From Candidatus Moraniibacteriota bacterium (GTDB lineage: Bacteria > Patescibacteriota > Minisyncoccia > Moranbacterales > GWC2-37-73), in NCBI GenBank assembly GCA_003507445.1, contig DNVR01000019.1, positions 76,395 through 140,394 on the forward strand: DNA of 64,000 nucleotides, written 5' to 3'. Below are positions 1-64,000 of this stretch, one piece after another. The notes beneath the pieces were generated by a model. The model was not told the origin of the DNA. It did not search any database and saw only the letters and a list, made by a program, of their open reading frames with translations. The position numbers and the translations under genes are program-made. Position 1 is the first letter of the stretch. Each line of letters begins with the position of its first letter.

Positions 1-2
1 AA

Positions 3-179
3 CGCAGACTTCGCATTGGATATTCCAGAGCAGCTCGACTCATTGATATTTTAGAGGAACGTGGTATTGTCGGCGAAGCAGATGGTGCAAAGCCCAGAGA
101 AATACTTGTCGCTGCTGGTCAGCCAGAATATGAAGACGCAATGACGGATCAAGTAGTAAGAGATAAATGGCAAATGTAG
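3..179 (+). CDS. ftsK: DNA translocase FtsK, C-terminal gamma (winged-helix) domain; 5' end lies outside the window
   Basis: Frame-3 translation reads ...[39 protein letters not shown]..., ending at TAG 177-179. It matches the FtsK gamma-domain motif (IGYxRAARLID.LE..GIVG). Confidence 0.6.
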
Positions 180-185
180 CACGCA

Positions 186-318
186 AAGCGTGAAAGTTAA
201 AAGTCTAAGGTCTAAGTACTGAATCAAATCTAAAGTTTAAAATATAAAGTTGGCGGATACTTTTTACTTTGTAATTTAGAATTGAATTAGTCTTTAAAAT
301 TTAGTCTTTAGAATTTCA
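186..318. repeat. ~120-bp intergenic MITE-like element (copy A; a second copy lies at 5141-5258)
   Basis: Shares a core with 5141-5258 (aaatcaaatctaaa...tttaaa...tactttttt-actttagaattg), roughly 75% identity by eye. The termini are ctaaggtctaag-type inverted repeats. It fills the ftsK-rodZ spacer. Confidence 0.5.
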
Positions 319-324
319 GAAAGT

Positions 325-1329
325 ATGGTTCGATTTACTACCAAAAAAATAGATTCTTTGACGCTTGGTGAGCGAATGAAGAAGCTTAGGGATGAGCGCA
401 GATTGAGCTTAAGCGAAATATCCAAAAGCACCAAGATCCAAACGAAATATTTGGAATATCTTGAAGATGGTGTGTATATGAAACTTCCTGCTGATGTGTA
501 TGTCAAAGGTTTCCTCAGAAGCTATGCTATTTTTATGGGTCTTAATGAATTGGCGTTGATTAAGCAATTTGAAAGAGAAAAAGGAATTCATAAAAACATT
601 AAAAAAGTTGTTGAAAATGACGGGACATCACTACCTTTGGGTTTTTCAAGTCTTGTGATCACACCAAAAATGATAATTGTCAGTGCGATTTTGCTAGTTG
701 TTGTTTCAAGTTTTATTTATCTGTATATGGAGGTAAATAATTTTGTTTCAAAGCCGCGTCTGAATGTCATTAAGCCCGCTGATGGCTCCACAGTAATTGG
801 AAGTTCAACACATGTGACAGGTGTGGCTGAAAAGGGAGCTTTGATTTTTATCAATGAACAACCTGTCTTGGTTAATGAAAAAGGAGAATTTAGCGAGGAC
901 GTGGGCTTGAAACCAGGTTTAAATGTGATCAATGTTAAGGCTAGGAGCAAATTTAACAAAGAAGATGTTAAATCTGTTTCAGTAAATGCTGATTTCCAAA
1001 GTGTCGTTAATGAACAAGTAAATTCTGAAGATGTGAATCAAGTTGATCAAGCAGCACCTATTAATCCAATTGCATTGGAAATATATGTAAGTCCAAATCC
1101 AACTTGGATGTCAATTGAGGCTGATGGTAATTTGGTTTATAGTGGGGTTTTGCTTCCAGAGTCGGTGCAAACTTTCAACGCTAATGAAAAAATCAGTGTA
1201 ACCTCTGGAAAAGGCAATGAGACTTTTGTAAAAATAAATGGAAAAGACCTTGGAATATTGAGCAGTGATAATGGTGTCGTCAGAGACATTGTGTATGATG
1301 CAAATGGAAAAATTGAGGATAAAAAATAA
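325..1329 (+). CDS. rodZ: RodZ-like cytoskeleton protein (N-terminal XRE-type HTH, one TM helix, C-terminal beta domain)
   Basis: ORF track 334 aa. HTH motif [22 protein letters not shown], followed by a TM segment ([18 protein letters not shown]) and a C-terminal DUF4115-like region. Confidence 0.55.
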
Positions 1330-1335
1330 AATTAA

Positions 1336-1415
1336 ATAACAAACAACTTACAACTTACAACTCGCAACTCACAACTCATCGTTTGTTATTAGTTGATTGT
1401 TGTCAGTTGTTAGTT
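1336..1415. repeat. Hairpin-forming simple-repeat module (ACAACTY units followed by inverted AGTTGT units) in the recA leader
   Basis: aataacaaac at 1336-1345 is inverted to gtttgttatt at 1381-1390. These flank ACAACTTACAACTTACAACTCGCAACTCACAACTC, and agttgattgttgtcagttgttagtt is its imperfect inverse. Confidence 0.55.
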
Positions 1416-1424
1416 AAAAATTAT

Positions 1425-2468
1425 ATGGCGTACGCTGCAAAAGAAAAAAAACCAGCCAAGGAGGCGGTTGAAGAAATAAAAAATGCAGGAAAAAAAGAGA
1501 TTGATAAATTGGTGGATGATATGCAGGAAAAGTTTGGAGAGGGGATGCTGATGAAATTGGGAGATGTGAAAAGGGTTGATATCGAAGCTATTCCTACAGG
1601 TTCAATATCTCTGGATATTGCAACTGGAATTGGTGGAATGCCACGAGGAAGAATTGTGGAAATCTATGGGCCAGAATCTTCCGGAAAAACCACTCTGACA
1701 TTGCACGTTGTGGCTAATGCTCAAAAACAAGGTGGAACAGCTGCTTTTGTGGATGCGGAACACGCTCTTGATCCAGAATATGCCAAGAAGATTGGAGTGG
1801 ATATTAAGAACTTGTTGGTTTCGCAGCCAGACAATGGAGAACAAGCCTTAGACATAGTTGAATCTTTGGTGCGCTCAGGCGTGGTGGATGTTGTGGTTGT
1901 TGATTCAGTGGCTGCACTTGTACCAAAAGCTGAAATTGAAGGAGAGATGGGCGACCAGCACGTGGGAAGACAAGCACGTTTGATGTCTCAAGCTCTTAGA
2001 AAATTGACTGCAATTATTGCACGCTCAAACACAACCGTAATCTTCATCAATCAGATTCGTATGAAAATTGGTGTGATGTTTGGCAACCCAGAAACAACAA
2101 CTGGTGGACAAGCACTTAAATTTTATTCTTCAGTGCGCGTGGAAGTTCGTCGTGCTGCTCAGATTAAAAAAGGCGAGGACGTTGTTGGAAATCGCGTGAA
2201 GGTTAAAATTGTAAAAAATAAAGTTGCTCCACCATTCAAGACTGCAGAATTTGATATTATGTATAACGAAGGAATTTCAATGGCGGGAGATTTGCTTGAT
2301 GCTGGTGTGAAATTTGAGGTAGTTAAAAAATCTGGCAACTCACTTTCTTATGGCGACATTAAGCTTGGCGCAGGTCGCGAAAGTGCCAAGGCATTCTTGC
2401 GAGAAGACAAAAAGACTGCTGACAAAATCTTCAAGGAAATCGCTGAGAAAGCTAAAATAGCTGCTTAG
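1425..2468 (+). CDS. recA: Recombinase RecA
   Basis: Contains the [37 protein letters not shown] Walker A/RecA core and ...[21 protein letters not shown]. Start moved to the ATG at 1425 (MAYAAKEKK) because the first 14 codons of the ORF run through the upstream repeat. Confidence 0.93.
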
Positions 2469-2529
2469 GCTTTAGCTTGGGGAATCCCGTTTTCCCTAAA
2501 AAGTTAATGCCTGAGAAGCTGCTTGCTTG

Positions 2530-2558
2530 TTGACAAAAGTCCATTTTGGGTGTATAAT
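2530..2558 (+). promoter_or_regulatory. Consensus sigma70-type promoter (TTGACA-N17-TATAAT)
   Basis: TTGACA at 2530-2535, a 17-nt spacer, then TATAAT at 2553-2558. Lies directly downstream of the recA stop and upstream of the small ORF at 2646. Confidence 0.5.
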
Positions 2559-2566
2559 GGACATAT

Positions 2567-2600
2567 AAGGATAAAAAACGGGTGTCAAAGCCCGTTTTTT
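2567..2600 (+). terminator. Rho-independent terminator after recA
   Basis: aaaaacgggtgtcaaagcccgtttttt: a GC stem (acggg/cccgt) followed by a T-run. Confidence 0.6.
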
Positions 2601-2645
2601 CTTTAATTTAATTAAATTTTGCTCGGGGGAGCAACAAAAACAAAA

Positions 2646-2786
2646 ATGGAAAAAACCCACAAATGCGTACATTGCGCAAAAAGACACAAAGAAGAGTCGC
2701 AAAATGAGGAATTTAACTTCGCAGTGCTAATCGCACTAGTTCCACTTATGGTCTTTACCCTATTTGGACAAATCGGACTTATCTAA
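2646..2786 (+). CDS. Small 46-aa tail-anchored membrane protein (not in the ORF track because it is under 60 aa)
   Basis: ATG 2646 to TAA 2784-2786. Translation MEKTHKCVHCAKRHKEESQNEEFNFAVLIALVPLMVFTLFGQIGLI. GGGGGAG lies 14 nt upstream. Has a C-terminal hydrophobic helix and a CxxC motif, and is bracketed by the consensus promoter at 2530 and the terminator at 2806. Confidence 0.4.
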   Translation: MEKTHKCVHCAKRHKEESQNEEFNFAVLIALVPLMVFTLFGQIGLI

Positions 2787-2805
2787 AAATTGAATAAAAA
2801 TATAT

Positions 2806-2838
2806 ATAAAAAACCATCCTCTCGGATGGTTTTTTATT
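2806..2838 (+). terminator. Rho-independent terminator
   Basis: aaaaaccatcctctcggatggttttttatttttt: stem ccatcc/ggatgg followed by a T-run. Confidence 0.6.
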
Positions 2839-2842
2839 TTTT

Positions 2843-2962
2843 GTCATTCCTGCGGAGGCAGGAATCCAGGATCTTGCAAATCGATAGTAATAATAAAAAT
2901 AAAAGTTATTATTTTGCGAATCGTGTGCTAAATCCTGGATTCCGGACTAAATCCGGAATGAC
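2843..2962. mobile_element. GTCAT...ATGAC palindromic MITE-like element (P1 family), intergenic copy 1
   Basis: Left arm gtcattcctgcggaggcaggaatccaggat, right arm atcctggattccggactaaatccggaatgac. Each arm is itself a hairpin, with an AT-rich core between them. Near-identical arms occur at 15062-15176 and 26871-26985. Confidence 0.6.
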
Positions 2963-2971
2963 ACGGTGTGT

Positions 2972-3529
2972 TTAGGCTCTGGAAACATAGGCTCCTTTTT
3001 CTGTATTGACGATGATTTTGTCTCCTTCGTTAACGAAAAGGGGAGTTGTAACTTTGAGTCCTGTTTCGAGGGTTACAACTTTGTCTCCGCCTGAAGATGT
3101 GTCGCCCTTGGTTCCGGGTGGAGCTTCAGTGACAACGAGAGTAACCTTAATTGGTAGTTCGATGTTCACTGGAATTTCATTGAAGTTAAGCACGCTTACC
3201 TCAGTTCCTTCAAGCAAATATAAATATGCATCGCCAATAACATCTTTGGCCAACGAAAATTGGTCATAGGTATTCATATCCATAAAAACATAGCCATCTT
3301 GCTCAGCGTAAAGATATTGAGCTTTGGATTTTGACATATCAGCTTCGTCAGCTTTGTCTGATCCATTGAAGGTTTTTTCAAGCACGCTTCCATTAAGAAG
3401 GTTTTTCAACTTTGTTCGAAGCACTGCTCCTGCGCGTCCCGTCTTGGAATGCTCGGCAGACAGTACAACATATGGAGAACCTTCCCAGAGAATATTTTTT
3501 CCTGCTTTGATATCACTTATTCCTAACAT
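2972..3529 (-). CDS. efp: Elongation factor P
   Basis: MLGISDIKAGKNILWEGSPYVVLSAEHSKTGRAGAVLRTKLKNLLNGSVLEKTF... matches the EF-P KOW/OB fold. Start moved to the ATG at 3529; the longer ORF N-terminus (MQCSFCMLHVTCYMLHES) reads through the heptamer repeat. Confidence 0.9.
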   Translation of the reverse strand: MLGISDIKAGKNILWEGSPYVVLSAEHSKTGRAGAVLRTKLKNLLNGSVLEKTFNGSDKADEADMSKSKAQYLYAEQDGYVFMDMNTYDQFSLAKDVIGDAYLYLLEGTEVSVLNFNEIPVNIELPIKVTLVVTEAPPGTKGDTSSGGDKVVTLETGLKVTTPLFVNEGDKIIVNTEKGAYVSRA

Positions 3530-3622
3530 GGATTCATGTAGCATGTAGCATGTAACATGTAGCATGCAAAAACTGCATTGCATTTTTGTTATATGTTATA
3601 TGTTTTATGTTATATGATTTGT
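3527..3622. repeat. Composite heptamer-repeat cassette E1: (CATGTAGC)n - spacer - (TATGTTA)n, abutting the efp start
   Basis: catgtagcatgtagcatgtaacatgtagcatgc ... tttgttatatgttatatgttttatgttatatga. Near-identical to 4437-4542 and related to 57332-57406, 58868-58958 and 62256-62356. Confidence 0.7.
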
Positions 3623-3829
3623 TTATTTTACTACGAAAGGTGCTAATGCCATCACGCGAGCGCGCTTAATTGCTTGAGCAAGTGTTCGCTGATGTTTTGT
3701 GCAAATCCCGTGTCTTTTTGGTGGGTAAATTTTTCCTTGTGAGTTCATAAATCTGCGAATTAGATAAGCATCTTTGTAGTCGATCTTATCCATTTTTTCA
3801 TCGCAGAAATAACATTGTTTTCTTTCCAT
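3623..3829 (-). CDS. rpsR: 30S ribosomal protein S18
   Basis: MERKQCYFCDEKMDKIDYKDAYLIRRFMNSQGKIYPPKRHGICTKHQRTLAQAIKRARVMALAPF is a typical S18. Start taken at the internal Met, since the upstream ORF extension is low-complexity. Confidence 0.85.
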   Translation of the reverse strand: MERKQCYFCDEKMDKIDYKDAYLIRRFMNSQGKIYPPKRHGICTKHQRTLAQAIKRARVMALAPFVVK

Positions 3830-3956
3830 ATTGGGAACACGAATATTCACAGATAATAAACTAATTTTCACGAATAACAAATTTTAATTTTAAAAATTCG
3901 TGTTGATTAGTGATTAGTGTGAATTCGTTTTAAATTAGTGCAAATTAGTTGATTTA

Positions 3957-4451
3957 TTAAAATGGCACGTCTTCAAGTCTTACTTCGTCCTGTTCTTCAT
4001 CAAGGTTGATGGTTGGAATTTCTTCAGCCATAGGTGTTTGTTGTTGAGCGGTTGGACGAGGTGTTGCAGCTGCTGCTCCCATTGCCATTGGCGCTGGTCT
4101 TGGTCCTGATGAACCTTGTGCGCGTTGTCCCATTTGCATATTTTCAGCCACGATGTCAGTTGTTTTTCTTTCAACTCCGTCTTTGCCAGTGTAAGAACGT
4201 GTTTCTAATCTTCCCTCAAAATATACTTCTTGCCCTTTGGTTAGATATTGTCCAGCGATTTCAGCTAGACGCCCCCAAATTACAATGTTGTGAAATTCTG
4301 ATTTCTCTTGTTTTTGTCCAGCTTTGTCATTCCAAGTTCGGTTGGTAGCGATACCAACTGTGGTCACGGTTTGACCAGAAGGAGTGGTGCGCAATTCTGG
4401 GTCTCTAGTTAAGCGTCCGATGAGTTGAACTTTGTTAAGATTCATGTTCAT
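3957..4451 (-). CDS. ssb: Single-stranded DNA-binding protein
   Basis: MNMNLNKVQLIGRLTRDPELRTTPSGQTVTTVGIATNRTW...: an OB-fold SSB with a Gly/Pro/Ala-rich linker and an acidic tail ending ...EDVPF. Confidence 0.88.
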   Translation of the reverse strand: MNMNLNKVQLIGRLTRDPELRTTPSGQTVTTVGIATNRTWNDKAGQKQEKSEFHNIVIWGRLAEIAGQYLTKGQEVYFEGRLETRSYTGKDGVERKTTDIVAENMQMGQRAQGSSGPRPAPMAMGAAAATPRPTAQQQTPMAEEIPTINLDEEQDEVRLEDVPF

Positions 4452-4542
4452 GTAGCATGTAGCATGTATCATGTAGCATCAGAAGAAAAAATCTATCTTT
4501 TGCATTTTTGTTACACGTTATATGTTTTATGTTATATGATTT
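4437..4542. repeat. Composite heptamer-repeat cassette E2 (copy of E1), between rpsF and ssb
   Basis: catgtagcatgtagcatgtatcatgtagcatc ... tttgttacacgttatatgttttatgttatatga. The ssb start codon lies inside the CATG-repeat part. Confidence 0.7.
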
Positions 4543-5103
4543 TTAAATGTTTAGCAGTTCATCAAGTTGCTTGTCGATATTTTTTGATTCTTCTTTGGCA
4601 GTTTCAACTTTTTTAACAGGAGCTGCTGGAGCTGGTGTTGTTGGTCGTTGAGTTGGTCGCTGCATTGTTGGACGTTGATTGTTGCCAGGTCTTTCAGTTC
4701 GTTGTTGTGGTCGTTGCGCAGGGCGTCCAGCATTGTTTGCAGCTTCTTTTGCTTTTCTTCGGTCTTTTGCTCCAAGTTCTGGAAGATCCTCGGTTTTTAC
4801 AATCAAGAAACGAAGAACATCATTGTTCAAATTCAATTTGTTAGTGATGGCTTGGATTCCAAATTCTTTTTCTGCGTTTGCTTCATCTGCCCAAAAATCA
4901 ATCTCGGGAAGTTCGAAGCGGCGAGTGATGTAGGTTCCTTTGTTCTGGTGTTTGATTTCATAAGCGAGTTTTCTTTTTTCGCTTAATTCTTCTCCAACCA
5001 TTGTTGCTTGCTCAAGAGCTAGAATTGCATTAACTCCTTCTTTGATCGCAGGCAGGTTTGCTTCTTGTCGTTCACCAACAAGGTAAAACAGTTCGTATTG
5101 CAT
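4543..5103 (-). CDS. rpsF: 30S ribosomal protein S6 with a basic/proline-rich C-terminal extension
   Basis: MQYELFYLVGERQEANLPAIKEGVNAILALEQ...LAYEIKHQNKGTYITRRFELP is an S6 fold. Forms the conserved rpsF-ssb-rpsR order. Confidence 0.85.
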   Translation of the reverse strand: MQYELFYLVGERQEANLPAIKEGVNAILALEQATMVGEELSEKRKLAYEIKHQNKGTYITRRFELPEIDFWADEANAEKEFGIQAITNKLNLNNDVLRFLIVKTEDLPELGAKDRRKAKEAANNAGRPAQRPQQRTERPGNNQRPTMQRPTQRPTTPAPAAPVKKVETAKEESKNIDKQLDELLNI

Positions 5104-5140
5104 ACGCGTTTTTTAAATTAGTTATTAAATGTTAATTAGC

Positions 5141-5258
5141 TTAATAATTCTAAAAGGCTAAGTATTAAAGTTTAAATCAAATCTAAATTTTAAAGTATAA
5201 ACTTTGTACTTTTTTACTTTAGAATTGTTTTAGTATTTAGACCTTAGATTTTAACCTT
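5141..5258. repeat. ~120-bp intergenic MITE-like element (copy B of the element at 186-318)
   Basis: ctaagtattaaagtttaaatcaaatctaaattttaaagtataaactttgtacttttttactttagaattgttttagtatttagaccttag. The terminal ctaaggtctaa-type inverted repeats match copy A. Confidence 0.5.
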
Positions 5259-5260
5259 AT

Positions 5261-5361
5261 AAAAAAAGCCACCAAACAAGAAAATCCTTGCTTTTAGTGG
5301 AGCATTCCAGCCTATCCACTTTTGGCTTAGTGGCGGGCTAGATTCGGACTTTCTTAGTTGT
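5261..5361 (-). ncRNA. Candidate ~100-nt small RNA (unclassified) with a consensus promoter and intrinsic terminator
   Basis: On the minus strand, TTGACC (plus 5391-5396), a 17-nt spacer, then TATAAT (plus 5368-5373). The transcript would end in a hairpin plus UUUUUUU (plus 5261-5300). No ORF is present. Confidence 0.35.
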
Positions 5362-5367
5362 AGATTG

Positions 5368-5396
5368 ATTATAGCAAGGTTTTTGGAATTGGTCAA
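5368..5396 (-). promoter_or_regulatory. Consensus sigma70-type promoter (TTGACC-N17-TATAAT) on the minus strand
   Basis: Plus-strand attata at 5368-5373 and ggtcaa at 5391-5396, with exactly 17 nt between them. Confidence 0.45.
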
Positions 5397-5480
5397 TGGC
5401 AGTGCAAGAACCTGTAGAGATGAGGCATTGCCTCGTCTCTACAAATTTAAATATATAAAAACAAAATATTATCATCCTCA

Positions 5481-5509
5481 TTGACATATGTCACCGCTTC
5501 CGCCATAAT
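5481..5509 (+). promoter_or_regulatory. Sigma70-type promoter (TTGACA-N17-CATAAT) for the M23 peptidase gene, with a 12-bp perfect palindrome TGACATATGTCA (5482-5493) over the -35 box
   Basis: TTGACA at 5481-5486 and CATAAT at 5504-5509. The palindrome tgacatatgtca overlaps the -35 box. Confidence 0.45.
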
Positions 5510-5628
5510 AAAATCCAGGTCTTTGACAAATTGAAAATGAAAGCGAGGTGAAAAAGGGAAATTGTTTTGGCAAGTGGGGAGATGTTTTCTGTTATTTTTG
5601 AAATCCAACAAGGAAAAAGGAACTAGGA

Positions 5629-6834
5629 ATGAGAAAGCTTATTCTGACAATCATGTTTTTGAATTTGTTCAGTTTTGTTTCAAATGTCTTTGCAGATGAA
5701 GATACTATTCCGCCATTTTCGGAAATTAATTGTTCAATTGGCGCATCAATGGTGCAACCGCCAGCAACACACACAGACAACGATACGCAACGGACCTTTA
5801 ATGATCTTGTTGTATGGATTAACACATACAACAATCAAAATGTTCTGAATTTTGCCTATTTCAATGATTCATATTTAACTGACTGGGTCTGTTCTGGTGA
5901 CTGCACCGGAACAGATGAGTATGCAATTATTTACACCAACTCCTGGGCTTTTGCTTATTGTGATACTGAAGGACAAAATTGTTATGGTGGGTACATGGAT
6001 CCATATATACGTGGTTTAATGGTTCGTGAAATTTTGTACTCAACTGCTCCTATACGGACTTTAAGCGGTGCAATTTATCGTCCTTCAGATTTACCTCAAC
6101 TCACTGTTGCACTAAACCCTCAAGCAGGCGGGACGGTAGCGAGTTCGCCGACATCTAACTTCTCTTGTGCAGACGGAACGTGCACGGGAAATTTCTCGGG
6201 GAATGTAACGTTGACTGCGAGTGTAAACAGTGGATATCAGCTCATTAATTGGTATGAAAATGGTACGATTATCACTAACAATTGCCCCACGACCATTTTA
6301 GACTTGACTGTGAATTGCACAAGATCAATATCGGCAGAATTCATACCAGTACTTAAATGGCCATTAACTGGAACAAAAAGTAGTAGGAGTGAGTCTTGGA
6401 ATTTTGGAAGCACATGGACTTATGGCGAATGCCCTACTGGTACATACAAAAAACATTCGGGAATCGATGTGAACGCAACCGCTGAAGAAGCTGTTTATGC
6501 AGCACATGATGGTGTGGTCAAAAAGATATTTACTGGTCAGCATTCCCAATGGGCTGACGCAATTGTTATCGAAAGCACGGATGGTCGATTTACAACAGTA
6601 TATTGGCACGTTATAAAATACGGGAGTCTATCGGAAAATGACACTGTAACAAAAGGTCAGCAGATAGCCACTATTGCAAACTTGGAAAGCAATACGCATT
6701 TTCATTTTGGTGTTCGCTTTTCATTATATAGCGATCCGGAATCATATGCTGGTGCATTGCCAGTCGCTGGTTGTGGTGGATACCTAGCGTACCCAGAAAA
6801 ATTCATTGATCCTGACGTGTTAACATACGAATAA
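5629..6834 (+). CDS. Secreted M23-family metallopeptidase with a Cys-rich N-terminal domain of unknown function
   Basis: Signal peptide MRKLILTIMFLNLFSFVSNVFA. C-terminal HSGIDVNA...AAHDGVV...HFHFGV matches the LytM/M23 motifs HxxxD and HxH. Visibly higher GC than the flanking genes, and preceded by an SD (aaggaaaaagg). Confidence 0.7.
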   Translation: MRKLILTIMFLNLFSFVSNVFADEDTIPPFSEINCSIGASMVQPPATHTDNDTQRTFNDLVVWINTYNNQNVLNFAYFNDSYLTDWVCSGDCTGTDEYAIIYTNSWAFAYCDTEGQNCYGGYMDPYIRGLMVREILYSTAPIRTLSGAIYRPSDLPQLTVALNPQAGGTVASSPTSNFSCADGTCTGNFSGNVTLTASVNSGYQLINWYENGTIITNNCPTTILDLTVNCTRSISAEFIPVLKWPLTGTKSSRSESWNFGSTWTYGECPTGTYKKHSGIDVNATAEEAVYAAHDGVVKKIFTGQHSQWADAIVIESTDGRFTTVYWHVIKYGSLSENDTVTKGQQIATIANLESNTHFHFGVRFSLYSDPESYAGALPVAGCGGYLAYPEKFIDPDVLTYE

Positions 6835-6902
6835 TCAGGTGTATTAAAAAATGGGAGTTCCTCAAAAGAGGACTCCCATTTTTTTCTTACTCGGTAATAT
6901 AG

Positions 6903-7949
6903 CTATTTTAATTTTCCTACAAATGTTGGTTCACCATCAAATCCACCAAGAATAAAAATATTGTTTGTTTTTAGATCAATTTTAAATTGTAATAAAATAT
7001 TTAAAAAATAAACACTATCCTTATAATCTGCATCCGTTGGATTTTGTTTATAAAATTTTACAGGAAGATTTTCTCCTGTTGAATTGGTATTAGTAATTAT
7101 GTTTTCACAAATTCTAAACTTATTATTTTGCGATAAAGCTGCTATTTTTTTAATAACATCTACATCGCTTAAAATAATTCTTTCTGTTTTATAAGTCTTT
7201 CCGCAAAAATTAACATCCTCCATTTTATTCGTAAATTTAAATGATTCTCCAATTTTGTTTAATTGTTCCCTATATTTTAATTGAAATTCTGAACGTAGCT
7301 TTTTCTCAATGGCAGATTGCTGCCCTCCCAAAAGATTTGTTTCATTCGACAAAAATAAGCCATTATAAGAAAGCTTATAAATAAATTTATCTTTAATAAA
7401 AACAATAAGATAGTCCGTATAGGGCATATTATATACAACTATTTTTTTTGCCTCAACACCATCAATATTTGTTTTTTCTTTTGATAAAATGGTTGGGGTA
7501 TTTATTTCAACACCTTCATAGGAATTTATTTGCTTTAGTTTATTTTGATAATCATTAAGCCATTCATCCACATTTTTAAATTTCGATTTTTCAACATAAA
7601 CAGAAAAGAATTCTGTTCCATCTTGTTTCAGTCTAATTCTTATCAATGAATCTTCATCTTCTTTTGGTCCTGCTGTTTTAAAATCAAAATCTGCTGGTAT
7701 ATATATACTATATCCATAGCTGGTATTTTCATAAGAGCTAGAACTCTCGATTGTTTCTTCTGTTTTGTTCTCACCCTGTATCTGTTGCTCCTGACTTTTC
7801 TCAACCAGCTTCGGTTGAACTGCAACACTCTGCGGCCCTTCCGCCACCTCCCGATTTTTAATAACCATCCACGCAAACGCTCCAACTGTGATTGCAATAA
7901 TCACAAGTACGATTGTCCCCAAGCTCGTGCCAACTTTTTGATTTTTCAT
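6903..7949 (-). CDS. Membrane-anchored hypothetical protein (N-terminal TM, large extracytoplasmic domain)
   Basis: ORF track 362 aa. Probable start MKNQKVGTSLGTIVLVIIAITVGAFAWMVI (TM helix). Very AT-rich, with no recognisable domain. Confidence 0.45.
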   Translation of the reverse strand: MKNQKVGTSLGTIVLVIIAITVGAFAWMVIKNREVAEGPQSVAVQPKLVEKSQEQQIQGENKTEETIESSSSYENTSYGYSIYIPADFDFKTAGPKEDEDSLIRIRLKQDGTEFFSVYVEKSKFKNVDEWLNDYQNKLKQINSYEGVEINTPTILSKEKTNIDGVEAKKIVVYNMPYTDYLIVFIKDKFIYKLSYNGLFLSNETNLLGGQQSAIEKKLRSEFQLKYREQLNKIGESFKFTNKMEDVNFCGKTYKTERIILSDVDVIKKIAALSQNNKFRICENIITNTNSTGENLPVKFYKQNPTDADYKDSVYFLNILLQFKIDLKTNNIFILGGFDGEPTFVGKLK

Positions 7950-8170
7950 TATTTTTTTTATTCTAATTTTTAGATGTCTAAATTGTACCATAGGAATTGA
8001 TATTTGGGAAAATTTTTGCGGTGGACATTTTTAGTTTTCAGTTGTAGTATTAATTATTATGAAATTTGAAATAAATTCAAAATGTAAACCAGCTGGTGAC
8101 CCCAGTAGCAGATCCGTCTGCTGACGGCTCGCTACGGGGCAAGCCAACCTCAATTTTATAAAATATTATT

Positions 8171-10129
8171 ATGAAATTTGTAATCGATAGTAAATTTAAG
8201 CCAAGTGGAGATCAACCAAGTGCAATTGAGGCTCTTATATATGGCTTGGAACATCGGGAGAAATTTCAGACGTTGTTGGGTGTGACGGGATCTGGGAAAA
8301 CATTCACGATGGCGAATGTGATTGAGCACGTGCAAAAACCGACTTTAGTGATTGCGCCGAACAAAACTTTGGCGGCACAGTTGGTGCAAGAGTTTCGAAC
8401 TTTTTTTCCAAAAAATGCAGTGGAATATTTTGTGTCGTATTATGATTATTATCAACCGGAAGCGTATATTTCTTCATCGGATACTTATATAGAAAAGGAA
8501 GTGCAGATAAACGAGGAAATTGATCGTTTGCGTCACGCTGCAACCAGTGGTCTTTTGTCGAGGAGAGATGTGATCATTGTGGCATCGGTTTCTTGTATCT
8601 ATGGTTTGGGCAGTCCGGATTATTATCGCGAAGGAACGGCTGAGGTTATTGTGGGCGAAAAGAAAAATCGTGAGGAATTGATGAAGGGAATGATCGATAT
8701 GCAATATCATCGAACGGATGTGTTGGCACGCGGAAAGTTTCGAGTAACAGGCGACACGATTGAGGTGATGACGCCGAGTCGAGAAATTGTGACTCGCATT
8801 GAATTGAAAAATGGCAAGGTTGCTCGCATTTACGAATATGATTTCTTGACCGGAGAAAAATTGGGCGAGCTTGAAAAAACTCTGATATATCCAGCCAAAC
8901 ATTTTGTGGTGCCGGAACCAGTGATGAAAGAGGCATTGGGCGAAATCGAAAAGGAAGCAAAAGAGCGCGTGAAATATTTCAGAGATAATAATAAATTATT
9001 GGAGGCTGAAAGAATTGAGAGGCGAACCAAACAGGATTTGGAAATGATGCGCGAAGTTGGATATTGTAATGGAATTGAAAATTATTCTCGCTATTTGACT
9101 GAGAGGGAAGCTGGCGAGCCGCCGTATACTTTGGTGGATTATTTCCCAAAAGATTTTTTGATGATTATTGATGAATCACACGTAACGATTCCGCAATTAA
9201 ATGCAATGTATGCTGGCGATCGTTCTCGAAAAAACGCACTTATTGAGAATGGTTTTCGTTTGCCAAGTGCATATGACAATAGACCGCTTAAGTTTGATGA
9301 ATTTGAAGAGCGCATCAATCAACTTATTTTTACCACAGCTACACCAGCTGCTTATGAAAAAGAGCATTCCAGTTCAACAGCGCAGCAGATAATCAGACCA
9401 ACTGGACTCCTTGATCCGGAAATTATTATTAAATCTGCCAAGGGACAAGTGAAAGATGTGCTGGCTGAAATTGAAAAAGTTGTTGCAAAAAAAGAAAGAG
9501 TCTTAATTACCGCACTTACAAAAAAGATGGCAGAAGATCTTTCAGAATTTTTGAAAGAAAATGGAGTGCGCTGCGAATATTTGCATTCGGATGTGGACAC
9601 GCTGGATCGCGTGCTTATTTTGCAGGGACTTCGCAAGGGAGATTTTGATGTTTTGGTTGGCGTTAATCTTTTGCGCGAAGGCTTGGATCTTCCTGAAGTT
9701 TCTTTGGTAGCAATTTTGGATGCTGACAAAGAGGGCTTTTTGCGCAGTGAAACATCGCTTATTCAAACAATCGGACGAGCTGCCAGAAATATTAATGGCC
9801 GCGTTATTTTGTATGCTGACAATATCACTGGCTCAATGAAGCGCGCTATTGATGAGACAAATCGTAGACGCACTTTGCAGACAGCATACAATAAAAAACA
9901 TCATATTACTCCAAAAACTATCGAAAAAAATATTAAATCAATTGTGGATCATGAAATTAATCCTGAAGTACCACTTGATTTTTCTAAGCTGGAATCACTC
10001 GAAGACATTGCAGGTTATATCAAGCAAAAAGAAAAAGAAATGAAAAACGCTGCTCGCTCAATGGAATTTGAAAAAGCCGCCCTTATCCGCGATGAGATTT
10101 CCACCCTGCGAAAACTGCAGTTGAAATAG
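8171..10129 (+). CDS. uvrB: Excinuclease ABC subunit B
   Basis: GVTGSGKTF Walker A, helicase motifs, and a C-terminal UVR domain (MEFEKAALIRDEISTLRKLQ). 652 aa. Confidence 0.95.
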   Translation: MKFVIDSKFKPSGDQPSAIEALIYGLEHREKFQTLLGVTGSGKTFTMANVIEHVQKPTLVIAPNKTLAAQLVQEFRTFFPKNAVEYFVSYYDYYQPEAYISSSDTYIEKEVQINEEIDRLRHAATSGLLSRRDVIIVASVSCIYGLGSPDYYREGTAEVIVGEKKNREELMKGMIDMQYHRTDVLARGKFRVTGDTIEVMTPSREIVTRIELKNGKVARIYEYDFLTGEKLGELEKTLIYPAKHFVVPEPVMKEALGEIEKEAKERVKYFRDNNKLLEAERIERRTKQDLEMMREVGYCNGIENYSRYLTEREAGEPPYTLVDYFPKDFLMIIDESHVTIPQLNAMYAGDRSRKNALIENGFRLPSAYDNRPLKFDEFEERINQLIFTTATPAAYEKEHSSSTAQQIIRPTGLLDPEIIIKSAKGQVKDVLAEIEKVVAKKERVLITALTKKMAEDLSEFLKENGVRCEYLHSDVDTLDRVLILQGLRKGDFDVLVGVNLLREGLDLPEVSLVAILDADKEGFLRSETSLIQTIGRAARNINGRVILYADNITGSMKRAIDETNRRRTLQTAYNKKHHITPKTIEKNIKSIVDHEINPEVPLDFSKLESLEDIAGYIKQKEKEMKNAARSMEFEKAALIRDEISTLRKLQLK

Positions 10130-10157
10130 TTTCAATTTTACATCTTTGACAAATGGT

Positions 10158-10177
10158 CTGTAATTGATATATTACAG
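10158..10177 (+). promoter_or_regulatory. Inverted repeat CTGTAAT-N6-ATTACAG inside a TTGACA-N17 promoter upstream of the orphan gene at 10252
   Basis: ctgtaattgatatattacag, with TTGACA at 10146-10151. A candidate operator site. Confidence 0.35.
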
Positions 10178-10251
10178 TTGTTATGGTTATTTTAAAAAGC
10201 AGCTTCATATGAACGTGCGAATAGGGAGTATCTAACCGAGAGGAGGAGGAC

Positions 10252-10686
10252 ATGACTGAGAATAAGAATGCGATAAATTGTGCTGGTGTTCCGCTTGTTC
10301 CTGGAGGTATGACGCTTAAAGAGCATGTTGAAGGTGGTATTTTGGTTTGGAATCCAGCCATAATAAAGCCATTTCTTTTCGAGGAACAAAAAAGGCCTGG
10401 AGGAATTCTTGGCAGAAACTTGCTTGAATTGCATCCACTGTACTCAATCCCAGTTGCCTATGGCAACATTCTCGATTTTCTACTGGAAAACCCCGCACAT
10501 ATTCGCGTGGAATGGGATGGATTGGTTTTTTTAGATCCCGTTTTTAAAGCATATGACAAGAGTCTTCATGTGCGGCAGTTAATTCGGGAGATAAATGGAC
10601 AATATCATGCCAGCTCGCTATGGTTGGATGTTAGTATGTGCGAGATTCATCCAATAGCACTTTTGAATGGGAATGTTCCAATGTAG
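10252..10686 (+). CDS. Hypothetical protein (orphan, GC-richer)
   Basis: 144-aa ORF with a strong SD (gagaggaggaggac ATG), its own promoter-like region and a strong downstream terminator. No recognisable motif. Confidence 0.45.
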   Translation: MTENKNAINCAGVPLVPGGMTLKEHVEGGILVWNPAIIKPFLFEEQKRPGGILGRNLLELHPLYSIPVAYGNILDFLLENPAHIRVEWDGLVFLDPVFKAYDKSLHVRQLIREINGQYHASSLWLDVSMCEIHPIALLNGNVPM

Positions 10687-10692
10687 AGGCCT

Positions 10693-10761
10693 GTTGAACC
10701 ACCTTCAGCGTTCAACAAAAAGCGACCCTGAGCTATAGAAATAGTAAGGGGTCTTTTTTTT
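10693..10761 (+). terminator. Tandem hairpins ending in T8 (rho-independent terminator)
   Basis: gttgaaccaccttcagcgttcaac and gaccctgagctatagaaatagtaaggggtc, followed by tttttttt. Confidence 0.6.
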
Positions 10762-10854
10762 GTTGTCTTGTGTTATTTTGAATAGCCTTGTAAAATGGAT
10801 TAAGTGTAAAAATGTATTGTTTTTAATAAAAATTAAGTATTAATATAAATATCT

Positions 10855-11961
10855 ATGGAGGGAGAAAACAAAGTAGAAGACAAAATATTGGAAGCGTCAG
10901 AAACAAAAGTTGATTCATCTGTCGGGGAGGCAGGAAAAAAGGTTTCTTTTGTTGAAAAAATGAAAAAGGTGTGTTGTAATGATGGATCTTGCAAAATTAA
11001 TTGCAAAAACAAAGGCCTTATAGTTGCTGCTGTTATTTTGTTGCTGTTGGTTGCGGGTAGTTATGGATATAAACAATATCGACAGAAGATAGATCTTGGT
11101 TCAGATGCTGTGAAAACTAAGGTAGAGAAATTCTTGAGTGAAAATGTTCCAGCAACAGCAAAGACTGGAATTAAAGATATAACCAAGGATGGAGATTTGT
11201 ATAAAATTACAGTTACTGTTGATAAGCAAGAAATTCCAATATTTGTGACTCGTGATGGGAAAAAGCTTATCCAAGCACAAGGTGTTATCGATTTGGACCA
11301 AAAACCAGCCGATCCAAATGCTCAAGCGCAAGCTCCTGAAAAAACAGAAGCTGAAAACAAAACCGATGTGCCAGTTGTTGATTTGTTTGTGATGAGTTAC
11401 TGCCCATATGGACTTCAAATGGAAAGAGGTGTTTTGCCAGCAGTTGAAGCGCTTGGAGCAAAAATAAAATTCAATGTAAAATTTGTTGATTATACTTTGC
11501 ACGGACAAAAAGAAGTTACTGAAAATGTTAATCAATATTGCATTGGAAAAACACAGCCAACTAAGTTGAATAATTATCTAAAATGTTTTTGGAAAGACAG
11601 CAAAGGTACAGCGGCTGCTTGTATGAAAACTGCAGGGGTTAATGCTGCTAGTGTCGCAACTTGTGTTGCTGATACCAACAAGGAATTTAATCCAACAGAA
11701 AAAGCGATGGGATTGAACAAGGAAGAAACTGTGAAATTTGGAGTGCAAGGATCTCCAACACTTGTGATTAATGGAACAACTGTTTCATCTAGCCGCGATA
11801 GCGCAAGTGTTTTGAAAGCTATTTGCTCAGGATTCACAACTCAGCCTAAGGAATGTGAGGCGAAATTGTCTACCACAGCTCCTGCAGCTGGATTTGATGA
11901 TGAAGCTGCTGCAGCAGGAGGAGCAGCATCTGCTGCATCTTGCGCAACACCAACAAACTAA
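10855..11961 (+). CDS. Membrane-anchored thioredoxin-fold thiol:disulfide oxidoreductase (DsbA-like)
   Basis: N-terminal TM (LIVAAVILLLLVAGSYGY), a CxxC active site (SYCPYG), and an Ala-rich C-terminal tail. Confidence 0.6.
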   Translation: MEGENKVEDKILEASETKVDSSVGEAGKKVSFVEKMKKVCCNDGSCKINCKNKGLIVAAVILLLLVAGSYGYKQYRQKIDLGSDAVKTKVEKFLSENVPATAKTGIKDITKDGDLYKITVTVDKQEIPIFVTRDGKKLIQAQGVIDLDQKPADPNAQAQAPEKTEAENKTDVPVVDLFVMSYCPYGLQMERGVLPAVEALGAKIKFNVKFVDYTLHGQKEVTENVNQYCIGKTQPTKLNNYLKCFWKDSKGTAAACMKTAGVNAASVATCVADTNKEFNPTEKAMGLNKEETVKFGVQGSPTLVINGTTVSSSRDSASVLKAICSGFTTQPKECEAKLSTTAPAAGFDDEAAAAGGAASAASCATPTN

Positions 11962-12041
11962 TAACATCCTACAAAATTGATTTCTTCTTAAAAGCGTAGT
12001 ACTATGTATTACGCTTTTAAATTTATGATTTAATTTTAAAT

Positions 12042-14936
12042 ATGCAGGAAGACAAGATAATTATAAAGGGTGCGCGCGAGCACAATTTAAAAAATATTGA
12101 TCTGGAATTGCCTCGGAACAAGTTCATTGTTTTTACGGGTCTTTCGGGCAGTGGAAAATCAACTTTGGCATTTGATACTATTTTTGCTGAAGGGCAAAGA
12201 CGATATCTGGAAAGTTTGTCGAGTTATGCGCGTCAATTTTTGGGACAGATGGATAAGCCAGATGTTGATTATATCCAAGGTCTTTCGCCTGCAATTTCTA
12301 TTGATCAAAAATCAACCTCACACAATCCTCGTTCAACAGTGGGAACGGTAACTGAAATCAATGATTACCTGAGGCTTCTTTTTGCTAAAATTGGCGTTCC
12401 TCATTGCAGTGTTTGTGGGCGTGAAATTTCAAAACTTTCCACCGATGAAATTGTGGATAGAATTTTGGATATGGGCGGAAAAAAGAAATCACAAACAATT
12501 GAAATTTCTTCGCCAATTGTGCGCGAGCGAAAAGGCGAATATTTGGCAATGTTGGATGATATGTGGAAGCGTGGTTATTCAGAGGCGATTGTGGATGGAA
12601 AACTGGAAAGATTGGAAAATTTTAAAGATATAAAATTAGGAAGATATAACAAGCATAGTATCGATATTATTGTTGATACGGTTGTTATTAATGAAGAAAA
12701 TCTTAGTAGGATTTTTGAAGGAGTTGAAAAAGCGCTCAGGCTTTCGCACGGAATTGTAAAAGTGAAATGCGTAAAAGAGTTGAAAGTTGAAAGTAGCAAG
12801 TCGAAAGAAATTGGATGTGTTGAACAGATTTTTAATCAGAATTTGTCTTGTCCGATTCACGATATTGAATTTCCAGAAATGGAGCCGCGCCTTTTTTCTT
12901 TTAATTCTCCTTATGGTGCCTGCGAGGGTTGCGAAGGTCTGGGTATGAAAAAAGAAATTGATCCTGCGCGAGTGATGCCAGATATGAATAAAACTATTGG
13001 CGAAGGAGGGATTATGCCTTGGAGTTTTAAACCTAATAATTATCAAGGAACGGTGCTAAAAGCAGTAGCTCAATATTATAGTATTCCTGACAATAAACGC
13101 TTGCGGGATTTGCCAAAAGATAAGATTGATATTTTGATGTATGGAACTGAGGACGAAGATTTGATAAAAGTTAAATATCATTTTAAAAGTGGCAGCGGTC
13201 ATTATAATGTGCGTTGGAAAGGTGTGGTGGCGTGGCTGCAGGAAAGATATCGCACGACAACCTCAGATGCAGTGCGCACAGACATTGAAAAATATATGTC
13301 GCAAAAACCTTGTTCGACTTGCGGAGGAAGCAGATATAAAAGTGACGTGCTTCTCGTTAGTGTTGGGGGTAAAAATATTTATGAAATTTCGGCGCTTAGT
13401 ATTTGGCAGTGTATCGAATTTTTTAAAAATTTAAAATTAACTGCCCGAGAGGAATTGATTGCTGGCAGAATTTTAAAAGAAATTGTTGCGCGCTTGGTTT
13501 TTCTTAATAACGTTGGTCTGGATTATTTGACTCTTGGGCGAGCAGCGTATTCTCTTTCTGGTGGAGAATCACAGCGCATACGTTTGGCTTCTCAGATTGG
13601 TTCACAACTGGTTGGAGTTTTGTATATTTTAGATGAGCCATCTATTGGTCTTCATGCTCGCGATAATGCAAAACTCATTGAAACATTAAGGCAGTTGCAA
13701 CAAATCGGCAACACATTAATTGTGATTGAACACGATGAAGAAATGATGCGCTCTGCTGACTGGCTGGTTGATATTGGTCCGGGAGCAGGAAAGCACGGCG
13801 GCGAAATTGTGGCGCAAGGATTGCCCGAAGATGTTATTAATAATCCAAAGTCACTTACTGGAAAATACCTTCGAAATGAGCTTGAAATTGAAATTCCAAA
13901 ATTCAGAAGACAAATGAAAAGAAAGAAGAGTATCACAGTGCGAGGAGCTTCTGAGCATAATTTGAAAAATGTGACAGTGGAATTTCCACTTAAAGTTTTC
14001 ACTTGCGTGACTGGAGTTTCTGGATCTGGAAAATCAACATTGGTAGAAGAAACTTTATACAAGGCGTTGGCTAATAAATTGCATCGCGCGCTTGATGTGC
14101 CTGCAAAGCATAATGAAATTATTGGCATTGAAAATATCAACAAGGTTATTATGATTGATCAATCTCCAATTGGGAGAACGCCGCGCTCAAACCCTGCCAC
14201 TTATACTGGTCTTTTTACGCATATTCGCGAGCTGTTTGCGCAAACAAAAGACGCCAAGCTTAGGGGATATGGTCCTGGCAGATTCTCATTTAACGTGGCT
14301 GGCGGGCGCTGCGACAATTGCTCTGGCGAGGGATATCTTAAAATCGAAATGCAGTTTATGCCCGATGTGTATTTGCCGTGCGATGTTTGTAATAGTAAAA
14401 GATATAACAGTGAAACTTTGCAAGTTAAATATAAGGGTAAAAATATTTCAGAGGTGCTGGCGATGACAGTTTCTGAAGGCGTTGAATTTTTTGGCGCACT
14501 TTCAAAAATATACGAACCACTTAAAGTTTTGGAGGAAGTTGGTTTGGGGTATATTGAACTTGGTCAAAGCGCCACCACACTTTCTGGTGGAGAAGCGCAG
14601 CGTATAAAACTTGCCAGCGAACTTTCGCGTCGCGCGACTGGAAATACTTTATATATTTTGGATGAGCCAACCACAGGTCTTCATTTTGATGACATCAAAA
14701 AACTTTTAACAGTGCTCAATCGTCTTGTGGATGCGGGAAACACCGTTGTTGTTATTGAACACAATATGGACGTGATTAAAACTGCAGATTGGATCATCGA
14801 TATGGGACCGGAGGGTGGCGACGGCGGCGGAAAAGTTGTTGTCACTGGTCCACCAGAAGAAGTTATCAAATATCACAAAGAAAGTTATACCGCTAAATAT
14901 TTGCGACAAGTCCTGAAGCCGAAAAGCATACAATAA
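12042..14936 (+). CDS. uvrA: Excinuclease ABC subunit A (copy 1)
   Basis: Two ABC ATPase modules ([10 protein letters not shown] and [10 protein letters not shown]), Zn-finger Cys pairs, LSGGE signatures. 964 aa. Confidence 0.95.
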   Translation: MQEDKIIIKGAREHNLKNIDLELPRNKFIVFTGLSGSGKSTLAFDTIFAEGQRRYLESLSSYARQFLGQMDKPDVDYIQGLSPAISIDQKSTSHNPRSTVGTVTEINDYLRLLFAKIGVPHCSVCGREISKLSTDEIVDRILDMGGKKKSQTIEISSPIVRERKGEYLAMLDDMWKRGYSEAIVDGKLERLENFKDIKLGRYNKHSIDIIVDTVVINEENLSRIFEGVEKALRLSHGIVKVKCVKELKVESSKSKEIGCVEQIFNQNLSCPIHDIEFPEMEPRLFSFNSPYGACEGCEGLGMKKEIDPARVMPDMNKTIGEGGIMPWSFKPNNYQGTVLKAVAQYYSIPDNKRLRDLPKDKIDILMYGTEDEDLIKVKYHFKSGSGHYNVRWKGVVAWLQERYRTTTSDAVRTDIEKYMSQKPCSTCGGSRYKSDVLLVSVGGKNIYEISALSIWQCIEFFKNLKLTAREELIAGRILKEIVARLVFLNNVGLDYLTLGRAAYSLSGGESQRIRLASQIGSQLVGVLYILDEPSIGLHARDNAKLIETLRQLQQIGNTLIVIEHDEEMMRSADWLVDIGPGAGKHGGEIVAQGLPEDVINNPKSLTGKYLRNELEIEIPKFRRQMKRKKSITVRGASEHNLKNVTVEFPLKVFTCVTGVSGSGKSTLVEETLYKALANKLHRALDVPAKHNEIIGIENINKVIMIDQSPIGRTPRSNPATYTGLFTHIRELFAQTKDAKLRGYGPGRFSFNVAGGRCDNCSGEGYLKIEMQFMPDVYLPCDVCNSKRYNSETLQVKYKGKNISEVLAMTVSEGVEFFGALSKIYEPLKVLEEVGLGYIELGQSATTLSGGEAQRIKLASELSRRATGNTLYILDEPTTGLHFDDIKKLLTVLNRLVDAGNTVVVIEHNMDVIKTADWIIDMGPEGGDGGGKVVVTGPPEEVIKYHKESYTAKYLRQVLKPKSIQ

Positions 14937-15061
14937 CTTTCTTCCTTATCTTTCTCTCCTCAGATGAGGAGAGATGTCATGTACTCGTGACAGAGAGGTT
15001 TGAGCATTGCATGACCCACAAATCTACAAATCTGCTACGAATCTACAAATACATCAATCTT

Positions 15062-15176
15062 GTTATTCCGGGCTTGACCCGGAATCTAGGTTTAGCACAT
15101 CATGCTCTATGTTGTAGTTGATTATAATTGGCTAATTAAGTGCTAGATCCTAGATTCCCACCTACGCGGGAATGAC
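15062..15176. mobile_element. GTCAT...ATGAC palindromic MITE-like element (P1 family), intergenic copy 2
   Basis: gttattccgggcttgacccggaatctaggtttagcac ... gtgctagatcctagattcccacctacgcgggaatgac. Upstream is an (ATCTACAA)3 repeat at 15010-15050. Confidence 0.55.
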
Positions 15177-15217
15177 ATAATAAAAAATATAGTTTTTTGG
15201 TGTTGATATTTTGAGAT

Positions 15218-15267
15218 AAAAAAAGAGGACGGAAGTTTTTCTAGCGATGCTAGTAAACTTCCGTCCT
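15218..15267 (-). terminator. Rho-independent terminator for the minus-strand gene 15287-15616
   Basis: 12-bp stem aggacggaagttt...aaacttccgtcct, with a U-run on the minus strand (plus-strand aaaaaaa at 15218-15224). Confidence 0.65.
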
Positions 15268-15286
15268 TGGTACAGTCTGGCAGTGG

Positions 15287-15616
15287 TTATTTTTTTCTGG
15301 GTTCGTGATCAATCCAGAGAAACATGAAACTGCCACGATCGTATGTTTCATGCCATCCAGTTATTTTTAATTCCGGATGTTTTTCCATGAAGGCATTTTT
15401 TATTTCCAGAATTGTTTTTGCAATTTTGAGGTCATCTTGATTGGATAATCCAACTCTTACGCTGTGATCATTATAAAGTGGAATGCTCGTTGTGTTTCCA
15501 ACTGTTATGGCATTCGCCAAGTTTCTTGTTACTGTTGTCCCATACCTTTCAGCGCGGACATCTAATGAAGCAAAAAATATGCTTGCCATTATCAATGTCA
15601 CCAATATTTTTTTCAT
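15287..15616 (-). CDS. Small secreted hypothetical protein
   Basis: 109 aa with signal peptide MKKILVTLIMASIFFASLDVRA. No known domain. Confidence 0.45.
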   Translation of the reverse strand: MKKILVTLIMASIFFASLDVRAERYGTTVTRNLANAITVGNTTSIPLYNDHSVRVGLSNQDDLKIAKTILEIKNAFMEKHPELKITGWHETYDRGSFMFLWIDHEPRKK

Positions 15617-15724
15617 TGTTGTCTCCCAGCCTCTTTTTTGAGGTCTTTGTTTTATTGCCTAAAATAGGCGTTTGATTGTAATATATAATTGTTCAGGTAC
15701 AATAGTATATTATATTCCTAAATT

Positions 15725-17212
15725 ATGAAAAAGTCAAGATTACAGCGGAAAGTAGCTGAGCTGCCTCAAAATCCGGGGGTGTATTTTTTTCGTGATCAAG
15801 AGGGTAAGATTTTATATATTGGCAAGGCGACAAACCTTCGTTCCAGAGTTCAGTCGTATTTTCGCAATGTCATCCCGAACTCGTTTCAGGATCTAGATGA
15901 GCCTAGCGAGATGCTGAAACAAGTTCAGCATGACACAAAGGGATTCTTGAGCGTTCCTGGGCGGAGTGAATGGATTGGGTTGATGGTGGCTCAAGTTGTG
16001 GATATTGATTTTGAGCAGACGGATTCAGTTTTGGAAGCGCTGATTTTGGAAAGCAATTTAATTAAAAAATATCAGCCAAAATATAATACTCTGGAGAAAG
16101 ATGATAAATCATTTTCGTATTTTGTTGTCACTAAAGAAGAATTTCCAAAAGTTTTGATTGTGAGAAAAACAGATTTAGTTTGTCATCCCGCACTTGATGC
16201 GGGTTCCAGTCACACGCACAAATCTGGCTCAGCTCTGGATTCCCGCCTACGCGGGAATGACAAGGCCTCAAAGCCTTGTAAAAAAATACAAAATACCAAA
16301 TACCAGATACCATATACCAAGACCTTCGGTCCTTATACGAGCAAGCAACAAATGCAGACCGCGCTGAAAATTATCCGTCGCATTTTCCCGTTTCATGCTG
16401 GGAAACAAAAAACTGAAAAAGGCTGTTTGGATTTTCAAATCGGTCTTTGTCCTGGGCCGTACGCTGATGCAATTTCAAAAACTGATTATAAAAAAAATAT
16501 TCGAGGGATTGAAATGATTTTGCAGGGGAAGAAAAAAAGCTTGATTTCAAAAATGGAAAAAGAAATGCAAGTTTTTTCCAAAAAAAATGAATTTGAAAAA
16601 GCGGCAGTTCTCCGAAATAAAATTTTTGCATTGCAGCACATTCGCGATGTGGCACTGATGACAAGGGAGATGGAACATGGAGCATGGAACATGGAGCATG
16701 AAATACAAGATACAAAATACCAAATACCAAATACCAGAATCGAGGCTTATGATATCTCCAACATCTCTGGACAATATGCTGTTGGTTCAATGGTGGTTTT
16801 TGAAAATGGTATGCCGAATAAATCGCAGTATCGCAAGTTTAAAATAAAAACTGTTGATGGCAGTAATGATGTGGCGATGATGAAAGAAGTTTTGTCGCGA
16901 AGATTTAATAATGATTGGTCAATGCCAGATTTGATTTTGCTGGATGGCGGACAGGGACACGTTAATATGGCAGGGGATTTGGTGCGCGAATTAGGACTAG
17001 ATTTGTTGATTGTCGGTGTGGCTAAAGGTAAGACGCGTAAAAATCTCAATTTCCAATTTCCAATTTCCAATAAAATCCCAATGTCTCAATTTCCAAAAGA
17101 AATGCAAGAGTTTTTAAATGATAAGAATCTGGTTAAATCTATTATGGATGAGGCTCACCGCTTTGCAATTGCTTATCATCGAAAATTACGCAGTAAAAAC
17201 GCCTTAAAATAA
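15725..17212 (+). CDS. uvrC: Excinuclease ABC subunit C (GIY-YIG, UVR and RNase H-like endonuclease domains, no C-terminal HhH), carrying several in-frame repeat/MITE insertions
   Basis: GVYFFRDQEGKILYIGKATNLRSRVQSYFR (GIY-YIG), EFEKAAVLRNKIFALQ (UVR), and a DISNISGQ...LLDGGQGH endonuclease core. Inserted peptides: SFQDLDEPSEMLKQVQHD, CHPALDAGSS...DSRLRGNDK, NTKYQIPYTK, MEHGAWNMEHEIQDTKYQIPNT and NFQFPISN. Confidence 0.85.
   Translation: MKKSRLQRKVAELPQNPGVYFFRDQEGKILYIGKATNLRSRVQSYFRNVIPNSFQDLDEPSEMLKQVQHDTKGFLSVPGRSEWIGLMVAQVVDIDFEQTDSVLEALILESNLIKKYQPKYNTLEKDDKSFSYFVVTKEEFPKVLIVRKTDLVCHPALDAGSSHTHKSGSALDSRLRGNDKASKPCKKIQNTKYQIPYTKTFGPYTSKQQMQTALKIIRRIFPFHAGKQKTEKGCLDFQIGLCPGPYADAISKTDYKKNIRGIEMILQGKKKSLISKMEKEMQVFSKKNEFEKAAVLRNKIFALQHIRDVALMTREMEHGAWNMEHEIQDTKYQIPNTRIEAYDISNISGQYAVGSMVVFENGMPNKSQYRKFKIKTVDGSNDVAMMKEVLSRRFNNDWSMPDLILLDGGQGHVNMAGDLVRELGLDLLIVGVAKGKTRKNLNFQFPISNKIPMSQFPKEMQEFLNDKNLVKSIMDEAHRFAIAYHRKLRSKNALK
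15869..15934. mobile_element. P2-family palindromic MITE inserted in-frame in uvrC (66 bp)
   Basis: gtcatcccgaactcgtttcaggatctag atgagc ctagcgagatgctgaaacaagttcagcatgac. The same GCTGAAAC/GTTCAGC arms occur twice in the elp3-like gene. Confidence 0.6.
16182..16262. mobile_element. P1-family palindromic MITE inserted in-frame in uvrC (~81 bp)
   Basis: gtcatcccgcacttgatgcgggttccag ... ctggattcccgcctacgcgggaatgaca. Same termini and arms as the intergenic P1 copies. Confidence 0.6.
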
Positions 17213-17311
17213 TTGAAAGACAGTTTGAGTTGTTGCGTATGAATATATACAAATCAAGACTGAGTTTCGAAATGATAGGCGAACTCAGTTTTGTGCAATG
17301 GGAATGGAAAT

Positions 17312-17683
17312 ATGATGAAAAAAATAACACGAAAAACTTTATCAAGCTTTCTTTTGATAGTTGCAATTCTTTTGATTGCAGGTGGTTTTTCTGATGGTAT
17401 GATTGCTTCAGCTGATATGAATTCAATGGAGGATTCATCAATAGTTTTACACCAGAGTGTGCCAGTCAATGATAATGCATTAAAGCCTTGCTGTGAGGAT
17501 AAACAAGGTGGTGCGTCGGCAATTCAGTTTTCAGTTTTTACTCAAAACATAAAATTTTTACCACTTGGCTTTGCTGAAAATATTTCTGGCAGCAATTCAA
17601 TTTTTGAACATAAAATTATAGAATTATCTTCTGCTTCGCCACCGAAGCCGGATATCATTTCTTCCGTTTTCCTGAAGGAATAA
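17312..17683 (+). CDS. Small secreted/membrane hypothetical protein upstream of the copper genes
   Basis: MMKKITRKTLSSFLLIVAILLIAGG signal/TM region. Contains a CC pair and Met-rich stretches. Followed by the hairpin ccctttttaaataaggg with a T-run at 17701-17727. Confidence 0.4.
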   Translation: MMKKITRKTLSSFLLIVAILLIAGGFSDGMIASADMNSMEDSSIVLHQSVPVNDNALKPCCEDKQGGASAIQFSVFTQNIKFLPLGFAENISGSNSIFEHKIIELSSASPPKPDIISSVFLKE

Positions 17684-17746
17684 ATCTTTTCTCTTGTTTG
17701 CCCTTTTTAAATAAGGGTGGTTTTTGGTATACTTAAAAAATAAAAA

Positions 17747-17880
17747 TTAGGACTTACGCATTTTCTCAACTATTTCTTATTTGGCACGCTTTTGGATGAA
17801 TACTCAATATCCAAAAGCTCAAAGAGTTGCTGTCGCCAACTATTGGCCAAAAAAGAAATGTTTCGAAATGTGTAACTTCT
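17747..17880 (+). promoter_or_regulatory. ~135-bp leader/operator region, copy 1 (upstream of the HMA-domain permease), containing an 11-bp perfect inverted repeat GCTTTTGGATA/TATCCAAAAGC
   Basis: About 93% identical by eye to 19428-19555. Also contains the GTTTCGAAAC and TTGGCCAA palindromes. Confidence 0.55.
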
Positions 17881-17892
17881 TACTTATATAAT

Positions 17893-19413
17893 ATGCAAAA
17901 AATAACAGTTCCAATCATTGGAATGCATTGCAAATCTTGTGAAATTCTTGTTGAAAATAAGCTTTCTGAAATCAGCAAGATCAAAAAAATAGACGTCAAT
18001 TGTAAGAAAGGAACAGCTGATATTTATTACGAATCTCAAAAACCCAATATGGTGGAAATAGAAAAAGCCATCAGGGAAGCGGGTTATGCGGTTGGAGTGG
18101 CAGAAAAAAAACCGTTGTTCAGTCGGAATATAAATGAATATAAAGATTTGGGGATCGCCTTTTTGTTTCTGTTTGGTATTTATTTGATTGCAAAAAATTT
18201 AGGGCTAGCTGACATTGGAGTAAGTTCCGCATCAAATCCATCGAGCTTGGGCGTGGTTTTCTTGGTGGGGATTACGGCTGGGATTTCAACTTGTATGGCG
18301 TTGGTGGGAGGTTTAATTTTGGGAATTTCTGCTCGTCATTCTGAGAAACATCCTGAGGCTACTGCCGCGCAAAAGTTTCGTCCGCATTTATTTTTCAATG
18401 CCGGCAGGATTGTGATTTACGCCTTGTTGGGTGGACTGCTTGGTTTGATCGGTTCTTCATTTCAATTGTCGGGAGTGACTTTGGGAATTCTGACAATTGC
18501 AGTAGGAGTTGTGATGTTGTCACTTGGACTAAAATTGATTGGAATTTTTCCTCGTTTGGAAAATGGTGGAATAGCTTTGCCGAAAAGCATCAGCAGTGCG
18601 TTGGGCATTCACCCTGTTAAATCCTGCGAAGCAGGTGCTCGCAGTAGCGAGCAATTTAACAGGGTAAAAAATAATACCAAAGAATATAGTCATAAAAATT
18701 CATTCGTTATGGGTGGACTGACATTTTTCTTGCCCTGTGGCTTCACGCAAGCGATGCAACTTTATGCTGTGAGCAGTGGAAGTTTCACTCAGGGTGCAAT
18801 GATTATGGGTATTTTTGCACTTGGAACAGCTCCTGGACTCTTGGGTATTGGCGGTCTGGCTAGTGTGGTGCGCGGAATTTTTGCTCAAAGATTTTTTAAG
18901 TTCGCTGGAATCCTCGTGATATTTTTGGCGATGTTTAATATTGCCAATGGATATAATCTGACTGGCTGGCAAGTGTCGAAAGTTGAAAGTCGAAAGTTGA
19001 AAGTTGAAAGTGTGATTGATCCTAATGTGACAATGGAAAACGGCGTGCAGGTTGTTAGAATGAAGGAAATTGCCAGTGGATATTCTCCGAACAAATTCAC
19101 AATCAAAAAAGACGTGCCAGTGAAATGGATTATTGATGCTCAGGCTCCGTATTCTTGTGCCAGCAGTCTTGTGGTTTCAAGTTTGAAAATTCAAAAAACT
19201 TTAAAGGCAGGCGAAAACATTATTGAATTTACACCAACAAAAACAGGTAAAATCCCATTTTCTTGTTCTATGGGTATGTATACTGGCGCATTCACAGTTA
19301 TTGATGAAAATAGTGATGAGGTGGTGGTTGAAGACGACCTGGTTGAAAAGCAGGCTTCTGGTGGAATATGCAATAAGCAAGGATGTAATATAAATAAAGA
19401 TCGAATTAAATAA
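17893..19413 (+). CDS. HMA-domain membrane protein (N-terminal MxCxxC metal-binding domain, multi-TM permease-like domain with conserved Cys, C-terminal cupredoxin-like domain)
   Basis: GMHCKSCE heavy-metal-associated motif, several TM helices (FLVGITAGISTCMALVGG and FFLPCGFTQAM), and a C-terminal beta domain with conserved Cys. An in-frame (GAAAGTT)n repeat lies at 18975-19012. Confidence 0.6.
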   Translation: MQKITVPIIGMHCKSCEILVENKLSEISKIKKIDVNCKKGTADIYYESQKPNMVEIEKAIREAGYAVGVAEKKPLFSRNINEYKDLGIAFLFLFGIYLIAKNLGLADIGVSSASNPSSLGVVFLVGITAGISTCMALVGGLILGISARHSEKHPEATAAQKFRPHLFFNAGRIVIYALLGGLLGLIGSSFQLSGVTLGILTIAVGVVMLSLGLKLIGIFPRLENGGIALPKSISSALGIHPVKSCEAGARSSEQFNRVKNNTKEYSHKNSFVMGGLTFFLPCGFTQAMQLYAVSSGSFTQGAMIMGIFALGTAPGLLGIGGLASVVRGIFAQRFFKFAGILVIFLAMFNIANGYNLTGWQVSKVESRKLKVESVIDPNVTMENGVQVVRMKEIASGYSPNKFTIKKDVPVKWIIDAQAPYSCASSLVVSSLKIQKTLKAGENIIEFTPTKTGKIPFSCSMGMYTGAFTVIDENSDEVVVEDDLVEKQASGGICNKQGCNINKDRIK

Positions 19414-19427
19414 TTTATAGGACTTAC

Positions 19428-19555
19428 GCATTTTCTCAACAATTTCTTATTTGGCACGCTTTTGGATAAATATTCAATATCCAAAAGCTCAAAGAGTCGC
19501 TGTCGCCGACTATTGGCCAAAAAAGAAATGTTTCGAAACGCGTAATTTGTGAATT
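19428..19555 (+). promoter_or_regulatory. ~130-bp leader/operator region, copy 2 (upstream of copA)
   Basis: A direct repeat of 17747-17880 that includes the same GCTTTTGGATA-N9-TATCCAAAAGC palindrome. Confidence 0.55.
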
Positions 19556-19564
19556 AAAAAATAT

Positions 19565-22351
19565 ATGAAAAGAATAAACCTGTCTCTTTCTGGAATGCAC
19601 TGTGCTTCCTGTGCAATGTTGATTGAAAAAGTGCTTGCAAAAACTCCTGGTGTACAAAAAGCCAGTGTGAATTTTTCTGCAGAAAAAGTTTTGATTGATT
19701 TTGATGAAAATATAACCGATCCGCAAAAACTTATTGCTGCAATAGTTAAAGGTGGATATGGTGCTGAAGAAATTGATGCTAAAGATAGTGAATTTGAAAA
19801 GAAAAAAAGGGATCATGAGATCTCAGAATATTTTTCAAAATTTATGTTTAGCGCTTTGCTTAGTGTGCCGATGTTGTATTTTATGCTTTTGGATTTTTTT
19901 AAATGGCTTCCAGGGGAAAAAACTTTTGCGCCATACATTGGTGTGTTTTCATTGCTTTTGACAATTCCTGTGCAGTTTGTGATTGGTTCAGGCTTTTACA
20001 AGGGAATGTGGTCATCGCTAAGGATGAAGACGTTTAATATGGACAGCTTGATTGCAATTGGAACTTCGACTGCTTTTTTCTTCAGTTTGTATAACTATGT
20101 GACATATGTCATTGCTAATAATTCCTTGATCGGAGTTGGTGGTATGAAAATTCCTGATCTGTATTTTGAAACAGCAGCTTATTTGATCACATTTGTGATT
20201 CTTGGAAAATGGTTGGAAATTAGAACAAAGGGAAAGACATCTGATGCGATCAAAAAATTGATGGGGCTGCAAGCGAAAACAGCCCGCGTGATTCGTGGTG
20301 GCGAGACGCTTGATATTGCAATTGATGACGTGATTCATGGTGATATCATTATTGTTCGCCCTGGAGAAAAAGTTCCTGTTGATGGAAAAATTACCAAGGG
20401 AACATCTGCCGTGGATGAATCTATGATTACAGGAGAAAGCTTGCCAGTAGAAAAAAATATCGGAAGTATGGTTGTTGGTGGAACTATTAATAAGACAGGA
20501 AGCTTTGAGTTTGAAGCTACAAAAATTGGTTCAGAAACAACATTAGCTCAAATCATTCGCTTGATTGAAGAAGCGCAAGGATCAAAAGCACCGATTCAAA
20601 ATTTTGCCGACAGTATTTCTGCTTGGTTTGTTCCAGCTGTGATTGGAGTTGCAATTTTGACTTTCATTGTCTGGTATTTTTTCTTGGGAGCAACTTTAGC
20701 TTTTGCTTTGTTGGCATTTACTTCGGTAATTGTGATTGCATGCCCATGTGCACTTGGTTTGGCAACCCCGACATCATTAATGGTTGGAACAGGTAAGGGC
20801 GCTGAATATGGCGTGCTTGTAAAAGGTGGAGAAGCGCTTGAAGCTGCAAGCAATATTTCAGCTGTAGTCTTTGACAAGACTGGAACGCTTACCAAAGGAA
20901 AGCCTGAGGTGGTAAAAATAATTTCAAATCCTGCTTTTGATTTTGATGAGGATAAGATTTTAAAAATATCATCAAGCATTGCAAAACATTCCAATCATCC
21001 CTTGTCTCAAGCTGTTGTAAGATATGGCGAAAAACAAAATATTCAACTAGCTGATTTTGGAGATTTTCAAGAAGTCCCTGGAAAAGGAATAATTGCAAAA
21101 TGCTTAACACATAATAAGGAAATAGTTTTGGGTAATATTAGAATTCTAGAGCAAGTAGGAGTCCAAACTTCTTGGGCAAAAAATCTTCTGGAAAATGAAT
21201 CTGTAAGCGCTGGGACATTACTTTTTGTGGTGCATAATGGCGATGTTGTGGGGGCAATTTCAATTGCTGATGAAGTAAAAGAAGAATCAAAAAAAGTGGT
21301 GGCAAAACTTCAAAAAATGGGTATTGAGGTTTGGATGATTACTGGAGACAATGCGCGCACAGCAAAAGCTATTGGCTTGCAGGTTGGAATCACAAATATT
21401 TTGGCAGAAGTTTTACCAGAAGATAAAGCTAACGAAGTTAAGAAACTTCAAGCTCAAAAAATAAAAAAACATTTCCATTTGTTTGGAAATTGGAAATTAG
21501 AAATTGGAAATTCCACCCGCAGGGTGGCTATGGTTGGAGATGGAATTAATGACGCTCCTGCACTAGCTCAAGCTAATGTAGGAATCGCAATGGGATCAGG
21601 AACTGATGTGGCAATGGAGGCAGGCGACATTGTTATAATGAAAAGTGATCTGAATGATGTGGTAACTTCATTTGAACTTTCAAAAGAAACGATGGGTAAA
21701 ATAAGACAAAATATGTTTTTTGCTTTATTTTACAATGTGATTGGAATTCCAATTGCTGCTCGTGTTTTCTTTGGAATCGGCTTGGTGTTAAAACCAGAAC
21801 TAGCAGGACTTGCTATGGCGATGAGTTCTATTTCAGTAGTTGGAAATTCATTGCTTCTTAAATTATTCAAGCCTGGCAAGAGAAACTATATTTCTTTGGT
21901 TGCGCCAATTATTATGATGGTAGTTTTCACGTTCGGATTTTATGAATTTGCAAAATTCAGCAGTGGAATGGAGAATACAGTTATTAATGAGGAGCAAATA
22001 AGGGTTGAATTTAATAAATTGAATTTGAATGCCCAAATAGAAATCATAAGTGAAGAGGCTGGAGTAAAGGCATTTTATTTTACTGATGAAAATAATGTTC
22101 CAAAAGAATTGCGGGAAGAAATAAACAGCAAAAGTTTCACGCCTGAAATAATCAATGGAAAAAAATATCAGAAAGTTTATATTGGTTGGGTAGAGGCGCA
22201 GATGATGATTGAAAAAGAACTTATCCAAAAATCAGGGGACAGAGCGGATGATTTTTTTGGAAACAGTGTCATCATTGAAATCTTGCCCAAAACCAAAACC
22301 ATTCTCGACAATTTCCATTTTGTCGGAGCTGATTTTCAGATCAAGAAATAG
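19565..22351 (+). CDS. copA: Copper-translocating P-type ATPase (CopA-like) with an N-terminal HMA domain, a ~170-aa C-terminal extension, and an in-frame heptamer-repeat insertion
   Basis: [11 protein letters not shown] ([12 protein letters not shown]), DKTGTLT, and [17 protein letters not shown]. The insertion [18 protein letters not shown] (21470-21514) falls just before the GDGINDAP hinge. Confidence 0.88.
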
Positions 22352-22536
22352 TTTTAAAAAATACACTAAGGCGGGTTCATATTTGATGGGTCTGCTTTTT
22401 TGTATCTGTTAATATTGAGTGACGATCAGAAGGGTTTTGACAATTATCCTGTTTGTGATAATGTGTAATATCCAATAAATTATTTTTTTGGAGCAGTTAT
22501 TTGTCAATAAAATCAACGAACAAAAGGAGAGATACA

Positions 22537-23829
22537 ATGAAAAAGGCGAATGTGAAGTTAGATGCTATCGAAGGTCATATTGGTGATCAGCTTGAAATTG
22601 AAGAATTACTCAGTAAGGGTGGAACAATCTATGAACATATGCTGGAAGCTTTGCCTGATTGTCCGCAAAGAGTCCAATATGCCCGTCTTTCTTATGAGAA
22701 TGCTATGAAATCAGGCATGTATTTTACTGGTGTTTATACGGTAAAATTTTTGCCAGAGGATGAGATGATTGCATGTCTCGAGGAAGTTATCCAGAAAAGT
22801 ATAAAAGCTGGTCGTGAAAACTGGGCAGATAATGCTATTAAAGCTTTTCCTCGAACAGGAAAATGGAATAACAGAAGGATTGAGTTACTGGAAGCGGTTA
22901 TAAAAAGGCACCTTGATGAAGGAATTGCAAATTGGGCAAAAGATGCCGCAATGGAAATTCCGAGAGATCTTACTTCGGCCGAGTTGGAAAGAATAATTTC
23001 TCAGCAACTGGAAAATGATTTTCCTCGAGCAGAAACGGCGGCTGGTATTCTGCGTAGATCGTTTACACTTGATGAGCTTAGAATTGCCGCCAACGGTGCA
23101 AAGAAGAAACAGTGGTGGGAATTGCTCATCAAAATCGCGCAGATGTTTCCAAAAGAAAATCAGAAAGAATGCGAATTGCTCATCAGTGAGGCGCATAAGG
23201 CTGTTGTCAAAAAAGGTGATGCAAGCGGCATAGATAAAATTTGCAAAGCTCAAGGGAATCGGAAAAAAACAACTGATGAGCTGAAAATTGTTTTTGAAAA
23301 GGCGTGCAAAGATTCAGGCGTGTTTCATAATAATGTTTCGTATTATGCTGAGGAGCTTGCAAAAGATCCTGCAAACATCGCTTATCTTGAAGATAAAGCA
23401 AAAATGCTTGTGGATGAATTTGCAGAAAATGCGCTTGATATTGCTCTGAAATTGCCAGGTACAAGTGTTGAAAGATGCAACATTATCGAAGTCATTGCCC
23501 TTAAAGCTCTTAAGCAAAAGCGGCAGAATCTTATCAAAAAATGCGCGCCTGCTTTGCCTGAAGGAAATGAGGCGCGTACAAAGTTGGCACAATATCTCGT
23601 AACTGAAGTGCGAAAAAAAGTGGGAAAATTCGATTCCATTAAAAGAGGAGAGGATGTTGAATTTGCAGTTGAGGCGGTAAAGCTTCTTCCTAAAGTTGCC
23701 GAGAAAACAAATCACTTATTGGATCTTTACAAATCTGCAAAGAGGATAGAGGATAGTCTCGATCGTCGAGATGATCGGAGCCCATCAGGATTTTACGAGG
23801 TCAAGATGGAGCTTAATCGCTGCGGGTAA
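22537..23829 (+). CDS. Hypothetical alpha-helical protein with internal ~30-aa repeats (orphan, GC-richer)
   Basis: Strong SD (aaaaggagag). Repeated motifs: NWADNAIKAFPRTGKW, ANWAKDAAMEIPRDL and DFPRAETAAGILRRS. Has its own terminator. Confidence 0.45.
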   Translation: MKKANVKLDAIEGHIGDQLEIEELLSKGGTIYEHMLEALPDCPQRVQYARLSYENAMKSGMYFTGVYTVKFLPEDEMIACLEEVIQKSIKAGRENWADNAIKAFPRTGKWNNRRIELLEAVIKRHLDEGIANWAKDAAMEIPRDLTSAELERIISQQLENDFPRAETAAGILRRSFTLDELRIAANGAKKKQWWELLIKIAQMFPKENQKECELLISEAHKAVVKKGDASGIDKICKAQGNRKKTTDELKIVFEKACKDSGVFHNNVSYYAEELAKDPANIAYLEDKAKMLVDEFAENALDIALKLPGTSVERCNIIEVIALKALKQKRQNLIKKCAPALPEGNEARTKLAQYLVTEVRKKVGKFDSIKRGEDVEFAVEAVKLLPKVAEKTNHLLDLYKSAKRIEDSLDRRDDRSPSGFYEVKMELNRCG

Positions 23830-23853
23830 ACTATGGAAAAATATTAAATAATA

Positions 23854-23884
23854 GGGCGACACTGAAACAGTGTCGCCCTTTTTT
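23854..23884 (+). terminator. Rho-independent terminator
   Basis: gggcgacactgaaacagtgtcgccc followed by tttttt. Confidence 0.7.
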
Positions 23885-23906
23885 GTTACGTAACAGGTTA
23901 CGTAAC
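23885..23906 (+). promoter_or_regulatory. Two tandem perfect 10-bp palindromes GTTACGTAAC (candidate operator upstream of uvrA2)
   Basis: gttacgtaac at 23885-23894 and again at 23897-23906. Confidence 0.35.
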
Positions 23907-24067
23907 ACTCAAATATTGATAGGCTTTACATTTCGGGTTTTTGCTGATACAATTATCTCCAGTATAAATTTGAAATCTGGACTTGAAACAAAGAAAAATA
24001 TGATTTAGAGAAAGACCTGTTTTAATGCCTAAAACCTAATACCTAATACCTAATATCTTCTTAAACT

Positions 24068-26860
24068 ATGGCTTCCAAAAAAGAAACTTCGAAACAAACA
24101 AATGAGATTGTAATCAAGGGTGCGCGAGTTAATAATCTCAAAAACATCGACGTTAACATCCCGAGGGATAAGTTCGTGGTGATTACGGGACTTTCTGGCT
24201 CGGGTAAATCATCGCTGGCTTTTGACACGATTTATGCCGAAGGTAATCGTCGATATATGGAAGGCCTTTCTTCGTATGCGCGAAATTTTTTGGATCCATC
24301 AGATAAGCCTGACGTGGATAAAATTGAAAATCTTTCCCCTCCAATTTCTATTGATCAAAAAAGCATTTCTCGTTCTCCGCGATCAACTGTTGGAACACTG
24401 ACTGAGGTTTATGATTATTTGCGTATTATGTATGCAAAAATCGGAGTGCTGCATTGCCCGGAGTGTGGGACATCAATGCAAAAAAGAAGCAATCAGGAAA
24501 TTTTGGATGAAATTTTAACATTTTCTCATCACACTCAGATTGCTATTTTGGCAAAGCCGAAGGATATTGCTGTTGGAAAAGAATTATTAAAACACATTGC
24601 GCAAATGGGCTATGCTCGTGTGCGTTTTAATGGAAAAATGTTTACGGTAGCGGAAGCTATGATGCTCAGCGAAAGTGAAATTGAAACTGATATTGAAATG
24701 GTTATTGATAGAATTGTGCTCGACAAGAAAAAACCTGATGTGGAAAGAATGTTAGACTCTATTGAAACAGCGATGAAAAACGGTGGCAATTCAATGAAGA
24801 TCTTGTTTGATAATGTTGAAGAACGTAATTATAACCAAGATTTCTTTTGCAGCGAATGCGGTGTGAAAATCAAAGAAGTGACGCCGCGTCATTTTTCTTT
24901 TAATAGTCCAGAGGGTGCTTGCGACCTGTGCTCCGGTTTAGGTTACACCTTAAAAGTAAATGAAGAACTTATTATTCCCAATAAAAATCTTTCTTTAATG
25001 GAAGGTGCAATTCAGCCCTGGAGCAAATCTGGTGGAAAAATAAGTGGACAGAGTGTGCAACTTTTGACGCTTAAAGATGTTGCAAAAAAATATAAGTTTT
25101 CAATGAACGTTCCGGTTAAAAAATTAACAGCTGATCAACTCAAAATTGTTTTACATGGTAATGATGGATTTGAAGGTGTAATTCCGGCATTAGAAAAAAA
25201 ATATCAAGAAACAAAATCTGATTATGTGCGCAGTGAAATTGAAAAATATATGACCGCACACACTTGTCCATCTTGCGATGGCAAGCGTCTTAAAAAAGAA
25301 TTTTTGGCGGTGGAAGTTCAAGGAAAAACAATAGATGTGATGGTCTCAATGAGTATAACTCATCTGAGAGAATTTTTTGAGAATGTTGAAAATTGGACAC
25401 AAACAACACAAGAGAAAAGCATAGGCAAACCTATTGTGCGAGAAATTTTGCAGCGTCTTAGTGCACTTGAAAACGTGGGATTGGAATATTTAAATTTGGG
25501 ACGATCAGCTCAAACAATTTCTGGTGGGGAAGCTCAACGTATCAGACTGGCTGCGCAACTCAATTCTCAATTGATGGGAATTGTATATGTTTTGGATGAA
25601 CCTTCCATCGGACTTCATTCTCGCGACACAGAAAAACTTATTAATACTATTAAAGCCTTGCAAAACGTTGGAAATTCATTGATTGTGGTTGAACACGATG
25701 AAAGCATCATTAAAGCTGCTGACTGGATTGTTGATATGGGTCCAGGGGCAGGAGAAGAAGGCGGAATCGTCGTTTTTGAAGGTGATTATAATCAACTTAT
25801 TAAATCTAAAAATCTTACTGCACAATATATATCTAAAAAGAAAAAGGTTTCAGAAAAGAAAAAAAATAGAGCTGGAAACGGTAAATTTATTGAAATTATC
25901 GGAGCTGAAGAAAATAATTTAAAAAATGTTGATATAAAAATACCATTGGAAAAATTTGTGGTTATTTGTGGAGTTTCAGGCAGTGGAAAATCAACTTTGG
26001 TAAAAAATATTTTAGCCAAAGCATTGTCGCGACATTTTTATAACACACGAGATCTTCCTGGTAAACACAAAAAAATCAAAGGATTTGAGCATATTAAAAA
26101 GGTTATTAGTATAAATCAAAATCCAATCGGACGCACTCCACGCTCAAATGCAGCAACGTATACTGGAGTGTTCTCACACATTCGCGACCTGTTTGCTGGA
26201 GTGGAGGAAGCAAAGAACAGAAATTATACTGCTAGTCGCTTTAGTTTTAATATGAAAGGTGGGCGCTGTGAAGTGTGCCAAGGGGAAGGCTCAAAGAAAA
26301 TAGAAATGCATCTGCTTCCTGATATGTATGTGAAATGCGAAGCTTGCGGAGGAACGAGGTTTAGCAAAAAAACCTTAGAGATTGAATATAAAGGCTTTAA
26401 TGTTGCACAGATTTTGGATATGGATGTGCGCTTGGCTCTGCGTTTTTTTGCAAGGCATCCGCTTATTGCTGAAAAACTTAAAACCATGGAAGATGTTGGT
26501 CTTGGATATTTGAAGCTCGGACAAAGTGCAACAAATCTTTCTGGTGGAGAAGCTCAGCGTATTAAACTTGCCACGGAGCTTGCACGAAAATCAACAGGCA
26601 GCACTTTGTATATTTTGGATGAGCCAACTGCAGGACTTCATTTTGATGATATCAGAAAATTGTTAAGCGTTCTTAATGCCTTGGTTGATAAAGGTAATAC
26701 AGTGATTGTGGTTGAACATAATCTTGATGTTGTTCGTGATGCTGATTGGGTGATTGAACTTGGACCGGATGGTGGCGACCTTGGTGGTTATCTCACTTTT
26801 GCTGGCACACCAGATCAACTTAAAAAAGACAAGAAAAGTTGGACCGCGAAATATTTGTAG
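24068..26860 (+). CDS. uvrA: Excinuclease ABC subunit A paralog (copy 2, full length)
   Basis: [34 protein letters not shown]... Has two ABC modules and Zn-finger Cys pairs. 930 aa; the domain order matches copy 1. Confidence 0.9.
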
Positions 26861-26870
26861 AGATGTCTGT

Positions 26871-26985
26871 GTCATTCCGGACTTGATCCGGAATCCAGGA
26901 TTTAACGCACTATTTTTTCTATTATAATATTCGTAATTTAATACTTGAGATATTAATCCTGGATTCCTGCCTACGCAGGAATGAC
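26871..26985. mobile_element. GTCAT...ATGAC palindromic MITE-like element (P1 family), intergenic copy 3
   Basis: gtcattccggacttgatccggaatccaggatttaacgcac ... atcctggattcctgcctacgcaggaatgac. Confidence 0.6.
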
Positions 26986-27001
26986 AAAGAAAAAAGTAAA
27001 G

Positions 27002-27460
27002 TTATAATGATAGCAAAATAATTGCTATCACTGAAAAAATAATATCGTTCGCTGCATTTCGGAGTGTCCAGAGTCTTTCTTTTGAGTCATCTGGAAATTT
27101 GTGAACTCGTTGGTGGAATTTATATATTTTTTCTAAAAATTTGAAATTAAGTTTCCAATAGAGTACTGTTAACAAATCAGGAAACATTGAGATGAGCGCA
27201 CCTGTTATTATTGAGATGGAAATTACTGACGGTATGTTTTTGGCATAAATTGCAAAAAGAATAATCACACCGCCGACAAGAAGATCAAGAATCACTTTCC
27301 AAGTTGTATTTTTGAAAGTTGATTTTTTTCCTAAATATTCTCCGTGGCGAAAAGTATCTAAAATGTAATGAAGGGGGATCAGGACTGCTGTTAATGCTAT
27401 TGGATTGTGAATGTACTTTCCAATGGCAGCGCCGACAAGGGCGTGAGTGGTAAGGATCAT
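27002..27460 (-). CDS. Small polytopic membrane protein, possibly of the DUF457 (YdjM-like membrane-bound metal-dependent hydrolase) family
   Basis: MILTTHALVGAAIGKYIH start, three to four TM helices. Weak family assignment. Confidence 0.35.
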   Translation of the reverse strand: MILTTHALVGAAIGKYIHNPIALTAVLIPLHYILDTFRHGEYLGKKSTFKNTTWKVILDLLVGGVIILFAIYAKNIPSVISISIITGALISMFPDLLTVLYWKLNFKFLEKIYKFHQRVHKFPDDSKERLWTLRNAANDIIFSVIAIILLSL

Positions 27461-27464
27461 AGGG

Positions 27465-27600
27465 GTAAGAATTTCTAATGTCTAATTTCTAATATCTAAT
27501 AAAAAATTTAATGACAAAATGTCCAAAAGTTTCGTGCATTAGGAATTGGAAATTGATTAGAAATTGGTAATTAGGAATTAGAAATTAAAGATAAATTTAG
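27465..27600. repeat. Hairpin-forming (TTAGAAAT / AATTTCC)n repeat module in the divergent promoter region
   Basis: aatttctaatgtctaatttctaatatctaat ... attaggaattggaaattgattagaaattggtaattaggaattagaaatt (inverted halves). Confidence 0.55.
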
Positions 27601-27637
27601 ATTCAAAAATTTTTATATTAAAAACAGGTTTAACTTT

Positions 27638-28342
27638 ATGGAGAAAATCGGAAAATTATATATCGTTGCTACCCCAATTGGTAATCTCGAGGACATTACT
27701 CTTCGCGCACTGCGTGTTTTGAAAGAGGTTGATATGGTGGCGTGCGAAGACACTAGGGTTACTCGAAAACTTCTAAATCATTATAACATAGAGACACAAG
27801 CAATTGTGTATCATCAACATACAAAAGACGATAAAATTAAGAAAATTATTGATGAAATTTTGGTTGGCAAAAATGTCGCTGTGGTAACTGATGCTGGCAC
27901 CCCAGGAGTTTCTGATCCTGGAAATATCTTGGTAGCTGAAGCTATTGCTAACAATATTGTTGTCTTGCCAATTCCAGGGGCTTCAGCTTTGGCTTCAATT
28001 ATCAGTGTGGCTGGGATTGATATGCAGCAATTTACATTTTTGGGTTTTCCTCCGCACAAGAAAGGACGGGAGACATATTTTAAAAAAGTATCAGTTAGTG
28101 AGATTCCTTTTATTTACTATGAATCACCACATCGCGTGATCAAAAATCTGGAATTATTGAAAACAATCGTAGAGACGCAAAATTTTGCGTCTCTACCGCA
28201 AGGGGAGAAAAAAATCATTCTCGGTCGCGAACTGACCAAAATGTTTGAAGAAGTGGTGCGCGGCAATATTAATGAGGTCTTGGAATATTTTGCAGAAAAT
28301 CCTTCAAAAATAAAAGGAGAATTTGTGATTGTTGTGTATTGA
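27638..28342 (+). CDS. rsmI: 16S rRNA 2'-O-methyltransferase RsmI
   Basis: LYIVATPIGNLEDITLRALRVLKEVDMVACEDTRVTRKLL is the tetrapyrrole-methylase-like RsmI signature. Confidence 0.85.
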   Translation: MEKIGKLYIVATPIGNLEDITLRALRVLKEVDMVACEDTRVTRKLLNHYNIETQAIVYHQHTKDDKIKKIIDEILVGKNVAVVTDAGTPGVSDPGNILVAEAIANNIVVLPIPGASALASIISVAGIDMQQFTFLGFPPHKKGRETYFKKVSVSEIPFIYYESPHRVIKNLELLKTIVETQNFASLPQGEKKIILGRELTKMFEEVVRGNINEVLEYFAENPSKIKGEFVIVVY

Positions 28343-28429
28343 TAAATAGATTGTCATAATATTTGAAAAATCCCGCAAAAGCGGGTTTTTCTATTGCTCA
28401 AATCTATTTTATGGGGGTATAATAAAGGT

Positions 28430-30154
28430 ATGAAAAATGAAATTCAAAAATTAATAGAAAGTGCCTTAAATGAGGCAAAAAGGGCTAATGATTGGGTTGA
28501 TTTTGAGATGCCTGAAATTCTCGTTGAATATCCAAAAAGTGAACAATTTGGGGATTATACAACAAATGTTGCTATGATTTTAGCAAAAAAAGTTGGGAAA
28601 AATCCGATGGAAATAGCTGAGATTATTAACTTACAACTTACAACTTACAACTTACAACAATTTGAAAAAATAGAGGTGGCTCAGCCGGGATATATTAACT
28701 TTTATCTTTCCAAAAAGTATTTGCAAGAAATCGTTGAAAAAATAAATACTGAAAAAGAAAAATTTGGAAATTCTGATAAAAAAAATGAGAAAGTATTGGT
28801 AGAATTTTCACAACCAAATACTCATAAAGAATTTCATATCGGCCATTTAAGGAATGTGTTTATTGGAGATGCGCTTGTTAAAACGATAAAGAAATCCGGC
28901 AGCGAGGTAGTTGCTGCAAATTATATCGGGGACACCGGGACACATATTGCAAAGTGTTTATGGGGAATTGTTAAATTTCATAATGGGGAAGATTTGGATA
29001 AGATATCAAACAAGGCTGAATTTCTAGGAAAGGTTTACAGTGAAGCTGCACAGGCTATTGAGAATAATCCTGAATTCGAAGAAGAATTTAAAAATGTCCA
29101 AAAAGAATTTGAAAATGGTGATCAGGAATTGGTTCAATTGTGGAGCAAGACAAAAAAATGGTCGTTGGATGAATTTCAAAAGATTTATGAAAAACTCGGA
29201 GTATCTTTTGACGTTTACTTTTGGGAAAGCGAGGAAGAACTGAAAGGCAAGGAAATGCTAAAAGAATTGATGGGGGTATCCTGTATTAAGGAAAGTCAGG
29301 GAGCTATCGTGGCAGATCTTGAAAAATATGACTTAGGAGTTCTAGTGCTGGTCAGAAAGGACGGTAGCGCCTTGTATGGATTGAAAGATATACCTCTGGC
29401 TGTGAAAAAATTCAAAGAATTTTCCATAGATCGTAGCATAGTGGTTGTTGATTTGCGTCAGAGTCTATATTTCAAACAGATATTCAAAATTCTTGAATGC
29501 ATGGGATTTCACAAAGATATGAAACACGTGGGCTACGAGTTTGTATCCCTGAAGGGAAGTGAGACGATGTCGTCCAGGAAAGGAAACATCATACCAGCAA
29601 CATATTTGATTGATGAAACCGTAAAGCGTGTAAAGGAAAAATTTCCCAATACCGATGTTGCTGAAGAAATTGGCATAGGTGCGTTGAAATTTTATATGCT
29701 GAAATATTCCTCACAGTCAAAAATAGAATACGATATTGAAGAGTCTGTAAGATTAGATGGCGCAACCGGACCGTATGTACAATATGCGCATGCGCGTATT
29801 TGCAATATCTTGGAAAAGGCAAAGGGAATAAAAGGATTAATGGGAGAAAAGGGAAAAATGGGCAATGTGGATTTGCAATTATTAATCCATGAGAAGGAAG
29901 TAAGTTTGATAAAAGAGCTTAATAAATTTCCGGAATTGGTTGCTGTGGTTGCTGAGGATTATGAAGTTCACAAGTTTGCCCATTATGCCATCAAATTGGC
30001 TGACAAATTTCACAGTTTTTATGATGCTTGTAAGGTGATTGATGAGGGCAATGAAGAACTGACAATCGCTAGACTTTCTCTGATAAATGCTGTTAGAATA
30101 GTATTAGCAGAAACCCTGGATTTGATAGGGGTGGATGCACCTGAAAAAATGTAG
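28430..30154 (+). CDS. argS: Arginine--tRNA ligase with an in-frame (ACAACTT)n insertion
   Basis: HIGH-like region (FSQPNTHKEFHIGHLRNVFIGD), with KMSSRKG in the KMSKS position. The insertion NLQLTTYNLQQ is encoded by aacttacaacttacaacttacaacttacaa at 28626-28660. Start uncertain (28394 or 28430). Confidence 0.88.
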   Translation: MKNEIQKLIESALNEAKRANDWVDFEMPEILVEYPKSEQFGDYTTNVAMILAKKVGKNPMEIAEIINLQLTTYNLQQFEKIEVAQPGYINFYLSKKYLQEIVEKINTEKEKFGNSDKKNEKVLVEFSQPNTHKEFHIGHLRNVFIGDALVKTIKKSGSEVVAANYIGDTGTHIAKCLWGIVKFHNGEDLDKISNKAEFLGKVYSEAAQAIENNPEFEEEFKNVQKEFENGDQELVQLWSKTKKWSLDEFQKIYEKLGVSFDVYFWESEEELKGKEMLKELMGVSCIKESQGAIVADLEKYDLGVLVLVRKDGSALYGLKDIPLAVKKFKEFSIDRSIVVVDLRQSLYFKQIFKILECMGFHKDMKHVGYEFVSLKGSETMSSRKGNIIPATYLIDETVKRVKEKFPNTDVAEEIGIGALKFYMLKYSSQSKIEYDIEESVRLDGATGPYVQYAHARICNILEKAKGIKGLMGEKGKMGNVDLQLLIHEKEVSLIKELNKFPELVAVVAEDYEVHKFAHYAIKLADKFHSFYDACKVIDEGNEELTIARLSLINAVRIVLAETLDLIGVDAPEKM

Positions 30155-30156
30155 AA

Positions 30157-30245
30157 ATAACTAATAACAAACAACTAACTACTAACAACAAGGGCTTAAC
30201 AAAGCATTTCTGTTATAAGTTGTAAGTAGTAAGTTGTCAGTTAAT
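30157..30245. repeat. Long imperfect hairpin built from ACAACTA / TAGTTGT repeat units (argS-glycosyltransferase spacer)
   Basis: caactaactactaacaac at 30167-30184 is inverted as gttgtaagtagtaagttg at 30225-30242. Confidence 0.55.
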
Positions 30246-30248
30246 TAT

Positions 30249-31412
30249 ATGAAAATTGGAATTGACGCTCGCTCGATTTTGAACCCCGAAAAAGGAGATG
30301 CAATTGGTGTTGGTCATTATACTTATCAATTGATTCGTCATCTGCTTAAAATAGACAAAGAAAATGAGTATGTTATTTTCTTTGATTTTCGTGTGCGCGA
30401 AAAAGATGTCAAAAAATTTGCTGGGCCGAATGTGAAAATAAAATTTTATCCCTATTCTGATTATAAAAAATATCTTCCGGGGGCTTATAGTGAAATTTTA
30501 GGAACAGCAACACTGCAAAAAGAAAAACTTGATGTGCTTCATTCCACTTCCGCTCTTAATCGTATTCCTATGGGATATAATGGAAAGACAGTGGTAACTT
30601 TTCATGATATGTCGATGTATAGTATTCCTCAATATTTGTCAGCTGTTAAAAGAACTCGCAACAAAACCATAGCTCGTTTGATGGGTCGCAAAGTAGACAA
30701 GATAATAGCTGTTTCATCTTCAATAAAAAATGATGTTGAAAAATTCATTGGTGTGCCAACAGAAAAAACACAGGTTGTTTATAGCGGTTTGGATCAACGT
30801 TTTTTTGAAGAATCAGAAATATCAGTAGCAAAAGTTTTGGGCAAATATGATATTACAAAAAAATACATTTTATTTTTGGGAACACTTGAACCATCCAAGA
30901 ATATAACACGCTTGCTGGAAGCTTTTGCAAAATTTAAAACACAGCAGAAACAGAAAAATTCTGGCAAGTTTGAATATCAATTAGTGCTAGCTGGAAAACG
31001 TGGTTGGCTTTCTCAAGAATATTTGCAAATCATTAAAGATTTAAGTTTAACAAAAGACGTTGTTTTCACTGGATATGTAATTGGGGATGAATTGGTACCA
31101 CTTTTTCGCAGTGCAGAATTCTTTGTGATGCCGTCATTGTATGAAGGATTTGGAATGACGGTGCTTGAGGCGTTTGCAACCAAAACACCTGCGATTTTGG
31201 CTAATGTTTCTTCTCTTCCTGAAATTGCCGGCGAAGCTGCATATTTTATAAATCCTCTTGATACTGCTGAGTTAGCTGAGGCTATTGGAAAATTTGCAAC
31301 AGATGAAAATTTGCGAGCAAGCTATATTGCAAAAGGACTGGAACAGGCCAAGAAATTTGATTGGGACAAAACTGCTCGCGAAACATTGGAGATTTACAAA
31401 AGTTTAAAATAG
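30249..31412 (+). CDS. Glycosyltransferase family 1 (GT4-like)
   Basis: MKIGIDARSI... and a C-terminal EGFGMTVLEAFA motif (E-x7-E region). Confidence 0.75.
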   Translation: MKIGIDARSILNPEKGDAIGVGHYTYQLIRHLLKIDKENEYVIFFDFRVREKDVKKFAGPNVKIKFYPYSDYKKYLPGAYSEILGTATLQKEKLDVLHSTSALNRIPMGYNGKTVVTFHDMSMYSIPQYLSAVKRTRNKTIARLMGRKVDKIIAVSSSIKNDVEKFIGVPTEKTQVVYSGLDQRFFEESEISVAKVLGKYDITKKYILFLGTLEPSKNITRLLEAFAKFKTQQKQKNSGKFEYQLVLAGKRGWLSQEYLQIIKDLSLTKDVVFTGYVIGDELVPLFRSAEFFVMPSLYEGFGMTVLEAFATKTPAILANVSSLPEIAGEAAYFINPLDTAELAEAIGKFATDENLRASYIAKGLEQAKKFDWDKTARETLEIYKSLK

Positions 31413-31439
31413 GCATATCATAGAAATATAAAAGCAATG

Positions 31440-31690
31440 GGGAGGTTATCACCTCGTCGCCCTGGTGAAATATTTACTTTGTAAATTTCACAGGGCAAGC
31501 TGCGAAAAGAAATCCTTTGGGAAAGTAGAATTCGTCGGGTAAGCCCGTTATAGCTGTAAAGAGAGCTTATTAGGCAGTAGCTTCTTAGCTTTTTAGGAAA
31601 TGCATTTTTCTAAGAAGCTAAGAAGCTAAAAAGCTAAGAAGCTAAATTAAGGTGGTACCACGTTGGAAGACGTCCTTATGCATTTATTTG
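31440..31690 (+). promoter_or_regulatory. T-box riboswitch leader (probably Ile-specific) upstream of ileS
   Basis: T-box sequence aaattaaGGTGGTACCACGttgg, a terminator-like hairpin plus U-run directly before ileS, and an AUC in the gaggttATCacctc hairpin. Contains an (AAGCTAAG)4 tandem/inverted repeat. Confidence 0.6.
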
Positions 31691-31724
31691 CATGGGGATT
31701 TTTATTATTTATTTTAAAAAATAT

Positions 31725-34676
31725 ATGGCATTCAAAAAAGTTGATCCGAAACAATCATTTCCAGAGATGGAAAAAGAAATTTTGAAATTTTGGGCTCAGG
31801 AGAAAATATTTGAAAAATCTTTGGAAATCCGAAAAGATTCACAGGAATATACTTTTTATGATGGGCCGCCTTTTGCAACAGGCACGCCACACTATGGTCA
31901 TTTGGTTGGATCCACAATGAAAGATGTGGTGCCGCGTTATTGGACGATGCGTGGATTTCACGTGGAAAGAAAATGGGGATGGGATTGTCATGGGCTGCCG
32001 ATTGAAAATATCGTGGAAAAAGAATTAGGTTCAAAAGCTAAAAGTGAAATTGAAAAATTGGGCGTGGAAAAATTTAACGAACTTTGTCGTAGTAAAGTTC
32101 TGGAATATGTTGACGTCTGGAAAGTTGTCATCAATCGTTTGGGACGCTGGGCTGATATGGAAAATGCTTACAAGACGATGGATTTGCCGTATATGGAATC
32201 TGTCTGGTGGGTCTTTAAGGAGCTTTGGAATAAGGGTCTTATTTATGAAGGTTATCGTTCGATGCACGTTTGTCCTCGCTGCGAGACTACACTTTCTCAG
32301 CAAGAGGTTAGTGAAGGATATATTGATGTGAAAGATTTATCAGTTATTGCGAAATTCGAACTTATTGACCCCGTAAAATCCTCGCAAGACTCGGATCACG
32401 GGGCAGGTGAACCGAAGACTTTCATTTTGGCCTGGACAACAACTCCTTGGACTTTGATTGGTAATGTGGCGCTAGCTGTTAATCCAGAAATGGAATATGT
32501 CTATGTGGAAACAATAAACTCGGAAAAAGATGGAACATTTTCGGAAGAAGTTTTTATTGTGGCTAAAGATAGAGTGGGTGATTTATTTAAAGATAAAAAA
32601 ATTGAAATCGTGCGTGAAGTTTTAGGTTCACAATTGGTTGGCAAAAAATATAAACCAGTTTTTGATTATTACGCTACGTTTGATATTGAAAATTTTGAGA
32701 ATGGTTGGAAAGTTGTGGGCGCAGATTTTGTGGGAGCTGAAGACGGAACAGGCGTTGTGCATATTGCTCCGGCCTTCGGAGAGGACGATTTAAATTTGGG
32801 CAAAGAAAAGAATTTGCCGTTTGTGCAGCACGTTGGAATGGATGGAATCATAAAAAGCCAAGCTGGCGAATTTGCTGGACTGCATATAAAACCAACTGAT
32901 GATCGCACTGCAACTGACGTGGAAATTATAAAATATCTGGCTAAAAGCGGAACTCTTTTTGCCAAAGAAAAATATGAGCATAGTTATCCTCATTGTTGGA
33001 GATGTGACACTCCACTAATGAATTATGCAACCAGCTCTTGGTTTGTGAAAGTTGCTGATATAAAATCAGATGCAATTGATTTGGCCAAAGAAATTCGTTG
33101 GTCTCCTGAACATATTAAGGAGGGACGTTTTGGAAAGTGGCTGGAAGGTGCACGCGATTGGTCAATTTCACGTCAGCGTTTTTGGGCTTCTGTTATACCA
33201 ATTTGGAAATGTGAGTGCGGAGAAATGAAGGTGTTTGGATCCGTGATGGAGCTCGAGGCTGCTAGTGGAGAAAAAATAACAGACCTGCATAAACACATTG
33301 TCGATAAAATTGTGCTTAAATGTGATTCTTGCGGCAAGGATATGCATCGAGTGCCAGATGTCTTGGACACTTGGTTCGATTCTGGTTCAATGCCATATGC
33401 GCAACAACATTATCCTTTTGAAAATGCTGAGCAATTTGAAAAGAATTTTCCAGCTGAATTCATTGCGGAAGGTGTGGATCAAACACGCGCTTGGTTTTAT
33501 TATTTGCATATTATTGCAAGTGCAATTAAAAAAGCTCCTGCTTATAAAAATGTAATTGTGAACGGAACAGTTTTGGCAGAGGATGGAAAGAAAATGAGTA
33601 AGCGTCTTTCGAATTATCCTGATCCAATGGAAATGTTTGAAAAATATGGTGCAGATTCAGTTAGATTTTATTTGATGAGCTCACCAGTGGTGGCTGCACA
33701 AAATTTGAATTTTTCAGAAAAAGATGTGGCAGAAATTGTGCGTGGAATGATGCGAATGTTTTGGAATTCGTATTCCTTTTTTGTGCTGTATGCAAATATT
33801 GATAAATGGGAACATAAAGACCAATTCACACATTCAACTGCAACGAATTTATTGGATCGTTGGATTCTTTCTGAGCTTAACACTTTGGTAATTTCAGTGC
33901 ATAGCGGAATGGAAAACTATGAATTGCATCGAGCTGCTCGAGCATTTCCAAAATTTATTGATGATATGTCCAACTGGTATGTTCGAAGATCGCGCAAGCG
34001 TTTTTGGAAAAGTGAAAATGATGGCGACAAAAGCCAGGCATATGCAACACTTCATCACGTGCTTGTGACACTGACTAAAATGATGGCACCGTTTTCACCT
34101 TTTATCGCTGAAGAAATTTATAAAAATCTTACTGGCAAGGAGTCTGTGCATTTGGCTGATTTGCCGACAGGGGATTATCATCACGTCGATGAGCTTTTGA
34201 ATGATCAAATGCACAAAGTTCGTGAGATTGTGACTCAAGGTTTGCAACTTCGCTCTCAAGCTAAAATCAAAGTTCGTCAACCGCTGGCTAAATTTTCAAT
34301 TTTCGATTTTCAATTTCCGAATGAATTGGTTGAGATAATCAAGGATGAATTGAATGTGAGAGAAATTATTATGGATCGGGAAGATAAAAATGAAATGATT
34401 TTGGATACAGAAATCACAGAAGATCTTGCGCAAGAAGGTGTGGCACGTGAGATTGTGCGGCACATTCAAGAGATGCGTAAAGAAGCAGGCTATGATGTTG
34501 ACAATCGCATTAAAGTGTGCTATAATGGAAAATCAGAGGAATTTGAGAAGTTTAATGCTCTGATTGCCAAAGAAACCCTTGCTGACGCCATTACTGAAGG
34601 TGTTTGCCAAGACGCTGATTTGACCAAGGAACTTAAATTAGACGAAAAAGTGCTAGTAATTTCTATTAAAAGATGA
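31725..34676 (+). CDS. ileS: Isoleucine--tRNA ligase
   Basis: PPFATGTPHYGHL (HIGH), KMSKRL (KMSKS), and a CP1 editing domain. A possible in-frame repeat-derived segment KFSIFDFQFPNE lies at 34290-34319. Confidence 0.93.
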   Translation: MAFKKVDPKQSFPEMEKEILKFWAQEKIFEKSLEIRKDSQEYTFYDGPPFATGTPHYGHLVGSTMKDVVPRYWTMRGFHVERKWGWDCHGLPIENIVEKELGSKAKSEIEKLGVEKFNELCRSKVLEYVDVWKVVINRLGRWADMENAYKTMDLPYMESVWWVFKELWNKGLIYEGYRSMHVCPRCETTLSQQEVSEGYIDVKDLSVIAKFELIDPVKSSQDSDHGAGEPKTFILAWTTTPWTLIGNVALAVNPEMEYVYVETINSEKDGTFSEEVFIVAKDRVGDLFKDKKIEIVREVLGSQLVGKKYKPVFDYYATFDIENFENGWKVVGADFVGAEDGTGVVHIAPAFGEDDLNLGKEKNLPFVQHVGMDGIIKSQAGEFAGLHIKPTDDRTATDVEIIKYLAKSGTLFAKEKYEHSYPHCWRCDTPLMNYATSSWFVKVADIKSDAIDLAKEIRWSPEHIKEGRFGKWLEGARDWSISRQRFWASVIPIWKCECGEMKVFGSVMELEAASGEKITDLHKHIVDKIVLKCDSCGKDMHRVPDVLDTWFDSGSMPYAQQHYPFENAEQFEKNFPAEFIAEGVDQTRAWFYYLHIIASAIKKAPAYKNVIVNGTVLAEDGKKMSKRLSNYPDPMEMFEKYGADSVRFYLMSSPVVAAQNLNFSEKDVAEIVRGMMRMFWNSYSFFVLYANIDKWEHKDQFTHSTATNLLDRWILSELNTLVISVHSGMENYELHRAARAFPKFIDDMSNWYVRRSRKRFWKSENDGDKSQAYATLHHVLVTLTKMMAPFSPFIAEEIYKNLTGKESVHLADLPTGDYHHVDELLNDQMHKVREIVTQGLQLRSQAKIKVRQPLAKFSIFDFQFPNELVEIIKDELNVREIIMDREDKNEMILDTEITEDLAQEGVAREIVRHIQEMRKEAGYDVDNRIKVCYNGKSEEFEKFNALIAKETLADAITEGVCQDADLTKELKLDEKVLVISIKR

Positions 34677-34709
34677 TATAATTTTTCTATAGAGTTAGTT
34701 CTTTTTATA

Positions 34710-35015
34710 GTGGTTTTGTTAATGGTGACTGTTTTTTTTCAAACCAATCCTGAGGAAATCAGGAGAAAGGAGATTGTCGTGGAGAGCGCACCGTACACAC
34801 CATATTATGATGCAGGGGATGAGCCGATAAATATTTTCCTCAACGCTGAGGGTAAAGAAGAAATTCAGCCCGAAAACGTTGAGAGATCATATGCTCTAAG
34901 TCAAGAATTCGAAAATCCAACCCCTTGGTTTGAAGGAAAAGAAAGACGAGGTATAGCTATTGTGCTTTTTTTAGTAGTTGTATTTTTAATTGTCTTTTTT
35001 TCTTTTCGAGTTTAA
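34710..35015 (+). CDS. Small hypothetical protein with a C-terminal TM anchor
   Basis: 101 aa ending in the hydrophobic stretch IAIVLFLVVVFLIVFFSF. Confidence 0.4.
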   Translation: MVLLMVTVFFQTNPEEIRRKEIVVESAPYTPYYDAGDEPINIFLNAEGKEEIQPENVERSYALSQEFENPTPWFEGKERRGIAIVLFLVVVFLIVFFSFRV

Positions 35016-35020
35016 ATTTA

Positions 35021-35058
35021 GGTCACACAGGCAATTGCTTGTGTGACCTTTTATTTTC
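35021..35058 (+). terminator. Rho-independent terminator
   Basis: ggtcacacaggcaattgcttgtgtgacc followed by ttttatttt. Confidence 0.7.
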
Positions 35059-35082
35059 TTTAAAACTCCGTATAATTCATAT

Positions 35083-35802
35083 ATGGAATACAAATATACC
35101 GGGATTATCTTGAATAAGAGGAATGTGGGAGAAACGGATAGGATTTATACAATCTATACTCTTGAAGGTGGAAAAGTTCGTTCGCTTGCCAAGGGTGTGC
35201 GCAAATCGCATGCTAAATTGGCGGCTTCACTTGAAAACATTACTTTGGCTGACATTACGATTGTTAGAACTCGTGGACTTGGAAAAATTACCGGTTCGAT
35301 TGTTGAAAATAATTTCAGTTCACTTAAGCGAGATTGCGATGCACTTTTGGAAACTTTTGCCGGACTGAGTATTTTTGAGAAGCTGGTTGATTTTGAAAGT
35401 CCTGACAAAAAAGTTTTCTTATTGCTTAAGGAATATTTGGAAGCAGTTAATGAATGTTCATTAAATGAAAACATAGAAAAACATATCATAATAAGATTGG
35501 GGTTTATTGTAAAACTTTTGGATGCGCTGGGGTATACTATTGAAGTGGACAACTGTGTTTCTTGCGGAAAAAAATTAGCGCAAGATTTTCTTTGTTTCAG
35601 TTCTCAGCAAGGTGGCGCAATATGTCAGCATTGCGCCAGTGGCAATGACAGTTGTGTTTTGTCTGTGCGTACAAACACCATAAAAATGCTCAGATTATTT
35701 TTGAAAAACAAAATTCAATCTTTAACCAAAATTAAAGCTACGCAAGATGATTGTGACGGTGTGCGTTTGGTTGTCGATGATTTTTTAAGATGGACACTTT
35801 AG
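35083..35802 (+). CDS. recO: DNA repair protein RecO
   Basis: N-terminal OB fold (TGIILNKRNVGETDRIYTIYTLEGGKVRSLAKGVRK) and a C-terminal Zn finger (CVSCGKK...CQHC). Confidence 0.8.
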   Translation: MEYKYTGIILNKRNVGETDRIYTIYTLEGGKVRSLAKGVRKSHAKLAASLENITLADITIVRTRGLGKITGSIVENNFSSLKRDCDALLETFAGLSIFEKLVDFESPDKKVFLLLKEYLEAVNECSLNENIEKHIIIRLGFIVKLLDALGYTIEVDNCVSCGKKLAQDFLCFSSQQGGAICQHCASGNDSCVLSVRTNTIKMLRLFLKNKIQSLTKIKATQDDCDGVRLVVDDFLRWTL

Positions 35803-35874
35803 GATTGCAAAGTATTTTTTTGAATAAATAATAGCTATATGTAAATATTGAATTTTGTAATGTTTATTAAGTTA

Positions 35875-36000
35875 TCAAATTTCCAATTTCAAATTTCCAA
35901 TTTCCAATAAAATCATAATGACTAAATTTTAAATGACCAAACTTGAGTTCATAATTGAAAATTTAATGAGAATTGAGAACTGAAAATTGAAAATTATGGA
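35875..36000. repeat. Hairpin-forming (AATTTCC)n / (GAAAATT)n repeat module
   Basis: aaatttccaatttcaaatttccaatttccaat ... ttgaaaatttaatgagaattgagaactgaaaattgaaaatt. Confidence 0.55.
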
Positions 36001-36073
36001 CACTATCATTTCAGCAATGTTCCATTTTGTGGTACAATAGTATTAAATATAAAACTAATATAGAAACAAAAGT

Positions 36074-37984
36074 ATGCCGCTTAATGATCTTAATAGGGAG
36101 TTGTATAATCCAAATTCCGAGGATTTGGTTAATAGAAATCATGAACAAAGTGGTTATGACCCAAGTGCGAGCGTTGGTCAGCGCTTGAGTCCTTTTGAGC
36201 AGGAGCAGCAATGGAGCCAGCCGCAAAAGGGTCTTTCTCCTTCGCAAAAAAAGAAACTCTGGATAGGGGCGTCTATTTTTGCATTGATTTTACTTATAAT
36301 CGGAGGCATCTTTTTTTATCGATGGTGGACCAAAAATGCTTTTCATCAAGATCGCGTGAGTATTTCTTTTGAAGGTCCGACGGAAACTGACAGCACTCAA
36401 ATAACAAAATATATCATTCACTACACCAACAATAATCGCGCTACACTTAAGAACGCTGAAATTCAGCTTAGTTATCCTGAAAATTTTCAACCCACTGATA
36501 ATCTCAATTTGAAATATGTGAGTCCTTCTGCTAGCAAGATATTTATTGGCGACATCAAACCAAATGTTAGTGGGCAAGTTGAATTGAAGGGAATTTTTTA
36601 TGCACCCAAGGATTTTCCGGTGTATTTGCGCGGCGAGATTCATTTTGTTCCTTCAAATGGAACTGCTGAACTTTCAATGAGCAATCAAATAGGTGTGAAT
36701 ATTACTGCGGCACCAGTGTTTCTGGGTGTTGCTGCACCTCAGCAGGCAGTCGATGGAGATGGTTTGGAATATGTTATCGATTATAAAAATCTTGATGTTA
36801 GAAGAATCGGCGATGTGCAAATTCGTGTTACATTCCCACAAGGTTTTGAAATGGGCAGTTCTCAGCCAGCATCATCTGAAAAAAATTCTTATTGGTATAT
36901 TGGAAATTTGGAACCAAATCAAGGAGGAAAGATAACTATTCAAGGAAAAATCAAAGGAAACACCAACGAGGCAAAAGGTATCATTGTTTCACTTGGGCAT
37001 ATGGGTAATGAGAATGAGTTCATTGTTTATAATAAACAGGAATTAACAACTCGTATTGTTTCCCCGGTTTTGTCTTTGGTGCAAACATTGGATGGAAAAA
37101 GTGGCAATGTTGTTGTGGCAGGGGAACTTCTTAAATATGTAGTAACATATCAAAACACTGGCGACATTGGCTTGAGAGATGCAATTGTGACTGCAGAAAT
37201 AAAGGGAAGTGCGCTGGATTTTTCCAAAATAAATATAGAGAAAGGATCGTATGATAGTGCAAAAAATCTTATAATCTGGAAAGCTTCGGACGTGCCTGAA
37301 TTGGCAAACATTAATCCAAAAGCCAAGGGATCTGTGTATTTCACAATACCAGTAAAAGCGGTTATCCCAGTTGAAAATAAATTGGATAAAAACTTTGTCA
37401 TTTCTTCGCTTGCGAAAATTGATAGTCCTGACATTCCAACACCTATAGACTCAAATAAAATCATCGGAAGCAATAAGCTTGAATTGAAAGTTGCTTCAAA
37501 AGTAATTTTTGAAACTAATGGCTATTATTCTGATGCTAAAATAAAAAACTCCGGACCAATTCCGCTTGAAACCGGAAAAGAAACAACTTTCACAATTCAT
37601 TGGCAAATCATCAATGTTTCTAATGATATTTCTGATGCTAAAGTTGTTTCTGCTTTGCCATCTGGTGTGCGCTGGGTGGAGCAAGTTTTTCCTCCGAATG
37701 AAAAAATTTCGTATAATGCTAGAACCAATCAGCTTGTTTGGGAGGCTGGAAAAATCTTGGCAGGAACTGGAGTTCTTGGTTTGCCGCGAGAAGTTGCATT
37801 TCAGGTTGGCGTGACACCTCAGACCAGTCAAATTGGCAATGCGCTAGACTTGCTTAAGGAATCTGTTTTCACTGCGAAAGATGACTTTGTCGAACAGGAA
37901 GTAACACTTAAAGGCAATATGAAAAATACAATATTGCCAGAAGACAAAACTGTAGGTTTTATGAATGGGAAAGTGATTAAGTAA
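36074..37984 (+). CDS. Membrane-anchored surface protein with repeated DUF11/CARDB-like beta domains
   Basis: N-terminal cytoplasmic region, TM helix (IGASIFALILLIIGGIFFY), then ~550 aa of repetitive beta-rich sequence. Confidence 0.5.
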   Translation: MPLNDLNRELYNPNSEDLVNRNHEQSGYDPSASVGQRLSPFEQEQQWSQPQKGLSPSQKKKLWIGASIFALILLIIGGIFFYRWWTKNAFHQDRVSISFEGPTETDSTQITKYIIHYTNNNRATLKNAEIQLSYPENFQPTDNLNLKYVSPSASKIFIGDIKPNVSGQVELKGIFYAPKDFPVYLRGEIHFVPSNGTAELSMSNQIGVNITAAPVFLGVAAPQQAVDGDGLEYVIDYKNLDVRRIGDVQIRVTFPQGFEMGSSQPASSEKNSYWYIGNLEPNQGGKITIQGKIKGNTNEAKGIIVSLGHMGNENEFIVYNKQELTTRIVSPVLSLVQTLDGKSGNVVVAGELLKYVVTYQNTGDIGLRDAIVTAEIKGSALDFSKINIEKGSYDSAKNLIIWKASDVPELANINPKAKGSVYFTIPVKAVIPVENKLDKNFVISSLAKIDSPDIPTPIDSNKIIGSNKLELKVASKVIFETNGYYSDAKIKNSGPIPLETGKETTFTIHWQIINVSNDISDAKVVSALPSGVRWVEQVFPPNEKISYNARTNQLVWEAGKILAGTGVLGLPREVAFQVGVTPQTSQIGNALDLLKESVFTAKDDFVEQEVTLKGNMKNTILPEDKTVGFMNGKVIK

Positions 37985-38064
37985 TATACAACATATAAAA
38001 TACAAAATGCAACAAAAAAGAGAAGGTATGTCTTTACATTACTTCTCTTTTTTGATAGAGTGAT

Positions 38065-39261
38065 GTGATGTTTGAATTATTATCACAAAAAAATAATAGA
38101 CGTATTGGAAAACTGCACACTAAAAGCGGAGTTATTGAAACACCGTTTTTTATGCCGATTGCAACCAAAGGTGCAGTAAAAAATGTTTCGCCCGAGGATT
38201 TGATTGCTATTGGGGCGCAGATTGTGCTTGGAAACACTTATCATCTTTGGCTTAGGCCGGGAGATGAGCTTATTGCTAAGGCTGGTGGACTTCATAGATT
38301 TATGAATTGGGATGGCCCTATTTTGACAGACTCGGGAGGATATCAAGTTTTTTCTTTGGGTGCGCGCGCCAAGGAAAAATATGGATCAAGTGGAGTTTCA
38401 CTTGATGAAAAAGGCGTTAGTTTTGTTGATCCAACCAATGGTAGTAAACACTTTATGTCGCCAGAAAAATCCATTGATATTCAACTTAATCTTGGTAGTG
38501 ATATTGTTATGGTGCTGGATGAATGCCCACCCTTTCCTTGTTCTCACGAGGATGCAAAAAAATCTTTGGAGCTTACAACAAGGTGGGCAGCTCGTTGTTT
38601 CAAGCATTTTCATAAAAAGGTCGCTGAAAATTCGGAAAAATATGCAAAGGGCAGACCGCTTTTGTTCTGTATAGTGCAGGGAAGTATATATGAAGACTTG
38701 AGGAAAGAGAGCGTGCATCAATTGATGAATATTGAATTTTCCGCTTTGGGCGGACCAGTCTCAGGTTGGGATGGATATGCCATCGGGGGTGTGGCAGTAG
38801 GAGAGCCTAGAAAACATCTTTATGATATTTTGCAGTGGGTGGTTCCATTTTTGCCAACTGACAAACCTCGCTATTTGATGGGCCTGGGTAAACCAGAAGA
38901 ATTGGTGGCTGCAGTAGAAGCGGGAATGGATATGTTTGATTGCGTTATTCCTACACGCGAAGGAAGACATGGGCGCCTCTTCCAGTGGAAGAGAATTTCC
39001 AATTTCCAATTTCCAATTTCCAATGACAAGGAATGCGTTGATTTGCAAGGTGATTTTTATGAAACTATAAACATCAATAATGAACAATTCAAGGAAGATT
39101 TTACCCCTATAGATTCGCAGTGTGATTGTTATGCTTGTAAAAACTTCACTAAGGCTTATCTTAATCACTTGCTTAGGACTGATGAGCCATTCTTTTTGAA
39201 ACTTGCTTCGGTGCATAACCTGAGATTTTATCATAGACTAATGGAACTTCTTCGTAAATAA
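38065..39261 (+). CDS. tgt: Queuine tRNA-ribosyltransferase with an in-frame (AATTTCC)4 insertion
   Basis: TPFFMPIATKGAV, LGNTYHLWLRPG, DSGGYQVFSLG, and a C-terminal Zn site (CDCYACKNF). The inserted peptide NFQFPISN is encoded at 38994-39023. Confidence 0.9.
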   Translation: MMFELLSQKNNRRIGKLHTKSGVIETPFFMPIATKGAVKNVSPEDLIAIGAQIVLGNTYHLWLRPGDELIAKAGGLHRFMNWDGPILTDSGGYQVFSLGARAKEKYGSSGVSLDEKGVSFVDPTNGSKHFMSPEKSIDIQLNLGSDIVMVLDECPPFPCSHEDAKKSLELTTRWAARCFKHFHKKVAENSEKYAKGRPLLFCIVQGSIYEDLRKESVHQLMNIEFSALGGPVSGWDGYAIGGVAVGEPRKHLYDILQWVVPFLPTDKPRYLMGLGKPEELVAAVEAGMDMFDCVIPTREGRHGRLFQWKRISNFQFPISNDKECVDLQGDFYETININNEQFKEDFTPIDSQCDCYACKNFTKAYLNHLLRTDEPFFLKLASVHNLRFYHRLMELLRK

Positions 39262-39376
39262 TAACAATGAGTATTGTATATGTTAAATTGTGAAATATTT
39301 TCAATTGATGTTGCGTATAAGTGATAGAAGTGCCTCTAATTAACAAAAATAACAAAAAATAATTATTAAAAGCAGG

Positions 39377-39474
39377 CATTTTAACAATTTTACTACCTTT
39401 TAATTGGTAGGAGCGAATTAATTTAAAAAGCCATTTTGGCAATTTTACTACCTTTTAATTGGTAGGAGCGAATT
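39377..39474 (+). promoter_or_regulatory. Two tandem ~44-bp direct repeats, each with a TACC-N8-GGTA hairpin (candidate ArsR-family operators)
   Basis: cattttaacaattttactaccttttaattggtaggagcgaatt and ccattttggcaattttactaccttttaattggtaggagcgaatt, immediately upstream of the ArsR-family gene. Confidence 0.5.
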
Positions 39475-39498
39475 GACAGGGTCGGTTAATAAAAAAGT

Positions 39499-39810
39499 AT
39501 GAAAAAAGCAGTTAAAAAAAATGGTAAGCAGCCAGACAAGCAGTTTTTGGAGGTTAACAAATTTTTAAAAATAGTTTCTGATGAAAATAGGTTGAGAATT
39601 TTGGTGTTACTTGAAAAAGGTTCTTTGAATGTAACTGATATTCATAGTAAATTAAAACTTCCTCAGAATTTAACATCTCATCATATTTCTAAGTTGAAAA
39701 GTGTTGATCTTTTGGTGGAAAAAAGAGAGGGAACATTCAGACACTATAGCGTTAATGCAAAGAAAATCAAGGAATACAATCAAATGTTTTTGAAACTTAT
39801 GAATGTGTAA
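39499..39810 (+). CDS. ArsR/SmtB-family transcriptional regulator
   Basis: LKIVSDENRLRILVLLEKGSLNVTDIHSKLKLPQNLTSHHISKLKSVDLL is a winged HTH of the ArsR family. Confidence 0.8.
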   Translation: MKKAVKKNGKQPDKQFLEVNKFLKIVSDENRLRILVLLEKGSLNVTDIHSKLKLPQNLTSHHISKLKSVDLLVEKREGTFRHYSVNAKKIKEYNQMFLKLMNV

Positions 39811-40034
39811 TATTTGATTCTTTCGCATTTCAAATTAAACGAACTACTTATCCACAGTAGTTCGTTTTTTTGTGAATAATTTGTGTACTGTTTTGGTTTT
39901 TTATGTTAATATTATATTAATTAAATGCGCTGAAATTGTGCAAGCTGTTTTGTGGATTTAAAAGAAACATAAAAATAAAATAACCCCAGTGAAATAGTAT
40001 TTTGAGTACAAAATAATTTCACGGGGCAAGAAAA

Positions 40035-41345
40035 ATGATCGAGCCATGCATAAAGGTTGACCAGCTCAGGGTTATATACAACAAAGGAAAGTCTAATGAA
40101 GTTCGTTCATTGGATGGTGTTAGCGTTGAAATTTATCCCGAAGAATATATTATCATTTATGGACCTTCCGGTTGTGGGAAGTCGACTTTGCTGTATGGGA
40201 TTTCGGGACTTCAAGCTCCGACATATGGCGATGTGATTGTGCAGGGAAAAAATCTTGCACAAATGACAAAACGTGAAACAGTGGAGTTTCATCAAACGCA
40301 AGTAGGAATGGTTTTTCAAGCCTTTTATCTTATTGAAACGCTGACTGTTTTGGACAACGTTTGTTTGCCTAAGGTTTTTCGTGGTGAAGGTTTGAAAGAA
40401 AGGCGTGAAAAAGCAATGGAGCTTTTGAGACGTTTTAGTATTTCTGAGCAGGCTGACAAATTTCCAGCGCAACTTTCCGGTGGTCAAAAACAACGCGTTT
40501 CTATTGCTCGAGCCCTGGTAAACAATCCAGAGATCATTTTGGCTGATGAGCCGGTGGGAAATTTGGACTCTGAATCTGCGCAAAATGTGTTGGATATTTT
40601 CAAAGAAATCAATGAAATTGACAAGAAAACTTTGATTATGGTTACTCATAATCCAGAGCACCTTATTTATGCCGATCGCATCATTCATATGAAGGACGGA
40701 AAGAAAGTTAGTGAGGAAGTGAATCACGACAAGCGTCCTAAGGAAGCATTGATCAAGGATGTGGCTGCGACGCCAGATGAAATTTCTAGTGAGCTTAAGC
40801 TTTTGATGCGCACATTTAAAAATTTGTCATTACAACAAGTTGGAGTTTTGCTTATTCCTTTTAAGGCAAAGCAATTGCTTACTCATATTATTTCGGAACT
40901 TAATGAGGAACAGGTTGGTGCTGCTGAAAATTTGTTGAAAGAATTTTTGTTTAAAAATATCGATAGCACGGGACTTTCAGAAAAATTGGATTTGGATTTT
41001 GACAAAGGTGGCGCTGGCTGGAACAAAATAAGGGCAATGTCATTTACTGATCGCACGAAAAAAATCTTGTCGCAAGCCGAAATTTTAAACAGCGATCAAG
41101 AAACAAACATCGTTACATTTTCAGATTATTTGGCAGACTTGTATCATTTGAAACTTGATGATGAGATAATGCTTCGATTCAGGTCATTTATAAAATTGCG
41201 AGTGGAAAACAGGATTGATCGATTTGGACTTCAGCAACGACTTGATACATCAAAGAAACTGGGTGGTGCAGGATTATACAAGGGCAGTGCTGAAAAAGTT
41301 GTTCGCGAGGTTGAGCTTATAATGCTTTTGAAATATTCAGCGTAA
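40035..41345 (+). CDS. ABC transporter ATP-binding protein (MacB/FtsE-like) with a ~200-aa C-terminal extension of unknown function
   Basis: GPSGCGKSTL Walker A, LSGGQKQRVSIARAL signature, and ILADEP Walker B. Residues ~230-436 have no recognisable domain. Confidence 0.85.
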   Translation: MIEPCIKVDQLRVIYNKGKSNEVRSLDGVSVEIYPEEYIIIYGPSGCGKSTLLYGISGLQAPTYGDVIVQGKNLAQMTKRETVEFHQTQVGMVFQAFYLIETLTVLDNVCLPKVFRGEGLKERREKAMELLRRFSISEQADKFPAQLSGGQKQRVSIARALVNNPEIILADEPVGNLDSESAQNVLDIFKEINEIDKKTLIMVTHNPEHLIYADRIIHMKDGKKVSEEVNHDKRPKEALIKDVAATPDEISSELKLLMRTFKNLSLQQVGVLLIPFKAKQLLTHIISELNEEQVGAAENLLKEFLFKNIDSTGLSEKLDLDFDKGGAGWNKIRAMSFTDRTKKILSQAEILNSDQETNIVTFSDYLADLYHLKLDDEIMLRFRSFIKLRVENRIDRFGLQQRLDTSKKLGGAGLYKGSAEKVVREVELIMLLKYSA

Positions 41346-41397
41346 GTCTGCAAATATAAAAAATTTACAAAAGTACGAAATTACAAAAAAATAAAAT

Positions 41398-42627
41398 ATG
41401 AGATTTATAGATTTGTTCAAATTATCAACCAGAATGTTTAAAGCGAGAACCTCTCGAACGCTTTTGACTGTTTTGGGTATGAGTATTGGTATCGGTGCTA
41501 TTTTGTTTTTGGTTTCATTGGGTTATGGACTTCAAAAAACTTTGTTGGAAAGAATCACAACATCAGACTCTCTTTTGACTCTGGATATTTCTGAAGCAAA
41601 ATCAGGAATCGTTTCTTTGGATAATGAGATGATCAAAAAAATTGAAGCTATGCCAGGAGTTGAAGATGTAAGTCCTGCCTTTCAAATTACTACACAAGGA
41701 CATTTGGATGATCTTTCTGCTGATTTGGTTACTATTGGTTCCAAACCTTCATTTTTGAAATTAGGCGGATACAAGCCAAGCAAGGGAGTGCTGCTTAGCG
41801 ACGATAATCAAAACGGAATTGTTATAAGCAGCGCAGTAGGACAAGTTTTTGGTAAAACCGTTGATGAAATGCTTGGAAAGGATATGACATTTTCGTTTTT
41901 TGTGCCAAGAGCTGCTGCTACTGTTGATGACGCGGGCAACACTTCTGATGCTCAATCGCAAAGTGATTTTGAAAAGGTTGACAGTGAAATACGATACAAA
42001 ATTATTGGAGTTATTGAGGGCGAGGACAATGTTGTATACGTCAATAAAGCATCTCTTAATGATTTGAAAATTGATAAATATGGACAAGTTAAGGTTAAGA
42101 CAAAATCAAACGGGGAAATGGGTATTATCCGAGATGCAATTTTGGAATATGGTCTATTGGTTTCATCTCTTTCTGATACTGTTGATCAAGCAAATCAAAT
42201 TTTCAAAGTTGTGCAGATAATCTTGATGCTTTTTGGAATCATTGCTTTGGTTGTTTCCGCTATTGGTATGTTTAACACAATGACAATAACATTGCTTGAA
42301 AGAACGGAAGAAATTGGGATTATGAAGTCAATCGGAGCTTCTGATATGGGTATCTCCGTTATGTTTTTTATGGAATCTGCAATTATGGGATTCTTGGGTG
42401 GTTGCGCCGGAGTTGCGATTGGTTGGCTTGGAGGACAAGGATTCAACATTATTATCAATATGGTTGCTGTCAGGTTTGGTGGACAATCAGTAAGTCTTTT
42501 TTATAGTCCTACTTGGTTTATTCTTGCAATCCTAGCCTTTTCTGGAATTGTCGGATTCTTCACTGGGCTTGTCCCAGCGCGTCGTGCCAGCAAAATCGAT
42601 CCACTGGACGCACTTCGTTATAAATAA
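41398..42627 (+). CDS. ABC transporter permease, FtsX/MacB-type, with a large extracytoplasmic domain
   Basis: TM1 (LLTVLGMSIGIGAILFLVSLGYGL), a ~230-aa extracytoplasmic domain, then three C-terminal TM helices of the FtsX fold. Confidence 0.8.
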   Translation: MRFIDLFKLSTRMFKARTSRTLLTVLGMSIGIGAILFLVSLGYGLQKTLLERITTSDSLLTLDISEAKSGIVSLDNEMIKKIEAMPGVEDVSPAFQITTQGHLDDLSADLVTIGSKPSFLKLGGYKPSKGVLLSDDNQNGIVISSAVGQVFGKTVDEMLGKDMTFSFFVPRAAATVDDAGNTSDAQSQSDFEKVDSEIRYKIIGVIEGEDNVVYVNKASLNDLKIDKYGQVKVKTKSNGEMGIIRDAILEYGLLVSSLSDTVDQANQIFKVVQIILMLFGIIALVVSAIGMFNTMTITLLERTEEIGIMKSIGASDMGISVMFFMESAIMGFLGGCAGVAIGWLGGQGFNIIINMVAVRFGGQSVSLFYSPTWFILAILAFSGIVGFFTGLVPARRASKIDPLDALRYK

Positions 42628-42769
42628 GTATCCATTTTTGCAGTTTGTTTTTTTTGAGATGACTCTTGAATATGACAACGTTTGATTGTGTGGTACAATG
42701 AATATATTAATCTGTACTAATTTATAGTTTCAGATTGATTAAATATTTTCGCATAACTTTCCTGCTAAT

Positions 42770-45700
42770 ATGAAAAAATATATAATACTTTTTTCTCTCA
42801 ATAAATCTTTTAAATTTAAAAATAATTTAAATTCATTAACATTTGTTTTTCTTTTTGCAATTCTGTCTGCAGAATTGTTTTTTGGTTTTAGTGATAATGC
42901 TCGCGCTGCAACAATAACAACAGCACAAACAGGTGACTATTCGGCAACTTCAACATGGGTTGGTGGCGTTTTGCCAGATCCAGCTTTAGACACAGTGGTT
43001 GTTGCTGTTGGGCACACACTTACACTTGATGACACTCGTTCTATTCCGGCGACCACCATTGAAGGATCATTAACTCAGGGGACCGGTGTAGTAACAACAC
43101 TTGCTGGTGTGCTTACTATTGGTAACGGCACAGGTAAAAATGGTACGTTTACCTTCGGTGCTGGCTCCACATTAGCGATGGAAACATTTAATGTGGCATT
43201 AAATAATTGTAATTTACGATCAAATTCTGTTAGCGACAATTGGGCAGTTGTTACAGGGACTGGAGCATGGCTGACGGGTGCAATTACTGGGCCAACCCAA
43301 GATGTTCAATTATCTTACGTGTCATTTCAACATACTGGAGTATTCACGTTATCATTACGTACAACAACTGGATCACTGACAAATCTAGTAGATTTGTCTC
43401 ACGCTGCATTTATTGGCACTGGGGCTATAACAATAGGCACGGCAGGGTGGACATCACCGACTGTGCCTGTAACTATTGAATACTCAGATTTTCGCAACAC
43501 CAGTACGATCATTTTTTATAATACAAGTACTGATCCAGTTACATCCAGAGTTTCGATAGAATATAACACGTTCTCTGTAACATCTAGCATAGCATTTCCA
43601 CGAAAAGCCACTGTTCAATATAATGTATTTGATCAGTCTGCTGTTATTAATGCAAATGCTGGTATTAATATGTTAGTACGAGATAATCTTTTTATTCAGA
43701 GAAATGTAGCATCTGGGTCTTCTGCTTATACAATAACATCAACGACTCTTGCGAGTGATAATTATTTTTATAGTCCATCATCCCAATTGAATTCACATGC
43801 AATTCAAACATCTACTGGTACAGCTACAGCATCCAATAACATTTTTGAATTTTGGGGCACAGAACCTAATATAATAAATTATCAACCTAATTCTAATTTG
43901 ACAGTGAATAACAATATTGCATTTGGTGCTGGTAACATTTCCCTTGTAACTGTTGGCAGTAATAGCACGAGCGGGTTTTTGACGATAACTAATAATACTC
44001 AAAAATGCAATAATGCTGCTGCGTCTGGTTTGTTATTGGTTGAAAACACGAGCCATACTGGAAGTATCACAACTGTAAAAAATAATTTAGTCATTCCTGT
44101 CACTTCTAATCCTTATCTGATAGTCGCAAATGTTCCTACAAATACTATTAATATTGCATCTAGTGATTATAATGCAATGCCAGGAACACAATTAAGCTCG
44201 TATAAAGAAATTGATAGTGTGGGCGACAGAACTCATGAAATTTATGATTTTATTCCAACATTGTTAGATTCAACTAGATCTTTTGCTACTTGGGGTTCTG
44301 CGATTGCAGGTACTGATGGCACAGATATTGCTTTGATTGATAAATTTCTCGCCATTAATGGTTATAATTCCACAACAAAAATCCAAAGCAATCAGCCCTC
44401 TGGCCTAAGCATTATTGGCACACCAACATCACTGATTGATTGGGTGCGTTATGGATTTACCCCTACTAGCACAGAACTCAAAGCCGCAGGTGAGGGTGGT
44501 GTTGATATCGGTGCAGTCTCAGTAGCTGACACTGCTGCGCCAACTGACACGACAATCTCAATTAATTCAAACGCAACTGCAACCAATTCTGCAACAGTAA
44601 CACTTACTCTTTCAGCAACAGACTCTTTCGGTGTTACTCAAATGAAATTTAGCAACGATAATATTACATATGCTGATCCAGTTGCATATGCAACCGAAGC
44701 AAGTCACACTTTATCAGCAGGAAATGGAACAAAAACTGTATACGTGAAATATGGCGATGCAGCAAACAATTGGTCAAACGCAGTTTCTGATGAAATAATA
44801 TTAGACACAATTTCCCCAACCACATCTGCCAATATTTCAACTGGAACATTTAACGTAGCTCAAGATGTCACACTGACTTGCGATGATGGCACTGGCAGCG
44901 GTTGCGACAAAATATATTATACAACTGACAATTCTGACCCAACCACATCCTCAACTCAATATACAGCCCCAATTAATATTCCAACTACCACCACTTTAAA
45001 ATATTTTTCGCAAGATTTGGCAACAAATTCGGAAACAATTAATTCTCAAACATATACCATTGATACTGCAGCTCCAAACACAACAATAACCGACGGTCCT
45101 GAAGCATTAACAAATGCTGTGGCCGCAACATTTCAATTTGATGCAACTGAAACCGCTACTTTCCAATGTAAAATAGATGGCGAGACTTTTGCCTCTTGCG
45201 AAAGTCCCAAAGAATACACAAGTCTTGCTGAGGGAGAACACACCTTTTATGTCAAAGCAATTGACAGTGCAACTAACGAAGATCTGACCCCTGCTAGTTT
45301 TACTTGGAATATTGATATTACAGCTCCAACAACCACTCCAAGTATAGAAGGTGGTACATTTGATTTGGCTCAAAGTCTGACACTTTCTTGCGCTGACAAT
45401 TTAGCAGATTGCGACAAAATATATTATACAACTGATGGCTCGATCCCAACTACCAGCTCGCAAGTTTTTTCTGGCACACTTGTCATAAATGCAACCACCA
45501 CACTTAAATTTTTCTCGCAGGATCTTTTGGGAAATTCTGAGACTCCAAAAACGCAGATATATACCATAAACACCCAGCAAACAGATGATAATCAAACAAT
45601 TTTAATTCCAACTCCCAAGCTTTTCAGTAATGATAATAGAAAATCTTTTTCTACCATACTTAAATCAAACAAGGTAAAACTTTCCAGCACAATTGTTGAT

Positions 45701-46132
45701 TTGAGAGGAGGAAACATCAAAATTACTAACGGTTCAAAAACAATAAAAGAAGTTTCCATCGATGAATTTGGCAAATGGAATGCTAATTTTAAGGCTAAGA
45801 AATTTAGAATTCATTATCTAAACGCCAGTGGAGAGGAAGTTTCAATTTCAAAACAATACAAACTTAAGATAGATGATGAAAAACCAGAAATTAAACCATT
45901 AGCTCCTCTTTACATTAAACATCGAGGCTCAATCATTTCTTGGCAAGCTTCTGATAACAGAGGAGTTCATCATTTCAGCATTGCTTTTGGTAATAAGAAA
46001 ATCAAAACCAAAAAATCTCAAGTTACCGTGCCTTCTTCTGTCAAAAAAGGACTTCAAACTTTTACCATCACAGCCTATGACAAAGCAGGGAACAAGACCA
46101 GTCAGAAAGGAAATTTGGTTGTGACTTGGTAG
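42770..46132 (+). CDS. Large secreted surface protein: right-handed beta-helix region plus repeated chitobiase/hexosaminidase-C-like (CHB_HEX_C) domains
   Basis: 1120 aa with an N-terminal signal/anchor. Long T/S/N-rich beta-helix-like region, then repeats such as CDKIYYTTDNSDPTTSSTQYTAPINIPTTTTLKYFSQDLATNSE. Confidence 0.6.
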   Translation: MKKYIILFSLNKSFKFKNNLNSLTFVFLFAILSAELFFGFSDNARAATITTAQTGDYSATSTWVGGVLPDPALDTVVVAVGHTLTLDDTRSIPATTIEGSLTQGTGVVTTLAGVLTIGNGTGKNGTFTFGAGSTLAMETFNVALNNCNLRSNSVSDNWAVVTGTGAWLTGAITGPTQDVQLSYVSFQHTGVFTLSLRTTTGSLTNLVDLSHAAFIGTGAITIGTAGWTSPTVPVTIEYSDFRNTSTIIFYNTSTDPVTSRVSIEYNTFSVTSSIAFPRKATVQYNVFDQSAVINANAGINMLVRDNLFIQRNVASGSSAYTITSTTLASDNYFYSPSSQLNSHAIQTSTGTATASNNIFEFWGTEPNIINYQPNSNLTVNNNIAFGAGNISLVTVGSNSTSGFLTITNNTQKCNNAAASGLLLVENTSHTGSITTVKNNLVIPVTSNPYLIVANVPTNTINIASSDYNAMPGTQLSSYKEIDSVGDRTHEIYDFIPTLLDSTRSFATWGSAIAGTDGTDIALIDKFLAINGYNSTTKIQSNQPSGLSIIGTPTSLIDWVRYGFTPTSTELKAAGEGGVDIGAVSVADTAAPTDTTISINSNATATNSATVTLTLSATDSFGVTQMKFSNDNITYADPVAYATEASHTLSAGNGTKTVYVKYGDAANNWSNAVSDEIILDTISPTTSANISTGTFNVAQDVTLTCDDGTGSGCDKIYYTTDNSDPTTSSTQYTAPINIPTTTTLKYFSQDLATNSETINSQTYTIDTAAPNTTITDGPEALTNAVAATFQFDATETATFQCKIDGETFASCESPKEYTSLAEGEHTFYVKAIDSATNEDLTPASFTWNIDITAPTTTPSIEGGTFDLAQSLTLSCADNLADCDKIYYTTDGSIPTTSSQVFSGTLVINATTTLKFFSQDLLGNSETPKTQIYTINTQQTDDNQTILIPTPKLFSNDNRKSFSTILKSNKVKLSSTIVDLRGGNIKITNGSKTIKEVSIDEFGKWNANFKAKKFRIHYLNASGEEVSISKQYKLKIDDEKPEIKPLAPLYIKHRGSIISWQASDNRGVHHFSIAFGNKKIKTKKSQVTVPSSVKKGLQTFTITAYDKAGNKTSQKGNLVVTW

Positions 46133-46187
46133 GAAAAAATAATATATACGCTTGCGAATAGCCCAAAATTGGGCTATTGTTATATTT

Positions 46188-47030
46188 ATGAAACTTTTAT
46201 ATGGAAAACTGGTGGCGCAAATATTATTAAGTCGTTTGAAAAACGATATTTTAATGCTGGATAAAAAACCAGGGTTGGCAGTTGTCTTGGTGGGAAATGA
46301 CTCCGCATCGAAGTTGTATGTTGATCTTAAAGAAAAAAAAGCTGAGGAAATTGGAATAAATTTTTCCCGCTATGATTTTCCTGAAAATGTTTCCCAAGAT
46401 GAAATTTTATCTCAAATTGAAAAACTTAATGCTGATGAAAAAATCAATGGGATTATTGTGCAACTTCCTTTGCCGAAAAATTTTGATACGCAAAAAATCA
46501 TATCAAGTATTGATCCAAAAAAAGATGTTGATGGATTTCATCCTGAAAATACCCAGCTTTTTTTAAAAGGAGAAGCTGGAATGTCTCCAGTTTTTCCGCG
46601 TGCTATTGCGCAGTTGATCAAAAGTGTTGGAGAAAATTTGAATGGCAAAACTGGCATTGTGATTGCAAATTCAGACGAATTTGGGCAAATAATGAGCACA
46701 ATGCTGTCGCGTGAAAACGTGATCGCACAATATGTTTTGACTGAGAACATACCCTCGAAACTCGGGGAAATTAAGGTCTCAGACATCGTGGTAAGCGCTG
46801 TGGGCTCGCCAGGGCTTCTTGGGGGTCAAATGTTTAAAGATGGCTCTATTATTATTGATGGTGGTATTGAAAAAGTGGGCGACAGTGTTCTGGGAGATGT
46901 TGATTTTGCCTCAACAGAGGCTCTTTCTGGCTGGATCACGCCTGTTCCGGGTGGAGTTGGACCACTCACAATCGCTTGTCTCTTGGAAAACACATTTTTG
47001 GCCTTTGAGGCTCAACAAAAGGAAAAATAG
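46188..47030 (+). CDS. folD: Bifunctional methylenetetrahydrofolate dehydrogenase/cyclohydrolase
   Basis: PGLAVVLVGNDSASKLYV, GIIVQLPLP, DVDGFHPEN, and TPVPGGVGPLTIA motifs. Confidence 0.88.
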   Translation: MKLLYGKLVAQILLSRLKNDILMLDKKPGLAVVLVGNDSASKLYVDLKEKKAEEIGINFSRYDFPENVSQDEILSQIEKLNADEKINGIIVQLPLPKNFDTQKIISSIDPKKDVDGFHPENTQLFLKGEAGMSPVFPRAIAQLIKSVGENLNGKTGIVIANSDEFGQIMSTMLSRENVIAQYVLTENIPSKLGEIKVSDIVVSAVGSPGLLGGQMFKDGSIIIDGGIEKVGDSVLGDVDFASTEALSGWITPVPGGVGPLTIACLLENTFLAFEAQQKEK

Positions 47031-47062
47031 TATTGATCTTGCATATATTGTGTGATATTATA

Positions 47063-47095
47063 AAAACAACTTAAGAAGGGTTGTTTTTATTTTTG
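47063..47095 (+). terminator. Rho-independent terminator after folD
   Basis: aaaaacaacttaagaagggttgttttt followed by atttttg. Confidence 0.6.
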
Positions 47096-47119
47096 TATAA
47101 ATTTGTAACTTTTAGATAT

Positions 47120-49615
47120 ATGAAATACGAACCAAAAGAAATTGAACCAAAATGGCAAAATAGATGGGAAAAATCTGGTTCTTTCAAGATTGACAAGGAT
47201 GATGAGTCTAAAGAAAAATTTTATATTCTTGATATGTTTCCATATCCCTCTGGAACAGGACTTCATATGGGGCATACGGAAAGCTATACTGCTAGCGATG
47301 TTTTTTATCGTTTCAAAAAAATCCAAGGTTACAATGTTTTGCATCCACAAGGCTTTGATTCATTTGGTCTTCCAGCAGAAAATTATGCCATTAAAACAGG
47401 GGTAAAGCCAGCTGAAACAACTCAAAAAAATATTGCTACCTATATTGAACAAATGAAGTCTTTGGGTTTTGATTATGATTTTAATGAAAAGGTAATAACT
47501 TCTGATCCTTCGTATTATAAATGGACACAATGGATCTTTGGAAAATTTTTTGAAAATGGTTTGGTTTATAAAAAAACACAAAAAACCAATTGGTGCTCAT
47601 CTTGTCAAACTGTTATTGCTAATGAACAAGTGGTGGATGGTAAGTGTGAGAGATGTGGAACTGAAATAATACAAAAAGAGGTTCCAGGATGGTTTTTCAA
47701 AATCACGGATTTTTCCGACGAGCTGATTGCTGGGTTGGGAAAAGTTGATTGGCCAGAATATACCAAAAAAAATCAAATAAATTGGATTGGAAAATCGCAG
47801 GGTGCTCTTTTGAAATTTGAAATTAAAAATTCGGAAAAATATATTGAAGTGTTCACAACGCGACCCGACACTTTGTTTGGAGCGACTTATATGGTGTTGG
47901 CGCCTGAACATAAATTAGTAAATGAATTGAAAGATGAAATTTCTAACTGGAATGATGTTGAAAAATATATAATTCAAACTCAAAATAAAACAGAGTTGGA
48001 CAGAATGGAAGCCAAGGAAAAGACGGGGGAAAAATTGGAAGGTGTGATGGCTATAAATCCAGCAACAGGCGGTGAAATTCCAATTTTTATTGCTGATTAT
48101 GTTTTGGCTGGATATGGAACTGGAGCTATTATGGCAGTGCCGGCTCACGATGAGCGCGACTTTGAATTTGCAAAAAAATATAACATTCCAATTGTGGAAG
48201 TTATCTCTGGAGGGAATATTGAAGAAAAAGCTTACACTGAAAATGGGGAGCTGGTTAATTCTGGAAAATTTAATGGAATGTCAGTTGAGGATGCTAAAAG
48301 GGGAATCACTGAATTTGTTGGTGGAAAAATGACAGCAACATATCGTTTGCGTGACTGGTCTTTTTCTAGGCAGCGTTATTGGGGTTGTCCGATTCCGATT
48401 GTGTATTCTCCAGAAGGCGAAGCTAAAATGGTTCCCGAAAAATATTTGCCATGGAAACTTCCTGAAGATGTTGATTTTGTTCCAACCGGAGTGGCTCCAC
48501 TTTCCAAATCAGAAGAATTAAAAAAACGTGTTGAAGATATTTTTGGTCAGGGATGGACGGCTGAATATGACACAATGGACACATTCGTGGATTCTTCTTG
48601 GTATTTCTTGCGCTATCCTGATTCGCATAATGAAAAGGAATTTTGTTCAAAAGAAAGGCTTGCGAAATGGATGCCGGTAGATTTGTACATTGGAGGAGCA
48701 GAGCATACCTATATGCATCTTTTGTATGCCAGATTTTTTACAAAAGCGATGCATAAGATTGGTTTGATCAATTTTGATGAACCTTTTCTTAAGCTTCGCC
48801 ATCAAGGAATGGTGCTGGACAAGGAGGGTAAAAAAATGTCCAAGTCTAAAGGCAATGTTATTAATCCTGATAGTATGGTGGAAAAATTCGGCGCTGACAG
48901 CGTTCGAACATATATGCTTTTTGCAGCACCATTGGAAGATGAGGTGATGTGGAATGAAGACAATATTGTTGGTGTTCGAAGATTTTTGGACAGAATTTGG
49001 GAATTTATAGTTAAAGACAAGGAGCGAGATCCGGAATGGTTTAAGTTGTGGCTCAATATAGATGAATGGAACAAATCTAAAGGACCTACGCCCACTTCAT
49101 TAAAGATATTATTAAACAAAACAATAAAAAAAGTTACTGAGGATATGGAAAATTTTAGGTTTAATACTGCTATAAGTCAGTTAATGATTTTTAGAAATGC
49201 TTTTTATAAAATAGATCAGGGAGATGCTAATGATATTTATAAAACAGGCATGGAATCTAAATTATCAACATTGATAACGGTGGATGATTTTGAAAAATTT
49301 TTAATTTTGCTAGCTCCTTTTGCTCCACACATTGCTGAAGAGATCTGGCAGGAAATATTAGAACATAAAGAATCCATATTTTTACAAGATTGGCCAGAAG
49401 TTGATGAAAAATATTTGCAGGATGAAGAAGTTGAAATGGTGGTGCAGGTGAATGGAAAAGTTCGCGATCGTTTGATGGTGGCGCATGATGTCACTGAAGA
49501 CGAGGTAAAAGAAACAGTTCTTGAAAGTGGAAAAGTTAAGGTTTTTACTGATGGAAAAGAAATAAAGAAAATTATTTTTGTTCCAGGGAAACTTATTAAT
49601 ATCGTTGCTGTTTAA
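47120..49615 (+). CDS. leuS: Leucine--tRNA ligase
   Basis: FPYPSGTGLHMGH (HIGH), KMSKSKGN (KMSKS), and a CP1 editing domain. Confidence 0.93.
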   Translation: MKYEPKEIEPKWQNRWEKSGSFKIDKDDESKEKFYILDMFPYPSGTGLHMGHTESYTASDVFYRFKKIQGYNVLHPQGFDSFGLPAENYAIKTGVKPAETTQKNIATYIEQMKSLGFDYDFNEKVITSDPSYYKWTQWIFGKFFENGLVYKKTQKTNWCSSCQTVIANEQVVDGKCERCGTEIIQKEVPGWFFKITDFSDELIAGLGKVDWPEYTKKNQINWIGKSQGALLKFEIKNSEKYIEVFTTRPDTLFGATYMVLAPEHKLVNELKDEISNWNDVEKYIIQTQNKTELDRMEAKEKTGEKLEGVMAINPATGGEIPIFIADYVLAGYGTGAIMAVPAHDERDFEFAKKYNIPIVEVISGGNIEEKAYTENGELVNSGKFNGMSVEDAKRGITEFVGGKMTATYRLRDWSFSRQRYWGCPIPIVYSPEGEAKMVPEKYLPWKLPEDVDFVPTGVAPLSKSEELKKRVEDIFGQGWTAEYDTMDTFVDSSWYFLRYPDSHNEKEFCSKERLAKWMPVDLYIGGAEHTYMHLLYARFFTKAMHKIGLINFDEPFLKLRHQGMVLDKEGKKMSKSKGNVINPDSMVEKFGADSVRTYMLFAAPLEDEVMWNEDNIVGVRRFLDRIWEFIVKDKERDPEWFKLWLNIDEWNKSKGPTPTSLKILLNKTIKKVTEDMENFRFNTAISQLMIFRNAFYKIDQGDANDIYKTGMESKLSTLITVDDFEKFLILLAPFAPHIAEEIWQEILEHKESIFLQDWPEVDEKYLQDEEVEMVVQVNGKVRDRLMVAHDVTEDEVKETVLESGKVKVFTDGKEIKKIIFVPGKLINIVAV

Positions 49616-49623
49616 TAATCTTT

Positions 49624-50304
49624 ATGCAAATAGTAATTTTGGCTGCTGGTCGCGGAACAAGAATGAATGAACTTGCTGATGAAGTTCCTAAACCAATGTT
49701 GGAAATAAACGGTAAACCAATTCTGGCTTATAAACTTGAAGCGCTTCCTGCTGAAACTAAGGAGGTTATTTTTGTTATTGGATATCTGGGAAATCAAATC
49801 CAGCAATATTTTGGAGATTCGTATGCTGGTAAAAAAATTTCTTATGTCGTGCAAGAGCAACTGAATGGCACTGGTGGCGCGGTGCAACTTGTGAAAGATT
49901 TAATAGAGAATGATTTTTTGGTAATGATGGGCGATGATTTGTATGTGAAAGAGGACATTAAGAATTGTATAAAAAACGACTTAGCTGTTCTGGGGGTGGA
50001 GGTTGATAATCCAAACAAATTTGGAATTATAGTATCAGACGAAAATAAAAAACTTTTGGAAATAATAGAAAAACCTGAAATTGCGGGTCCAGCATTGGCC
50101 AATATCGGTCTTTATAAATTAAACAAAAAATTTTTTGATTACCCATTGGTTTTTATTGGAAATGGGGAGTATGGCTTGCCTCAAACATTAGCAATGATGG
50201 CAAAAGATTATCCTGTGAAAGTGATAAAAGCAACAGATTGGTTTCCGATCGGGAATCCTGACGACTTGGAAAAGGCACAAGAGGAGATTTATAAATTTAT
50301 TTAA
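49624..50304 (+). CDS. Sugar-phosphate nucleotidyltransferase
   Basis: MQIVILAAGRGTRMNELADEVPKPML is the G-x-G-T-R nucleotidyltransferase fold (GlmU/RmlA N-terminal-like). Confidence 0.75.
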   Translation: MQIVILAAGRGTRMNELADEVPKPMLEINGKPILAYKLEALPAETKEVIFVIGYLGNQIQQYFGDSYAGKKISYVVQEQLNGTGGAVQLVKDLIENDFLVMMGDDLYVKEDIKNCIKNDLAVLGVEVDNPNKFGIIVSDENKKLLEIIEKPEIAGPALANIGLYKLNKKFFDYPLVFIGNGEYGLPQTLAMMAKDYPVKVIKATDWFPIGNPDDLEKAQEEIYKFI

Positions 50305-50311
50305 TATCATA

Positions 50312-51346
50312 TTGTATATGCAAAGAAAAAAAGTTGTTACAATTGGTGGTGGAACTGGAAGTTTTATGCTTCTTAGTGGACTGAAAAAATATCCAGTGGA
50401 TATTTCAGCGATTGTTTCAATGGCAGACGACGGTGGTTCAACCGGAGTTTTGCGAGACGAGTTGGGAGTTCTTCCTCCAGGAGATGTGCGGCAATGCTTG
50501 GTAGCACTTAGTGATTCATCTGAGGCATTGCGGGAATTGATGAATTATCGTTTTGAAGAAGGTGGGCTCAAAGGTCATAGTTTTGGAAACCTATTTTTAT
50601 CTGCTTTGGAAAAAACAAGTGGAAATTTCAGTAAAGGAGTTGAAGAGGCTATAAAAATTTTAAACGTGAAGGGGCAAGTTATTCCTGTAACAAATCAAGA
50701 TACCAATTTATTTGTGGAGCTGAAAAATGGAGAACTGCTTAAGGGGGAAAATGAAATTAATCATAATCATAAAATTGAAACAATTGGTATTGAAAAAAAT
50801 TTTTTAATGCCAACGGCTCAGGCAAATAAAAAAGCAATTAAGAGTATCTTGGAAGCAGATTTAATCGTTATTGGTCCAGGGAATCATTATTGTAGTATCA
50901 TCCCTAATTTGTTGGTGAAAGGAATCTCTCAGGCAATTTGCAAATCAAAAGCAACTGTTGTATATAATTGCAACTTGGTTAATAAACATGGTCATACAGA
51001 GATGTTTTCTTTGGATGAATATGTTGATTCAATAAATCATTATTTAGGCAAAAAAAGAGTTGATTTTGTTACATATAATTCCAAAAAACCAAACGCTAAT
51101 TTGATTAAGCGATATGAGAACCAAAAAGAATTATTGATTCCATTTGATGTTAATTTGCGATCAAAAAGAGCATATCGTATTTTGCGTAGCGATATTTTAA
51201 ATAGCAAAAAAATCAGTTTCAGTCCTAGCGATATTTTAGCAAAACAGCGTGCCTTCATTCGTCATGATAGTGACAAGTTGGCTAAAGTGCTTATGATGAT
51301 TTTGGAGCTTGGAGAATATGAAAATATAATAAAAGAAATAATCTAG
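50312..51346 (+). CDS. yvcK: YvcK/CofD-family protein (gluconeogenesis factor, UPF0052)
   Basis: VVTIGGGTGSFMLLSGLKKYPVDISAIVSMADDGGSTGVLRDELGVLPPGDVRQCLVAL. Confidence 0.8.
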   Translation: MYMQRKKVVTIGGGTGSFMLLSGLKKYPVDISAIVSMADDGGSTGVLRDELGVLPPGDVRQCLVALSDSSEALRELMNYRFEEGGLKGHSFGNLFLSALEKTSGNFSKGVEEAIKILNVKGQVIPVTNQDTNLFVELKNGELLKGENEINHNHKIETIGIEKNFLMPTAQANKKAIKSILEADLIVIGPGNHYCSIIPNLLVKGISQAICKSKATVVYNCNLVNKHGHTEMFSLDEYVDSINHYLGKKRVDFVTYNSKKPNANLIKRYENQKELLIPFDVNLRSKRAYRILRSDILNSKKISFSPSDILAKQRAFIRHDSDKLAKVLMMILELGEYENIIKEII

Positions 51347-51370
51347 TTTTTAAAATATAAATTAAAAATT

Positions 51371-52837
51371 GTGGATGAGCTAAAGCAAGAAACAAAAATA
51401 ACTTCGCGGCAAAATTTGCCAGAAAAAATGTTGACTCTTTCTGAGTTTCGAAGAGAGCTTGGCATTCCTTTGGTTTTGGCGAAAAAATTGATTATCTGGG
51501 GCGAGATTGAGGCAGTGAAAGCAATTGATGGAACACTTCGCATTGCAGCTCCAGAAGTTGCGGTTGCGAAAATACTTATTGGAACGCCGATTAAAAAAGC
51601 GTATTTGTTTGTGAGGGCATTGGGTCCGGGATTGATTACGGGAGCATCCGATGATGATCCAGGTGGAATTGGAACGTATAGTGCAGTTGGTGCAAAATTT
51701 GGTCTGAGCATTTTGTGGATGGCTGCTTGGCTTTTGCCGATGATGTTGGCCATTCAAGAAACTTGTGCGCGAATTGGTATTGTTACAAACAAGGGTTTGG
51801 CTGCAGTGCTTAAAAAATATTTCAGAAGAAGAACAGTTATGTCTGCAGTTCTTCTTTTGATGATTGCAAATGTTGTGAACATTGGAGCTGATCTTGGTGC
51901 AATGGCAGCATCTCTTGAAATGGTAACGAATATCAATTATGCCGTTGGCGCAATATTTTTTGCTGCTGTGATAATATTGCTGGAAGTTTTTGTGAAATAT
52001 CACACCTATGTGAAAGTTTTGAAATGGCTGACACTTTCTGTTTTCGCATACATCGTTGCAGGTTTTATGACTCATCCGAATTGGTCTATTATTTTTAAAA
52101 ACTCTCTTATACCACAAATATCTTTTTCCAAAGAATATATTTTTGCTATGATTGCAGTTTTCGGAACCACTATTACCCCGTATCTTTTTTTCTGGCAAGC
52201 CTCAGAAGAAGTCGAAGATGGAAAAATGAATCATAATGGGTACAAGAAAAAATTTGTTCATTCAAGGGTTTCTAATATGCGCACCGATGTTAATGCTGGA
52301 ATGATTTTGGCTAATATTGTTTTTTTCTTTATTGTCCTTACAACGGCAAATGTTCTTTTTGCAAATGGCATAACCAATATTGATTCAGCGCAAGATGCAG
52401 CACTAGCACTTCGTCCATTGGCAGGGGATTGGGCGTTTTTGCTTTTTGCAATCGGCATTATTGGCACGGGATTGCTGGCAGTTCCAATTTTGGCAGGAAG
52501 TGGAGCATATGCTCTCAGTGAGCTTATGAGTTGGAATAGTGGTTTGGAAGAAAAATTTTCCAAGGCTAGAGGTTTTTATTTAGTTATTATTATTTCAATT
52601 TTTGTTGGTCTTGCAATGAATTTCTTGGGCATTAATCCTATTTCTGCCTTGTATTGGTCGGCATTTTTAAATGGGGTTATTGCGTTGCCACTTCTTGCAA
52701 TCATAATGAAAATAGGAGGCGACAAGAAAATAATGGGAAGTGAGACAAATCCATTTTGGGTAAAAATATTTGGATGGTTGGCGATAATAGCTATGGCTCT
52801 GGCTCTTGTCGGGATGATAATTGTAAATGTGATTTAA
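51371..52837 (+). CDS. NRAMP-family divalent metal cation transporter (MntH-like); start uncertain
   Basis: GPGLITGASDDDPGGIGTYSAVGAKFGLSILW is a DPGN-type NRAMP motif, with 10-11 predicted TM helices. Confidence 0.7.
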   Translation: MDELKQETKITSRQNLPEKMLTLSEFRRELGIPLVLAKKLIIWGEIEAVKAIDGTLRIAAPEVAVAKILIGTPIKKAYLFVRALGPGLITGASDDDPGGIGTYSAVGAKFGLSILWMAAWLLPMMLAIQETCARIGIVTNKGLAAVLKKYFRRRTVMSAVLLLMIANVVNIGADLGAMAASLEMVTNINYAVGAIFFAAVIILLEVFVKYHTYVKVLKWLTLSVFAYIVAGFMTHPNWSIIFKNSLIPQISFSKEYIFAMIAVFGTTITPYLFFWQASEEVEDGKMNHNGYKKKFVHSRVSNMRTDVNAGMILANIVFFFIVLTTANVLFANGITNIDSAQDAALALRPLAGDWAFLLFAIGIIGTGLLAVPILAGSGAYALSELMSWNSGLEEKFSKARGFYLVIIISIFVGLAMNFLGINPISALYWSAFLNGVIALPLLAIIMKIGGDKKIMGSETNPFWVKIFGWLAIIAMALALVGMIIVNVI

Positions 52838-52841
52838 AATT

Positions 52842-53372
52842 ATGTTTGAAATAAAAATCGTACAATATTTCAACAGGATTGGCTCAAGGAAGTTTGATAA
52901 TTTTTTGGCACTGATAAATTCCATAAGATTTCTTGCGATTTTTTGGGTCGCAATTATTATAATTGCGATAATTAAACATCCTGAAATAACAAATTCTTTT
53001 CTTGTAGCTGTTGGAATTGTTACAATTTTGCATTTTGGAATTACAGAGGGAATTATAAAGCACCTGCTTTTATATATTATTCCTAAGAGAAAGCGTCCGT
53101 ATGTTGCATATCCGGATTTGATAAAATCAATTGGAAAAAAATTTAGCGACTCTTCATTTCCATCAAGCCATATGGCAAGCACCGTGGCGATGCTTTTTGT
53201 TGTCATTGCTTTTTATCCATCCTTGCTTTTGTTGTCTGTTATCTTTGTTTTGATTATGGCATTTTCGCGCTTGCACAGTGGAATGCATTATCCAACTGAT
53301 ATCATTGCAGGAATTTTATTGGGGCTAGTATATGGCCGGACAGCATTATATGCGCTGAGATTTTTATTTTAA
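52842..53372 (+). CDS. PAP2-family phosphatase (BcrC/PgpB-like)
   Basis: KRKRPY, PSSH and SRLHSGMHYPTDI are PAP2 motifs C1-C3. Confidence 0.75.
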   Translation: MFEIKIVQYFNRIGSRKFDNFLALINSIRFLAIFWVAIIIIAIIKHPEITNSFLVAVGIVTILHFGITEGIIKHLLLYIIPKRKRPYVAYPDLIKSIGKKFSDSSFPSSHMASTVAMLFVVIAFYPSLLLLSVIFVLIMAFSRLHSGMHYPTDIIAGILLGLVYGRTALYALRFLF

Positions 53373-53378
53373 AATTAT

Positions 53379-54029
53379 ATGAAAGTATTTATTGATTTTG
53401 ATGATGTCATTTTTAATACAAAAAAATTCAGAGAAGATTTGGAGGCGCTTTTTGATTCAAATGGCGTATCGAAAGAAATTTTTCAAAAATATTACACTGA
53501 TCCGAAAGACCAGAGAGCTATTAAGACATTCAATCCATGGTTGCAGGCAGAGCGCATAAGCAGGGTTATGGATTTTGATGTAAATAAATTAACGGAGGCA
53601 ATTAATGAATTTATTTTTGATATTTCTAGATATGTGTTCGTGGATGTTTTAGATTTTGTAAATATGCTTGGATCCAAAAATATATACGTTGTTTCCTATG
53701 GAGATTTGGAATTTCAACATAAAAAAATTAATGGTTCTATGGTGGATAAATATTTGGATAATATTATTGTTACTGAAAATCTTAAATCTGAAATTATAAG
53801 CAAGATAATTGCAGAAGATGATATGGAAAAGAATGAAAAGATTTTTTTTCTGGATGATCGCATTGAGCAAATTCGGGATGTAAAAGAAAAATTTCCTAAT
53901 ATTGTCACTATCTTAGTAAAACGTCCGGAAGGTCGTTATCAGGAAATGCAGAAAGAAGATTGCTGTGATTATGAAGTGCATAATTTGAAAGAAGCTGAAA
54001 AGATAATTAAAAATATTGAGAAAAATTAA
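53379..54029 (+). CDS. HAD-superfamily hydrolase-like protein
   Basis: N-terminal FIDFDDVIF (DxD motif I). Confidence 0.45.
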   Translation: MKVFIDFDDVIFNTKKFREDLEALFDSNGVSKEIFQKYYTDPKDQRAIKTFNPWLQAERISRVMDFDVNKLTEAINEFIFDISRYVFVDVLDFVNMLGSKNIYVVSYGDLEFQHKKINGSMVDKYLDNIIVTENLKSEIISKIIAEDDMEKNEKIFFLDDRIEQIRDVKEKFPNIVTILVKRPEGRYQEMQKEDCCDYEVHNLKEAEKIIKNIEKN

Positions 54030-54035
54030 TTTTGT

Positions 54036-55094
54036 ATGGATATTAAGAAACTGCAGCAATTTTTGCAAGAAAATAATTTGCCTAAGTTTCGTTTGGGGCA
54101 AATTCAAAAAGCCATCTTTACTGATGGCGTTTCTTCGTTTGGGGAAATAACAACACTTTCCAAGGATTTGCGAGAAAAAATGGAAAAGGAAATGCGGTTG
54201 CTTTCTTTTGATGTTGAAAAAGTTTTAGTGGCTAAGGATGGACAATCAATAAAAGCTTTGTTAAAACTTTCTGATGGAGAGTTGATTGAAACTGTTTTGA
54301 TTTCGCCTAAGCCAGAAATTTGGTCAGCTTGCATTTCTTGCCAAGTCGGCTGTGCGATGGGTTGCAGGTTTTGCGCGACTGGCAAGATGGGGTTCAAGCG
54401 TGACCTTACCGCTGAAGAAATTACTGATCAAATTTTATTTTGGAAACAATATCTTAAAAAAAATTCTTCTGCTTTGTTTGGAAATTGGAAATTGGAAATT
54501 GGAAATTGCGATGTTGATAACATCGTCTATATGGGTATGGGAGAGCCATTTAATAATTGGAAAAATGTTGCTGAGAGTATAAAAGTTTTGACTGATGAAA
54601 AGTTATTTGGATTTGGCTCACGTTCTTTGTCTGTTTCCACTTCGGGCATCGCCGACGGCATTGAAAGAATGGCTAATGAATTTCCGCAAGTTAATTTGGC
54701 AATTTCCCTTCATTTTGCGAGCGACGAAAAACGCGACCGATTTATGCCAGTCAATAAAAAAGATAATCTGGAAAATTTGCGACAAGCGCTGAAAAAATAT
54801 TTTCAAATTACAACGCGTAAAGTTTTTTTGGAGTATATTATGTTGGATGGAATAAACGACACTGCCCTTGATGCAAAGTTGCTGGCTGATTTTATATATT
54901 CAATTGGTAACACCCATCTTCTTCATATGAATCTCATTCGATACAATATGACAAGCGAGGACCTAAAGCCATCTTCAAAAACTCGCACGCAACTTTTCAA
55001 ACAAGAACTTGAAAAACACAACATTAACGCTACCATAAGAAAAAGTCTCGGCGAAGAAATCGAAGCCGCCTGCGGACAACTTGCTGGTAAGTAG
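54036..55094 (+). CDS. rlmN: 23S rRNA (adenine2503-C2)-methyltransferase RlmN (radical SAM) with an in-frame (GGAAATT)3 insertion
   Basis: CISCQVGCAMGCRFCATG (CxxxCxxC), MGMGEP, and a conserved C-terminal Cys. The inserted peptide GNWKLEIGN is encoded at 54477-54502. Confidence 0.9.
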   Translation: MDIKKLQQFLQENNLPKFRLGQIQKAIFTDGVSSFGEITTLSKDLREKMEKEMRLLSFDVEKVLVAKDGQSIKALLKLSDGELIETVLISPKPEIWSACISCQVGCAMGCRFCATGKMGFKRDLTAEEITDQILFWKQYLKKNSSALFGNWKLEIGNCDVDNIVYMGMGEPFNNWKNVAESIKVLTDEKLFGFGSRSLSVSTSGIADGIERMANEFPQVNLAISLHFASDEKRDRFMPVNKKDNLENLRQALKKYFQITTRKVFLEYIMLDGINDTALDAKLLADFIYSIGNTHLLHMNLIRYNMTSEDLKPSSKTRTQLFKQELEKHNINATIRKSLGEEIEAACGQLAGK

Positions 55095-55235
55095 TAGAAA
55101 GTATTTTGTAAAACGTATAATGTATAAAAATAAAAAAGCCTTCTTGTGAAGGCTTTTCATGATTATACCAAAACAATGCGGTCGTCTAGTTTTGGTATAA
55201 TTGGTTTGTTGTGGTTGCTGTTTGTAAGATAATCT

Positions 55236-55625
55236 TTAGATAACCTTAAAGTGTTTTAGGGTTGGGATGATGTTGGGTGCAAGATTTTCTGGAAGGTTAT
55301 TGAGATCTAGCCATGCGTATTCATGGACTTGTTCGTGTGGAATTATTTTTCCTGTAAAGTTAGCAAGGAAATGCACAAGGACGACATCGAAAATTTCGCC
55401 ATCCTTTTCTTTTGTTGTGTGAAACAAAAAAGGTTCAGTATTTGTGATTTTTATATTAATTCCCATTTCTTCATATGCTTCTCGAGTCGCAGTTTCAATA
55501 AGATTTTCATTTTCTTCAACTATGCCGCCACAGAATTTCCAAAAGGTATCTTTACCTGAAATGTTTAGAAGTACTTTATTATTTTCGACAATAACTGGTC
55601 CTGATGCGATAATTATTTTGTTCAT
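55236..55625 (-). CDS. NUDIX hydrolase
   Basis: GGIVEENENLIETATREAYEEMGI is a Nudix box. Confidence 0.8.
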   Translation of the reverse strand: MNKIIIASGPVIVENNKVLLNISGKDTFWKFCGGIVEENENLIETATREAYEEMGINIKITNTEPFLFHTTKEKDGEIFDVVLVHFLANFTGKIIPHEQVHEYAWLDLNNLPENLAPNIIPTLKHFKVI

Positions 55626-57331
55626 ATTTTTTTAACTAAATAAGTTTGACTTAGTTTGTATCCTTGTTTTCTGTAGTATCCTCTCACTCCCACTCCTGAA
55701 ATTACTACAATTTTTTTGAGGTCGTATTCTTCTTTGGCAATTCTTTCAGCTTCTAATAATAATTTTTTGCCAAGGCCGATGTGTTGTGGGGAAGTTGAAT
55801 CTAGCGTGTCTATTTTTGTTAGTTTTCCGTAAGTGTGAACTTCTCTAATGATGGCTGCATTTTTTAGAACTGGAAGCATATCATGAAGTTTGTCATGCTG
55901 AACTTGTTTCAGCATCTCGTTTGGCATATTGACTTTGCTGGATCCTGAAACAAGTTCAGCATGACACGTTGAACTTGGGATGCGTAGACGCAATAATGCA
56001 AACAATTTTTTCTTGTCCGGTGAAACATATTGCAGAAATATTTCCTTGCCGTCTGAGGCAGCATAATCAATGCGATCTAAAACAATTTTTTCTTTTACAA
56101 TATATCCTGCACCAACTTCACGACAACGAATGCAAGGACAATTGGACTTAGGAATAATAATTTGTCTAAGATTGGAAACTGTCGGACCGGCCACAATGGA
56201 TGGAGTAGGAACATCGCGAATAAGGCGAGCAATGCGCACATATGGCGTGATTGCTTCGTTTTTTATCTTCACTACAAGCCTCTCAAACGCTTGATTTGTC
56301 AGTGGGACATACTTTTTCTTCTTCCAGATGTCATACAGCTCACTGTTTTTTAAAACGACTGTAGGGTATATCTTGAGCATATCAGGTTGAAATCTGGGAC
56401 CTTCAAAAAGGGCCTTAAACATCTCAAAATCGCGTTTTGGGGTGCTTCCCGGAAGTCCCGGCATCATATGATAGTTTATCTTAAAACCACTATCCTTGAG
56501 CATTTTGGTAGCATCTATGGTGCTTTGGATGAGGTGTCCACGCTTGTTTAATTCGAGTACATCATCATAAAGACTTTGCACACCAAGTTCAACTCTCGTG
56601 CAACCAAGTTGACGAAAGTTCAAAATTTCTTTTTCATCAATATAATCCGGCCGCGTCTCCAAAGTGAGCCCAATAATTCTATGTTTCGCTTTTTCGTTTC
56701 TCTTTTGCTCGCGCAGTAGTTTGTCATGCTGAACTTGTTTCAGCATCTCGCCAAGCTGTTTGGCACTTCTGGATCCTGAAATGAATTCAGGATGACAACG
56801 CGGATAATCGTTGGCAGCCTTAAAGCACCCGTAAATAAATTTTTTCTGATACGCCTTTGGCAGAAAAGAAAATGTTCCACCCATCACAATTAATTCAATT
56901 TTATCTGTGCGATGACCGTTGAGCTCCAATGAGCGCAAGCGGTTTTGAACTTGTCTATATGGATCAAACTGAGAATCAATTGCGCGCATCACAGCTGGTT
57001 CATTGGAGAGATAACTCTTAGGCATATCTTTCTCACTAGGACAATAAATGCATTTACCGGGGCAGGGATATGACTTGGTAAGCACTGCCACCACAGCCAC
57101 ACCGGATTGGGTGCGAATCAAGCGACTCATCAAGGCTTCTTCAAATTTTTCACTGCGTTTGATTTTCTTTTGCTCAACTAATTTATTATATCTATCTCGC
57201 AAATCAGCATTGGTAGGCATTGCAACTCCGAATTTTTTACAAAGACTTTTTTTGAGTTTGCCAAAATCTCCCTGATTTTCAGAAAGTTCGTTTATTGCGG
57301 AGATTATATAATTGTCGTAAGATTGGCTCAT
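55622..57331 (-). CDS. Elp3-like radical SAM/GNAT protein (tRNA wobble-uridine modification family) carrying two in-frame P2-MITE insertions
   Basis: CPGKCIYCP radical-SAM cluster and C-terminal GNAT motifs (HIGLGKKLLLEAERIA). Insertion peptides ...EMLKQVQHDKLL... and ...TCHAELVSGSS...EMLKQVQHDKLHDM... Start moved to 57331 out of the repeat. Confidence 0.75.
   Translation of the reverse strand: MSQSYDNYIISAINELSENQGDFGKLKKSLCKKFGVAMPTNADLRDRYNKLVEQKKIKRSEKFEEALMSRLIRTQSGVAVVAVLTKSYPCPGKCIYCPSEKDMPKSYLSNEPAVMRAIDSQFDPYRQVQNRLRSLELNGHRTDKIELIVMGGTFSFLPKAYQKKFIYGCFKAANDYPRCHPEFISGSRSAKQLGEMLKQVQHDKLLREQKRNEKAKHRIIGLTLETRPDYIDEKEILNFRQLGCTRVELGVQSLYDDVLELNKRGHLIQSTIDATKMLKDSGFKINYHMMPGLPGSTPKRDFEMFKALFEGPRFQPDMLKIYPTVVLKNSELYDIWKKKKYVPLTNQAFERLVVKIKNEAITPYVRIARLIRDVPTPSIVAGPTVSNLRQIIIPKSNCPCIRCREVGAGYIVKEKIVLDRIDYAASDGKEIFLQYVSPDKKKLFALLRLRIPSSTCHAELVSGSSKVNMPNEMLKQVQHDKLHDMLPVLKNAAIIREVHTYGKLTKIDTLDSTSPQHIGLGKKLLLEAERIAKEEYDLKKIVVISGVGVRGYYRKQGYKLSQTYLVKKI
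55892..55966. mobile_element. P2-family palindromic MITE inserted in-frame in the elp3-like gene (copy 1)
   Basis: gtcatgctgaacttgtttcagcatctcg ... gatcctgaaacaagttcagcatgac. Confidence 0.6.
56723..56797. mobile_element. P2-family palindromic MITE inserted in-frame in the elp3-like gene (copy 2)
   Basis: gtcatgctgaacttgtttcagcatctcg ... gatcctgaaatgaattcaggatgac. Confidence 0.6.
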
Positions 57332-57406
57332 GAAACATGAAACATGTAGCATGTAACAAAAAAGCTTTTTAATTCAGATTTGTTATATGTTGTATGTTAT
57401 ATGATA
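57332..57406. repeat. Composite heptamer-repeat cassette E3 in the divergent elp3/methyltransferase promoter region
   Basis: catgaaacatgaaacatgtagcatgtaac ... tttgttatatgttgtatgttatatgatatatg. Confidence 0.65.
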
Positions 57407-57407
57407 T

Positions 57408-58106
57408 ATGAAAATTGAAACTGCTAATAAAATTTTACAGGAGACTGAGCTGGGTTACGATCTGATTTCTAAGAAATTTTCCGAGACCCGGAAGCATTTT
57501 TGGCGTGGGCTGGAGTTCATAAAGGATTATACGCACAGCGGCGATAATGTTTTGGATTATGGCTGTGGCAATGGCCGCCTTTTGGAATTGTTGGCTGATA
57601 AAAATATAAATTATCAGGGAGTTGATGTTTCCCAGAAGCTCGTTGACCTTGCCAAAAGCAAATATACTGGAGAAAATATTGAGTTTTCCAAAATAAGCTC
57701 CAGTCAAATTAGCTTAGCATTTGAGACGGGATTTTTCAATACCGTTTATAGCATTGCGGTTTTTCATCATTTTCCTTCAAAAAAATATCGCGAGGATGTG
57801 GCAAGAGAACTTTATGAAAAAACAAAAGACGGTGGGTATATTGTGGTAACGGTTTGGTTTCTTTGGCAAAAAAAATATTTGAAAAATATTTTACAAAATT
57901 GGATTAATAAAATAAAAGGGAATAGCGCATTGGATTGGAATGATTGTTCAATTTCTTTTACGGATAACTCTGGAGCGCGGGTTGAAAGATTTCACCATGC
58001 CTTCACAAAGAGAGAACTGAAAAAACTTTTTGAACTAGTGGGGTTTAAAACAGAAAAATGTGAAGTTGTTGATGGAAGAAATATTTTGTACATAGGAAAA
58101 AAATAG
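57408..58106 (+). CDS. Class I SAM-dependent methyltransferase
   Basis: VLDYGCGNGRL is methyltransferase motif I. Confidence 0.75.
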   Translation: MKIETANKILQETELGYDLISKKFSETRKHFWRGLEFIKDYTHSGDNVLDYGCGNGRLLELLADKNINYQGVDVSQKLVDLAKSKYTGENIEFSKISSSQISLAFETGFFNTVYSIAVFHHFPSKKYREDVARELYEKTKDGGYIVVTVWFLWQKKYLKNILQNWINKIKGNSALDWNDCSISFTDNSGARVERFHHAFTKRELKKLFELVGFKTEKCEVVDGRNILYIGKK

Positions 58107-58211
58107 CCTAAAAATTTTGGTCTTGACGAGTTTTTTATTCTAGTGTAATATACCCCTAGAGGGTATTTACCATATAAGGTAGAATTTTTAATTTTTAATT
58201 CTTAATTTTCA

Positions 58212-58490
58212 ATGAAAAAAGAAGAAAAAGTTGCATCCGAAAAAGATGCGGCTGAAAAAATTGTGAATCGTATTTCTCGCATCGAAGGGCAACTTAGAGG
58301 TGTGCGAAAAATGGTTGAGGACAAAAAGCAATGCTTGGATGTGATCACTCAAATCACTGCCATTCGTGAGGCGGTTTCGATGTTGGGAATAGAACTTCTT
58401 AAAAACGATTTTGTTTGCAAATTTGATGGAAAGAAAAAAATAGATGAGAAATATCTTAAATCATTGTTTAAGATGTCAGCCAAAGGCTGA
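58212..58490 (+). CDS. CsoR/RcnR/FrmR-family metal-sensing transcriptional repressor
   Basis: 92 aa. RIEGQLRGVRKMVEDKKQCLDVITQITAIREAV is a DUF156 fold with Cys/His ligand positions. Confidence 0.7.
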   Translation: MKKEEKVASEKDAAEKIVNRISRIEGQLRGVRKMVEDKKQCLDVITQITAIREAVSMLGIELLKNDFVCKFDGKKKIDEKYLKSLFKMSAKG

Positions 58491-58537
58491 TCAGCCTTTG
58501 GCTGAAAATAATAATTAATAAATAATATTAAAAATTT

Positions 58538-58867
58538 ATGTCAAAAGTAATAGAACTTACAGACAAAACATTCAAAGAGGAAGTGCTTGAATCAAAAGAA
58601 ATTGTGTTGGTTGATTTTTGGGCACCTTGGTGTGGACCGTGTCGTATGATGGCTCCAATTTTGGATGAACTCGCAGTTGAGCTTGATGGAAAAGTAAAAA
58701 TTACAAAGCTTGATGTTGAGAATCCTGCTCATCAAGCATTGGCAATGGAATTTCAAATTCAAAGCATTCCTAATATGAAAGTTTTTAAGGATGGAAAAGT
58801 TATCAGGGAAATAATTGGTTTTAACGCCAAGGAAAAATTGAGAGAAGAAATAGAAATACTACTTTAA
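58538..58867 (+). CDS. trxA: Thioredoxin
   Basis: WAPWCGPC active site, 109 aa. Confidence 0.92.
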   Translation: MSKVIELTDKTFKEEVLESKEIVLVDFWAPWCGPCRMMAPILDELAVELDGKVKITKLDVENPAHQALAMEFQIQSIPNMKVFKDGKVIREIIGFNAKEKLREEIEILL

Positions 58868-58958
58868 CAGACGTATAACATAAAATATAAAACATGGAGC
58901 ATGGAACATGGAGCAAGAATTTTTGATCCAATGATCTATGCTGTATGATCCATGATTC
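58868..58958. repeat. Composite heptamer-repeat cassette E4 upstream of trxB
   Basis: gtataacataaaatataaaacatggagcatggaacatggagc ... atgatctatgctgtatgatccatgattcatg, abutting the trxB ATG. Confidence 0.65.
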
Positions 58959-59876
58959 ATGATTTACGATTTAGCGATAATTGGCAGTGGACCTGCGGGG
59001 CTTTCGGCTTCGGTGTATGCTTCACGTTATGGAATTTCCAATGTGGTGATTGGTGGAATTTCAGGGGGGCTCACAACGCAAACTCATGAGATTGGAAACT
59101 GGCTTGGAACTGAAAAGATTAGTGGTTTTGATTTTGCACAAAAAGCTGAAGCGCATTGCAAAAGTTATGACAAAGCCGAAGTCGTTAATACTTTGGTTGA
59201 TGAAATTACTGAAAATGAAAACGGATACATTTTGTTTTTGAGTAATGGAAGTAAAGTTGAAGCAAAAACAATTTTGTTAGCGATGGGAACCAAGCATCGA
59301 CACTTGGGCGTGCCTGGGGAAAAAGAATTTGCTGGCAAAGGTGTTTCATATTGCGCAACTTGTGATGGATTTTTTTATCGCGGAAAAACCGTGGCAGTGG
59401 TTGGCGGAAATGATAGTGCTGCAGGCGCCGCTGTGTATTTGGGAGATATTGCTGAAAAAGTTTATTTGATTTATCGCGGGGAAAAACTTAGATGCGAAAC
59501 TTTTTGGGGAGAGTCAATCGGGAAAAATCCAAAAATAGAAAGTATTTTTATGACAAACATCAAAGAAATTAAGGGCGAGCAGAAAGTGGAAGAATTAATT
59601 TTGGACAGTCCATATAAAAATAGTGAAACATTGAAAGTTGATGGTGTATTTGCTGAAATTGGTAGTGATCCAAATACTGAATTGATAAAAAATTTGGAAG
59701 TCGAGTTGGATGAGCAAGGTTATGTGAAGATAGATACTTCTGGTAGAACCAGTAAGAAAGGTGTTTGGGCAGCAGGGGACATCACAACTGGCTCCGATAA
59801 GTTTAAACAAATTATTACTGCCGCCGCCGAAGGCGCAGTCGCTGCACATAGTATTCAAGAATTTTTGAAAAAATAA
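58959..59876 (+). CDS. trxB: Thioredoxin-disulfide reductase
   Basis: DLAIIGSGPAG (FAD-binding), CATCDG redox-active disulfide, and GGGNSA (NADPH-binding). Confidence 0.92.
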   Translation: MIYDLAIIGSGPAGLSASVYASRYGISNVVIGGISGGLTTQTHEIGNWLGTEKISGFDFAQKAEAHCKSYDKAEVVNTLVDEITENENGYILFLSNGSKVEAKTILLAMGTKHRHLGVPGEKEFAGKGVSYCATCDGFFYRGKTVAVVGGNDSAAGAAVYLGDIAEKVYLIYRGEKLRCETFWGESIGKNPKIESIFMTNIKEIKGEQKVEELILDSPYKNSETLKVDGVFAEIGSDPNTELIKNLEVELDEQGYVKIDTSGRTSKKGVWAAGDITTGSDKFKQIITAAAEGAVAAHSIQEFLKK

Positions 59877-59897
59877 AAAACAAAAAAATATATTATC

Positions 59898-59927
59898 AGA
59901 GCCCGACGAATGTTTCCGTCGGGCTCT
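59898..59927. terminator. Bidirectional rho-independent terminator between trxB and the minus-strand gene
   Basis: agagcccgacgaatgtttccgtcgggctct, an 11-bp stem flanked by an A-run and a T-run. Confidence 0.65.
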
Positions 59928-59931
59928 AGTT

Positions 59932-60256
59932 TTACGTTTCCACTATACCGGGATAGGCAAATTCTGGATGTGGCGTTGCCCTGTGTCCGTTGTGTATCCA
60001 ACTTCGCACCTCTTCCTGACTAAGAGTCTTTTCTCCGTGCTTCTTCCTTATGAGATCGCTGAGTCCAGGTGTGGGACTCATATTACTTTCATCTTCCCTA
60101 AGGATGATTTTTGATCCTATGGCTGCAGGTTTTGCGCGAGCTTTTCTGGTTTCATCCGAGATGTTGTTTTTTAGGTCGCCTTCCTTGTCGTTATCTCTTT
60201 GAAGCGCCCTTTTTGCTCCGCGTAAAGCTTTTAGTCGTTTTCCATTTCTGCTCATG
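59932..60256 (-). CDS. Small basic hypothetical protein (GC-richer)
   Basis: MSRNGKRLKALRGAKRALQRDNDKEGDLKNNISDETRKARAKPAAIG... No known domain. Confidence 0.4.
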
Positions 60257-60467
60257 TTTCCTCCTGGTTTTGGAAAGAGTATTAGCACTAGAACGAGGAT
60301 TTTTTGATTTCACCTCCTTTATTTTTGGTTCTAGCGCATCAATTTGTAAGCTACTTCTAGCTTAATACTTTAACAATTAATGTCAAATGCAGTATATTTA
60401 ATGTTTGGATTCTCAGCTATGGACAAATATTTTCTTTTTGGTATAATTGTTTTTGTAGCTCAAATAT

Positions 60468-60543
60468 GGGCCGGTAGCTCACCTGGTAGAGCGCCTCACT
60501 TGCACTGAGGAGGTAGCGGGTTCAAGTCCTGTCCGGTCCACCA
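60468..60543 (+). tRNA. tRNA-Ala (anticodon TGC), CCA encoded
   Basis: GGGCCGGTAGCTCACCTGGTAGAGCGCCTCACTTGCACTGAGGAGGTAGCGGGTTCAAGTCCTGTCCGGTCCACCA. Cloverleaf folds with the G3:U70 alanine identity pair. Confidence 0.9.
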
Positions 60544-60620
60544 AACTAACTAACAACTCACAACTAGCAACTAACAACGTTCATTTGTTGATAGTTGTAT
60601 GTTATCAGTTATAAGTTATT
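60544..60620. repeat. Hairpin-forming ACAACT / AGTTGT repeat module between the two tRNAs
   Basis: caactcacaactagcaactaacaacg ... gttgatagttgtatgttatcagttataagtt (inverted halves). Confidence 0.5.
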
Positions 60621-60622
60621 TT

Positions 60623-60696
60623 GGGCTTATAGCTCAGCTGGTTAGAGCGCGTCACTGATAATGACGAGGTCTCAAGTTCGAATCTTGATAAGCCCA
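60623..60696 (+). tRNA. tRNA-Ile (anticodon GAT)
   Basis: GGGCTTATAGCTCAGCTGGTTAGAGCGCGTCACTGATAATGACGAGGTCTCAAGTTCGAATCTTGATAAGCCCA. Good cloverleaf; no encoded CCA. Confidence 0.9.
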
Positions 60697-60738
60697 CAGT
60701 TTTTTTATAAAATATTTTGCAGTAAAAAGGAGGCAGAA

Positions 60739-61143
60739 ATGATTTTCTTGGGCGTAGGAAGAGAATTATTGGAAGAGATAGGTATTGATGATAACTTCAG
60801 CTTGTTATTTTTAAAGGCCGGCATTGAGCTTGATTATTTCAGACTTAAAAAAAGTACTGACTTTCAAAATCGTGATAAGGTCTTGAGATTTATCTCTGCT
60901 GTTGTTCATAAAGATGCTCCCGAACTCGTAGATCCTTTCGTGGTTGTTTTCTTCAAGAAATCTTTACAGGTAGCCGGATATCTATCGAAGAGGGCTAGAT
61001 ACGTCATTGATTTATGTAATGATGTTGATGTTGTAAAAAAACAACTGGAAAAAATTGGCGAGTTGGATGATGAAAGCCTGAGAAAATTGATCAGGCTCAT
61101 GGCTATATTTTCAATGAATGCTGCAAATATTGAAAGAGGATAA
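60739..61143 (+). CDS. Hypothetical protein
   Basis: Perfect SD (aaaaggaggcagaa ATG). 135 aa: MIFLGVGRELLEEIGIDDNFSLLFLKAG... The ORF-track start at 60661 would overlap tRNA-Ile, so the start was moved. Confidence 0.5.
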   Translation: MIFLGVGRELLEEIGIDDNFSLLFLKAGIELDYFRLKKSTDFQNRDKVLRFISAVVHKDAPELVDPFVVVFFKKSLQVAGYLSKRARYVIDLCNDVDVVKKQLEKIGELDDESLRKLIRLMAIFSMNAANIERG

Positions 61144-61357
61144 TCTTTGTTGTTTCAATGTATTTTGACCCGTCGATGGTGGCGGGTCTTTAATTTGACA
61201 AAAAACCGCAGATAATGTACACTTTAAATAAAGAAAGCCCCAGGGGCTTTTTAAAAAACCTTAAAATCATATAGCATATAGCATATAGCATATAGCAAAA
61301 ATACCAATAAAGTTGCTGTTTGCCTAAAATTGTTACATGTTACATGTTACATGTTAA

Positions 61358-61543
61358 ATGAATAGTATTATACAGTTTTTCCTTGAAGCTAAGGCAGAAA
61401 TGCTGAAAGTGAATTGGCCAACAAAGAAGCAAACAGTGAATTATACATTGCTTGTGGTCGCAGTTAGTTTGGTTGTTGCAGGATTTCTTGGAGGATTGGA
61501 CTGGATTTTTAGTTACATCTTGAAGACATTTATCATAAAGTAA
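61358..61543 (+). CDS. secE: Preprotein translocase subunit SecE
   Basis: 61 aa. KVNWPTKKQTVNYTLLVVAVSLVVAGFLGGLDWIF. Located upstream of nusG. Confidence 0.8.
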   Translation: MNSIIQFFLEAKAEMLKVNWPTKKQTVNYTLLVVAVSLVVAGFLGGLDWIFSYILKTFIIK

Positions 61544-61707
61544 AAATATTGAGTGGCATCCCAGTCACGATTCCAAAGATAGTTTTCTGAAATTTGTAGT
61601 TATGCTCACGGAATCGCCTATGGCTTTGTCACATGTAGTTTAAGGATTAATTAAAGAATCGAGACGGGACGCTCATTTTTGTAGCTGCTCGTACCTCGCA
61701 GACAAAA

Positions 61708-62253
61708 ATGGCGAAACAGACACAACATCATGGGCGAGCTTGGTATGTGATTCACACATACTCTGGCTATGAAGACAATGTTACTCGAAATTTGAAGCAG
61801 CGTATTGAATCAATGGATATGCAAGACTTGATCTTCGATGTAATGGTGCCAAAGGAAAACAAGATTAAAATTAAGAATGGAAAAAGAACTGTTATTGAAG
61901 AACGAATTTACCCAGGATACGTATTGGTAAATATGGTGGTGACTGATGCATCTTGGTATGTTGTTCGAAACACGCCGAACGTGACTGGATTTATTGGGCT
62001 TGGAACAACACCAACGCCAGTTGATCCAAAGGAAATAGAAATGCTTAAAAAGAGAATGGGTGTTTCTGAACCAAAATACAAGATTGATCTTAAAAATGGT
62101 GATGCAGTTAAAATCAACGAAGGACCATTTAAAGATTTTGATGGAAAGGTTCAAGAATTTGATGAAGAGAAAGGTAAAGTTAAAGTGTTGGTTACAATTT
62201 TCGGACGTGAAACACCAGTTGAATTGGATTTCTTGCAGATTACTAAAATATAA
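61708..62253 (+). CDS. nusG: Transcription termination/antitermination factor NusG
   Basis: WYVIHTYSGYEDNV (NGN domain) and a C-terminal KOW (GDAVKINEGPFKDFDGKVQEFD). Confidence 0.9.
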   Translation: MAKQTQHHGRAWYVIHTYSGYEDNVTRNLKQRIESMDMQDLIFDVMVPKENKIKIKNGKRTVIEERIYPGYVLVNMVVTDASWYVVRNTPNVTGFIGLGTTPTPVDPKEIEMLKKRMGVSEPKYKIDLKNGDAVKINEGPFKDFDGKVQEFDEEKGKVKVLVTIFGRETPVELDFLQITKI

Positions 62254-62255
62254 AT

Positions 62256-62356
62256 TCATATAACATACAACATAGAACATAGAACAAGGGAATTCAGTAC
62301 TGCACGCTTCTGGCATATCTGCTCCATGTTCCATGCTCCATGTTCCATGAAGCATT
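62256..62356. repeat. Composite heptamer-repeat cassette E5 upstream of rplK
   Basis: catataacatacaacatagaacatagaaca ... ctccatgttccatgctccatgttccatgaagcatt, directly before the rplK ATG. Confidence 0.65.
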
Positions 62357-62785
62357 ATGGCGAAGAAAATTAAAACAGTTATTAAATTGCAAATAGTTGG
62401 TGGAAAAGCAAATCCAGCTCCTCCAGTCGGTCCAGTTTTGGGTCAACACGGCGTTGCTATTCAAGAATTTTGCGTGCGTTTCAATGACGCAACTCGCGAC
62501 AAAATGGGAGAAGTTGTGCCAGTTGAAATTACAGTTTTTGAAGATAGAACTTTTGATTTTATTATGAAGACTGCTCCAGCAGCAGAACTTTTGAAGAAAG
62601 CTGCAGGTGCTGAAAAAGGTGCTGGAAATCCTTTGAAAGATAAAGTTGGAAAACCTGTTACCAAGGCTCAATTGGAAGAAATTGCAAAAACTAAAATGGT
62701 TGATCTTAATGCAAATGATGTTGAGGGTGCAATGAAAATTGTGGCAGGAACTGCAAGATCAATGGGAATAAAGATAGAAAACTAG
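62357..62785 (+). CDS. rplK: 50S ribosomal protein L11
   Basis: [34 protein letters not shown] is canonical L11. Confidence 0.93.
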
Positions 62786-62789
62786 AACC

Positions 62790-62895
62790 CACAAATATAC
62801 AAATAGGCTACAAATCTACAAATAAAATACAAAACAAAAAAAGAGTCCATTTGTAGATTTGTAAGAGATTTGTAGATTCGTGGGGTATAAATAAT
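62790..62895. repeat. Long hairpin built from (ACAAATCT) / (AGATTTGT) repeat units in the rplA leader
   Basis: cccacaaatatacaaataggctacaaatctacaaat ... atttgtagatttgtaagagatttgtagattcgtgggg. Confidence 0.55.
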
Positions 62896-62951
62896 AATAT
62901 GTGGGAGAAGTAGGCGGTTATCGCAAACTTTGTTTGTACCACAATAAAAAG

Positions 62952-63629
62952 ATGAAAAGAGGAAAAAAGTACAAGGCTGTTGCCGAGAAAGTAGAAAAAA
63001 ACAAACTTTACACTGCCGAGGAAGCTTTGGCTCTTGTGAGAGAAACAAAGACTGCAAAGTTTGATGAAGCTGTTGAGGTTCATATCAGATTGGCTGTTGA
63101 TCCAAAAAAAGGTGACCAGCAAGTTCGTGGAGCTGTTGTTCTTCCACACGGAATCGGCAAAGCTGCCAGAATTGCAGTAATCACTTCAACCAAAGCAACT
63201 GAGGCAAAAGAAGCTGGTGCTGATTTTGTTGGAGCTGAAGATTTGATTGAAAAAATCAAACTTGGAAAAATGGAAGAAGTTGATGTGATCGTTGCTTCTC
63301 CTGAAATGATGCCAAAACTTGCAGCAGTAGCTAAGATACTTGGACCCCGTGGGCTTATGCCATCACCTAAGACTGAAACAGTAACAGACAAAATCAAAGA
63401 AGCTGTTGAAATGCTTAAAAAAGGAAAATTGAGTTTCAAAAACGACAATACTGGAAATGTTCACCAAGTTATTGGAAAAGTTTCTTTTGATGCTAAAAAG
63501 TTGGAAGAAAATTATGCAATGTTTGTTGATGCAATCCAAAAGGCTCGTCCATCTGGAATCAAGGGAAAATATGTGATGACAATCTCCATTTGCTCAACCA
63601 TGGGACCGGGAATCAAAATAGCTTTATAG
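62952..63629 (+). CDS. rplA: 50S ribosomal protein L1
   Basis: MKRGKKYKAVAEKVEKNKLYTAEEALALVRETKTAKFDEAVEVHIRL is canonical L1. Confidence 0.9.
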   Translation: MKRGKKYKAVAEKVEKNKLYTAEEALALVRETKTAKFDEAVEVHIRLAVDPKKGDQQVRGAVVLPHGIGKAARIAVITSTKATEAKEAGADFVGAEDLIEKIKLGKMEEVDVIVASPEMMPKLAAVAKILGPRGLMPSPKTETVTDKIKEAVEMLKKGKLSFKNDNTGNVHQVIGKVSFDAKKLEENYAMFVDAIQKARPSGIKGKYVMTISICSTMGPGIKIAL

Positions 63630-63802
63630 GCTTTAGCTTCTTAGAAGATACACACAAAAAAGACATTCACAGGAATGTCTTTTTTGTGTTGTAATATTTA
63701 TCCTGTTAAATTGCTTTAGGCAGTATTTAACGGGGAGGTATTTACTGGATTTGATTAAGTGTATATAATGAAAGAACCTAAGTAATTCCTTCATATAAAT
63801 TT

Positions 63803-64000
63803 ATGTCCAAATTAATTCTGGGTATTGTTGGGGAAATGGGAAGTGGTAAGGGTTCTGTGGCAAAACATATTGAACAAAATTATAATGCCGGCACGCACAA
63901 GTTTTCACAGATACTTCGAGATATTTTGGATCGTATTTATATCGAACAAAGTAGGGAAAGTATCACAACGTTGTCTCTTATTTTGAGAAAAAATTTCGGC
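63803..64000 (+). CDS. P-loop NTPase/kinase-like protein; 3' end lies outside the window
   Basis: MSKLILGIVGEMGSGKGSVAKHIE... is Walker A-like. Truncated by the window edge. Confidence 0.4.
   Translation, partial: MSKLILGIVGEMGSGKGSVAKHIEQNYNAGTHKFSQILRDILDRIYIEQSRESITTLSLILRKNFG

Follow-up and report, generated by a model that had tools for sequence, protein, structure and literature searches.

Genomes of the CPR/Patescibacteria measure ~1 Mb, and many pathways have been lost from them. Why should one of them encode two full-length UvrA proteins, and what might the second do beside the first? The question is raised by a 64,000-nt stretch of a Candidatus Moraniibacteriota genome (contig DNVR01000019.1; hereafter the window), in which an earlier note, made from the sequence alone, had described a concentration of repair genes with a duplicated uvrA. 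NCBIfam and Pfam scans confirm recA, ssb, uvrB, uvrA1, uvrC, uvrA2 and recO at the positions given there. These genes and their neighbours are laid out as follows (+, forward strand; -, reverse strand).

1383-2468, +: recA (TIGR02012, 530 bits), a neighbour outside the uvr cluster
3957-4472, -: ssb (NCBIfam/Pfam profile scans), a housekeeping neighbour in an rpsF-ssb-rpsR operon
8171-10129, +: uvrB (NF003673, 1006 bits against a cut-off of 743), first gene of the excision-repair cluster
10855-11961, +: orf368, membrane-anchored product with weak Pfam matches to DSBA and VSR_TRX (DsbA/thioredoxin similarity)
12042-14936, +: uvrA1, 964 aa (NF001503, 1457 bits), a canonical class I UvrA
15725-17212, +: uvrC, 495 aa (TIGR00194, 332 bits)
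17291-23829, +: copper-resistance cassette comprising orf130, a DsbD/HMA/cupredoxin protein, the copper ATPase CopA and orf442 (NCBIfam/Pfam)
23853-23879, +: intrinsic terminator of orf442, a 12-bp stem (8 G-C pairs) and then a T run
24068-26860, +: uvrA2, 930 aa, a diverged class I-type paralogue
27002-27460, -: orf152, a small membrane protein gene convergent with uvrA2
35083-35802, +: recO (TIGR00613, 125 bits), a syntenic neighbour downstream of ileS

The genes recA, ssb and recO are neighbours by synteny, with housekeeping genes in between, and the position of recO is kept in six related loci (L004, L014, L021, L023, L025 and L026). UvrC consists of GIY-YIG, UVR and UvrC_RNaseH domains only, a Pfam scan detecting no helix-hairpin-helix domain, and contains in-frame repeat insertions. 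The YdjM-like gene that had been mentioned in passing is probably orf152, which remains a mere candidate for the family, its match to Pfam YdjM (E=0.011, 15.6 bits) scoring below the cut-off of 29; the presence of orf152 downstream of uvrA2 is conserved in relatives with a UvrA2 at least ~67% identical to that of the window. An Rfam scan of the window returned two tRNAs and no other RNA element.

The uvr genes form a conserved cluster

The order uvrB-(orf368)-uvrA1-uvrC-uvrA2 is found in dozens of Moranbacteria species as well as in more distant Patescibacteria, and synteny of orthologous loci throughout the lineage bears out the view that the four uvr genes constitute a true cluster. Many Moranbacteria loci have uvrB upstream of uvrA1, and in many orf368 stands between the two (tblastn). 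Among the 47 loci with enough DNA upstream of uvrA2, 28 have uvrA1 upstream (uvrC being adjacent in 22 of the 28) and 13 have no uvrA1 or uvrC within 10 kb. The uvrA-uvrC-uvrA order extends to Patescibacteria in which identity of the second UvrA is down to 52%. Most relatives have uvrC placed immediately between the two uvrA genes. Note that uvrC directly abuts uvrA2 in 22 more distant loci and that the copper-resistance cassette is confined to close relatives: it was inserted between uvrC and uvrA2 in the sub-lineage of the window. Apparent UvrA1-UvrC fusions (ORFs of 1385-1418 aa in L048, L069 and L077) were rejected, an in-frame stop separating the genes in question.

Orthologues of UvrA2, with identities of 55-98%, are present in about 70 species genomes, in several of which (L058, L040, L049) uvrA2 has been relocated away from uvrA1. 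The second uvrA is no chance duplicate.

UvrA2 has the architecture of a class I UvrA

UvrA1 and UvrA2 align over their full length at 47% identity. Both exceed the UvrA equivalog cut-off (NF001503, 1147 bits; UvrA1 1457 bits, UvrA2 1265.1 bits), and UvrA2 scores 1204.5 bits against TIGR00630, where the cut-off is 729.8. Its ABC ATPase modules carry the Walker A motif GSGKS, the signature motif LSGGE, the Walker B motif DEP and the H-loop histidine twice each, all invariant in an alignment of 63 sequences. Signature domain II, which binds DNA, is kept as well. The UvrB-binding domain (PF17760, UvrA_inter, E=2.4e-16) occupies residues 141-246, inserted in signature domain I, and the insertion domain (PF17755, UvrA_DNA-bind, E=7e-24) residues 299-393; loss of either from the second copy, which the earlier note had considered, was checked by alignment, and both are retained. 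All three Cys4 zinc modules are likewise present: C130, C133, C261, C285, C288, C400, C403, C734, C737, C757 and C760 are invariant across the 63 sequences, and the window protein also has C264. This full domain set is common to UvrA1, UvrA2 and the class I UvrAs of E. coli, B. stearothermophilus (2R6F/3UWX) and M. tuberculosis (3ZQJ).

The structural comparison points the same way. An AlphaFold2 model of UvrA2 (pLDDT 85; ~80-90 in the UvrB-binding domain) finds its best matches in 2r6f and 3uwx (TM 0.84-0.86, 51-52% identity), against identities of 35% and 27% to the class II structures 2vf7 and 7sh1. Class II UvrAs, which are UvrB-independent, are defined by lacking both the UvrB-binding domain and zinc module 1 (PMC9328131, PMC3167621), whereas the window protein has both. 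The suggestion that the second uvrA encodes a full-length protein of class I type rather than a class II short form is therefore correct.

Two further observations concern the UvrB-binding domain. First, R227 and E233 of UvrA2, conserved in at least 95% of 28 UvrA2 sequences, align to R216 and E222 of Bacillus stearothermophilus UvrA, which belong to its UvrB interaction surface (PMC3025350); such equivalents, taken alone, would not prove that UvrA2 binds UvrB. Second, dN/dS amounts to 0.035-0.038 across UvrA2 as a whole and to 0.024-0.056 within this domain. UvrA2 is under strong purifying selection.

Divergence of UvrA2 is concentrated in two domains

How, within this shared architecture, do the two proteins differ? 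Identity between UvrA1 and UvrA2 is 53-70% in the two ATPase modules, compared with 30% in the insertion domain and 24% in the UvrB-binding domain, where UvrA2 has lost the RKGE and KNKKH motifs conserved in canonical UvrAs. Unlike class I UvrAs at large, the window's UvrA2 also has no β-hairpin in the insertion domain, a hairpin that assists canonical UvrA in remaining bound to damaged DNA (PMC11985968). The corresponding segment is 25-26 aa long in canonical UvrAs; UvrA1 retains it, at 26-50 aa, but it is down to 6 aa in the sub-clade of UvrA2 proteins at least 71% identical to that of the window, and only there. Other UvrA2 sub-clades have 10-14 aa, and in the remaining ones the segment is of full length but rich in K and E. 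Given that its length differs between sub-clades, hairpin deletion was rejected as a mark of the entire UvrA2 clade. UvrA2 proteins are also more basic (mean net charge +13.6 vs +3.0 for UvrA1); a domain-by-domain charge comparison yielded nothing informative beyond this overall difference.

Judging by these alignments, the UvrB-binding domain of UvrA2 has a remodelled surface, and the hairpin is deleted here and degenerate across the UvrA2 clade, so that the changes fall exactly where lesions and UvrB are handled. A hairpin-less class I UvrA is not without precedent. That of Thermotoga maritima (3PIH) naturally lacks the insertion-domain β-hairpin (PMC11985968) and is a functional excision-repair UvrA, its hairpin loss having been attributed to high growth temperature. 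In the present case, however, the hairpin-less protein accompanies a hairpin-bearing paralogue, and the data contain no sign of a thermophilic lifestyle.

One might take these changes to mean that UvrA2 works independently of UvrB, as the class II proteins DrrC and Ecm16 do, in removing DNA-bound toxins or intercalators or in some other kind of DNA scanning. The UvrB-binding domain is, after all, the most diverged part of the protein, with RKGE and KNKKH lost, and the protein is markedly more basic than UvrA1. There is precedent, too, in that second UvrAs which have been characterised work outside excision repair (PMC9328131). Class II UvrAs (Deinococcus radiodurans UvrA2, 2VF7; DrrC; Ecm16, 7SH1) likewise occur as a second UvrA beside a canonical one, and their role, like that of the window's UvrA2, may differ from damage sensing in excision repair. 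Yet the UvrB-binding domain has been kept, is predicted to fold and evolves at a dN/dS of ~0.04, the equivalents of R216 and E222 are conserved, the gene adjoins uvrC in a uvr cluster, and identity is 51% to class I structures as opposed to 27-35% to class II. We consider UvrB-independence quite unlikely.

UvrA2 is probably an ancient paralogue

The phylogeny that the earlier note had called for separates the two copies cleanly. In distance-based trees, which feature long branches and few other Patescibacteria, the split between UvrA1 plus canonical UvrAs and the UvrA2 group was recovered in 100/100 bootstraps under each of four settings. UvrA1 is 53-57% identical to the UvrAs of Thermus, Clostridia and Chloroflexi and groups with the canonical proteins by neighbour-joining, whereas UvrA2 forms a separate deep clade that coexists with a canonical UvrA in one and the same cluster. 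P0364 nests with UvrA2 in the trees. The UvrA2 clade makes up a single 50% cluster (P0089), and its nearest single-length matches are 49-52% identical; note that the all-against-all search of representatives was dominated by tandem double-length UvrAs. On this sequence evidence UvrA2 looks like an ancient class I-type paralogue and not a recent copy. Alternatively, it may have originated by duplication within the lineage followed by acceleration.

uvrA2 has its own promoter

Two features upstream of uvrA2 bear on its expression.

23925-23953, +: uvrA2's own promoter, TTTACA-17-TACAAT, TG-extended
24023-24055, +: heptamer array in the uvrA2 leader, 4.7 copies of TAATACC (Tandem Repeats Finder)

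An equivalent promoter lies upstream of uvrA2 in about 50 of the 70 orthologous loci, including those in which the end of uvrC is a mere 66-380 nt away, and uvrA2 is thus predicted to be transcribed from a conserved promoter of its own. The leader is unstructured, folding worse than its shuffles (z=+1.72), and contains no Shine-Dalgarno sequence. Period-7 tandem arrays are plentiful throughout the genome.

A separate promoter invites a simple explanation: the two UvrAs might be redundant, the second serving as back-up or supplementing dosage and differing solely in the time of its expression. In keeping with this idea, catalytic and structural motifs are all intact in both proteins, and Bacteroides fragilis likewise has two full-length paralogues, ~46% identical, that are separately regulated and differentially expressed (PMC5028390), albeit in another taxon and with no conserved uvrA-uvrC-uvrA cluster described. 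However, divergence is concentrated in the two add-on domains and hairpin loss has occurred more than once, always in UvrA2, which argues for altered function. Moreover, 2.8 kb of spare gene is unlikely to be kept over a deep clade of ~1-Mb genomes. Redundancy is, in our view, an unlikely account.

Imagine instead that UvrA1 and UvrA2 formed an obligate or preferred heterodimer, with a hairpin in the insertion domain of only one partner and with two UvrB-loading sites that are not equivalent. Linked genes that flank uvrC across a deep clade would fit such a partnership, as would strong purifying selection on both UvrA genes and the fact that the two proteins resemble each other most in the ATPase cores, where the dimer interface lies. 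Against this, a conserved uvrA2 promoter apart from uvrA1-uvrC does not favour a fixed stoichiometry, and uvrA2 has moved away from uvrA1 in L058, L040 and L049. We regard the heterodimer, too, as improbable.

LexA and the two palindromes

Could the repair genes instead be tied together by regulation? The earlier note had proposed two palindromes as candidate operators of a damage regulon, and a pattern search of the window finds both where it had placed them.

23885-23894 and 23897-23906, no strand assigned: GTTACGTAAC-AG-GTTACGTAAC, two 10-bp palindromes in 12-bp phase
10146-10177, +: promoter of the orphan orf144, sigma-70-like, TTGACA-16-TATATT, TG-extended, matching consensus at 11/12 positions; its spacer and -10 region contain CTGTAAT-N6-ATTACAG (10158-10177)

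The reading has some initial appeal. Seven repair-related genes lie within 35 kb and both palindromes are close to promoters. Furthermore, the absence of lexA holds true of the window itself, but the gene lies outside it on the same contig: a 220-aa LexA with a Peptidase_S24 domain is encoded 2.7-3.3 kb before the first position of the window, which puts the gene just 4 kb upstream of recA. (Contig DOKX01000004.1, which carries this lexA, is the same contig, 100% identical to the window over 11,329 nt.) The protein is 65% identical to the LexA of L061 and has the catalytic Ser and Lys motifs; the LexAs of L061 and L049 match TIGR00498 over their full length (E=3e-25 and 6e-29), with scores below the curated cut-off. 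In a sister sub-clade lexA even sits directly upstream of uvrA1.

What LexA might bind can be approached through a position weight matrix built from six Moranbacteria lexA promoters, which captures a conserved, putative operator motif. The lexA operon promoter carries such an operator-like repeat. In the window, on the other hand, the best match reaches 7.8 bits, compared with 24-32 for real sites and a mean shuffle maximum of 11.2, and no lexA-type motif is found at recA, ssb, uvrB, uvrA1, uvrC, uvrA2 or recO. Within the 84-kb neighbourhood LexA appears to regulate only its own operon.

Nor do the palindromes themselves behave like damage operators. Both are unlike the lexA-promoter motif, and neither was found before another repair gene of the window. 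CTGTAAT-N6-ATTACAG is absent downstream of uvrB from 17 orthologous regions and not striking within the window (0.29 matches expected when up to 2 mismatches are allowed). Before uvrA2 the GTTACGTAAC pair is found in no more than four of ~70 related genomes (the window, L003, L004 and L010); its two exact copies are the only ones in the window and are not striking there, 11/100 shuffles containing at least 2 matches at up to 1 mismatch. A search for shared regulatory motifs in the regions upstream of the seven repair genes returned AT-rich trivia only, and AAAGACCT showed no enrichment.

Searching more widely, as had been suggested, leads away from repair. At least 119 exact matches to GTTACGTAAC turned up in a metagenome scan where, by a rough estimate, ~1 was expected. 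Of 107 contexts, 12 have the array next to a small gene of the PF04014 family, 10-74 nt upstream of reading frames for proteins of 53-61 aa, with no consistent toxin partner seen at these genes; elsewhere it accompanies unrelated housekeeping genes. An array placed in this way upstream of PF04014 genes, which encode AbrB/SpoVT/MazE-fold DNA-binding proteins, is typical of auto-regulated operators, yet no PF04014 gene was found near the window's putative site, in either the window or its 20-kb flanks. These contexts suggest that GTTACGTAAC is a genuine motif of wide occurrence that goes with small proteins of AbrB/SpoVT type, and the pair before uvrA2 is probably an operator of such a regulator encoded outside the window. 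None of the papers searched mentions GTTACGTAAC as a bacterial operator. The nearby palindromes, then, appear not to be SOS operators: lacking conservation at orthologous positions and recurrence at repair genes, they give us very little reason to believe in a co-regulated damage regulon or repair island.

A second lesion sensor?

The analysis establishes which genes these are, their domain make-up, conservation and synteny, the purifying selection and the separate promoter of uvrA2. What, then, is UvrA2 for? On balance we favour the view that this ancient uvr cluster encodes, in UvrA2, a second, specialised and UvrB-dependent lesion sensor beside UvrA1. UvrA2 would form its own dimer and load the single UvrB at other DNA distortions, or under other conditions, than UvrA1 does, whereupon UvrC would cut as usual. 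What we infer is that UvrA2 loads UvrB and that the two sensors share out the work. That two large UvrA genes (930-964 aa) are kept under strong selection in so small a genome implies that the second sensor must contribute something.

Several implications follow. The SOS-like reading of the locus is corrected, and the position of the lineage's LexA and its likely operator are now located. A bolder, and in our estimation rather unlikely, possibility is that UvrA1 and UvrA2 make up an asymmetric heterodimeric lesion sensor in which recognition and strand-specific loading of UvrB are split between subunits. One protomer would then bring the DNA-melting hairpin and the canonical UvrB-docking surface while the other, hairpin-less, would bring a remodelled docking surface; if true, this would be a mode of bacterial excision repair so far undescribed. 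[quoted passage not shown] These are the very elements at which UvrA2 differs, making the UvrA1/UvrA2 pair a natural experiment on how damage is discriminated and transferred.

Gene content of the window

The window has a G+C content of ~37%, and its genes are strongly biased to the plus strand. Its proteins have identical or near-identical counterparts that public records label Candidatus Moranbacteria / Parcubacteria group, which places the source organism in the candidate phyla radiation (Patescibacteria). Flanking genes were taken from contig DOKX01000004.1 (GCA_003510165.1), which is 100% identical to the window's first 11,329 bases. Family scans agree with the earlier note on the identity of all seven repair genes.

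Repair genes of the window according to family scans, together with orf152
1383-2468, recA
3957-4472, minus strand, ssb
8171-10129, uvrB
12042-14936, uvrA1 (964 aa)
15725-17212, uvrC (495 aa)
24068-26860, uvrA2 (930 aa)
27002-27460, minus strand, orf152
35083-35802, recO

Of these, orf152 is probably the gene previously described as possibly YdjM-like, a resemblance that stays under threshold (Pfam YdjM, E=0.011). Interspersed with the repair genes are housekeeping and unrelated genes: efp, rpsF, an M23 peptidase gene, orf368 (a membrane protein, weakly DsbA-like), genes for a DsbD/HMA/cupredoxin protein and the copper ATPase CopA, rsmI, argS, a glycosyltransferase gene and ileS. Since rpsR is called on the public contig, ssb is the ordinary SSB gene of an rpsF-ssb-rpsR operon. 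Ribosomal protein S6 (4543-5103) is 186 aa long, of which ~80 aa form a C-terminal extension with many Pro, Gln and Arg residues.

The positions of recA, ssb and recO are kept in several relatives, as are those of their housekeeping neighbours, and we found no regulatory link among the three genes. Their closeness is conserved synteny of a small genome, not a repair island. The proposed concentration of repair genes therefore holds for the four uvr genes, which form a true conserved cluster, but not for recA, ssb and recO.

Conservation and age of the uvrA duplication

When one genome per species was scanned, UvrA2 orthologues (55-98% identity) were recovered from ~70 Moranbacteria or Parcubacteria genomes. 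Searching related loci with the window's genes (tblastn) shows that the order uvrB-(orf368)-uvrA1-uvrC-uvrA2 recurs: uvrA1 lies upstream of uvrA2 in 28 of the 47 loci that have enough upstream DNA, and in 22 of these 28 uvrC directly adjoins uvrA2. The window's close relatives carry a cassette (orf130, DsbD/HMA and CopA plus variable genes) between uvrC and uvrA2; because it is confined to them, the 7-kb gap between the two genes in the window is a secondary insertion. In the window this copper-handling cassette (17291-23829), found in this sub-lineage only, consists of orf130, a DsbD/HMA/cupredoxin fusion protein, CopA and the orphan orf442.

The nearest relatives beyond the core UvrA2 clade, two proteins labelled 'Patescibacteria group' (P0364 and P0403; 52% identity), are likewise encoded in a uvrA-uvrC-uvrA arrangement. 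Canonical UvrAs from Thermus, Clostridia, Limnochordia and Chloroflexi are 53-57% identical to UvrA1 and 48-52% identical to UvrA2, so that UvrA2 is nearer to them than to its neighbour UvrA1 (47% end to end). A phylogeny of the two copies places UvrA1 with the canonical UvrAs and UvrA2 apart, with P0364 and P0383 (a further UvrA), in 100/100 neighbour-joining bootstraps; the same split was obtained under two distance corrections, each with and without the two add-on domains (UvrB-binding and insertion). UvrA1 and UvrA2 are sisters in none of the bootstrapped trees, which argues against a recent local duplication. From these comparisons, the uvrA duplication is ancient and conserved. Given long branches, a distance-based method and a sample with few other Patescibacteria, UvrA2 may have arisen by old duplication followed by acceleration or equally by old transfer.

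UvrA2 retains the architecture of class I proteins

Class II UvrAs are defined by a missing UvrB-binding domain and a missing zinc module 1 (PMC9328131, PMC3167621), whereas UvrA2 has both; the earlier view, taken from the sequence, that it is no short form of class II is correct. The loss of the UvrB-binding or insertion domain that the earlier note had allowed for was not found in UvrA2, which matches Pfam UvrA_inter (E=2.4e-16) and UvrA_DNA-bind (E=7e-24) and scores 1265 bits against NCBIfam NF001503 (cut-off 1147). An alignment of 63 sequences shows no variation in either copy of the Walker A, signature, Walker B and H-loop motifs, nor in eleven of the zinc-binding cysteines. The AlphaFold2 model of UvrA2 (pLDDT 85, pTM 0.76) best matches the class I structures 2r6f and 3uwx (TM 0.84-0.86, 51-52% identity); its identity to class II structures is 35% (2vf7) and 27% (7sh1).

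Simple redundancy of the two copies is one rival reading, and it has to be set beside a divergence that is uneven along the protein: identity between UvrA1 and UvrA2 drops from 53-70% in the ATPase modules to 30% in the insertion domain and 24% in the UvrB-binding domain. These last two domains are not decaying in UvrA2. Conservation of the UvrB-binding domain is 0.66 inside the UvrA2 clade compared to 0.65 across phyla among canonical UvrAs, and dN/dS among close relatives is 0.035-0.038 for the whole of UvrA2 and 0.024-0.056 for the UvrB-binding domain, values that are rough because dS is saturated. RKGE and K-N-K-K-H, conserved in canonical UvrAs and UvrA1, are missing from UvrA2; Arg and Glu aligning to R216 and E222, whose substitution breaks the UvrB/Mfd interaction surface (PMC3025350), are kept. 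A second rival, a UvrB-independent role resembling that of class II UvrAs, bears on the same domain, where constraint and the retained contact residues argue for UvrB dependence. In UvrA1, alignment shows that the UvrB-binding domain carries an insertion specific to the lineage, which a heptamer array in uvrA1 (12778-12807) forms.

In the insertion domain of the window's UvrA2, ~20 residues are absent between '...HGNDG' and 'FEGVIP', at the position of an Arg/Tyr-rich β-hairpin. In recent cryo-EM work, the insertion-domain hairpin is reported to be conserved save in Thermotoga and Aquifex and to raise retention on damaged DNA (PMC11985968). The segment measures 25-26 aa in canonical UvrAs, while UvrA1 proteins have 26-50 aa there. 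It is 6 aa long in all UvrA2 sequences at least 71% identical to the window's; in the remaining UvrA2 sub-clades it is either 10-14 aa long or 21-27 aa long but Lys/Glu-rich. Degeneration or loss of the hairpin has thus happened more than once, and in UvrA2 alone.

Expression of uvrA2 and features of uvrC

The uvrA1-uvrC gap is roughly 10-30 nt in relatives, a tight operon, versus ~790 nt in the window. A promoter, TTTACA-17-TACAAT with a TG extension, precedes uvrA2 (23925-23953), and ~50 of 70 orthologous loci have the same promoter before uvrA2, including those in which the end of uvrC is only 66-380 nt away. The leader of ~107 nt lacks a Shine-Dalgarno sequence, folds more weakly than shuffles (z=+1.72) and contains a heptamer array (24023-24055).

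UvrC is short in this lineage: the window's protein has 495 aa and those of the P0364 clade 411-417 aa (L081:8657-9910; L083:7909-9144), and no helix-hairpin-helix domain was detected in this lineage's UvrC. Between a hairpin at 11988-12020 with a 15-bp stem (TTAAAAGCGTAGTAC...GTATTACGCTTTTAA) and the uvrA1 start codon downstream of it there are 22 nt; the hairpin occupies the site where a sister sub-clade has lexA.

Candidate operators of a damage regulon

The earlier note had put forward two palindromes, correctly located, as candidate operators that might define a damage regulon. The first, CTGTAAT-N6-ATTACAG (10158-10177), overlaps the spacer and -10 of a near-consensus promoter (TTGACA-16-TATATT) before orf144, a gene with no homologue in related loci. 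It is present in 0/17 orthologous regions downstream of uvrB, and an operator role for it finds no support.

The second, the GTTACGTAAC pair (23885-23906), starts 5 nt past the orf442 terminator stem and stops 18 nt before the uvrA2 -35. This arrangement precedes uvrA2 in only three other genomes, with exact units in locus L010, GTTACGTAAT/ATTACGTAAC in L004 and GCTACGTAGC/GTTACGCAGC in L003, and is not seen before uvrA2 in the closest relatives (L025, L001). In public metagenomes, GTTACGTAAC-NN-GTTACGTAAC has at least 119 exact matches versus ~1 by chance (a rough estimate from 20 specified bases). Among the matches listed, flanks are mutually unrelated, and arrays of 3-4 units spaced strictly 12 bp apart make up 34 of 107 unique contexts. 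We take the motif to be genuine on these grounds. In 12 of the 107 contexts among those matches, the array is followed at a distance of 10-74 nt by a PF04014 gene (SpoVT/AbrB/MazE fold; proteins of 53-61 aa), for which no consistent toxin partner was seen in these contexts; other neighbours include genes for NUDIX hydrolases, aldolase, MnmA, YebC and the like. GTTACGTAAC is most simply read as the putative operator of a small AbrB-type regulator, a gene absent from the window and from 10 kb on each side. The motif shows no evident connection with DNA damage and appears to have been recruited before uvrA2 only sporadically, so that its proposed role as a damage-regulon operator is not borne out.

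Arrays of 2-4 GTTACGTAAC units in 12-bp phase are widespread across metagenomes (loci L085-L203, for example L088, L098, L105, L126, L129 and L133), often with a stand-alone SpoVT/AbrB-fold gene directly downstream (protein consensus ...IRKITKVGGKSYAVTLPIE...). Array and protein are a candidate regulator-operator pair, of which we found no description in searchable literature. In locus L122, an ORF matching solely the C-terminal endonuclease half of UvrC begins just after a GTTACGTAAC array.

LexA

There is no lexA within the window, as had been stated, but the same contig carries a gene for a 220-aa S24-peptidase/LexA protein 2.7-3.3 kb ahead of the window's first base. The gene order across the left edge is rpoBC-ORF6N-lexA-orf96-ftsK-rodZ-recA, and the ORF6N-lexA operon (L204:5640-7012, in the locus holding DNA upstream of the window) lies 2.7-4.0 kb upstream. 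In a sister sub-clade (L051, L053, L061, L066) lexA is directly upstream of uvrA1; locus L049 also carries lexA.

All six lexA-operon promoters contain TTATCCACA, a perfect DnaA-box-like sequence, then TTGCAGTGATA-N6-CAGTGNTA-GAA-TAACACTG, overlapping -35 and -10. We propose CAGTGATA-N6-CAGTGNTA-N3-TAACACTG, downstream of TTATCCACA, as a candidate Moranbacteria LexA operator. With at most one mismatch, the palindromic core AGTGNTA-N3-TANCACT occurs in 1.4 Mb of related loci at five lexA promoters only; the sixth site, outside those five, is on the window's own contig. A weight matrix of the six sites gives these sites 24-32 bits and the window at best 7.8, compared to a shuffled mean maximum of 11.2. 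If the candidate motif is the LexA operator, LexA controls none of the window's repair genes. A comparison of the regions upstream of the seven repair genes gave no other common palindrome. With no shared operator and the lexA-promoter motif missing from the window, the suggestion of a damage regulon is not upheld.

Repeats and mobile-like elements

The window contains 26 period-7 tandem arrays of at least 3 copies versus 0.2 per window in dinucleotide shuffles, with only two period-8 arrays and one period-9 array.

Examples of period-7 arrays
1343-1378
3535-3620
4449-4538
5607-5629
24023-24055
30212-30242
57329-57410
58183-58213
58924-58963

Nearly all span 30-31 nt (4.3-4.4 copies), each with its own heptamer, and most end at, or no more than ~15 nt from, a start codon without a Shine-Dalgarno sequence. 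The arrays are lineage-specific: Moranbacteria loci have 1.1-2.05 of them per 10 kb, and non-CPR loci and loci L081-L084 have none. They may keep leaders unstructured or may be slippage products. In-frame coding arrays occur in uvrA1 (12778-12807), uvrC (16284-16320, 16666-16736, 17047-17071) and argS (28628-28658), and at 18978-19011 and 21483-21512. The efp and ssb start regions (3535-3620, 4449-4538; minus strand) share the array pair CATGTAG x4.5 and TGTTATA x4.3; CTACATG, the reverse complement of CATGTAG, places ATG in all three frames at the efp/ssb start.

A palindromic element of 85-120 nt with ends TTGTCATTCC...GGAATGACAA, resembling a miniature transposable element, is present in four copies (2841-2952, 15060-15178, 16180-16263, 26869-26987), one of them in frame within uvrC and coding for '...HPALDAGSS...SRLRGNDK'. 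Its single-stranded DNA fold has -21 kcal/mol (z=-4.2).

A proposed role for UvrA2

In the searchable literature we came across no account of the conserved uvrA1-uvrC-uvrA2 cluster, nor of a UvrA2 clade among Patescibacteria. Bacteroides fragilis has two full-length, differentially expressed UvrA paralogues of ~46% identity (PMC5028390), much like the window's full-length pair at 47%, so that two UvrAs in one genome are a variant of something known. UvrA1 and UvrA2 might form a heterodimer, a further rival to the reading we prefer. The best-supported reading is that UvrA2 would serve as a second damage sensor that depends on UvrB and is specialised either in how it handles lesions or in when it acts, because its ATPase sites, DNA-binding domain and zinc modules are retained, its UvrB-binding domain is constrained and keeps the key contact residues, and its gene lies in the uvr cluster.

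Follow-up and report, generated by a model that had tools for sequence, protein, structure and literature searches.

Organization of the locus between recA and efp

The window, a stretch of 64,000 nucleotides from a Candidatus Moraniibacteriota genome, carries a small unit on its plus strand between recA and efp. It consists of a promoter, two hairpins that precede a short open reading frame (ORF), the ORF itself, and a terminator. A preliminary description of this DNA had proposed the promoter, the ORF, and the terminator. That layout holds, coordinates included, but a conserved terminator hairpin in the leader had been left out.

The promoter (2530 to 2558, plus strand, counted from the first letter of the window) is of the sigma-70 type and reads TTGACA-N17-TATAAT. 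It matches the consensus at 12 of 12 positions, exactly as had been claimed. Only three sites in the 64-kb window fit TTGACW-N17-TATAMT, whereas 0.05 would be expected, so the promoter is unlikely to have arisen by chance. Consensus promoters of this kind are few in the window. The promoter is also conserved. We collected related loci as described below, and 33 distinct ones had enough unmasked upstream sequence for this analysis. All 33 have a promoter with at least 10 of 12 matches and a spacer of exactly 17 nt. We infer that transcription starts at about 2565, an A that lies 7 nt past the -10 box.

The first element downstream of the promoter is the leader hairpin (2566 to 2603, plus strand), which resembles an intrinsic terminator or attenuator and was identified by a scan, by folding, and with a covariance model. 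Its core stem (AAAAAACGGG, UGUCAAAG, and CCCGUUUUUU) occupies 2573 to 2600 on the plus strand. The sequence of this region is AAAAAACGGGTG-TCAAAG-CCCGTTTTTT, and it lies between the promoter and the ORF, beginning approximately 15 nt past the -10 box.

A second hairpin in the 5' untranslated region (2619 to 2634, plus strand) has a G-rich loop. It reads UUGCUC-GGGG-GAGCAA in the RNA (TTGCTC-GGGG-GAGCAA in the DNA) and has a folding energy of -7.9 kcal/mol (z = -3.6). Close relatives have the same hairpin. Its GGGG loop is found on different stems in loci L008, L017, and L037, and the hairpin is missing from L018, L019, L031, and L040. It is followed by an A-rich, unstructured segment, CAAAAACAAAA (2635 to 2645, plus strand), that leads into the start codon. 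In nearly all loci, AAAACAAAAA is found directly 5' of the ATG.

The ORF (2646 to 2786, plus strand) has 46 codons and a stop codon (MEKTHKCVHCAKRHKEESQNEEFNFAVLIALVPLMVFTLFGQIGLI). Translation from the ATG at 2646 to the TAA at 2786 gives precisely the peptide that had been proposed. Downstream of it is a bidirectional intrinsic terminator (2806 to 2837), which our scan found on both strands. It has a 14-bp stem, a CTCT loop, an A-tract on the 5' side, and a T-tract on the 3' side, with TTTTTTG directly after the hairpin. It folds with -17.1 kcal/mol (z = -6.6). This confirms the clean terminator that had been placed at 2806 to 2838. When we read six distant loci by eye (L040 to L045), each had a hairpin and T-tract 3' of the stop codon.

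The usual flanking genes are recA and efp, and this includes the loci of the distant family members P0043 and P0052. However, the flanks differ elsewhere. They are tig-clpP and gpmI in L018, L019, and L043, and other genes in L016, L017, L042, and L044, with some of the upstream genes being divergent. The recorded neighbors are FtsK, a RodZ-like protein, RecA, EF-P, S18, SSB, and S6, and no syntenic partner gene was found across the loci. Even where the flanking genes differ, the order of promoter, hairpin, ORF, and terminator is constant. This is a self-contained, stand-alone transcription unit.

The ORF and its protein product

The ORF had been described as unannotated. This is correct for the genome analyzed here, but orthologues in other MAGs have been called and named "hypothetical protein." The segment from 2521 to 2845 is identical to one in GCA_003510165.1 (DOKX01000004.1), and no gene is called there between recA and efp. 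When the 46-amino-acid product was looked up exactly in a protein collection, no record matched, consistent with a missing gene call. However, when we searched 5.8 billion proteins, we obtained 20 homologues of 46 to 61 amino acids, with E values of 1e-12 to 1e-22. They come from Moranbacteria or uncultured-bacterium MAGs, and those that have been given a name are all called "hypothetical protein."

Scans of genomes and metagenomes yielded 39 loci, and exact look-ups of distant members added six more, for a total of 45. A full profile search extended the family to 67 clusters (50% identity). The named genomes are Parcubacteria, Moranbacteria, or Paceibacteria MAGs, except for a few TPA MAGs labeled "Bdellovibrionales." All of the recovered loci come from CPR/Patescibacteria MAGs, and as found here, the family appears to belong to Parcubacteria/Moranbacteria-type CPR bacteria alone. 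Because our broader alignment (A2) proved too diverse for locus finding, the scans used Moranbacteria-level patterns, which makes this taxonomic breadth a lower bound.

Loss of the reading frame in relatives had been named as an observation that would count against a gene. Instead, all 45 loci share the reading frame, the ATG, and the position of the stop. The stop codon comes directly after ...GLF or ...GLI in every locus fetched. The start is fixed by L006, L007, and L008, which have an in-frame stop codon 1 to 4 codons 5' of the ATG. A comparison of dN/dS across orthologues had also been suggested, and the median is 0.10 among unsaturated pairs, which is a coding pattern. In 28 distinct sequences with a gap-free alignment of the final 40 codons, we obtained a pN of 0.20 and a pS of 0.78, and synonymous sites are largely saturated. 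Third codon positions are variable in 40 of 40 codons. In the part that encodes the hydrophobic segment, the entropy is 0.085 bits at second positions versus 1.455 bits at third positions. This three-base pattern of substitution is the signature of translation and not of a constraint on RNA or DNA.

These data bear directly on whether there is a gene here at all. An ORF could occur by chance between a real promoter and a real terminator, and owe its conservation to constraint on the RNA or DNA. The ATG at 2646 lacks a closely spaced Shine-Dalgarno motif, and the ORF was not called in the source assembly, both of which fit that explanation. However, a Shine-Dalgarno-like motif 3 to 12 nt 5' of the first ATG is rare in this window (approximately 3 of 38 long ORFs). 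Its absence here is therefore uninformative and is no argument against translation. A chance ORF is also at odds with the three-base periodicity, the synonymous saturation, the low pN, and the conserved start and stop, and we saw no frame-breaking indels in relatives. We give this explanation almost no credence. Judged by how its sequence has evolved, this ORF is a genuine gene on which purifying selection acts strongly at the protein level, with the constraint concentrated in a C-terminal helix. It is among the most constrained sequences of its neighborhood.

The protein encoded in the window has two distinct parts. Residues 1 to 22 are hydrophilic (hydropathy -1.95), with five Lys/Arg residues, five Asp/Glu residues, and a C7-x-x-C10 motif. 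Residues 23 to 46 (hydropathy +2.15) are predicted to be a hydrophobic membrane helix. There is no charged residue past position 22, and the chain ends 0 to 1 residue after the helix. AlphaFold2, run with a 60-sequence alignment, predicted a single helix from residue 10 to 45 with a mean pLDDT of 80, rising to 90 over residues 21 to 40. The rest of the family has the same anatomy. A short and variable N-terminus, usually acidic and usually with a CxxC motif, is followed by a near-invariant helix that ends the chain (EEfnfAvLiALvPLlVFTlFGQiGLf). Among 60 clusters, L28 and P33 are invariant, A26, G44, L45, M1, and C7 are at least 90% conserved, and T38, F40, A30, E21, and E22 are conserved at 77 to 87%. 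This conservation is spread around the helix (conservation moment at 100 degrees of 0.24; permutation P = 0.41). The anatomy and the conservation together point to the helix as the core of the family.

The product had been called a tail-anchored micro-protein. The architecture agrees with this, because a hydrophobic helix of 24 residues ends the chain, placing it within the last ~25 residues, and there is no signal peptide. The N-in topology that goes with this term is less certain. N-termini range from 22 to approximately 49 residues. Most clusters carry a net negative charge there, and in several, Lys and Arg are missing altogether. An N-in topology is plausible for the Lys/Arg-containing Moranbacteria members, but these acidic N-termini mean that N-out is also possible, and so the topology is ambiguous.

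The single CxxC motif that had been described is present, as C7 and C10 in the window protein. In the family, it lies at the helix N-cap, often as CPHC. However, it is not universal, because four of the 60 aligned clusters have no Cys (P0063, P0069, P0070, and P0073). Across this alignment, CxxC is a frequent but dispensable feature.

The leader hairpin and possible control of the ORF

All 33 loci have a GC-rich stem-loop with a U-tract directly after it, located between the inferred transcription start and the ORF. CGGGTG starts 14 to 24 nt past the -10 box in every one of them, most often at 20 nt (20 loci). In contrast, the hairpin and the ATG are separated by a spacer that varies from 56 to 230 nt across loci. 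The window has 45 nt between the two. There, the CGGGUG 5' arm is at 2579 to 2584 and the U-tract is at 2595 to 2600, and the hairpin folds with -16.6 kcal/mol (z = -5.2). Across loci, the hairpin always combines an A-rich 5' flank with a CGGG:CCCG core and a tract of four to six U residues.

An alignment of 26 leader sequences supports this structure. Paired cells make up 92% of the total, compared with 39 to 65% when the partner strand is slid by 1 to 3 columns. The pair at columns 13 and 34, which adjoins the core, covaries (AU in 15 sequences, CG in 8, GC in 2, and GU in 1), and the observed covariation score was equalled in none of 500 shuffle trials. A covariance model derived from these sequences scored 45.8 bits at 2566 to 2603. 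Its other matches in the 64-kb window are ordinary terminators, none of which exceeds 22 bits. In 244 kb of related loci, it found ORF-linked copies alone. Three loci outside the model-building set (L043, L044, and L045) have the same promoter and ACGGGTG.

Conservation of the hairpin is uneven. The CGGGUG 5' arm is invariant, whereas the loop (4 to 21 nt) and parts of the 3' arm vary. The exception is L043, in which GGGUG is in the loop of a different stem. The invariant arm and this exception suggest a constraint on sequence as well as on structure.

Known RNA families do not account for the leader. At the gathering threshold, Rfam 15 matched two tRNAs alone in the window and left the leader unmatched. 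At an E value of up to 10, the matches to the leader were generic, driven by its terminator, and no higher than 17 bits. ARAGORN found no tRNA or tmRNA at this locus. We also considered and rejected two other roles for this sequence. Some loci have mini-ORFs over the hairpin, with ATG or GTG starts (for example, MKIKNG and MRTG, each followed by a stop codon), but the window has none, and neither frame nor length is conserved, which does not fit a leader peptide. A DNA operator, such as a LexA box, was rejected in favor of an RNA hairpin because the half-site spacing, which corresponds to the loop, runs from 4 to 21 nt. That is incompatible with a site for a dimeric repressor.

Small-RNA genes are built in this way, with a consensus promoter and, directly after it, a terminator that looks efficient. 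The promoter and hairpin might then be a separate gene for a tiny RNA of approximately 40 nt, with the ORF merely syntenic and expressed from a weak promoter of its own within the AT-rich spacer. The variable length of that spacer, from 56 to 230 nt, fits with this, as does a second TATAAT-type site (GTGTATAAT) in the spacers of L003 and L004. However, in 33 of 33 loci the hairpin stays linked to the ORF even though the flanks have been rearranged, and there is no orphan hairpin in the 64-kb window or the 244 kb of related loci. Furthermore, the spacer is merely 45 to 58 nt or so in the window, L031, and L040, and a scan of the window's spacer for plus-strand promoter-like sites (at least 9 of 12 matches) found none between the hairpin and the ATG. 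Weaker, AT-rich promoters in the spacer are possible, but we consider a separate RNA gene improbable.

The main competitor is that the hairpin does its work constitutively. It might stop transcription reading in from recA, trim the output of a strong promoter by a fixed fraction, and/or shield the 5' end of the mRNA, and the micro-protein would be made constitutively. In the window, there is no other terminator between the recA stop codon at 2468 and position 2573. The symmetry of the A-tract and U-tract makes the leader hairpin bidirectional, as is the 3' terminator. The 5' end itself can be buried through pairing between the purine-rich 5' tail and the pyrimidine tail. Finally, the 5' arm has no alternative pairing partner in the 13-nt 5' tail, and without an antiterminator pairing of that sort, the sequence is just as compatible with a constitutive role. 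However, three observations oppose this explanation. First, the hairpin is kept in L017, L042, and L043, whose upstream genes are divergent, and so it is not simply a terminator for its neighbor. Second, structure alone leaves the invariance of ACGGGUG unexplained, because the loop and 3' arm drift and the protein N-termini are dissimilar. Third, pairing of the basal extension, formed by the purine 5' tail and pyrimidine 3' tail, shows no clear gain over slid controls (81% versus 67 to 75%). We therefore did not accept this extension as conserved structure beyond approximately six A-U/G-U pairs. A constitutive hairpin is possible, but we doubt it.

The reading we prefer is that the leader hairpin probably gates expression of the ORF. 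Transcription would start at approximately 2565 from the near-consensus sigma-70 promoter. The first 40 nt of the RNA would fold into the hairpin, with its GC stem and U-tract, and terminate most transcripts, making a short RNA the default product. Only read-through RNA would carry the ORF, 45 nt beyond the hairpin, and translation would begin from an A-rich leader independently of a Shine-Dalgarno motif. The amount of read-through would be set by a trans-acting factor that recognizes ACGGGUG in the nascent RNA. We favor a trans-acting factor as most likely because ACGGGUG is invariant while the loop and 3' arm drift, and because the 13-nt tail is too short to form an antiterminator. The factor might be a protein or the 30S subunit, although the 30S subunit is a speculative candidate. 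GGGUGA could pair, with one G-U, with UCACCU of the 16S rRNA 3' tail, as this tail is known from established rRNA sequences.

The protein would act through its membrane helix. It might form a homo-oligomer, or it might be a small subunit or modulator that packs on a partner membrane protein. A helix that is rich in Pro, Thr, Gly, and Gln and conserved all round, together with the lack of a syntenic partner, fits a homo-oligomer or a buried subunit, although gene order gives the subunit role no direct support. In most lineages, the Cys pair at the helix N-cap might bind metal, with a Cys4 site assembled from two chains, or form a disulfide.

Altogether, we propose that this locus encodes a member of an undescribed CPR family of small single-pass membrane proteins that act via their helix, expressed from a strong promoter that is gated by a promoter-proximal attenuator. 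We assign this proposal a probability of roughly 0.55. It can be taken further. The leader, with its invariant ACGGGUG in a terminator 5' arm some 14 to 20 nt past the transcription start, might represent a new minimal class of attenuator that depends on a trans-acting factor (an RNA-binding protein, the anti-Shine-Dalgarno tail of the 30S subunit in an otherwise Shine-Dalgarno-poor organism, or a small ligand), found throughout the Parcubacteria and dedicated to one gene, with that gene encoding a near-universal and hitherto unrecognized micro-subunit of a core membrane machine in these episymbionts with reduced genomes. This extended version is unlikely on present evidence.

Novelty of the family and comparison with known systems

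The small genomes of CPR/Patescibacteria are rich in genes that lack annotation, and proteins of fewer than 50 amino acids are routinely missed, as happened in the source assembly of this locus. To our knowledge, almost nothing has been established about gene regulation in these bacteria. Small membrane proteins and leader terminators are known as kinds, but this family and its ACGGGUG leader are absent from Pfam, NCBIfam, Rfam, and the literature that we searched. One study described 20 Parcubacteria-enriched families, most of them hypothetical and 12 of them membrane predicted (Méheust et al. 2019; PMC6744442). Our searches of the literature on tail-anchored or small membrane proteins of CPR bacteria found nothing specific to this family. 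The constraint on the ORF, its promoter, and its dedicated leader suggest an abundant, tightly dosed, lineage-specific membrane component. The analysis also provides a family definition for gene callers and for Pfam/NCBIfam, a candidate cis-regulatory RNA that is not in Rfam, and a compact and testable cassette of promoter, attenuator, and ORF.

Sequence searches of Pfam, NCBIfam, and PDB gave no match to the family at threshold. The sole PDB match was to the CxxC metal-binding domain of ATP7B (E = 1.8), which we treated as chance. Below threshold, two profiles reflect a shared arrangement in which a CxxC knuckle adjoins a hydrophobic membrane segment. TIGR04104 (cxxc_20_cxxc) weakly matched 28 of 60 members over profile positions 24 to 59, which cover its second CxxC and the helix. 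Scores were 14 to 21 bits against a cutoff of 45, with 15.8 for the window protein and 21.1 for P0014 (the highest of those shown individually), and the best E value was 6.5e-5. The LITAF-like family (PF10601) weakly matched 10 of 60 members, with a best score of 17.9 bits (P0014) against 23.8. However, the proteins described here have one CxxC rather than the two pairs of a zinc ribbon, which in TIGR04104 are approximately 20 residues apart, no Cys after the helix, and four clusters with no Cys at all.

TorE and NapE (PF06796) are a second point of comparison. These 50- to 60-amino-acid, single-helix "crutch" proteins bind the membrane anchor of the TorC and NapC cytochromes (PMC6134056). They are encoded in tor and nap operons, improve the anchoring and multimerization of TorC and NapC, and show conservation along a single helix face (PMC6134056). 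Our family is similar to them in size, in having a conserved Glu before a single hydrophobic helix that contains Pro and Gly, and in that function would lie in the helix. The NapE profile weakly matched 12 of 60 members (E < 1), with 18.2 bits as the top score (E = 3e-4 to 2e-3) compared with a gathering score of 25 bits, and it did not match the window protein. However, there are no nap or tor genes near this ORF, conservation runs all round the helix, NapE and TorE are described in Proteobacteria and not with a CxxC, and here the helix ends the protein. Because the tests of score, operon context, and a single conserved face all failed, we did not place the family with TorE/NapE.

The wider class of tail-anchored or single-helix regulators of membrane machines offers an analogy. 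Phospholamban/sarcolipin, KdpF, MgtR/MgtS, AcrZ, and CydX are micro-proteins of 30 to 60 amino acids with one conserved membrane helix. Phospholamban too ends with its helix. However, there is no sequence relation to any of these proteins, and no partner gene adjoins this ORF, so the likeness is one of analogy. That analogy draws in part on a review (PMC12648545).

Type I toxins such as TisB, DinQ, Hok, and Fst also resemble this locus, in their small hydrophobic peptide, structured leader, and recA neighborhood. The ORF might encode a membrane-damaging peptide that is held in check at the RNA level, and it adjoins recA in most loci, like the SOS-linked TisB, DinQ, and SidA. However, we found no consistent antisense promoter. 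Candidates were weak (9 to 10 of 12 matches), were present in only 10 of 36 loci, and varied in position, and there were none on the minus strand between 2500 and 2900 in the window. Type I toxins evolve fast, whereas this gene is under deep purifying selection, with a dN/dS of 0.10 and a helix that is near-invariant over 67 clusters. It is also single copy in the window, and the unit persists in several lineages that have lost the linkage to recA. A type I toxin is therefore very improbable.

The leader itself is best compared with promoter-proximal attenuators that have no purely RNA-based switch, including lambda PR'-tR' with its Q protein, the Bacillus subtilis pyrG leader, and other cases of protein-dependent antitermination. 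It does not have the start-site G-run needed for reiterative transcription, and its ACGGGUG has no counterpart in those systems. The PyrG_leader model of Rfam reached 23.7 bits (threshold, 65), and this match was to the 3' terminator, not the leader. The similarity is in layout alone: a strong promoter, an intrinsic terminator within tens of nucleotides of it that would make a short RNA by default, and read-through that would need an additional input.

Leaders of the micro-protein gene and further promoters

Some related loci carrying the micro-protein gene have extra elements ahead of the ORF. In L003 and L004, the leader hairpin is followed by a second GTGTATAAT promoter-like site, which precedes the ORF by ~40 to 70 nt. 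One or two additional hairpin modules are inserted in the 5' UTRs of L007, L010, L011, L026, and L037. An example is ACCCGCC...GGCGAGGU, and each inserted module is followed by a copy of AAACAAAAA. From these sequences, the 5' UTR of the micro-protein gene appears to grow by modular insertion.

Besides the ORF's own promoter, we found two near-consensus promoters in the window. TTGACT-N17-TATAAT (15709-15737, minus strand) is upstream of an ORF with a signal-peptide-like start, and TTGACA-N17-TATAAT (34498-34526, plus strand) is within a coding region, ~180 nt from its end.

Housekeeping genes, translation initiation, and tRNAs

Facing short-repeat arms, either (CATATAA)n versus (TGCTACA)n or (ACAACT)n versus (AGTTGT)n, were found directly upstream of housekeeping start codons. 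They occur before recA (1340-1427), between rpsR and efp (3527-3622), and before ssb (4445-4540). The element at 3527-3622 folds into a strong hairpin only on the strand antisense to efp, the plus strand, at -39.3 kcal/mol (z = -6.1); the efp sense strand reaches only -14.1 kcal/mol (z = -0.5). This strand asymmetry is G-U-dependent. Copies of the recA-type element are also upstream of efp in L001 and L011.

In the whole window, only about 3 of the 38 ORFs of at least 200 codons have a Shine-Dalgarno (SD)-like motif 3 to 12 nt upstream of the first ATG, and ORF leaders are AT-rich or A-rich. The rarity of the motif and the leader composition suggest that initiation in this organism is largely SD-independent.

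tRNA-Ala(TGC) and tRNA-Ile(GAT) are 80 nt apart at 60468-60697. These two tRNA genes typically occur together in rRNA spacers, but at Rfam gathering thresholds the window gave no rRNA hit.

The region between the micro-protein gene and efp

In several Moranbacteria (L001, L003, L004, L006, L008, and L010), a same-strand gene encoding 234 to 315 aa is inserted between the micro-protein gene and efp, ~200 to 1200 nt downstream of the ORF. Its product starts MEEEKK... and has an acidic N-terminus. The window does not have this gene. A ~120-nt insert (2838-2962) separates the ORF's terminator from efp, and it is missing from the close strain L048 and from L002. At its boundaries, the insert has hairpin units of the form GTCATTCC(T/G)G...GGAAT. 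Two further copies of its palindromic unit are in the window, at 15062-15085 and 26871-26894 (3 hits versus 0.33 expected). The insert and its palindromic unit look like a REP/MITE-like repeat.

Follow-up and report, generated by a model that had tools for sequence, protein, structure and literature searches.

Divergent hairpin doublets of the dRS3/NTS/SRM family in a Moranbacteria-like genome and their likely link with a small GIY-YIG nuclease

Introduction

A stretch of 64,000 nucleotides from a Candidatus Moraniibacteriota bacterium (hereafter the window) carries short hairpin-bearing inverted repeats both between and within its genes, raising the question of what these elements are and what spreads them. 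A first-pass annotation had described three intergenic copies as a family of MITE-like, non-autonomous elements with shorter relatives in coding sequence, and had proposed a comparison with the RPE and REP families, which proved to be the right lead. The window is identical to positions 155949-219948 of contig DOKX01000004.1 in assembly GCA_003510165.1 (reverse strand), and the same sequence recurs in several groundwater assemblies. The closest relatives of its UvrC and Elp3 proteins carry the name Candidatus Moranbacteria.

Several described systems bear on the question. In Neisseria, copies of the repeat dRS3 (ATTCCC-N8-GGGAAT) form NIME units together with the 'RS' spacers that they flank, which are 50-150 bp long and lower in G+C content (PMC1797815). 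dRS3 has been extended to an oriented 28-nt motif, NTS (CGTCATTCCCGCGMAVGCGGGAATCYRG), and a degenerate Ssn-related motif (SRM), present in many bacteria, has been defined, with Rickettsia listed among the SRM-rich genomes (Nat Commun 2025, PMC11893778). According to that study, SsnA is a small single-domain GIY-YIG endonuclease which binds and cuts the motif as ssDNA only and on one strand only, a few nucleotides 5' of the hairpin; the three bases before the palindrome matter most for cutting and the C after it for binding. The ssn gene is typically bounded by inverted motifs 'like an IS', transposition not being demonstrated there, and the sole tested role, in Neisseria, is a roughly five-fold drop in transformation by NTS-bearing DNA (PMC11893778). 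Another view comes from a preprint by Bertels and Rainey, who take the Neisseria repeat ATTCCCGCGCAGGCGGGAATC as the master sequence of REPINs moved by a Group 2 RAYT. dRS3 is also a documented integration site for a phage-encoded recombinase of Neisseria filamentous prophages. Finally, Rickettsia palindromic elements (RPE), of which there are ten families, are small palindromic elements found in frame in unrelated housekeeping genes, where they encode a peptide at tolerated positions (PMC10969869).

Results and discussion

Seven hairpin doublets in the window

Since the published SRM pattern found one arm only, a hairpin finder and two nhmmer profiles were used instead. Together they gave seven doublets, i.e. 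fourteen arms, and no further ones in the window. The layout is YGTCAT-hairpin-ATCCAG...CTGGAT-hairpin-ATGACR; three doublets are intergenic and four lie in frame within genes, two in uvrC and two in an Elp3-like radical-SAM gene:

E1, 2843..2962, no strand assigned: 120 nt, intergenic; left neighbour the small ORF and terminator downstream of recA, right neighbour the efp stop
E1 parts: A-type arm 2843-2872; AT-rich core 2873-2931; B-type arm 2932-2962
E2, 15062..15176, no strand assigned: 115 nt, from the uvrA copy 1 stop (14936) to the 3' end of a 109-aa minus-strand ORF
E2 parts: B-type arm 15062-15092, beginning GTTAT; A-type arm 15147-15176, with one G-T pair in the stem
E3, 15869..15934, plus strand: 66 nt, in frame in uvrC within the GIY-YIG domain; encodes VIPNSFQDLDEPSEMLKQVQHD; both arms of the second type
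E4, 16182..16261, plus strand: 80 nt, in frame in uvrC; encodes CHPALDAGSSHTHKSGSALDSRLRGND
E4 right arm, 16235-16262: near-canonical NTS/dRS3, ATTCCCGCGTAGGCGGGAAT
E5, 26871..26985, no strand assigned: 115 nt, from the uvrA copy 2 stop (26860) to the stop of a 152-aa minus-strand ORF (27002)
E5 parts: B-type arm 26871-26901; A-type arm 26956-26985
E6, 55892..55965, minus strand: 74 nt, in frame in the Elp3-like gene, site B; encodes CHAELVSGSSKVNMPNEMLKQVQHD; arms of the second type
E7, 56723..56796, minus strand: 74 nt, in frame in the Elp3-like gene, site A; encodes CHPEFISGSRSAKQLGEMLKQVQHD; arms of the second type

The three intergenic copies of the first-pass annotation (E1, E2 and E5) thus lie exactly where it had placed them, and the shorter relatives which it had seen in uvrC and the Elp3-like gene are indeed in frame, with the refinement that they are four full doublets. 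Its statement that the intergenic copies lie downstream of DNA-repair genes is literally true but weak. All three are located between convergent gene ends; by a reading of the ORF list, the window has about six such gaps, and three of them adjoin repair genes (in which the window is rich, with recA, uvrB, two uvrA, uvrC and recO). The copy assigned to the recA/efp region is situated there, but between it and recA come a small ORF, which has a promoter of its own, and a bidirectional terminator (2806-2837), which abuts E1.

No transposase or recombinase domain was detected in the window ORFs scanned with Pfam (SSB, S6 and the M23 peptidase being covered via precomputed Pfam matches), in agreement with the earlier statement that the window has no transposase. 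An Ssn-like gene was likewise absent from the window (tblastn) and from about 18 kb of flanks. The elements have no coding capacity of their own, and a mobilising gene is absent from their vicinity. Rfam at the gathering threshold returned two tRNAs in the window and nothing else.

Conserved arms around unrelated cores

The intergenic copies start with GTCAT (GTTAT at 15062) and end with ATGAC, with a T preceding and an A following. Each of their arms consists of GTCATTCC, 3 bp, a loop of 4-5 nt, 3 bp and GGAATCCAGGAT, often followed by YTAGCAC, and the pattern GTCATTCC-N5-20-GGAAT has six matches in the window versus none in 100 shuffles. Two variants were distinguished, type A with an inner stem TGC or CGC and a loop GKAG, and type B with an inner stem GGA or GGG and a loop YTTRA. 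Every intergenic copy combines one arm of each, the copy at 2843 being inverted with respect to the other two. A second arm type, GTCATGCTGAACTTGTTTCAGCATC (the GCTGAAC type), is present in three of the four in-gene copies. As had been described, hairpin-bearing arms enclose AT-rich cores: the arms are 30-31 nt long with a GC content of 0.48-0.57, and the intergenic cores are 54-59 nt long with a GC content of 0.19-0.33.

An 8-bp hairpin is present in all arms, based on the hairpin finder and on folding. Folded as ssDNA, the whole elements gave z-scores between -3.8 and about -8.6 (E1 -7.5 at -27.2 kcal/mol, E2 -3.8, E5 -6.1, E6 -8.6) and took on a three-way structure, in which a closing stem (TGTCA/TGACA) is combined with a CCAGGAT/ATCCTGG stem and the hairpins of both arms. 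The three inner stem positions were complementary in 118 of 129 pattern matches, with 17 different triplets; because the search pattern leaves these positions free, the test is not circular. The hairpin as such is under selection.

Outside the stem, the GTC before the palindrome is kept in 13 of the 14 window arms and the C after it in all 14, most arms going on as CAG, TAG or TCG. For SsnA, the GTC position is reported to be critical in cutting and the C position in binding. The published degenerate SRM pattern, HGTCWYN(0-2)YYVSBRHN(0-5)WNVSBRGN(0-2)RNCYNB, matched a single arm (16235-16262) versus 0.035 matches per shuffle. The other 13 arms differ from it in the inner stem bases, yet align with arms that flank Ssn genes elsewhere. 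No window arm matched the NTS consensus with at most one mismatch, the best being 16235-16262 (TGTCATTCCCGCGTAGGCGGGAATCCAG) with two mismatches and the others having more. An exact dRS3 is found at 16239-16258 only, with 15154-15173 being one base off; the remaining arms are mostly ATTCC-N10/11-GGAAT rather than exact dRS3, and arrays are absent from the window. Taken together, the elements can securely be regarded as doublets of the dRS3/NTS/SRM hairpin family, of which they are divergent members.

When the three intergenic cores were aligned, their similarity was no greater than that of shuffled sequence, and a single master copy for these elements was rejected. As only the arms are homologous, the three copies do not derive from one master sequence, which argues against the simple copy-out of one master element. 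The shared family proposed earlier thus stands for the conserved inverted termini, but not for a whole-element ancestor.

In-frame copies in uvrC and the Elp3-like gene

The in-gene doublets add 22-27 residues to UvrC (inside the GIY-YIG domain) and to Elp3, and their sites have been hit repeatedly in related lineages. E3 splits the GIY-YIG domain of UvrC, where query residues 52-86 match residues 50-56 of the solved structure 1yd6, from which the insert is missing. It is also missing in 10 of 11 aligned UvrC homologues, the eleventh (P0001) being the same gene at 100% identity. Similarly, both Elp3 inserts are missing in solved Elp3 structures; the nearest Elp3 relatives (P0242-P0244, 88-90% aligned identity) lack E6 at site B and have an unrelated short linker in place of E7 at site A. 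The peptides of E6 and E7 each read CH..SGS...MLKQVQHD. Element-derived peptides were found in 17 of 120 Elp3 relatives, always at one of two shared sites and from either arm type, and in about 10 of 120 UvrC relatives, at two sites. In AlphaFold models of UvrC (12 sequences, mean pLDDT 49.9), the inserts appear as low-confidence coil only.

Copies have been gained and lost between close relatives. E1 is missing from a related strain that is 96% identical there (L003), which has a short octamer array in its place. Conversely, a methyltransferase gene of the window lacks an 80-nt doublet that its ortholog in a syntenic sister species (GCA_003507495.1) carries in frame. An element-free E5 site was not encountered in the metagenome scan. 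Having four of seven doublets in frame within genes is an unusual share compared with the in-ORF doublets outside the window (5 of 63 and 1 of 75), and recalls the Rickettsia palindromic elements.

For annotation purposes, the elements would account for peptides in predicted proteins such as VIPxxAGIQ, LDSRLRGND and MLKQVQHD, which probably recur in the annotations of other genomes.

Distribution and flanks beyond the window

The family proposed by the first-pass annotation depended on copies elsewhere with conserved termini, and both were found. The arm GTCATTCC-N10/11-GGAATCCAGGAT matched at least 120 genome stretches (one genome per species), versus about two expected by chance. Among the hosts are Neisseria gonorrhoeae, Burkholderiales, Nitrospirota, Pirellulales, Dehalococcoidia, Desulfobacterota, Saccharibacteria, Paceibacterota, Moranbacteria, Gracilibacteria and others. 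At least 120 viral contigs matched a slightly shorter arm pattern ending in GGAATCCAG, and at least 120 metagenome contigs matched the second arm type. In total, 360 loci were fetched (120 genome, 120 metagenome and 120 viral). Convergent doublets are the usual form and span 54-190 nt overall, with 57 in the genome loci (most of them 60-150 nt) and 93 in the metagenome loci (54-175 nt).

The flanks of 64 doublets were compared. The base at -1 is T or C in 62 of the 64 and the base at +1 is A or G in all of them, so the flanking Y and R extend the inverted repeat of the doublet instead of forming a direct repeat. Flanks in direct repeat were found in at most 2 of the 64, and a target-site duplication in 0-1 of them. 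As for a target motif around the doublets, nothing but the Y at -1 and G-poor flanks was seen.

A small GIY-YIG gene carries the same arms

A single-domain GIY-YIG gene of 75-121 aa (Pfam PF01541) adjoins the arms in 15 of the 360 loci, corresponding in a tblastn tally to 7 of 120 genome, 4 of 120 metagenome and 4 of 120 viral loci. The gene was seen at L104 (two copies), L069, L087 (decayed), L105, L100 and L080, at L155, L214, L254 and L237, and at L255, L299, L343 and L359. In most of the 15 loci the gene is placed between two convergent arms, and both arm types flank it as inverted repeats in other genomes. Locus L104 contains two 384-nt units, each consisting of TGTCAT-hairpin-ATCCAGGAT, a 99-aa gene and ATCCTGGAT-hairpin-ATGACA. 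In L087, from Yonathbacteria, the GIY-YIG gene has three in-frame stops and is flanked by a B-type arm whose hairpin, GGGCTTGACCC, also occurs in the left arm of E2. In L105, from Gracilibacteria, TGA is read through at glycine positions of the gene. The left arm of L155 is identical at 25 of 25 positions to three in-gene arms of the window.

Unbiased clustering of the ORFs in the fetched loci yielded one specific small family, of 75-113 aa and with a Pfam GIY-YIG match. The other families in the all-against-all comparison were generic (ABC transporter, response regulator, acyl-CoA dehydrogenase, FtsX). Among the 148 nearest ORFs of at least 100 aa, no family occurred more than three times, and no transposase was among the recurring families. 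For nearest-arm pairs 250-3000 nt apart, units of 384-402 nt hold the GIY-YIG gene alone and larger intervals hold ordinary genes. The gene carrying the same inverted arms elsewhere is a nuclease of about 95 aa and not a cognate transposase, for which the first-pass annotation had suggested looking.

The size of this protein, its Pfam GIY-YIG match and its catalytic spacing support an assignment to the Ssn type (cd10448-like): its catalytic residues Y10/Y21/E68 are spaced as Y6/Y17/E64, which were mutated in SsnA. The Ssn protein family has at least 8000 homologue matches and 70-80% identity across phyla. When the small GIY-YIG protein was compared with NCBIfam and the PDB, no family name and no structure came up for it.

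Proposed mechanism

An Ssn-type single-strand nuclease acting in trans is the most likely partner of the doublets. As a whole, they are probably best explained as Ssn-related hairpin doublets, i.e. non-autonomous derivatives of an arm-ssn-arm unit that would be handled by Ssn in trans. The module is an oriented sequence of about 30 nt, made up of Y-GTC, an 8-bp stem beginning with AT, a loop of 4-5 nt and C-YAG. Two such modules face each other across a variable core, so that each DNA strand has one 'forward' motif near its 5' end. The doublets may be related to the arm-ssn-arm unit, as its gene-less derivatives, in the way that a REPIN is to its RAYT. The nuclease would spread, homogenise and occasionally remove them, probably acting at replication forks, where DNA is single-stranded, or on DNA entering the cell, after which host repair would copy or remove the unit. 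Such repair after a nuclease cut would account for the missing target duplications. Ssn in trans combined with host repair would also account for the conserved arms beside free cores, and for the presence of both arm types at one protein site. The copies that persist might be those at harmless sites, such as convergent gene ends and permissive surface linkers read in frame.

Several points speak against this explanation. No Ssn-like gene is found in the window or the flanks searched, and 13 of the 14 arms fail the published SRM pattern. Ssn-driven transposition has never been demonstrated, restriction of transforming NTS-bearing DNA alone having been tested, and SsnA is reported to cut a few nucleotides upstream of the motif rather than at the T|GTCAT boundary. 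Moreover, another group credits the mobilisation of the Neisseria repeat to a Group 2 RAYT.

A stronger form of the proposal is put forward tentatively, as we consider it somewhat less likely to be right than wrong. The arm-ssn-arm unit and the gene-less doublets could form a distinct class of prokaryotic mobile element, run by a GIY-YIG ssDNA endonuclease of about 95 aa instead of a transposase. It would move across phyla, CPR bacteria and (pro)viruses among them, and inside a genome it would multiply through copying or gene conversion triggered by the nuclease, time and again reseeding permissive sites of essential proteins like Elp3 and UvrC. If true, this way of propagation keeps the arms uniform and leaves no target duplication.

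Alternative explanations

The alternative that survives best overlaps with the preferred explanation and holds that the elements serve the host, either as sites at which Ssn restricts or shapes incoming ssDNA or as hairpins at transcript 3' ends. SsnA does cut transformation by NTS-bearing DNA (PMC11893778), and the position of all three intergenic copies between convergent genes would suit a terminator, as would the lack of any other terminator-like hairpin at uvrA1 and uvrA2. Conservation is confined to the arms, with the cores varying freely, and five of the seven copies lie in or beside recA, uvrA or uvrC, although this link with repair genes is based on very few sites. However, the arms, including those of E2 and E5, have no T-tract, E1 lies just past a complete bidirectional terminator, and four copies are inside coding sequence, a harmful place for a terminator. 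The gain and loss in close relatives and the presence of both arm types at one Elp3 site are also more like mobility. The data would allow for such a role in the host, which we nevertheless regard as rather unlikely.

Three further explanations, involving a RAYT, a DDE transposase or an IS110-type recombinase, find no support in the fetched loci. In strict REPINs, two REPs in inverted orientation are copied as a pair by a RAYT, which is a Y1 (HUH) transposase of IS200-like, domesticated origin with a single genomic copy. The architecture is the same as here, an inverted hairpin pair with a short spacer and no target duplication. REPs typically have the conserved 5' bases GTAG, and those of the present arms are GTCAT. 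Although Bertels and Rainey assign the Neisseria repeat to a Group 2 RAYT, the GIY-YIG gene is the only one found bracketed by arms in the fetched loci, and no Y1 transposase family recurs in the 148 nearest ORFs or occurs in the window. This origin is therefore considered improbable.

Classical MITEs, i.e. IS deletion derivatives moved by a DDE transposase whose parent lies elsewhere in the genome, would be expected to show the terminal inverted repeats, small size, AT-rich cores and presence/absence variation seen here. Yet target-site duplications are lacking among the 64 doublets, no transposase with these ends was seen in the 360 fetched loci, and the cores are not homologous among copies, so that in the strict sense the MITE label of the first-pass annotation is hardly tenable. 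Just as far-fetched is the idea that the elements are targets of IS110/IS1111-type (Piv-like) recombinases, kept as attachment-site relics: dRS3 is used by such a phage-encoded enzyme and IS110 elements are reported to choose REP-like palindromes often, but an IS110-type gene was seen neither beside the arms of the fetched loci nor in the window, and the doublet form and repeat spread would be left unexplained.

Comparison with known systems

Given the absence of target-site duplications, the unalignable cores and the gain and loss of copies, the doublets are closer to REPINs, to the NIME units of Neisseria and to Rickettsia palindromic elements than to classical MITEs. With the latter (e.g. 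Correia elements) they share terminal inverted repeats, a small size, a non-coding nature and a dispersed occurrence, but the window doublets are without a target-site duplication, a transposase-bearing parent or conserved cores. The likeness to the REPIN/RAYT system is greater, comprising two inverted hairpin repeats within about 130 bp that form a larger hairpin, many copies, no target duplication and one trans-acting gene bounded by the same repeats. The conserved 5' bases are different, however, and the associated gene here is a GIY-YIG nuclease instead of a HUH/Y1 transposase, with no RAYT gene flanked by arms in any fetched locus. As to RPEs, the in-gene copies of the window are likewise in frame in unrelated genes and absent from orthologues, but they measure 66-80 nt compared to about 150 bp for an RPE, and the likeness drawn here is one of insertion habit.

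NIMEs consist of inverted dRS3 hairpins of about 20 bp around unrelated low-G+C spacers of 50-150 bp, which the window cores of 54-59 nt fit in size and G+C content. In contrast to NIMEs, described as Neisseria-specific (PMC1797815), the window units are isolated and not in long arrays, and their stems are mostly ATTCC-N10/11-GGAAT instead of ATTCCC-N8-GGGAAT.

The system compared last is NTS/SRM-SsnA. The arms share with it the oriented C/T-GTCAT, a palindrome beginning with ATTCC(C) and then C-YRG, as in the window arm ATTCCCGCGTAGGCGGGAAT; their types flank a single-domain GIY-YIG gene of about 95 aa in inverted orientation, and the spread crosses phyla. They differ in that 13 of 14 window arms fall outside the pattern (TGC and GGA inner stems, and the whole GCTGAAC type), in that four of seven window copies are in frame in genes, and in the host, a Moranbacteria-like member of the CPR, a group not named in the main text of PMC11893778. 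The elements thus belong to a known repeat family and are not a new kind of element, with modest additions in the host lineage, in a second arm type that likewise occurs in an Ssn-flanked form and in the repeated in-frame use of UvrC and Elp3 sites. In this way, the NTS/SRM-Ssn repeat-nuclease system is extended to candidate-phyla-radiation bacteria with very small genomes. With these small genomes, the gain and loss of copies, two arm types that are each Ssn-flanked and no target duplications, the material could help to decide whether Ssn or a RAYT spreads dRS3-type repeats.

Tandem heptamer arrays

The window contains about 45 tandem arrays with a 7-nt unit, nearly all of them 4.3-4.4 copies (~31 nt) in length, and these may be more unusual than the hairpin doublets (pairs of convergent dRS3/NTS-type arms) themselves. 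The units are diverse and include CATGTAG, TGTTATA, AATTTCC, AACTTAC and AAATACC, among others. Examples are listed below.

Examples of heptamer arrays in the window
3535-3566 and 3587-3616, pair of arrays
4449-4479 and 4509-4538, pair of arrays
16666-16736, array
17047-17071, array
21483-21512, array
28628-28658, array
30159-30242, array
35878-35908, array
38994-39024, array
54478-54508, array
57329-57410, array
61268-61360, array
62257-62349, array

Most arrays are opposed in pairs, giving predicted hairpins of ~30 bp, and in some pairs the pairing is restricted to the + strand via G-U pairs. For the segment 3530-3625, folding yields -39.3 kcal/mol on the + strand (z -5.9), with a z of -0.8 on the - strand. 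Some of the arrays precede gene starts, and others form in-frame parts of uvrC, TGT and an RlmN-like gene.

Heptamer arrays and hairpin doublets use the same spots. At site A of the Elp3-like gene, relatives carry in-frame heptamer arrays (L376:10480-10640 and L375:1610-1780), whereas the window has a doublet (56723-56796). In the related strain L003, a (TAATTTCC)n array at 11420-11462 stands in place of doublet E1 (window 2843-2962), and arrays at 15014-15051 and 16284-16320 lie immediately beside two doublets of the window. This overlap reflects either the use of permissive sites by both kinds of repeat or the targeting of one kind by the other.

Genes associated with the repeats

The interval separating recA from E1 holds a 46-codon ORF (~2647-2787), predicted to encode a small membrane peptide, which differs little from that of strain L003 and stays open there. 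Two signals accompany it.

2530-2558, promoter, perfect TTGACA-17-TATAAT
2806-2837, 14-bp bidirectional terminator

Two full-length uvrA paralogues (12042-14936 and 24068-26860) are separated by 12 kb, and their ATPase motifs are just 66-75% identical. A doublet follows each of the two genes. In uvrC, doublet E3 (15869-15934), a repeat with a GIY-YIG nuclease partner elsewhere, lies within the GIY-YIG catalytic domain, after the first helix and before the next conserved block, with frame and motifs intact on both sides. This location is probably a coincidence.

Homologues vary widely in length (UvrC 416-688 aa, Elp3 505-621 aa), and in-frame insertion of repeats therefore seems common in this lineage. 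The Elp3 homologue P0245 has additional in-frame inserts, PPASLREALRAG and PPRVDERTSPRVEAG (alignment A6 columns 445-500), which look derived from a different, G+C-rich repeat family. Downstream of rpoC, strain L003 has a single unpaired canonical arm (TGTCATTCCCGCGTAGGCGGGAATCCAGG; 4927-4960), and the window's strain has a different sequence followed by an extra ORF6N-domain gene (L001:4316-4660).

Ssn-like GIY-YIG proteins

Small Ssn-like GIY-YIG proteins (P0121-P0240; loci L104, L069, L155, L214, L254, L255 and L299) are 70-80% identical across very distant phyla, namely Gracilibacteria, Nitrospirae, Betaproteobacteria, Phycisphaerae and Latescibacterota, and many of their genes are on very short contigs. 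Such a pattern would be expected from repeated or horizontally moving DNA. A Yonathbacteria copy (L087:806-1105) has three in-frame stops and looks decayed, but has kept intact arms. The Gracilibacteria gene (L105:5186-5470) has TGA codons where glycine is conserved, which fits the alternative code used by Gracilibacteria.
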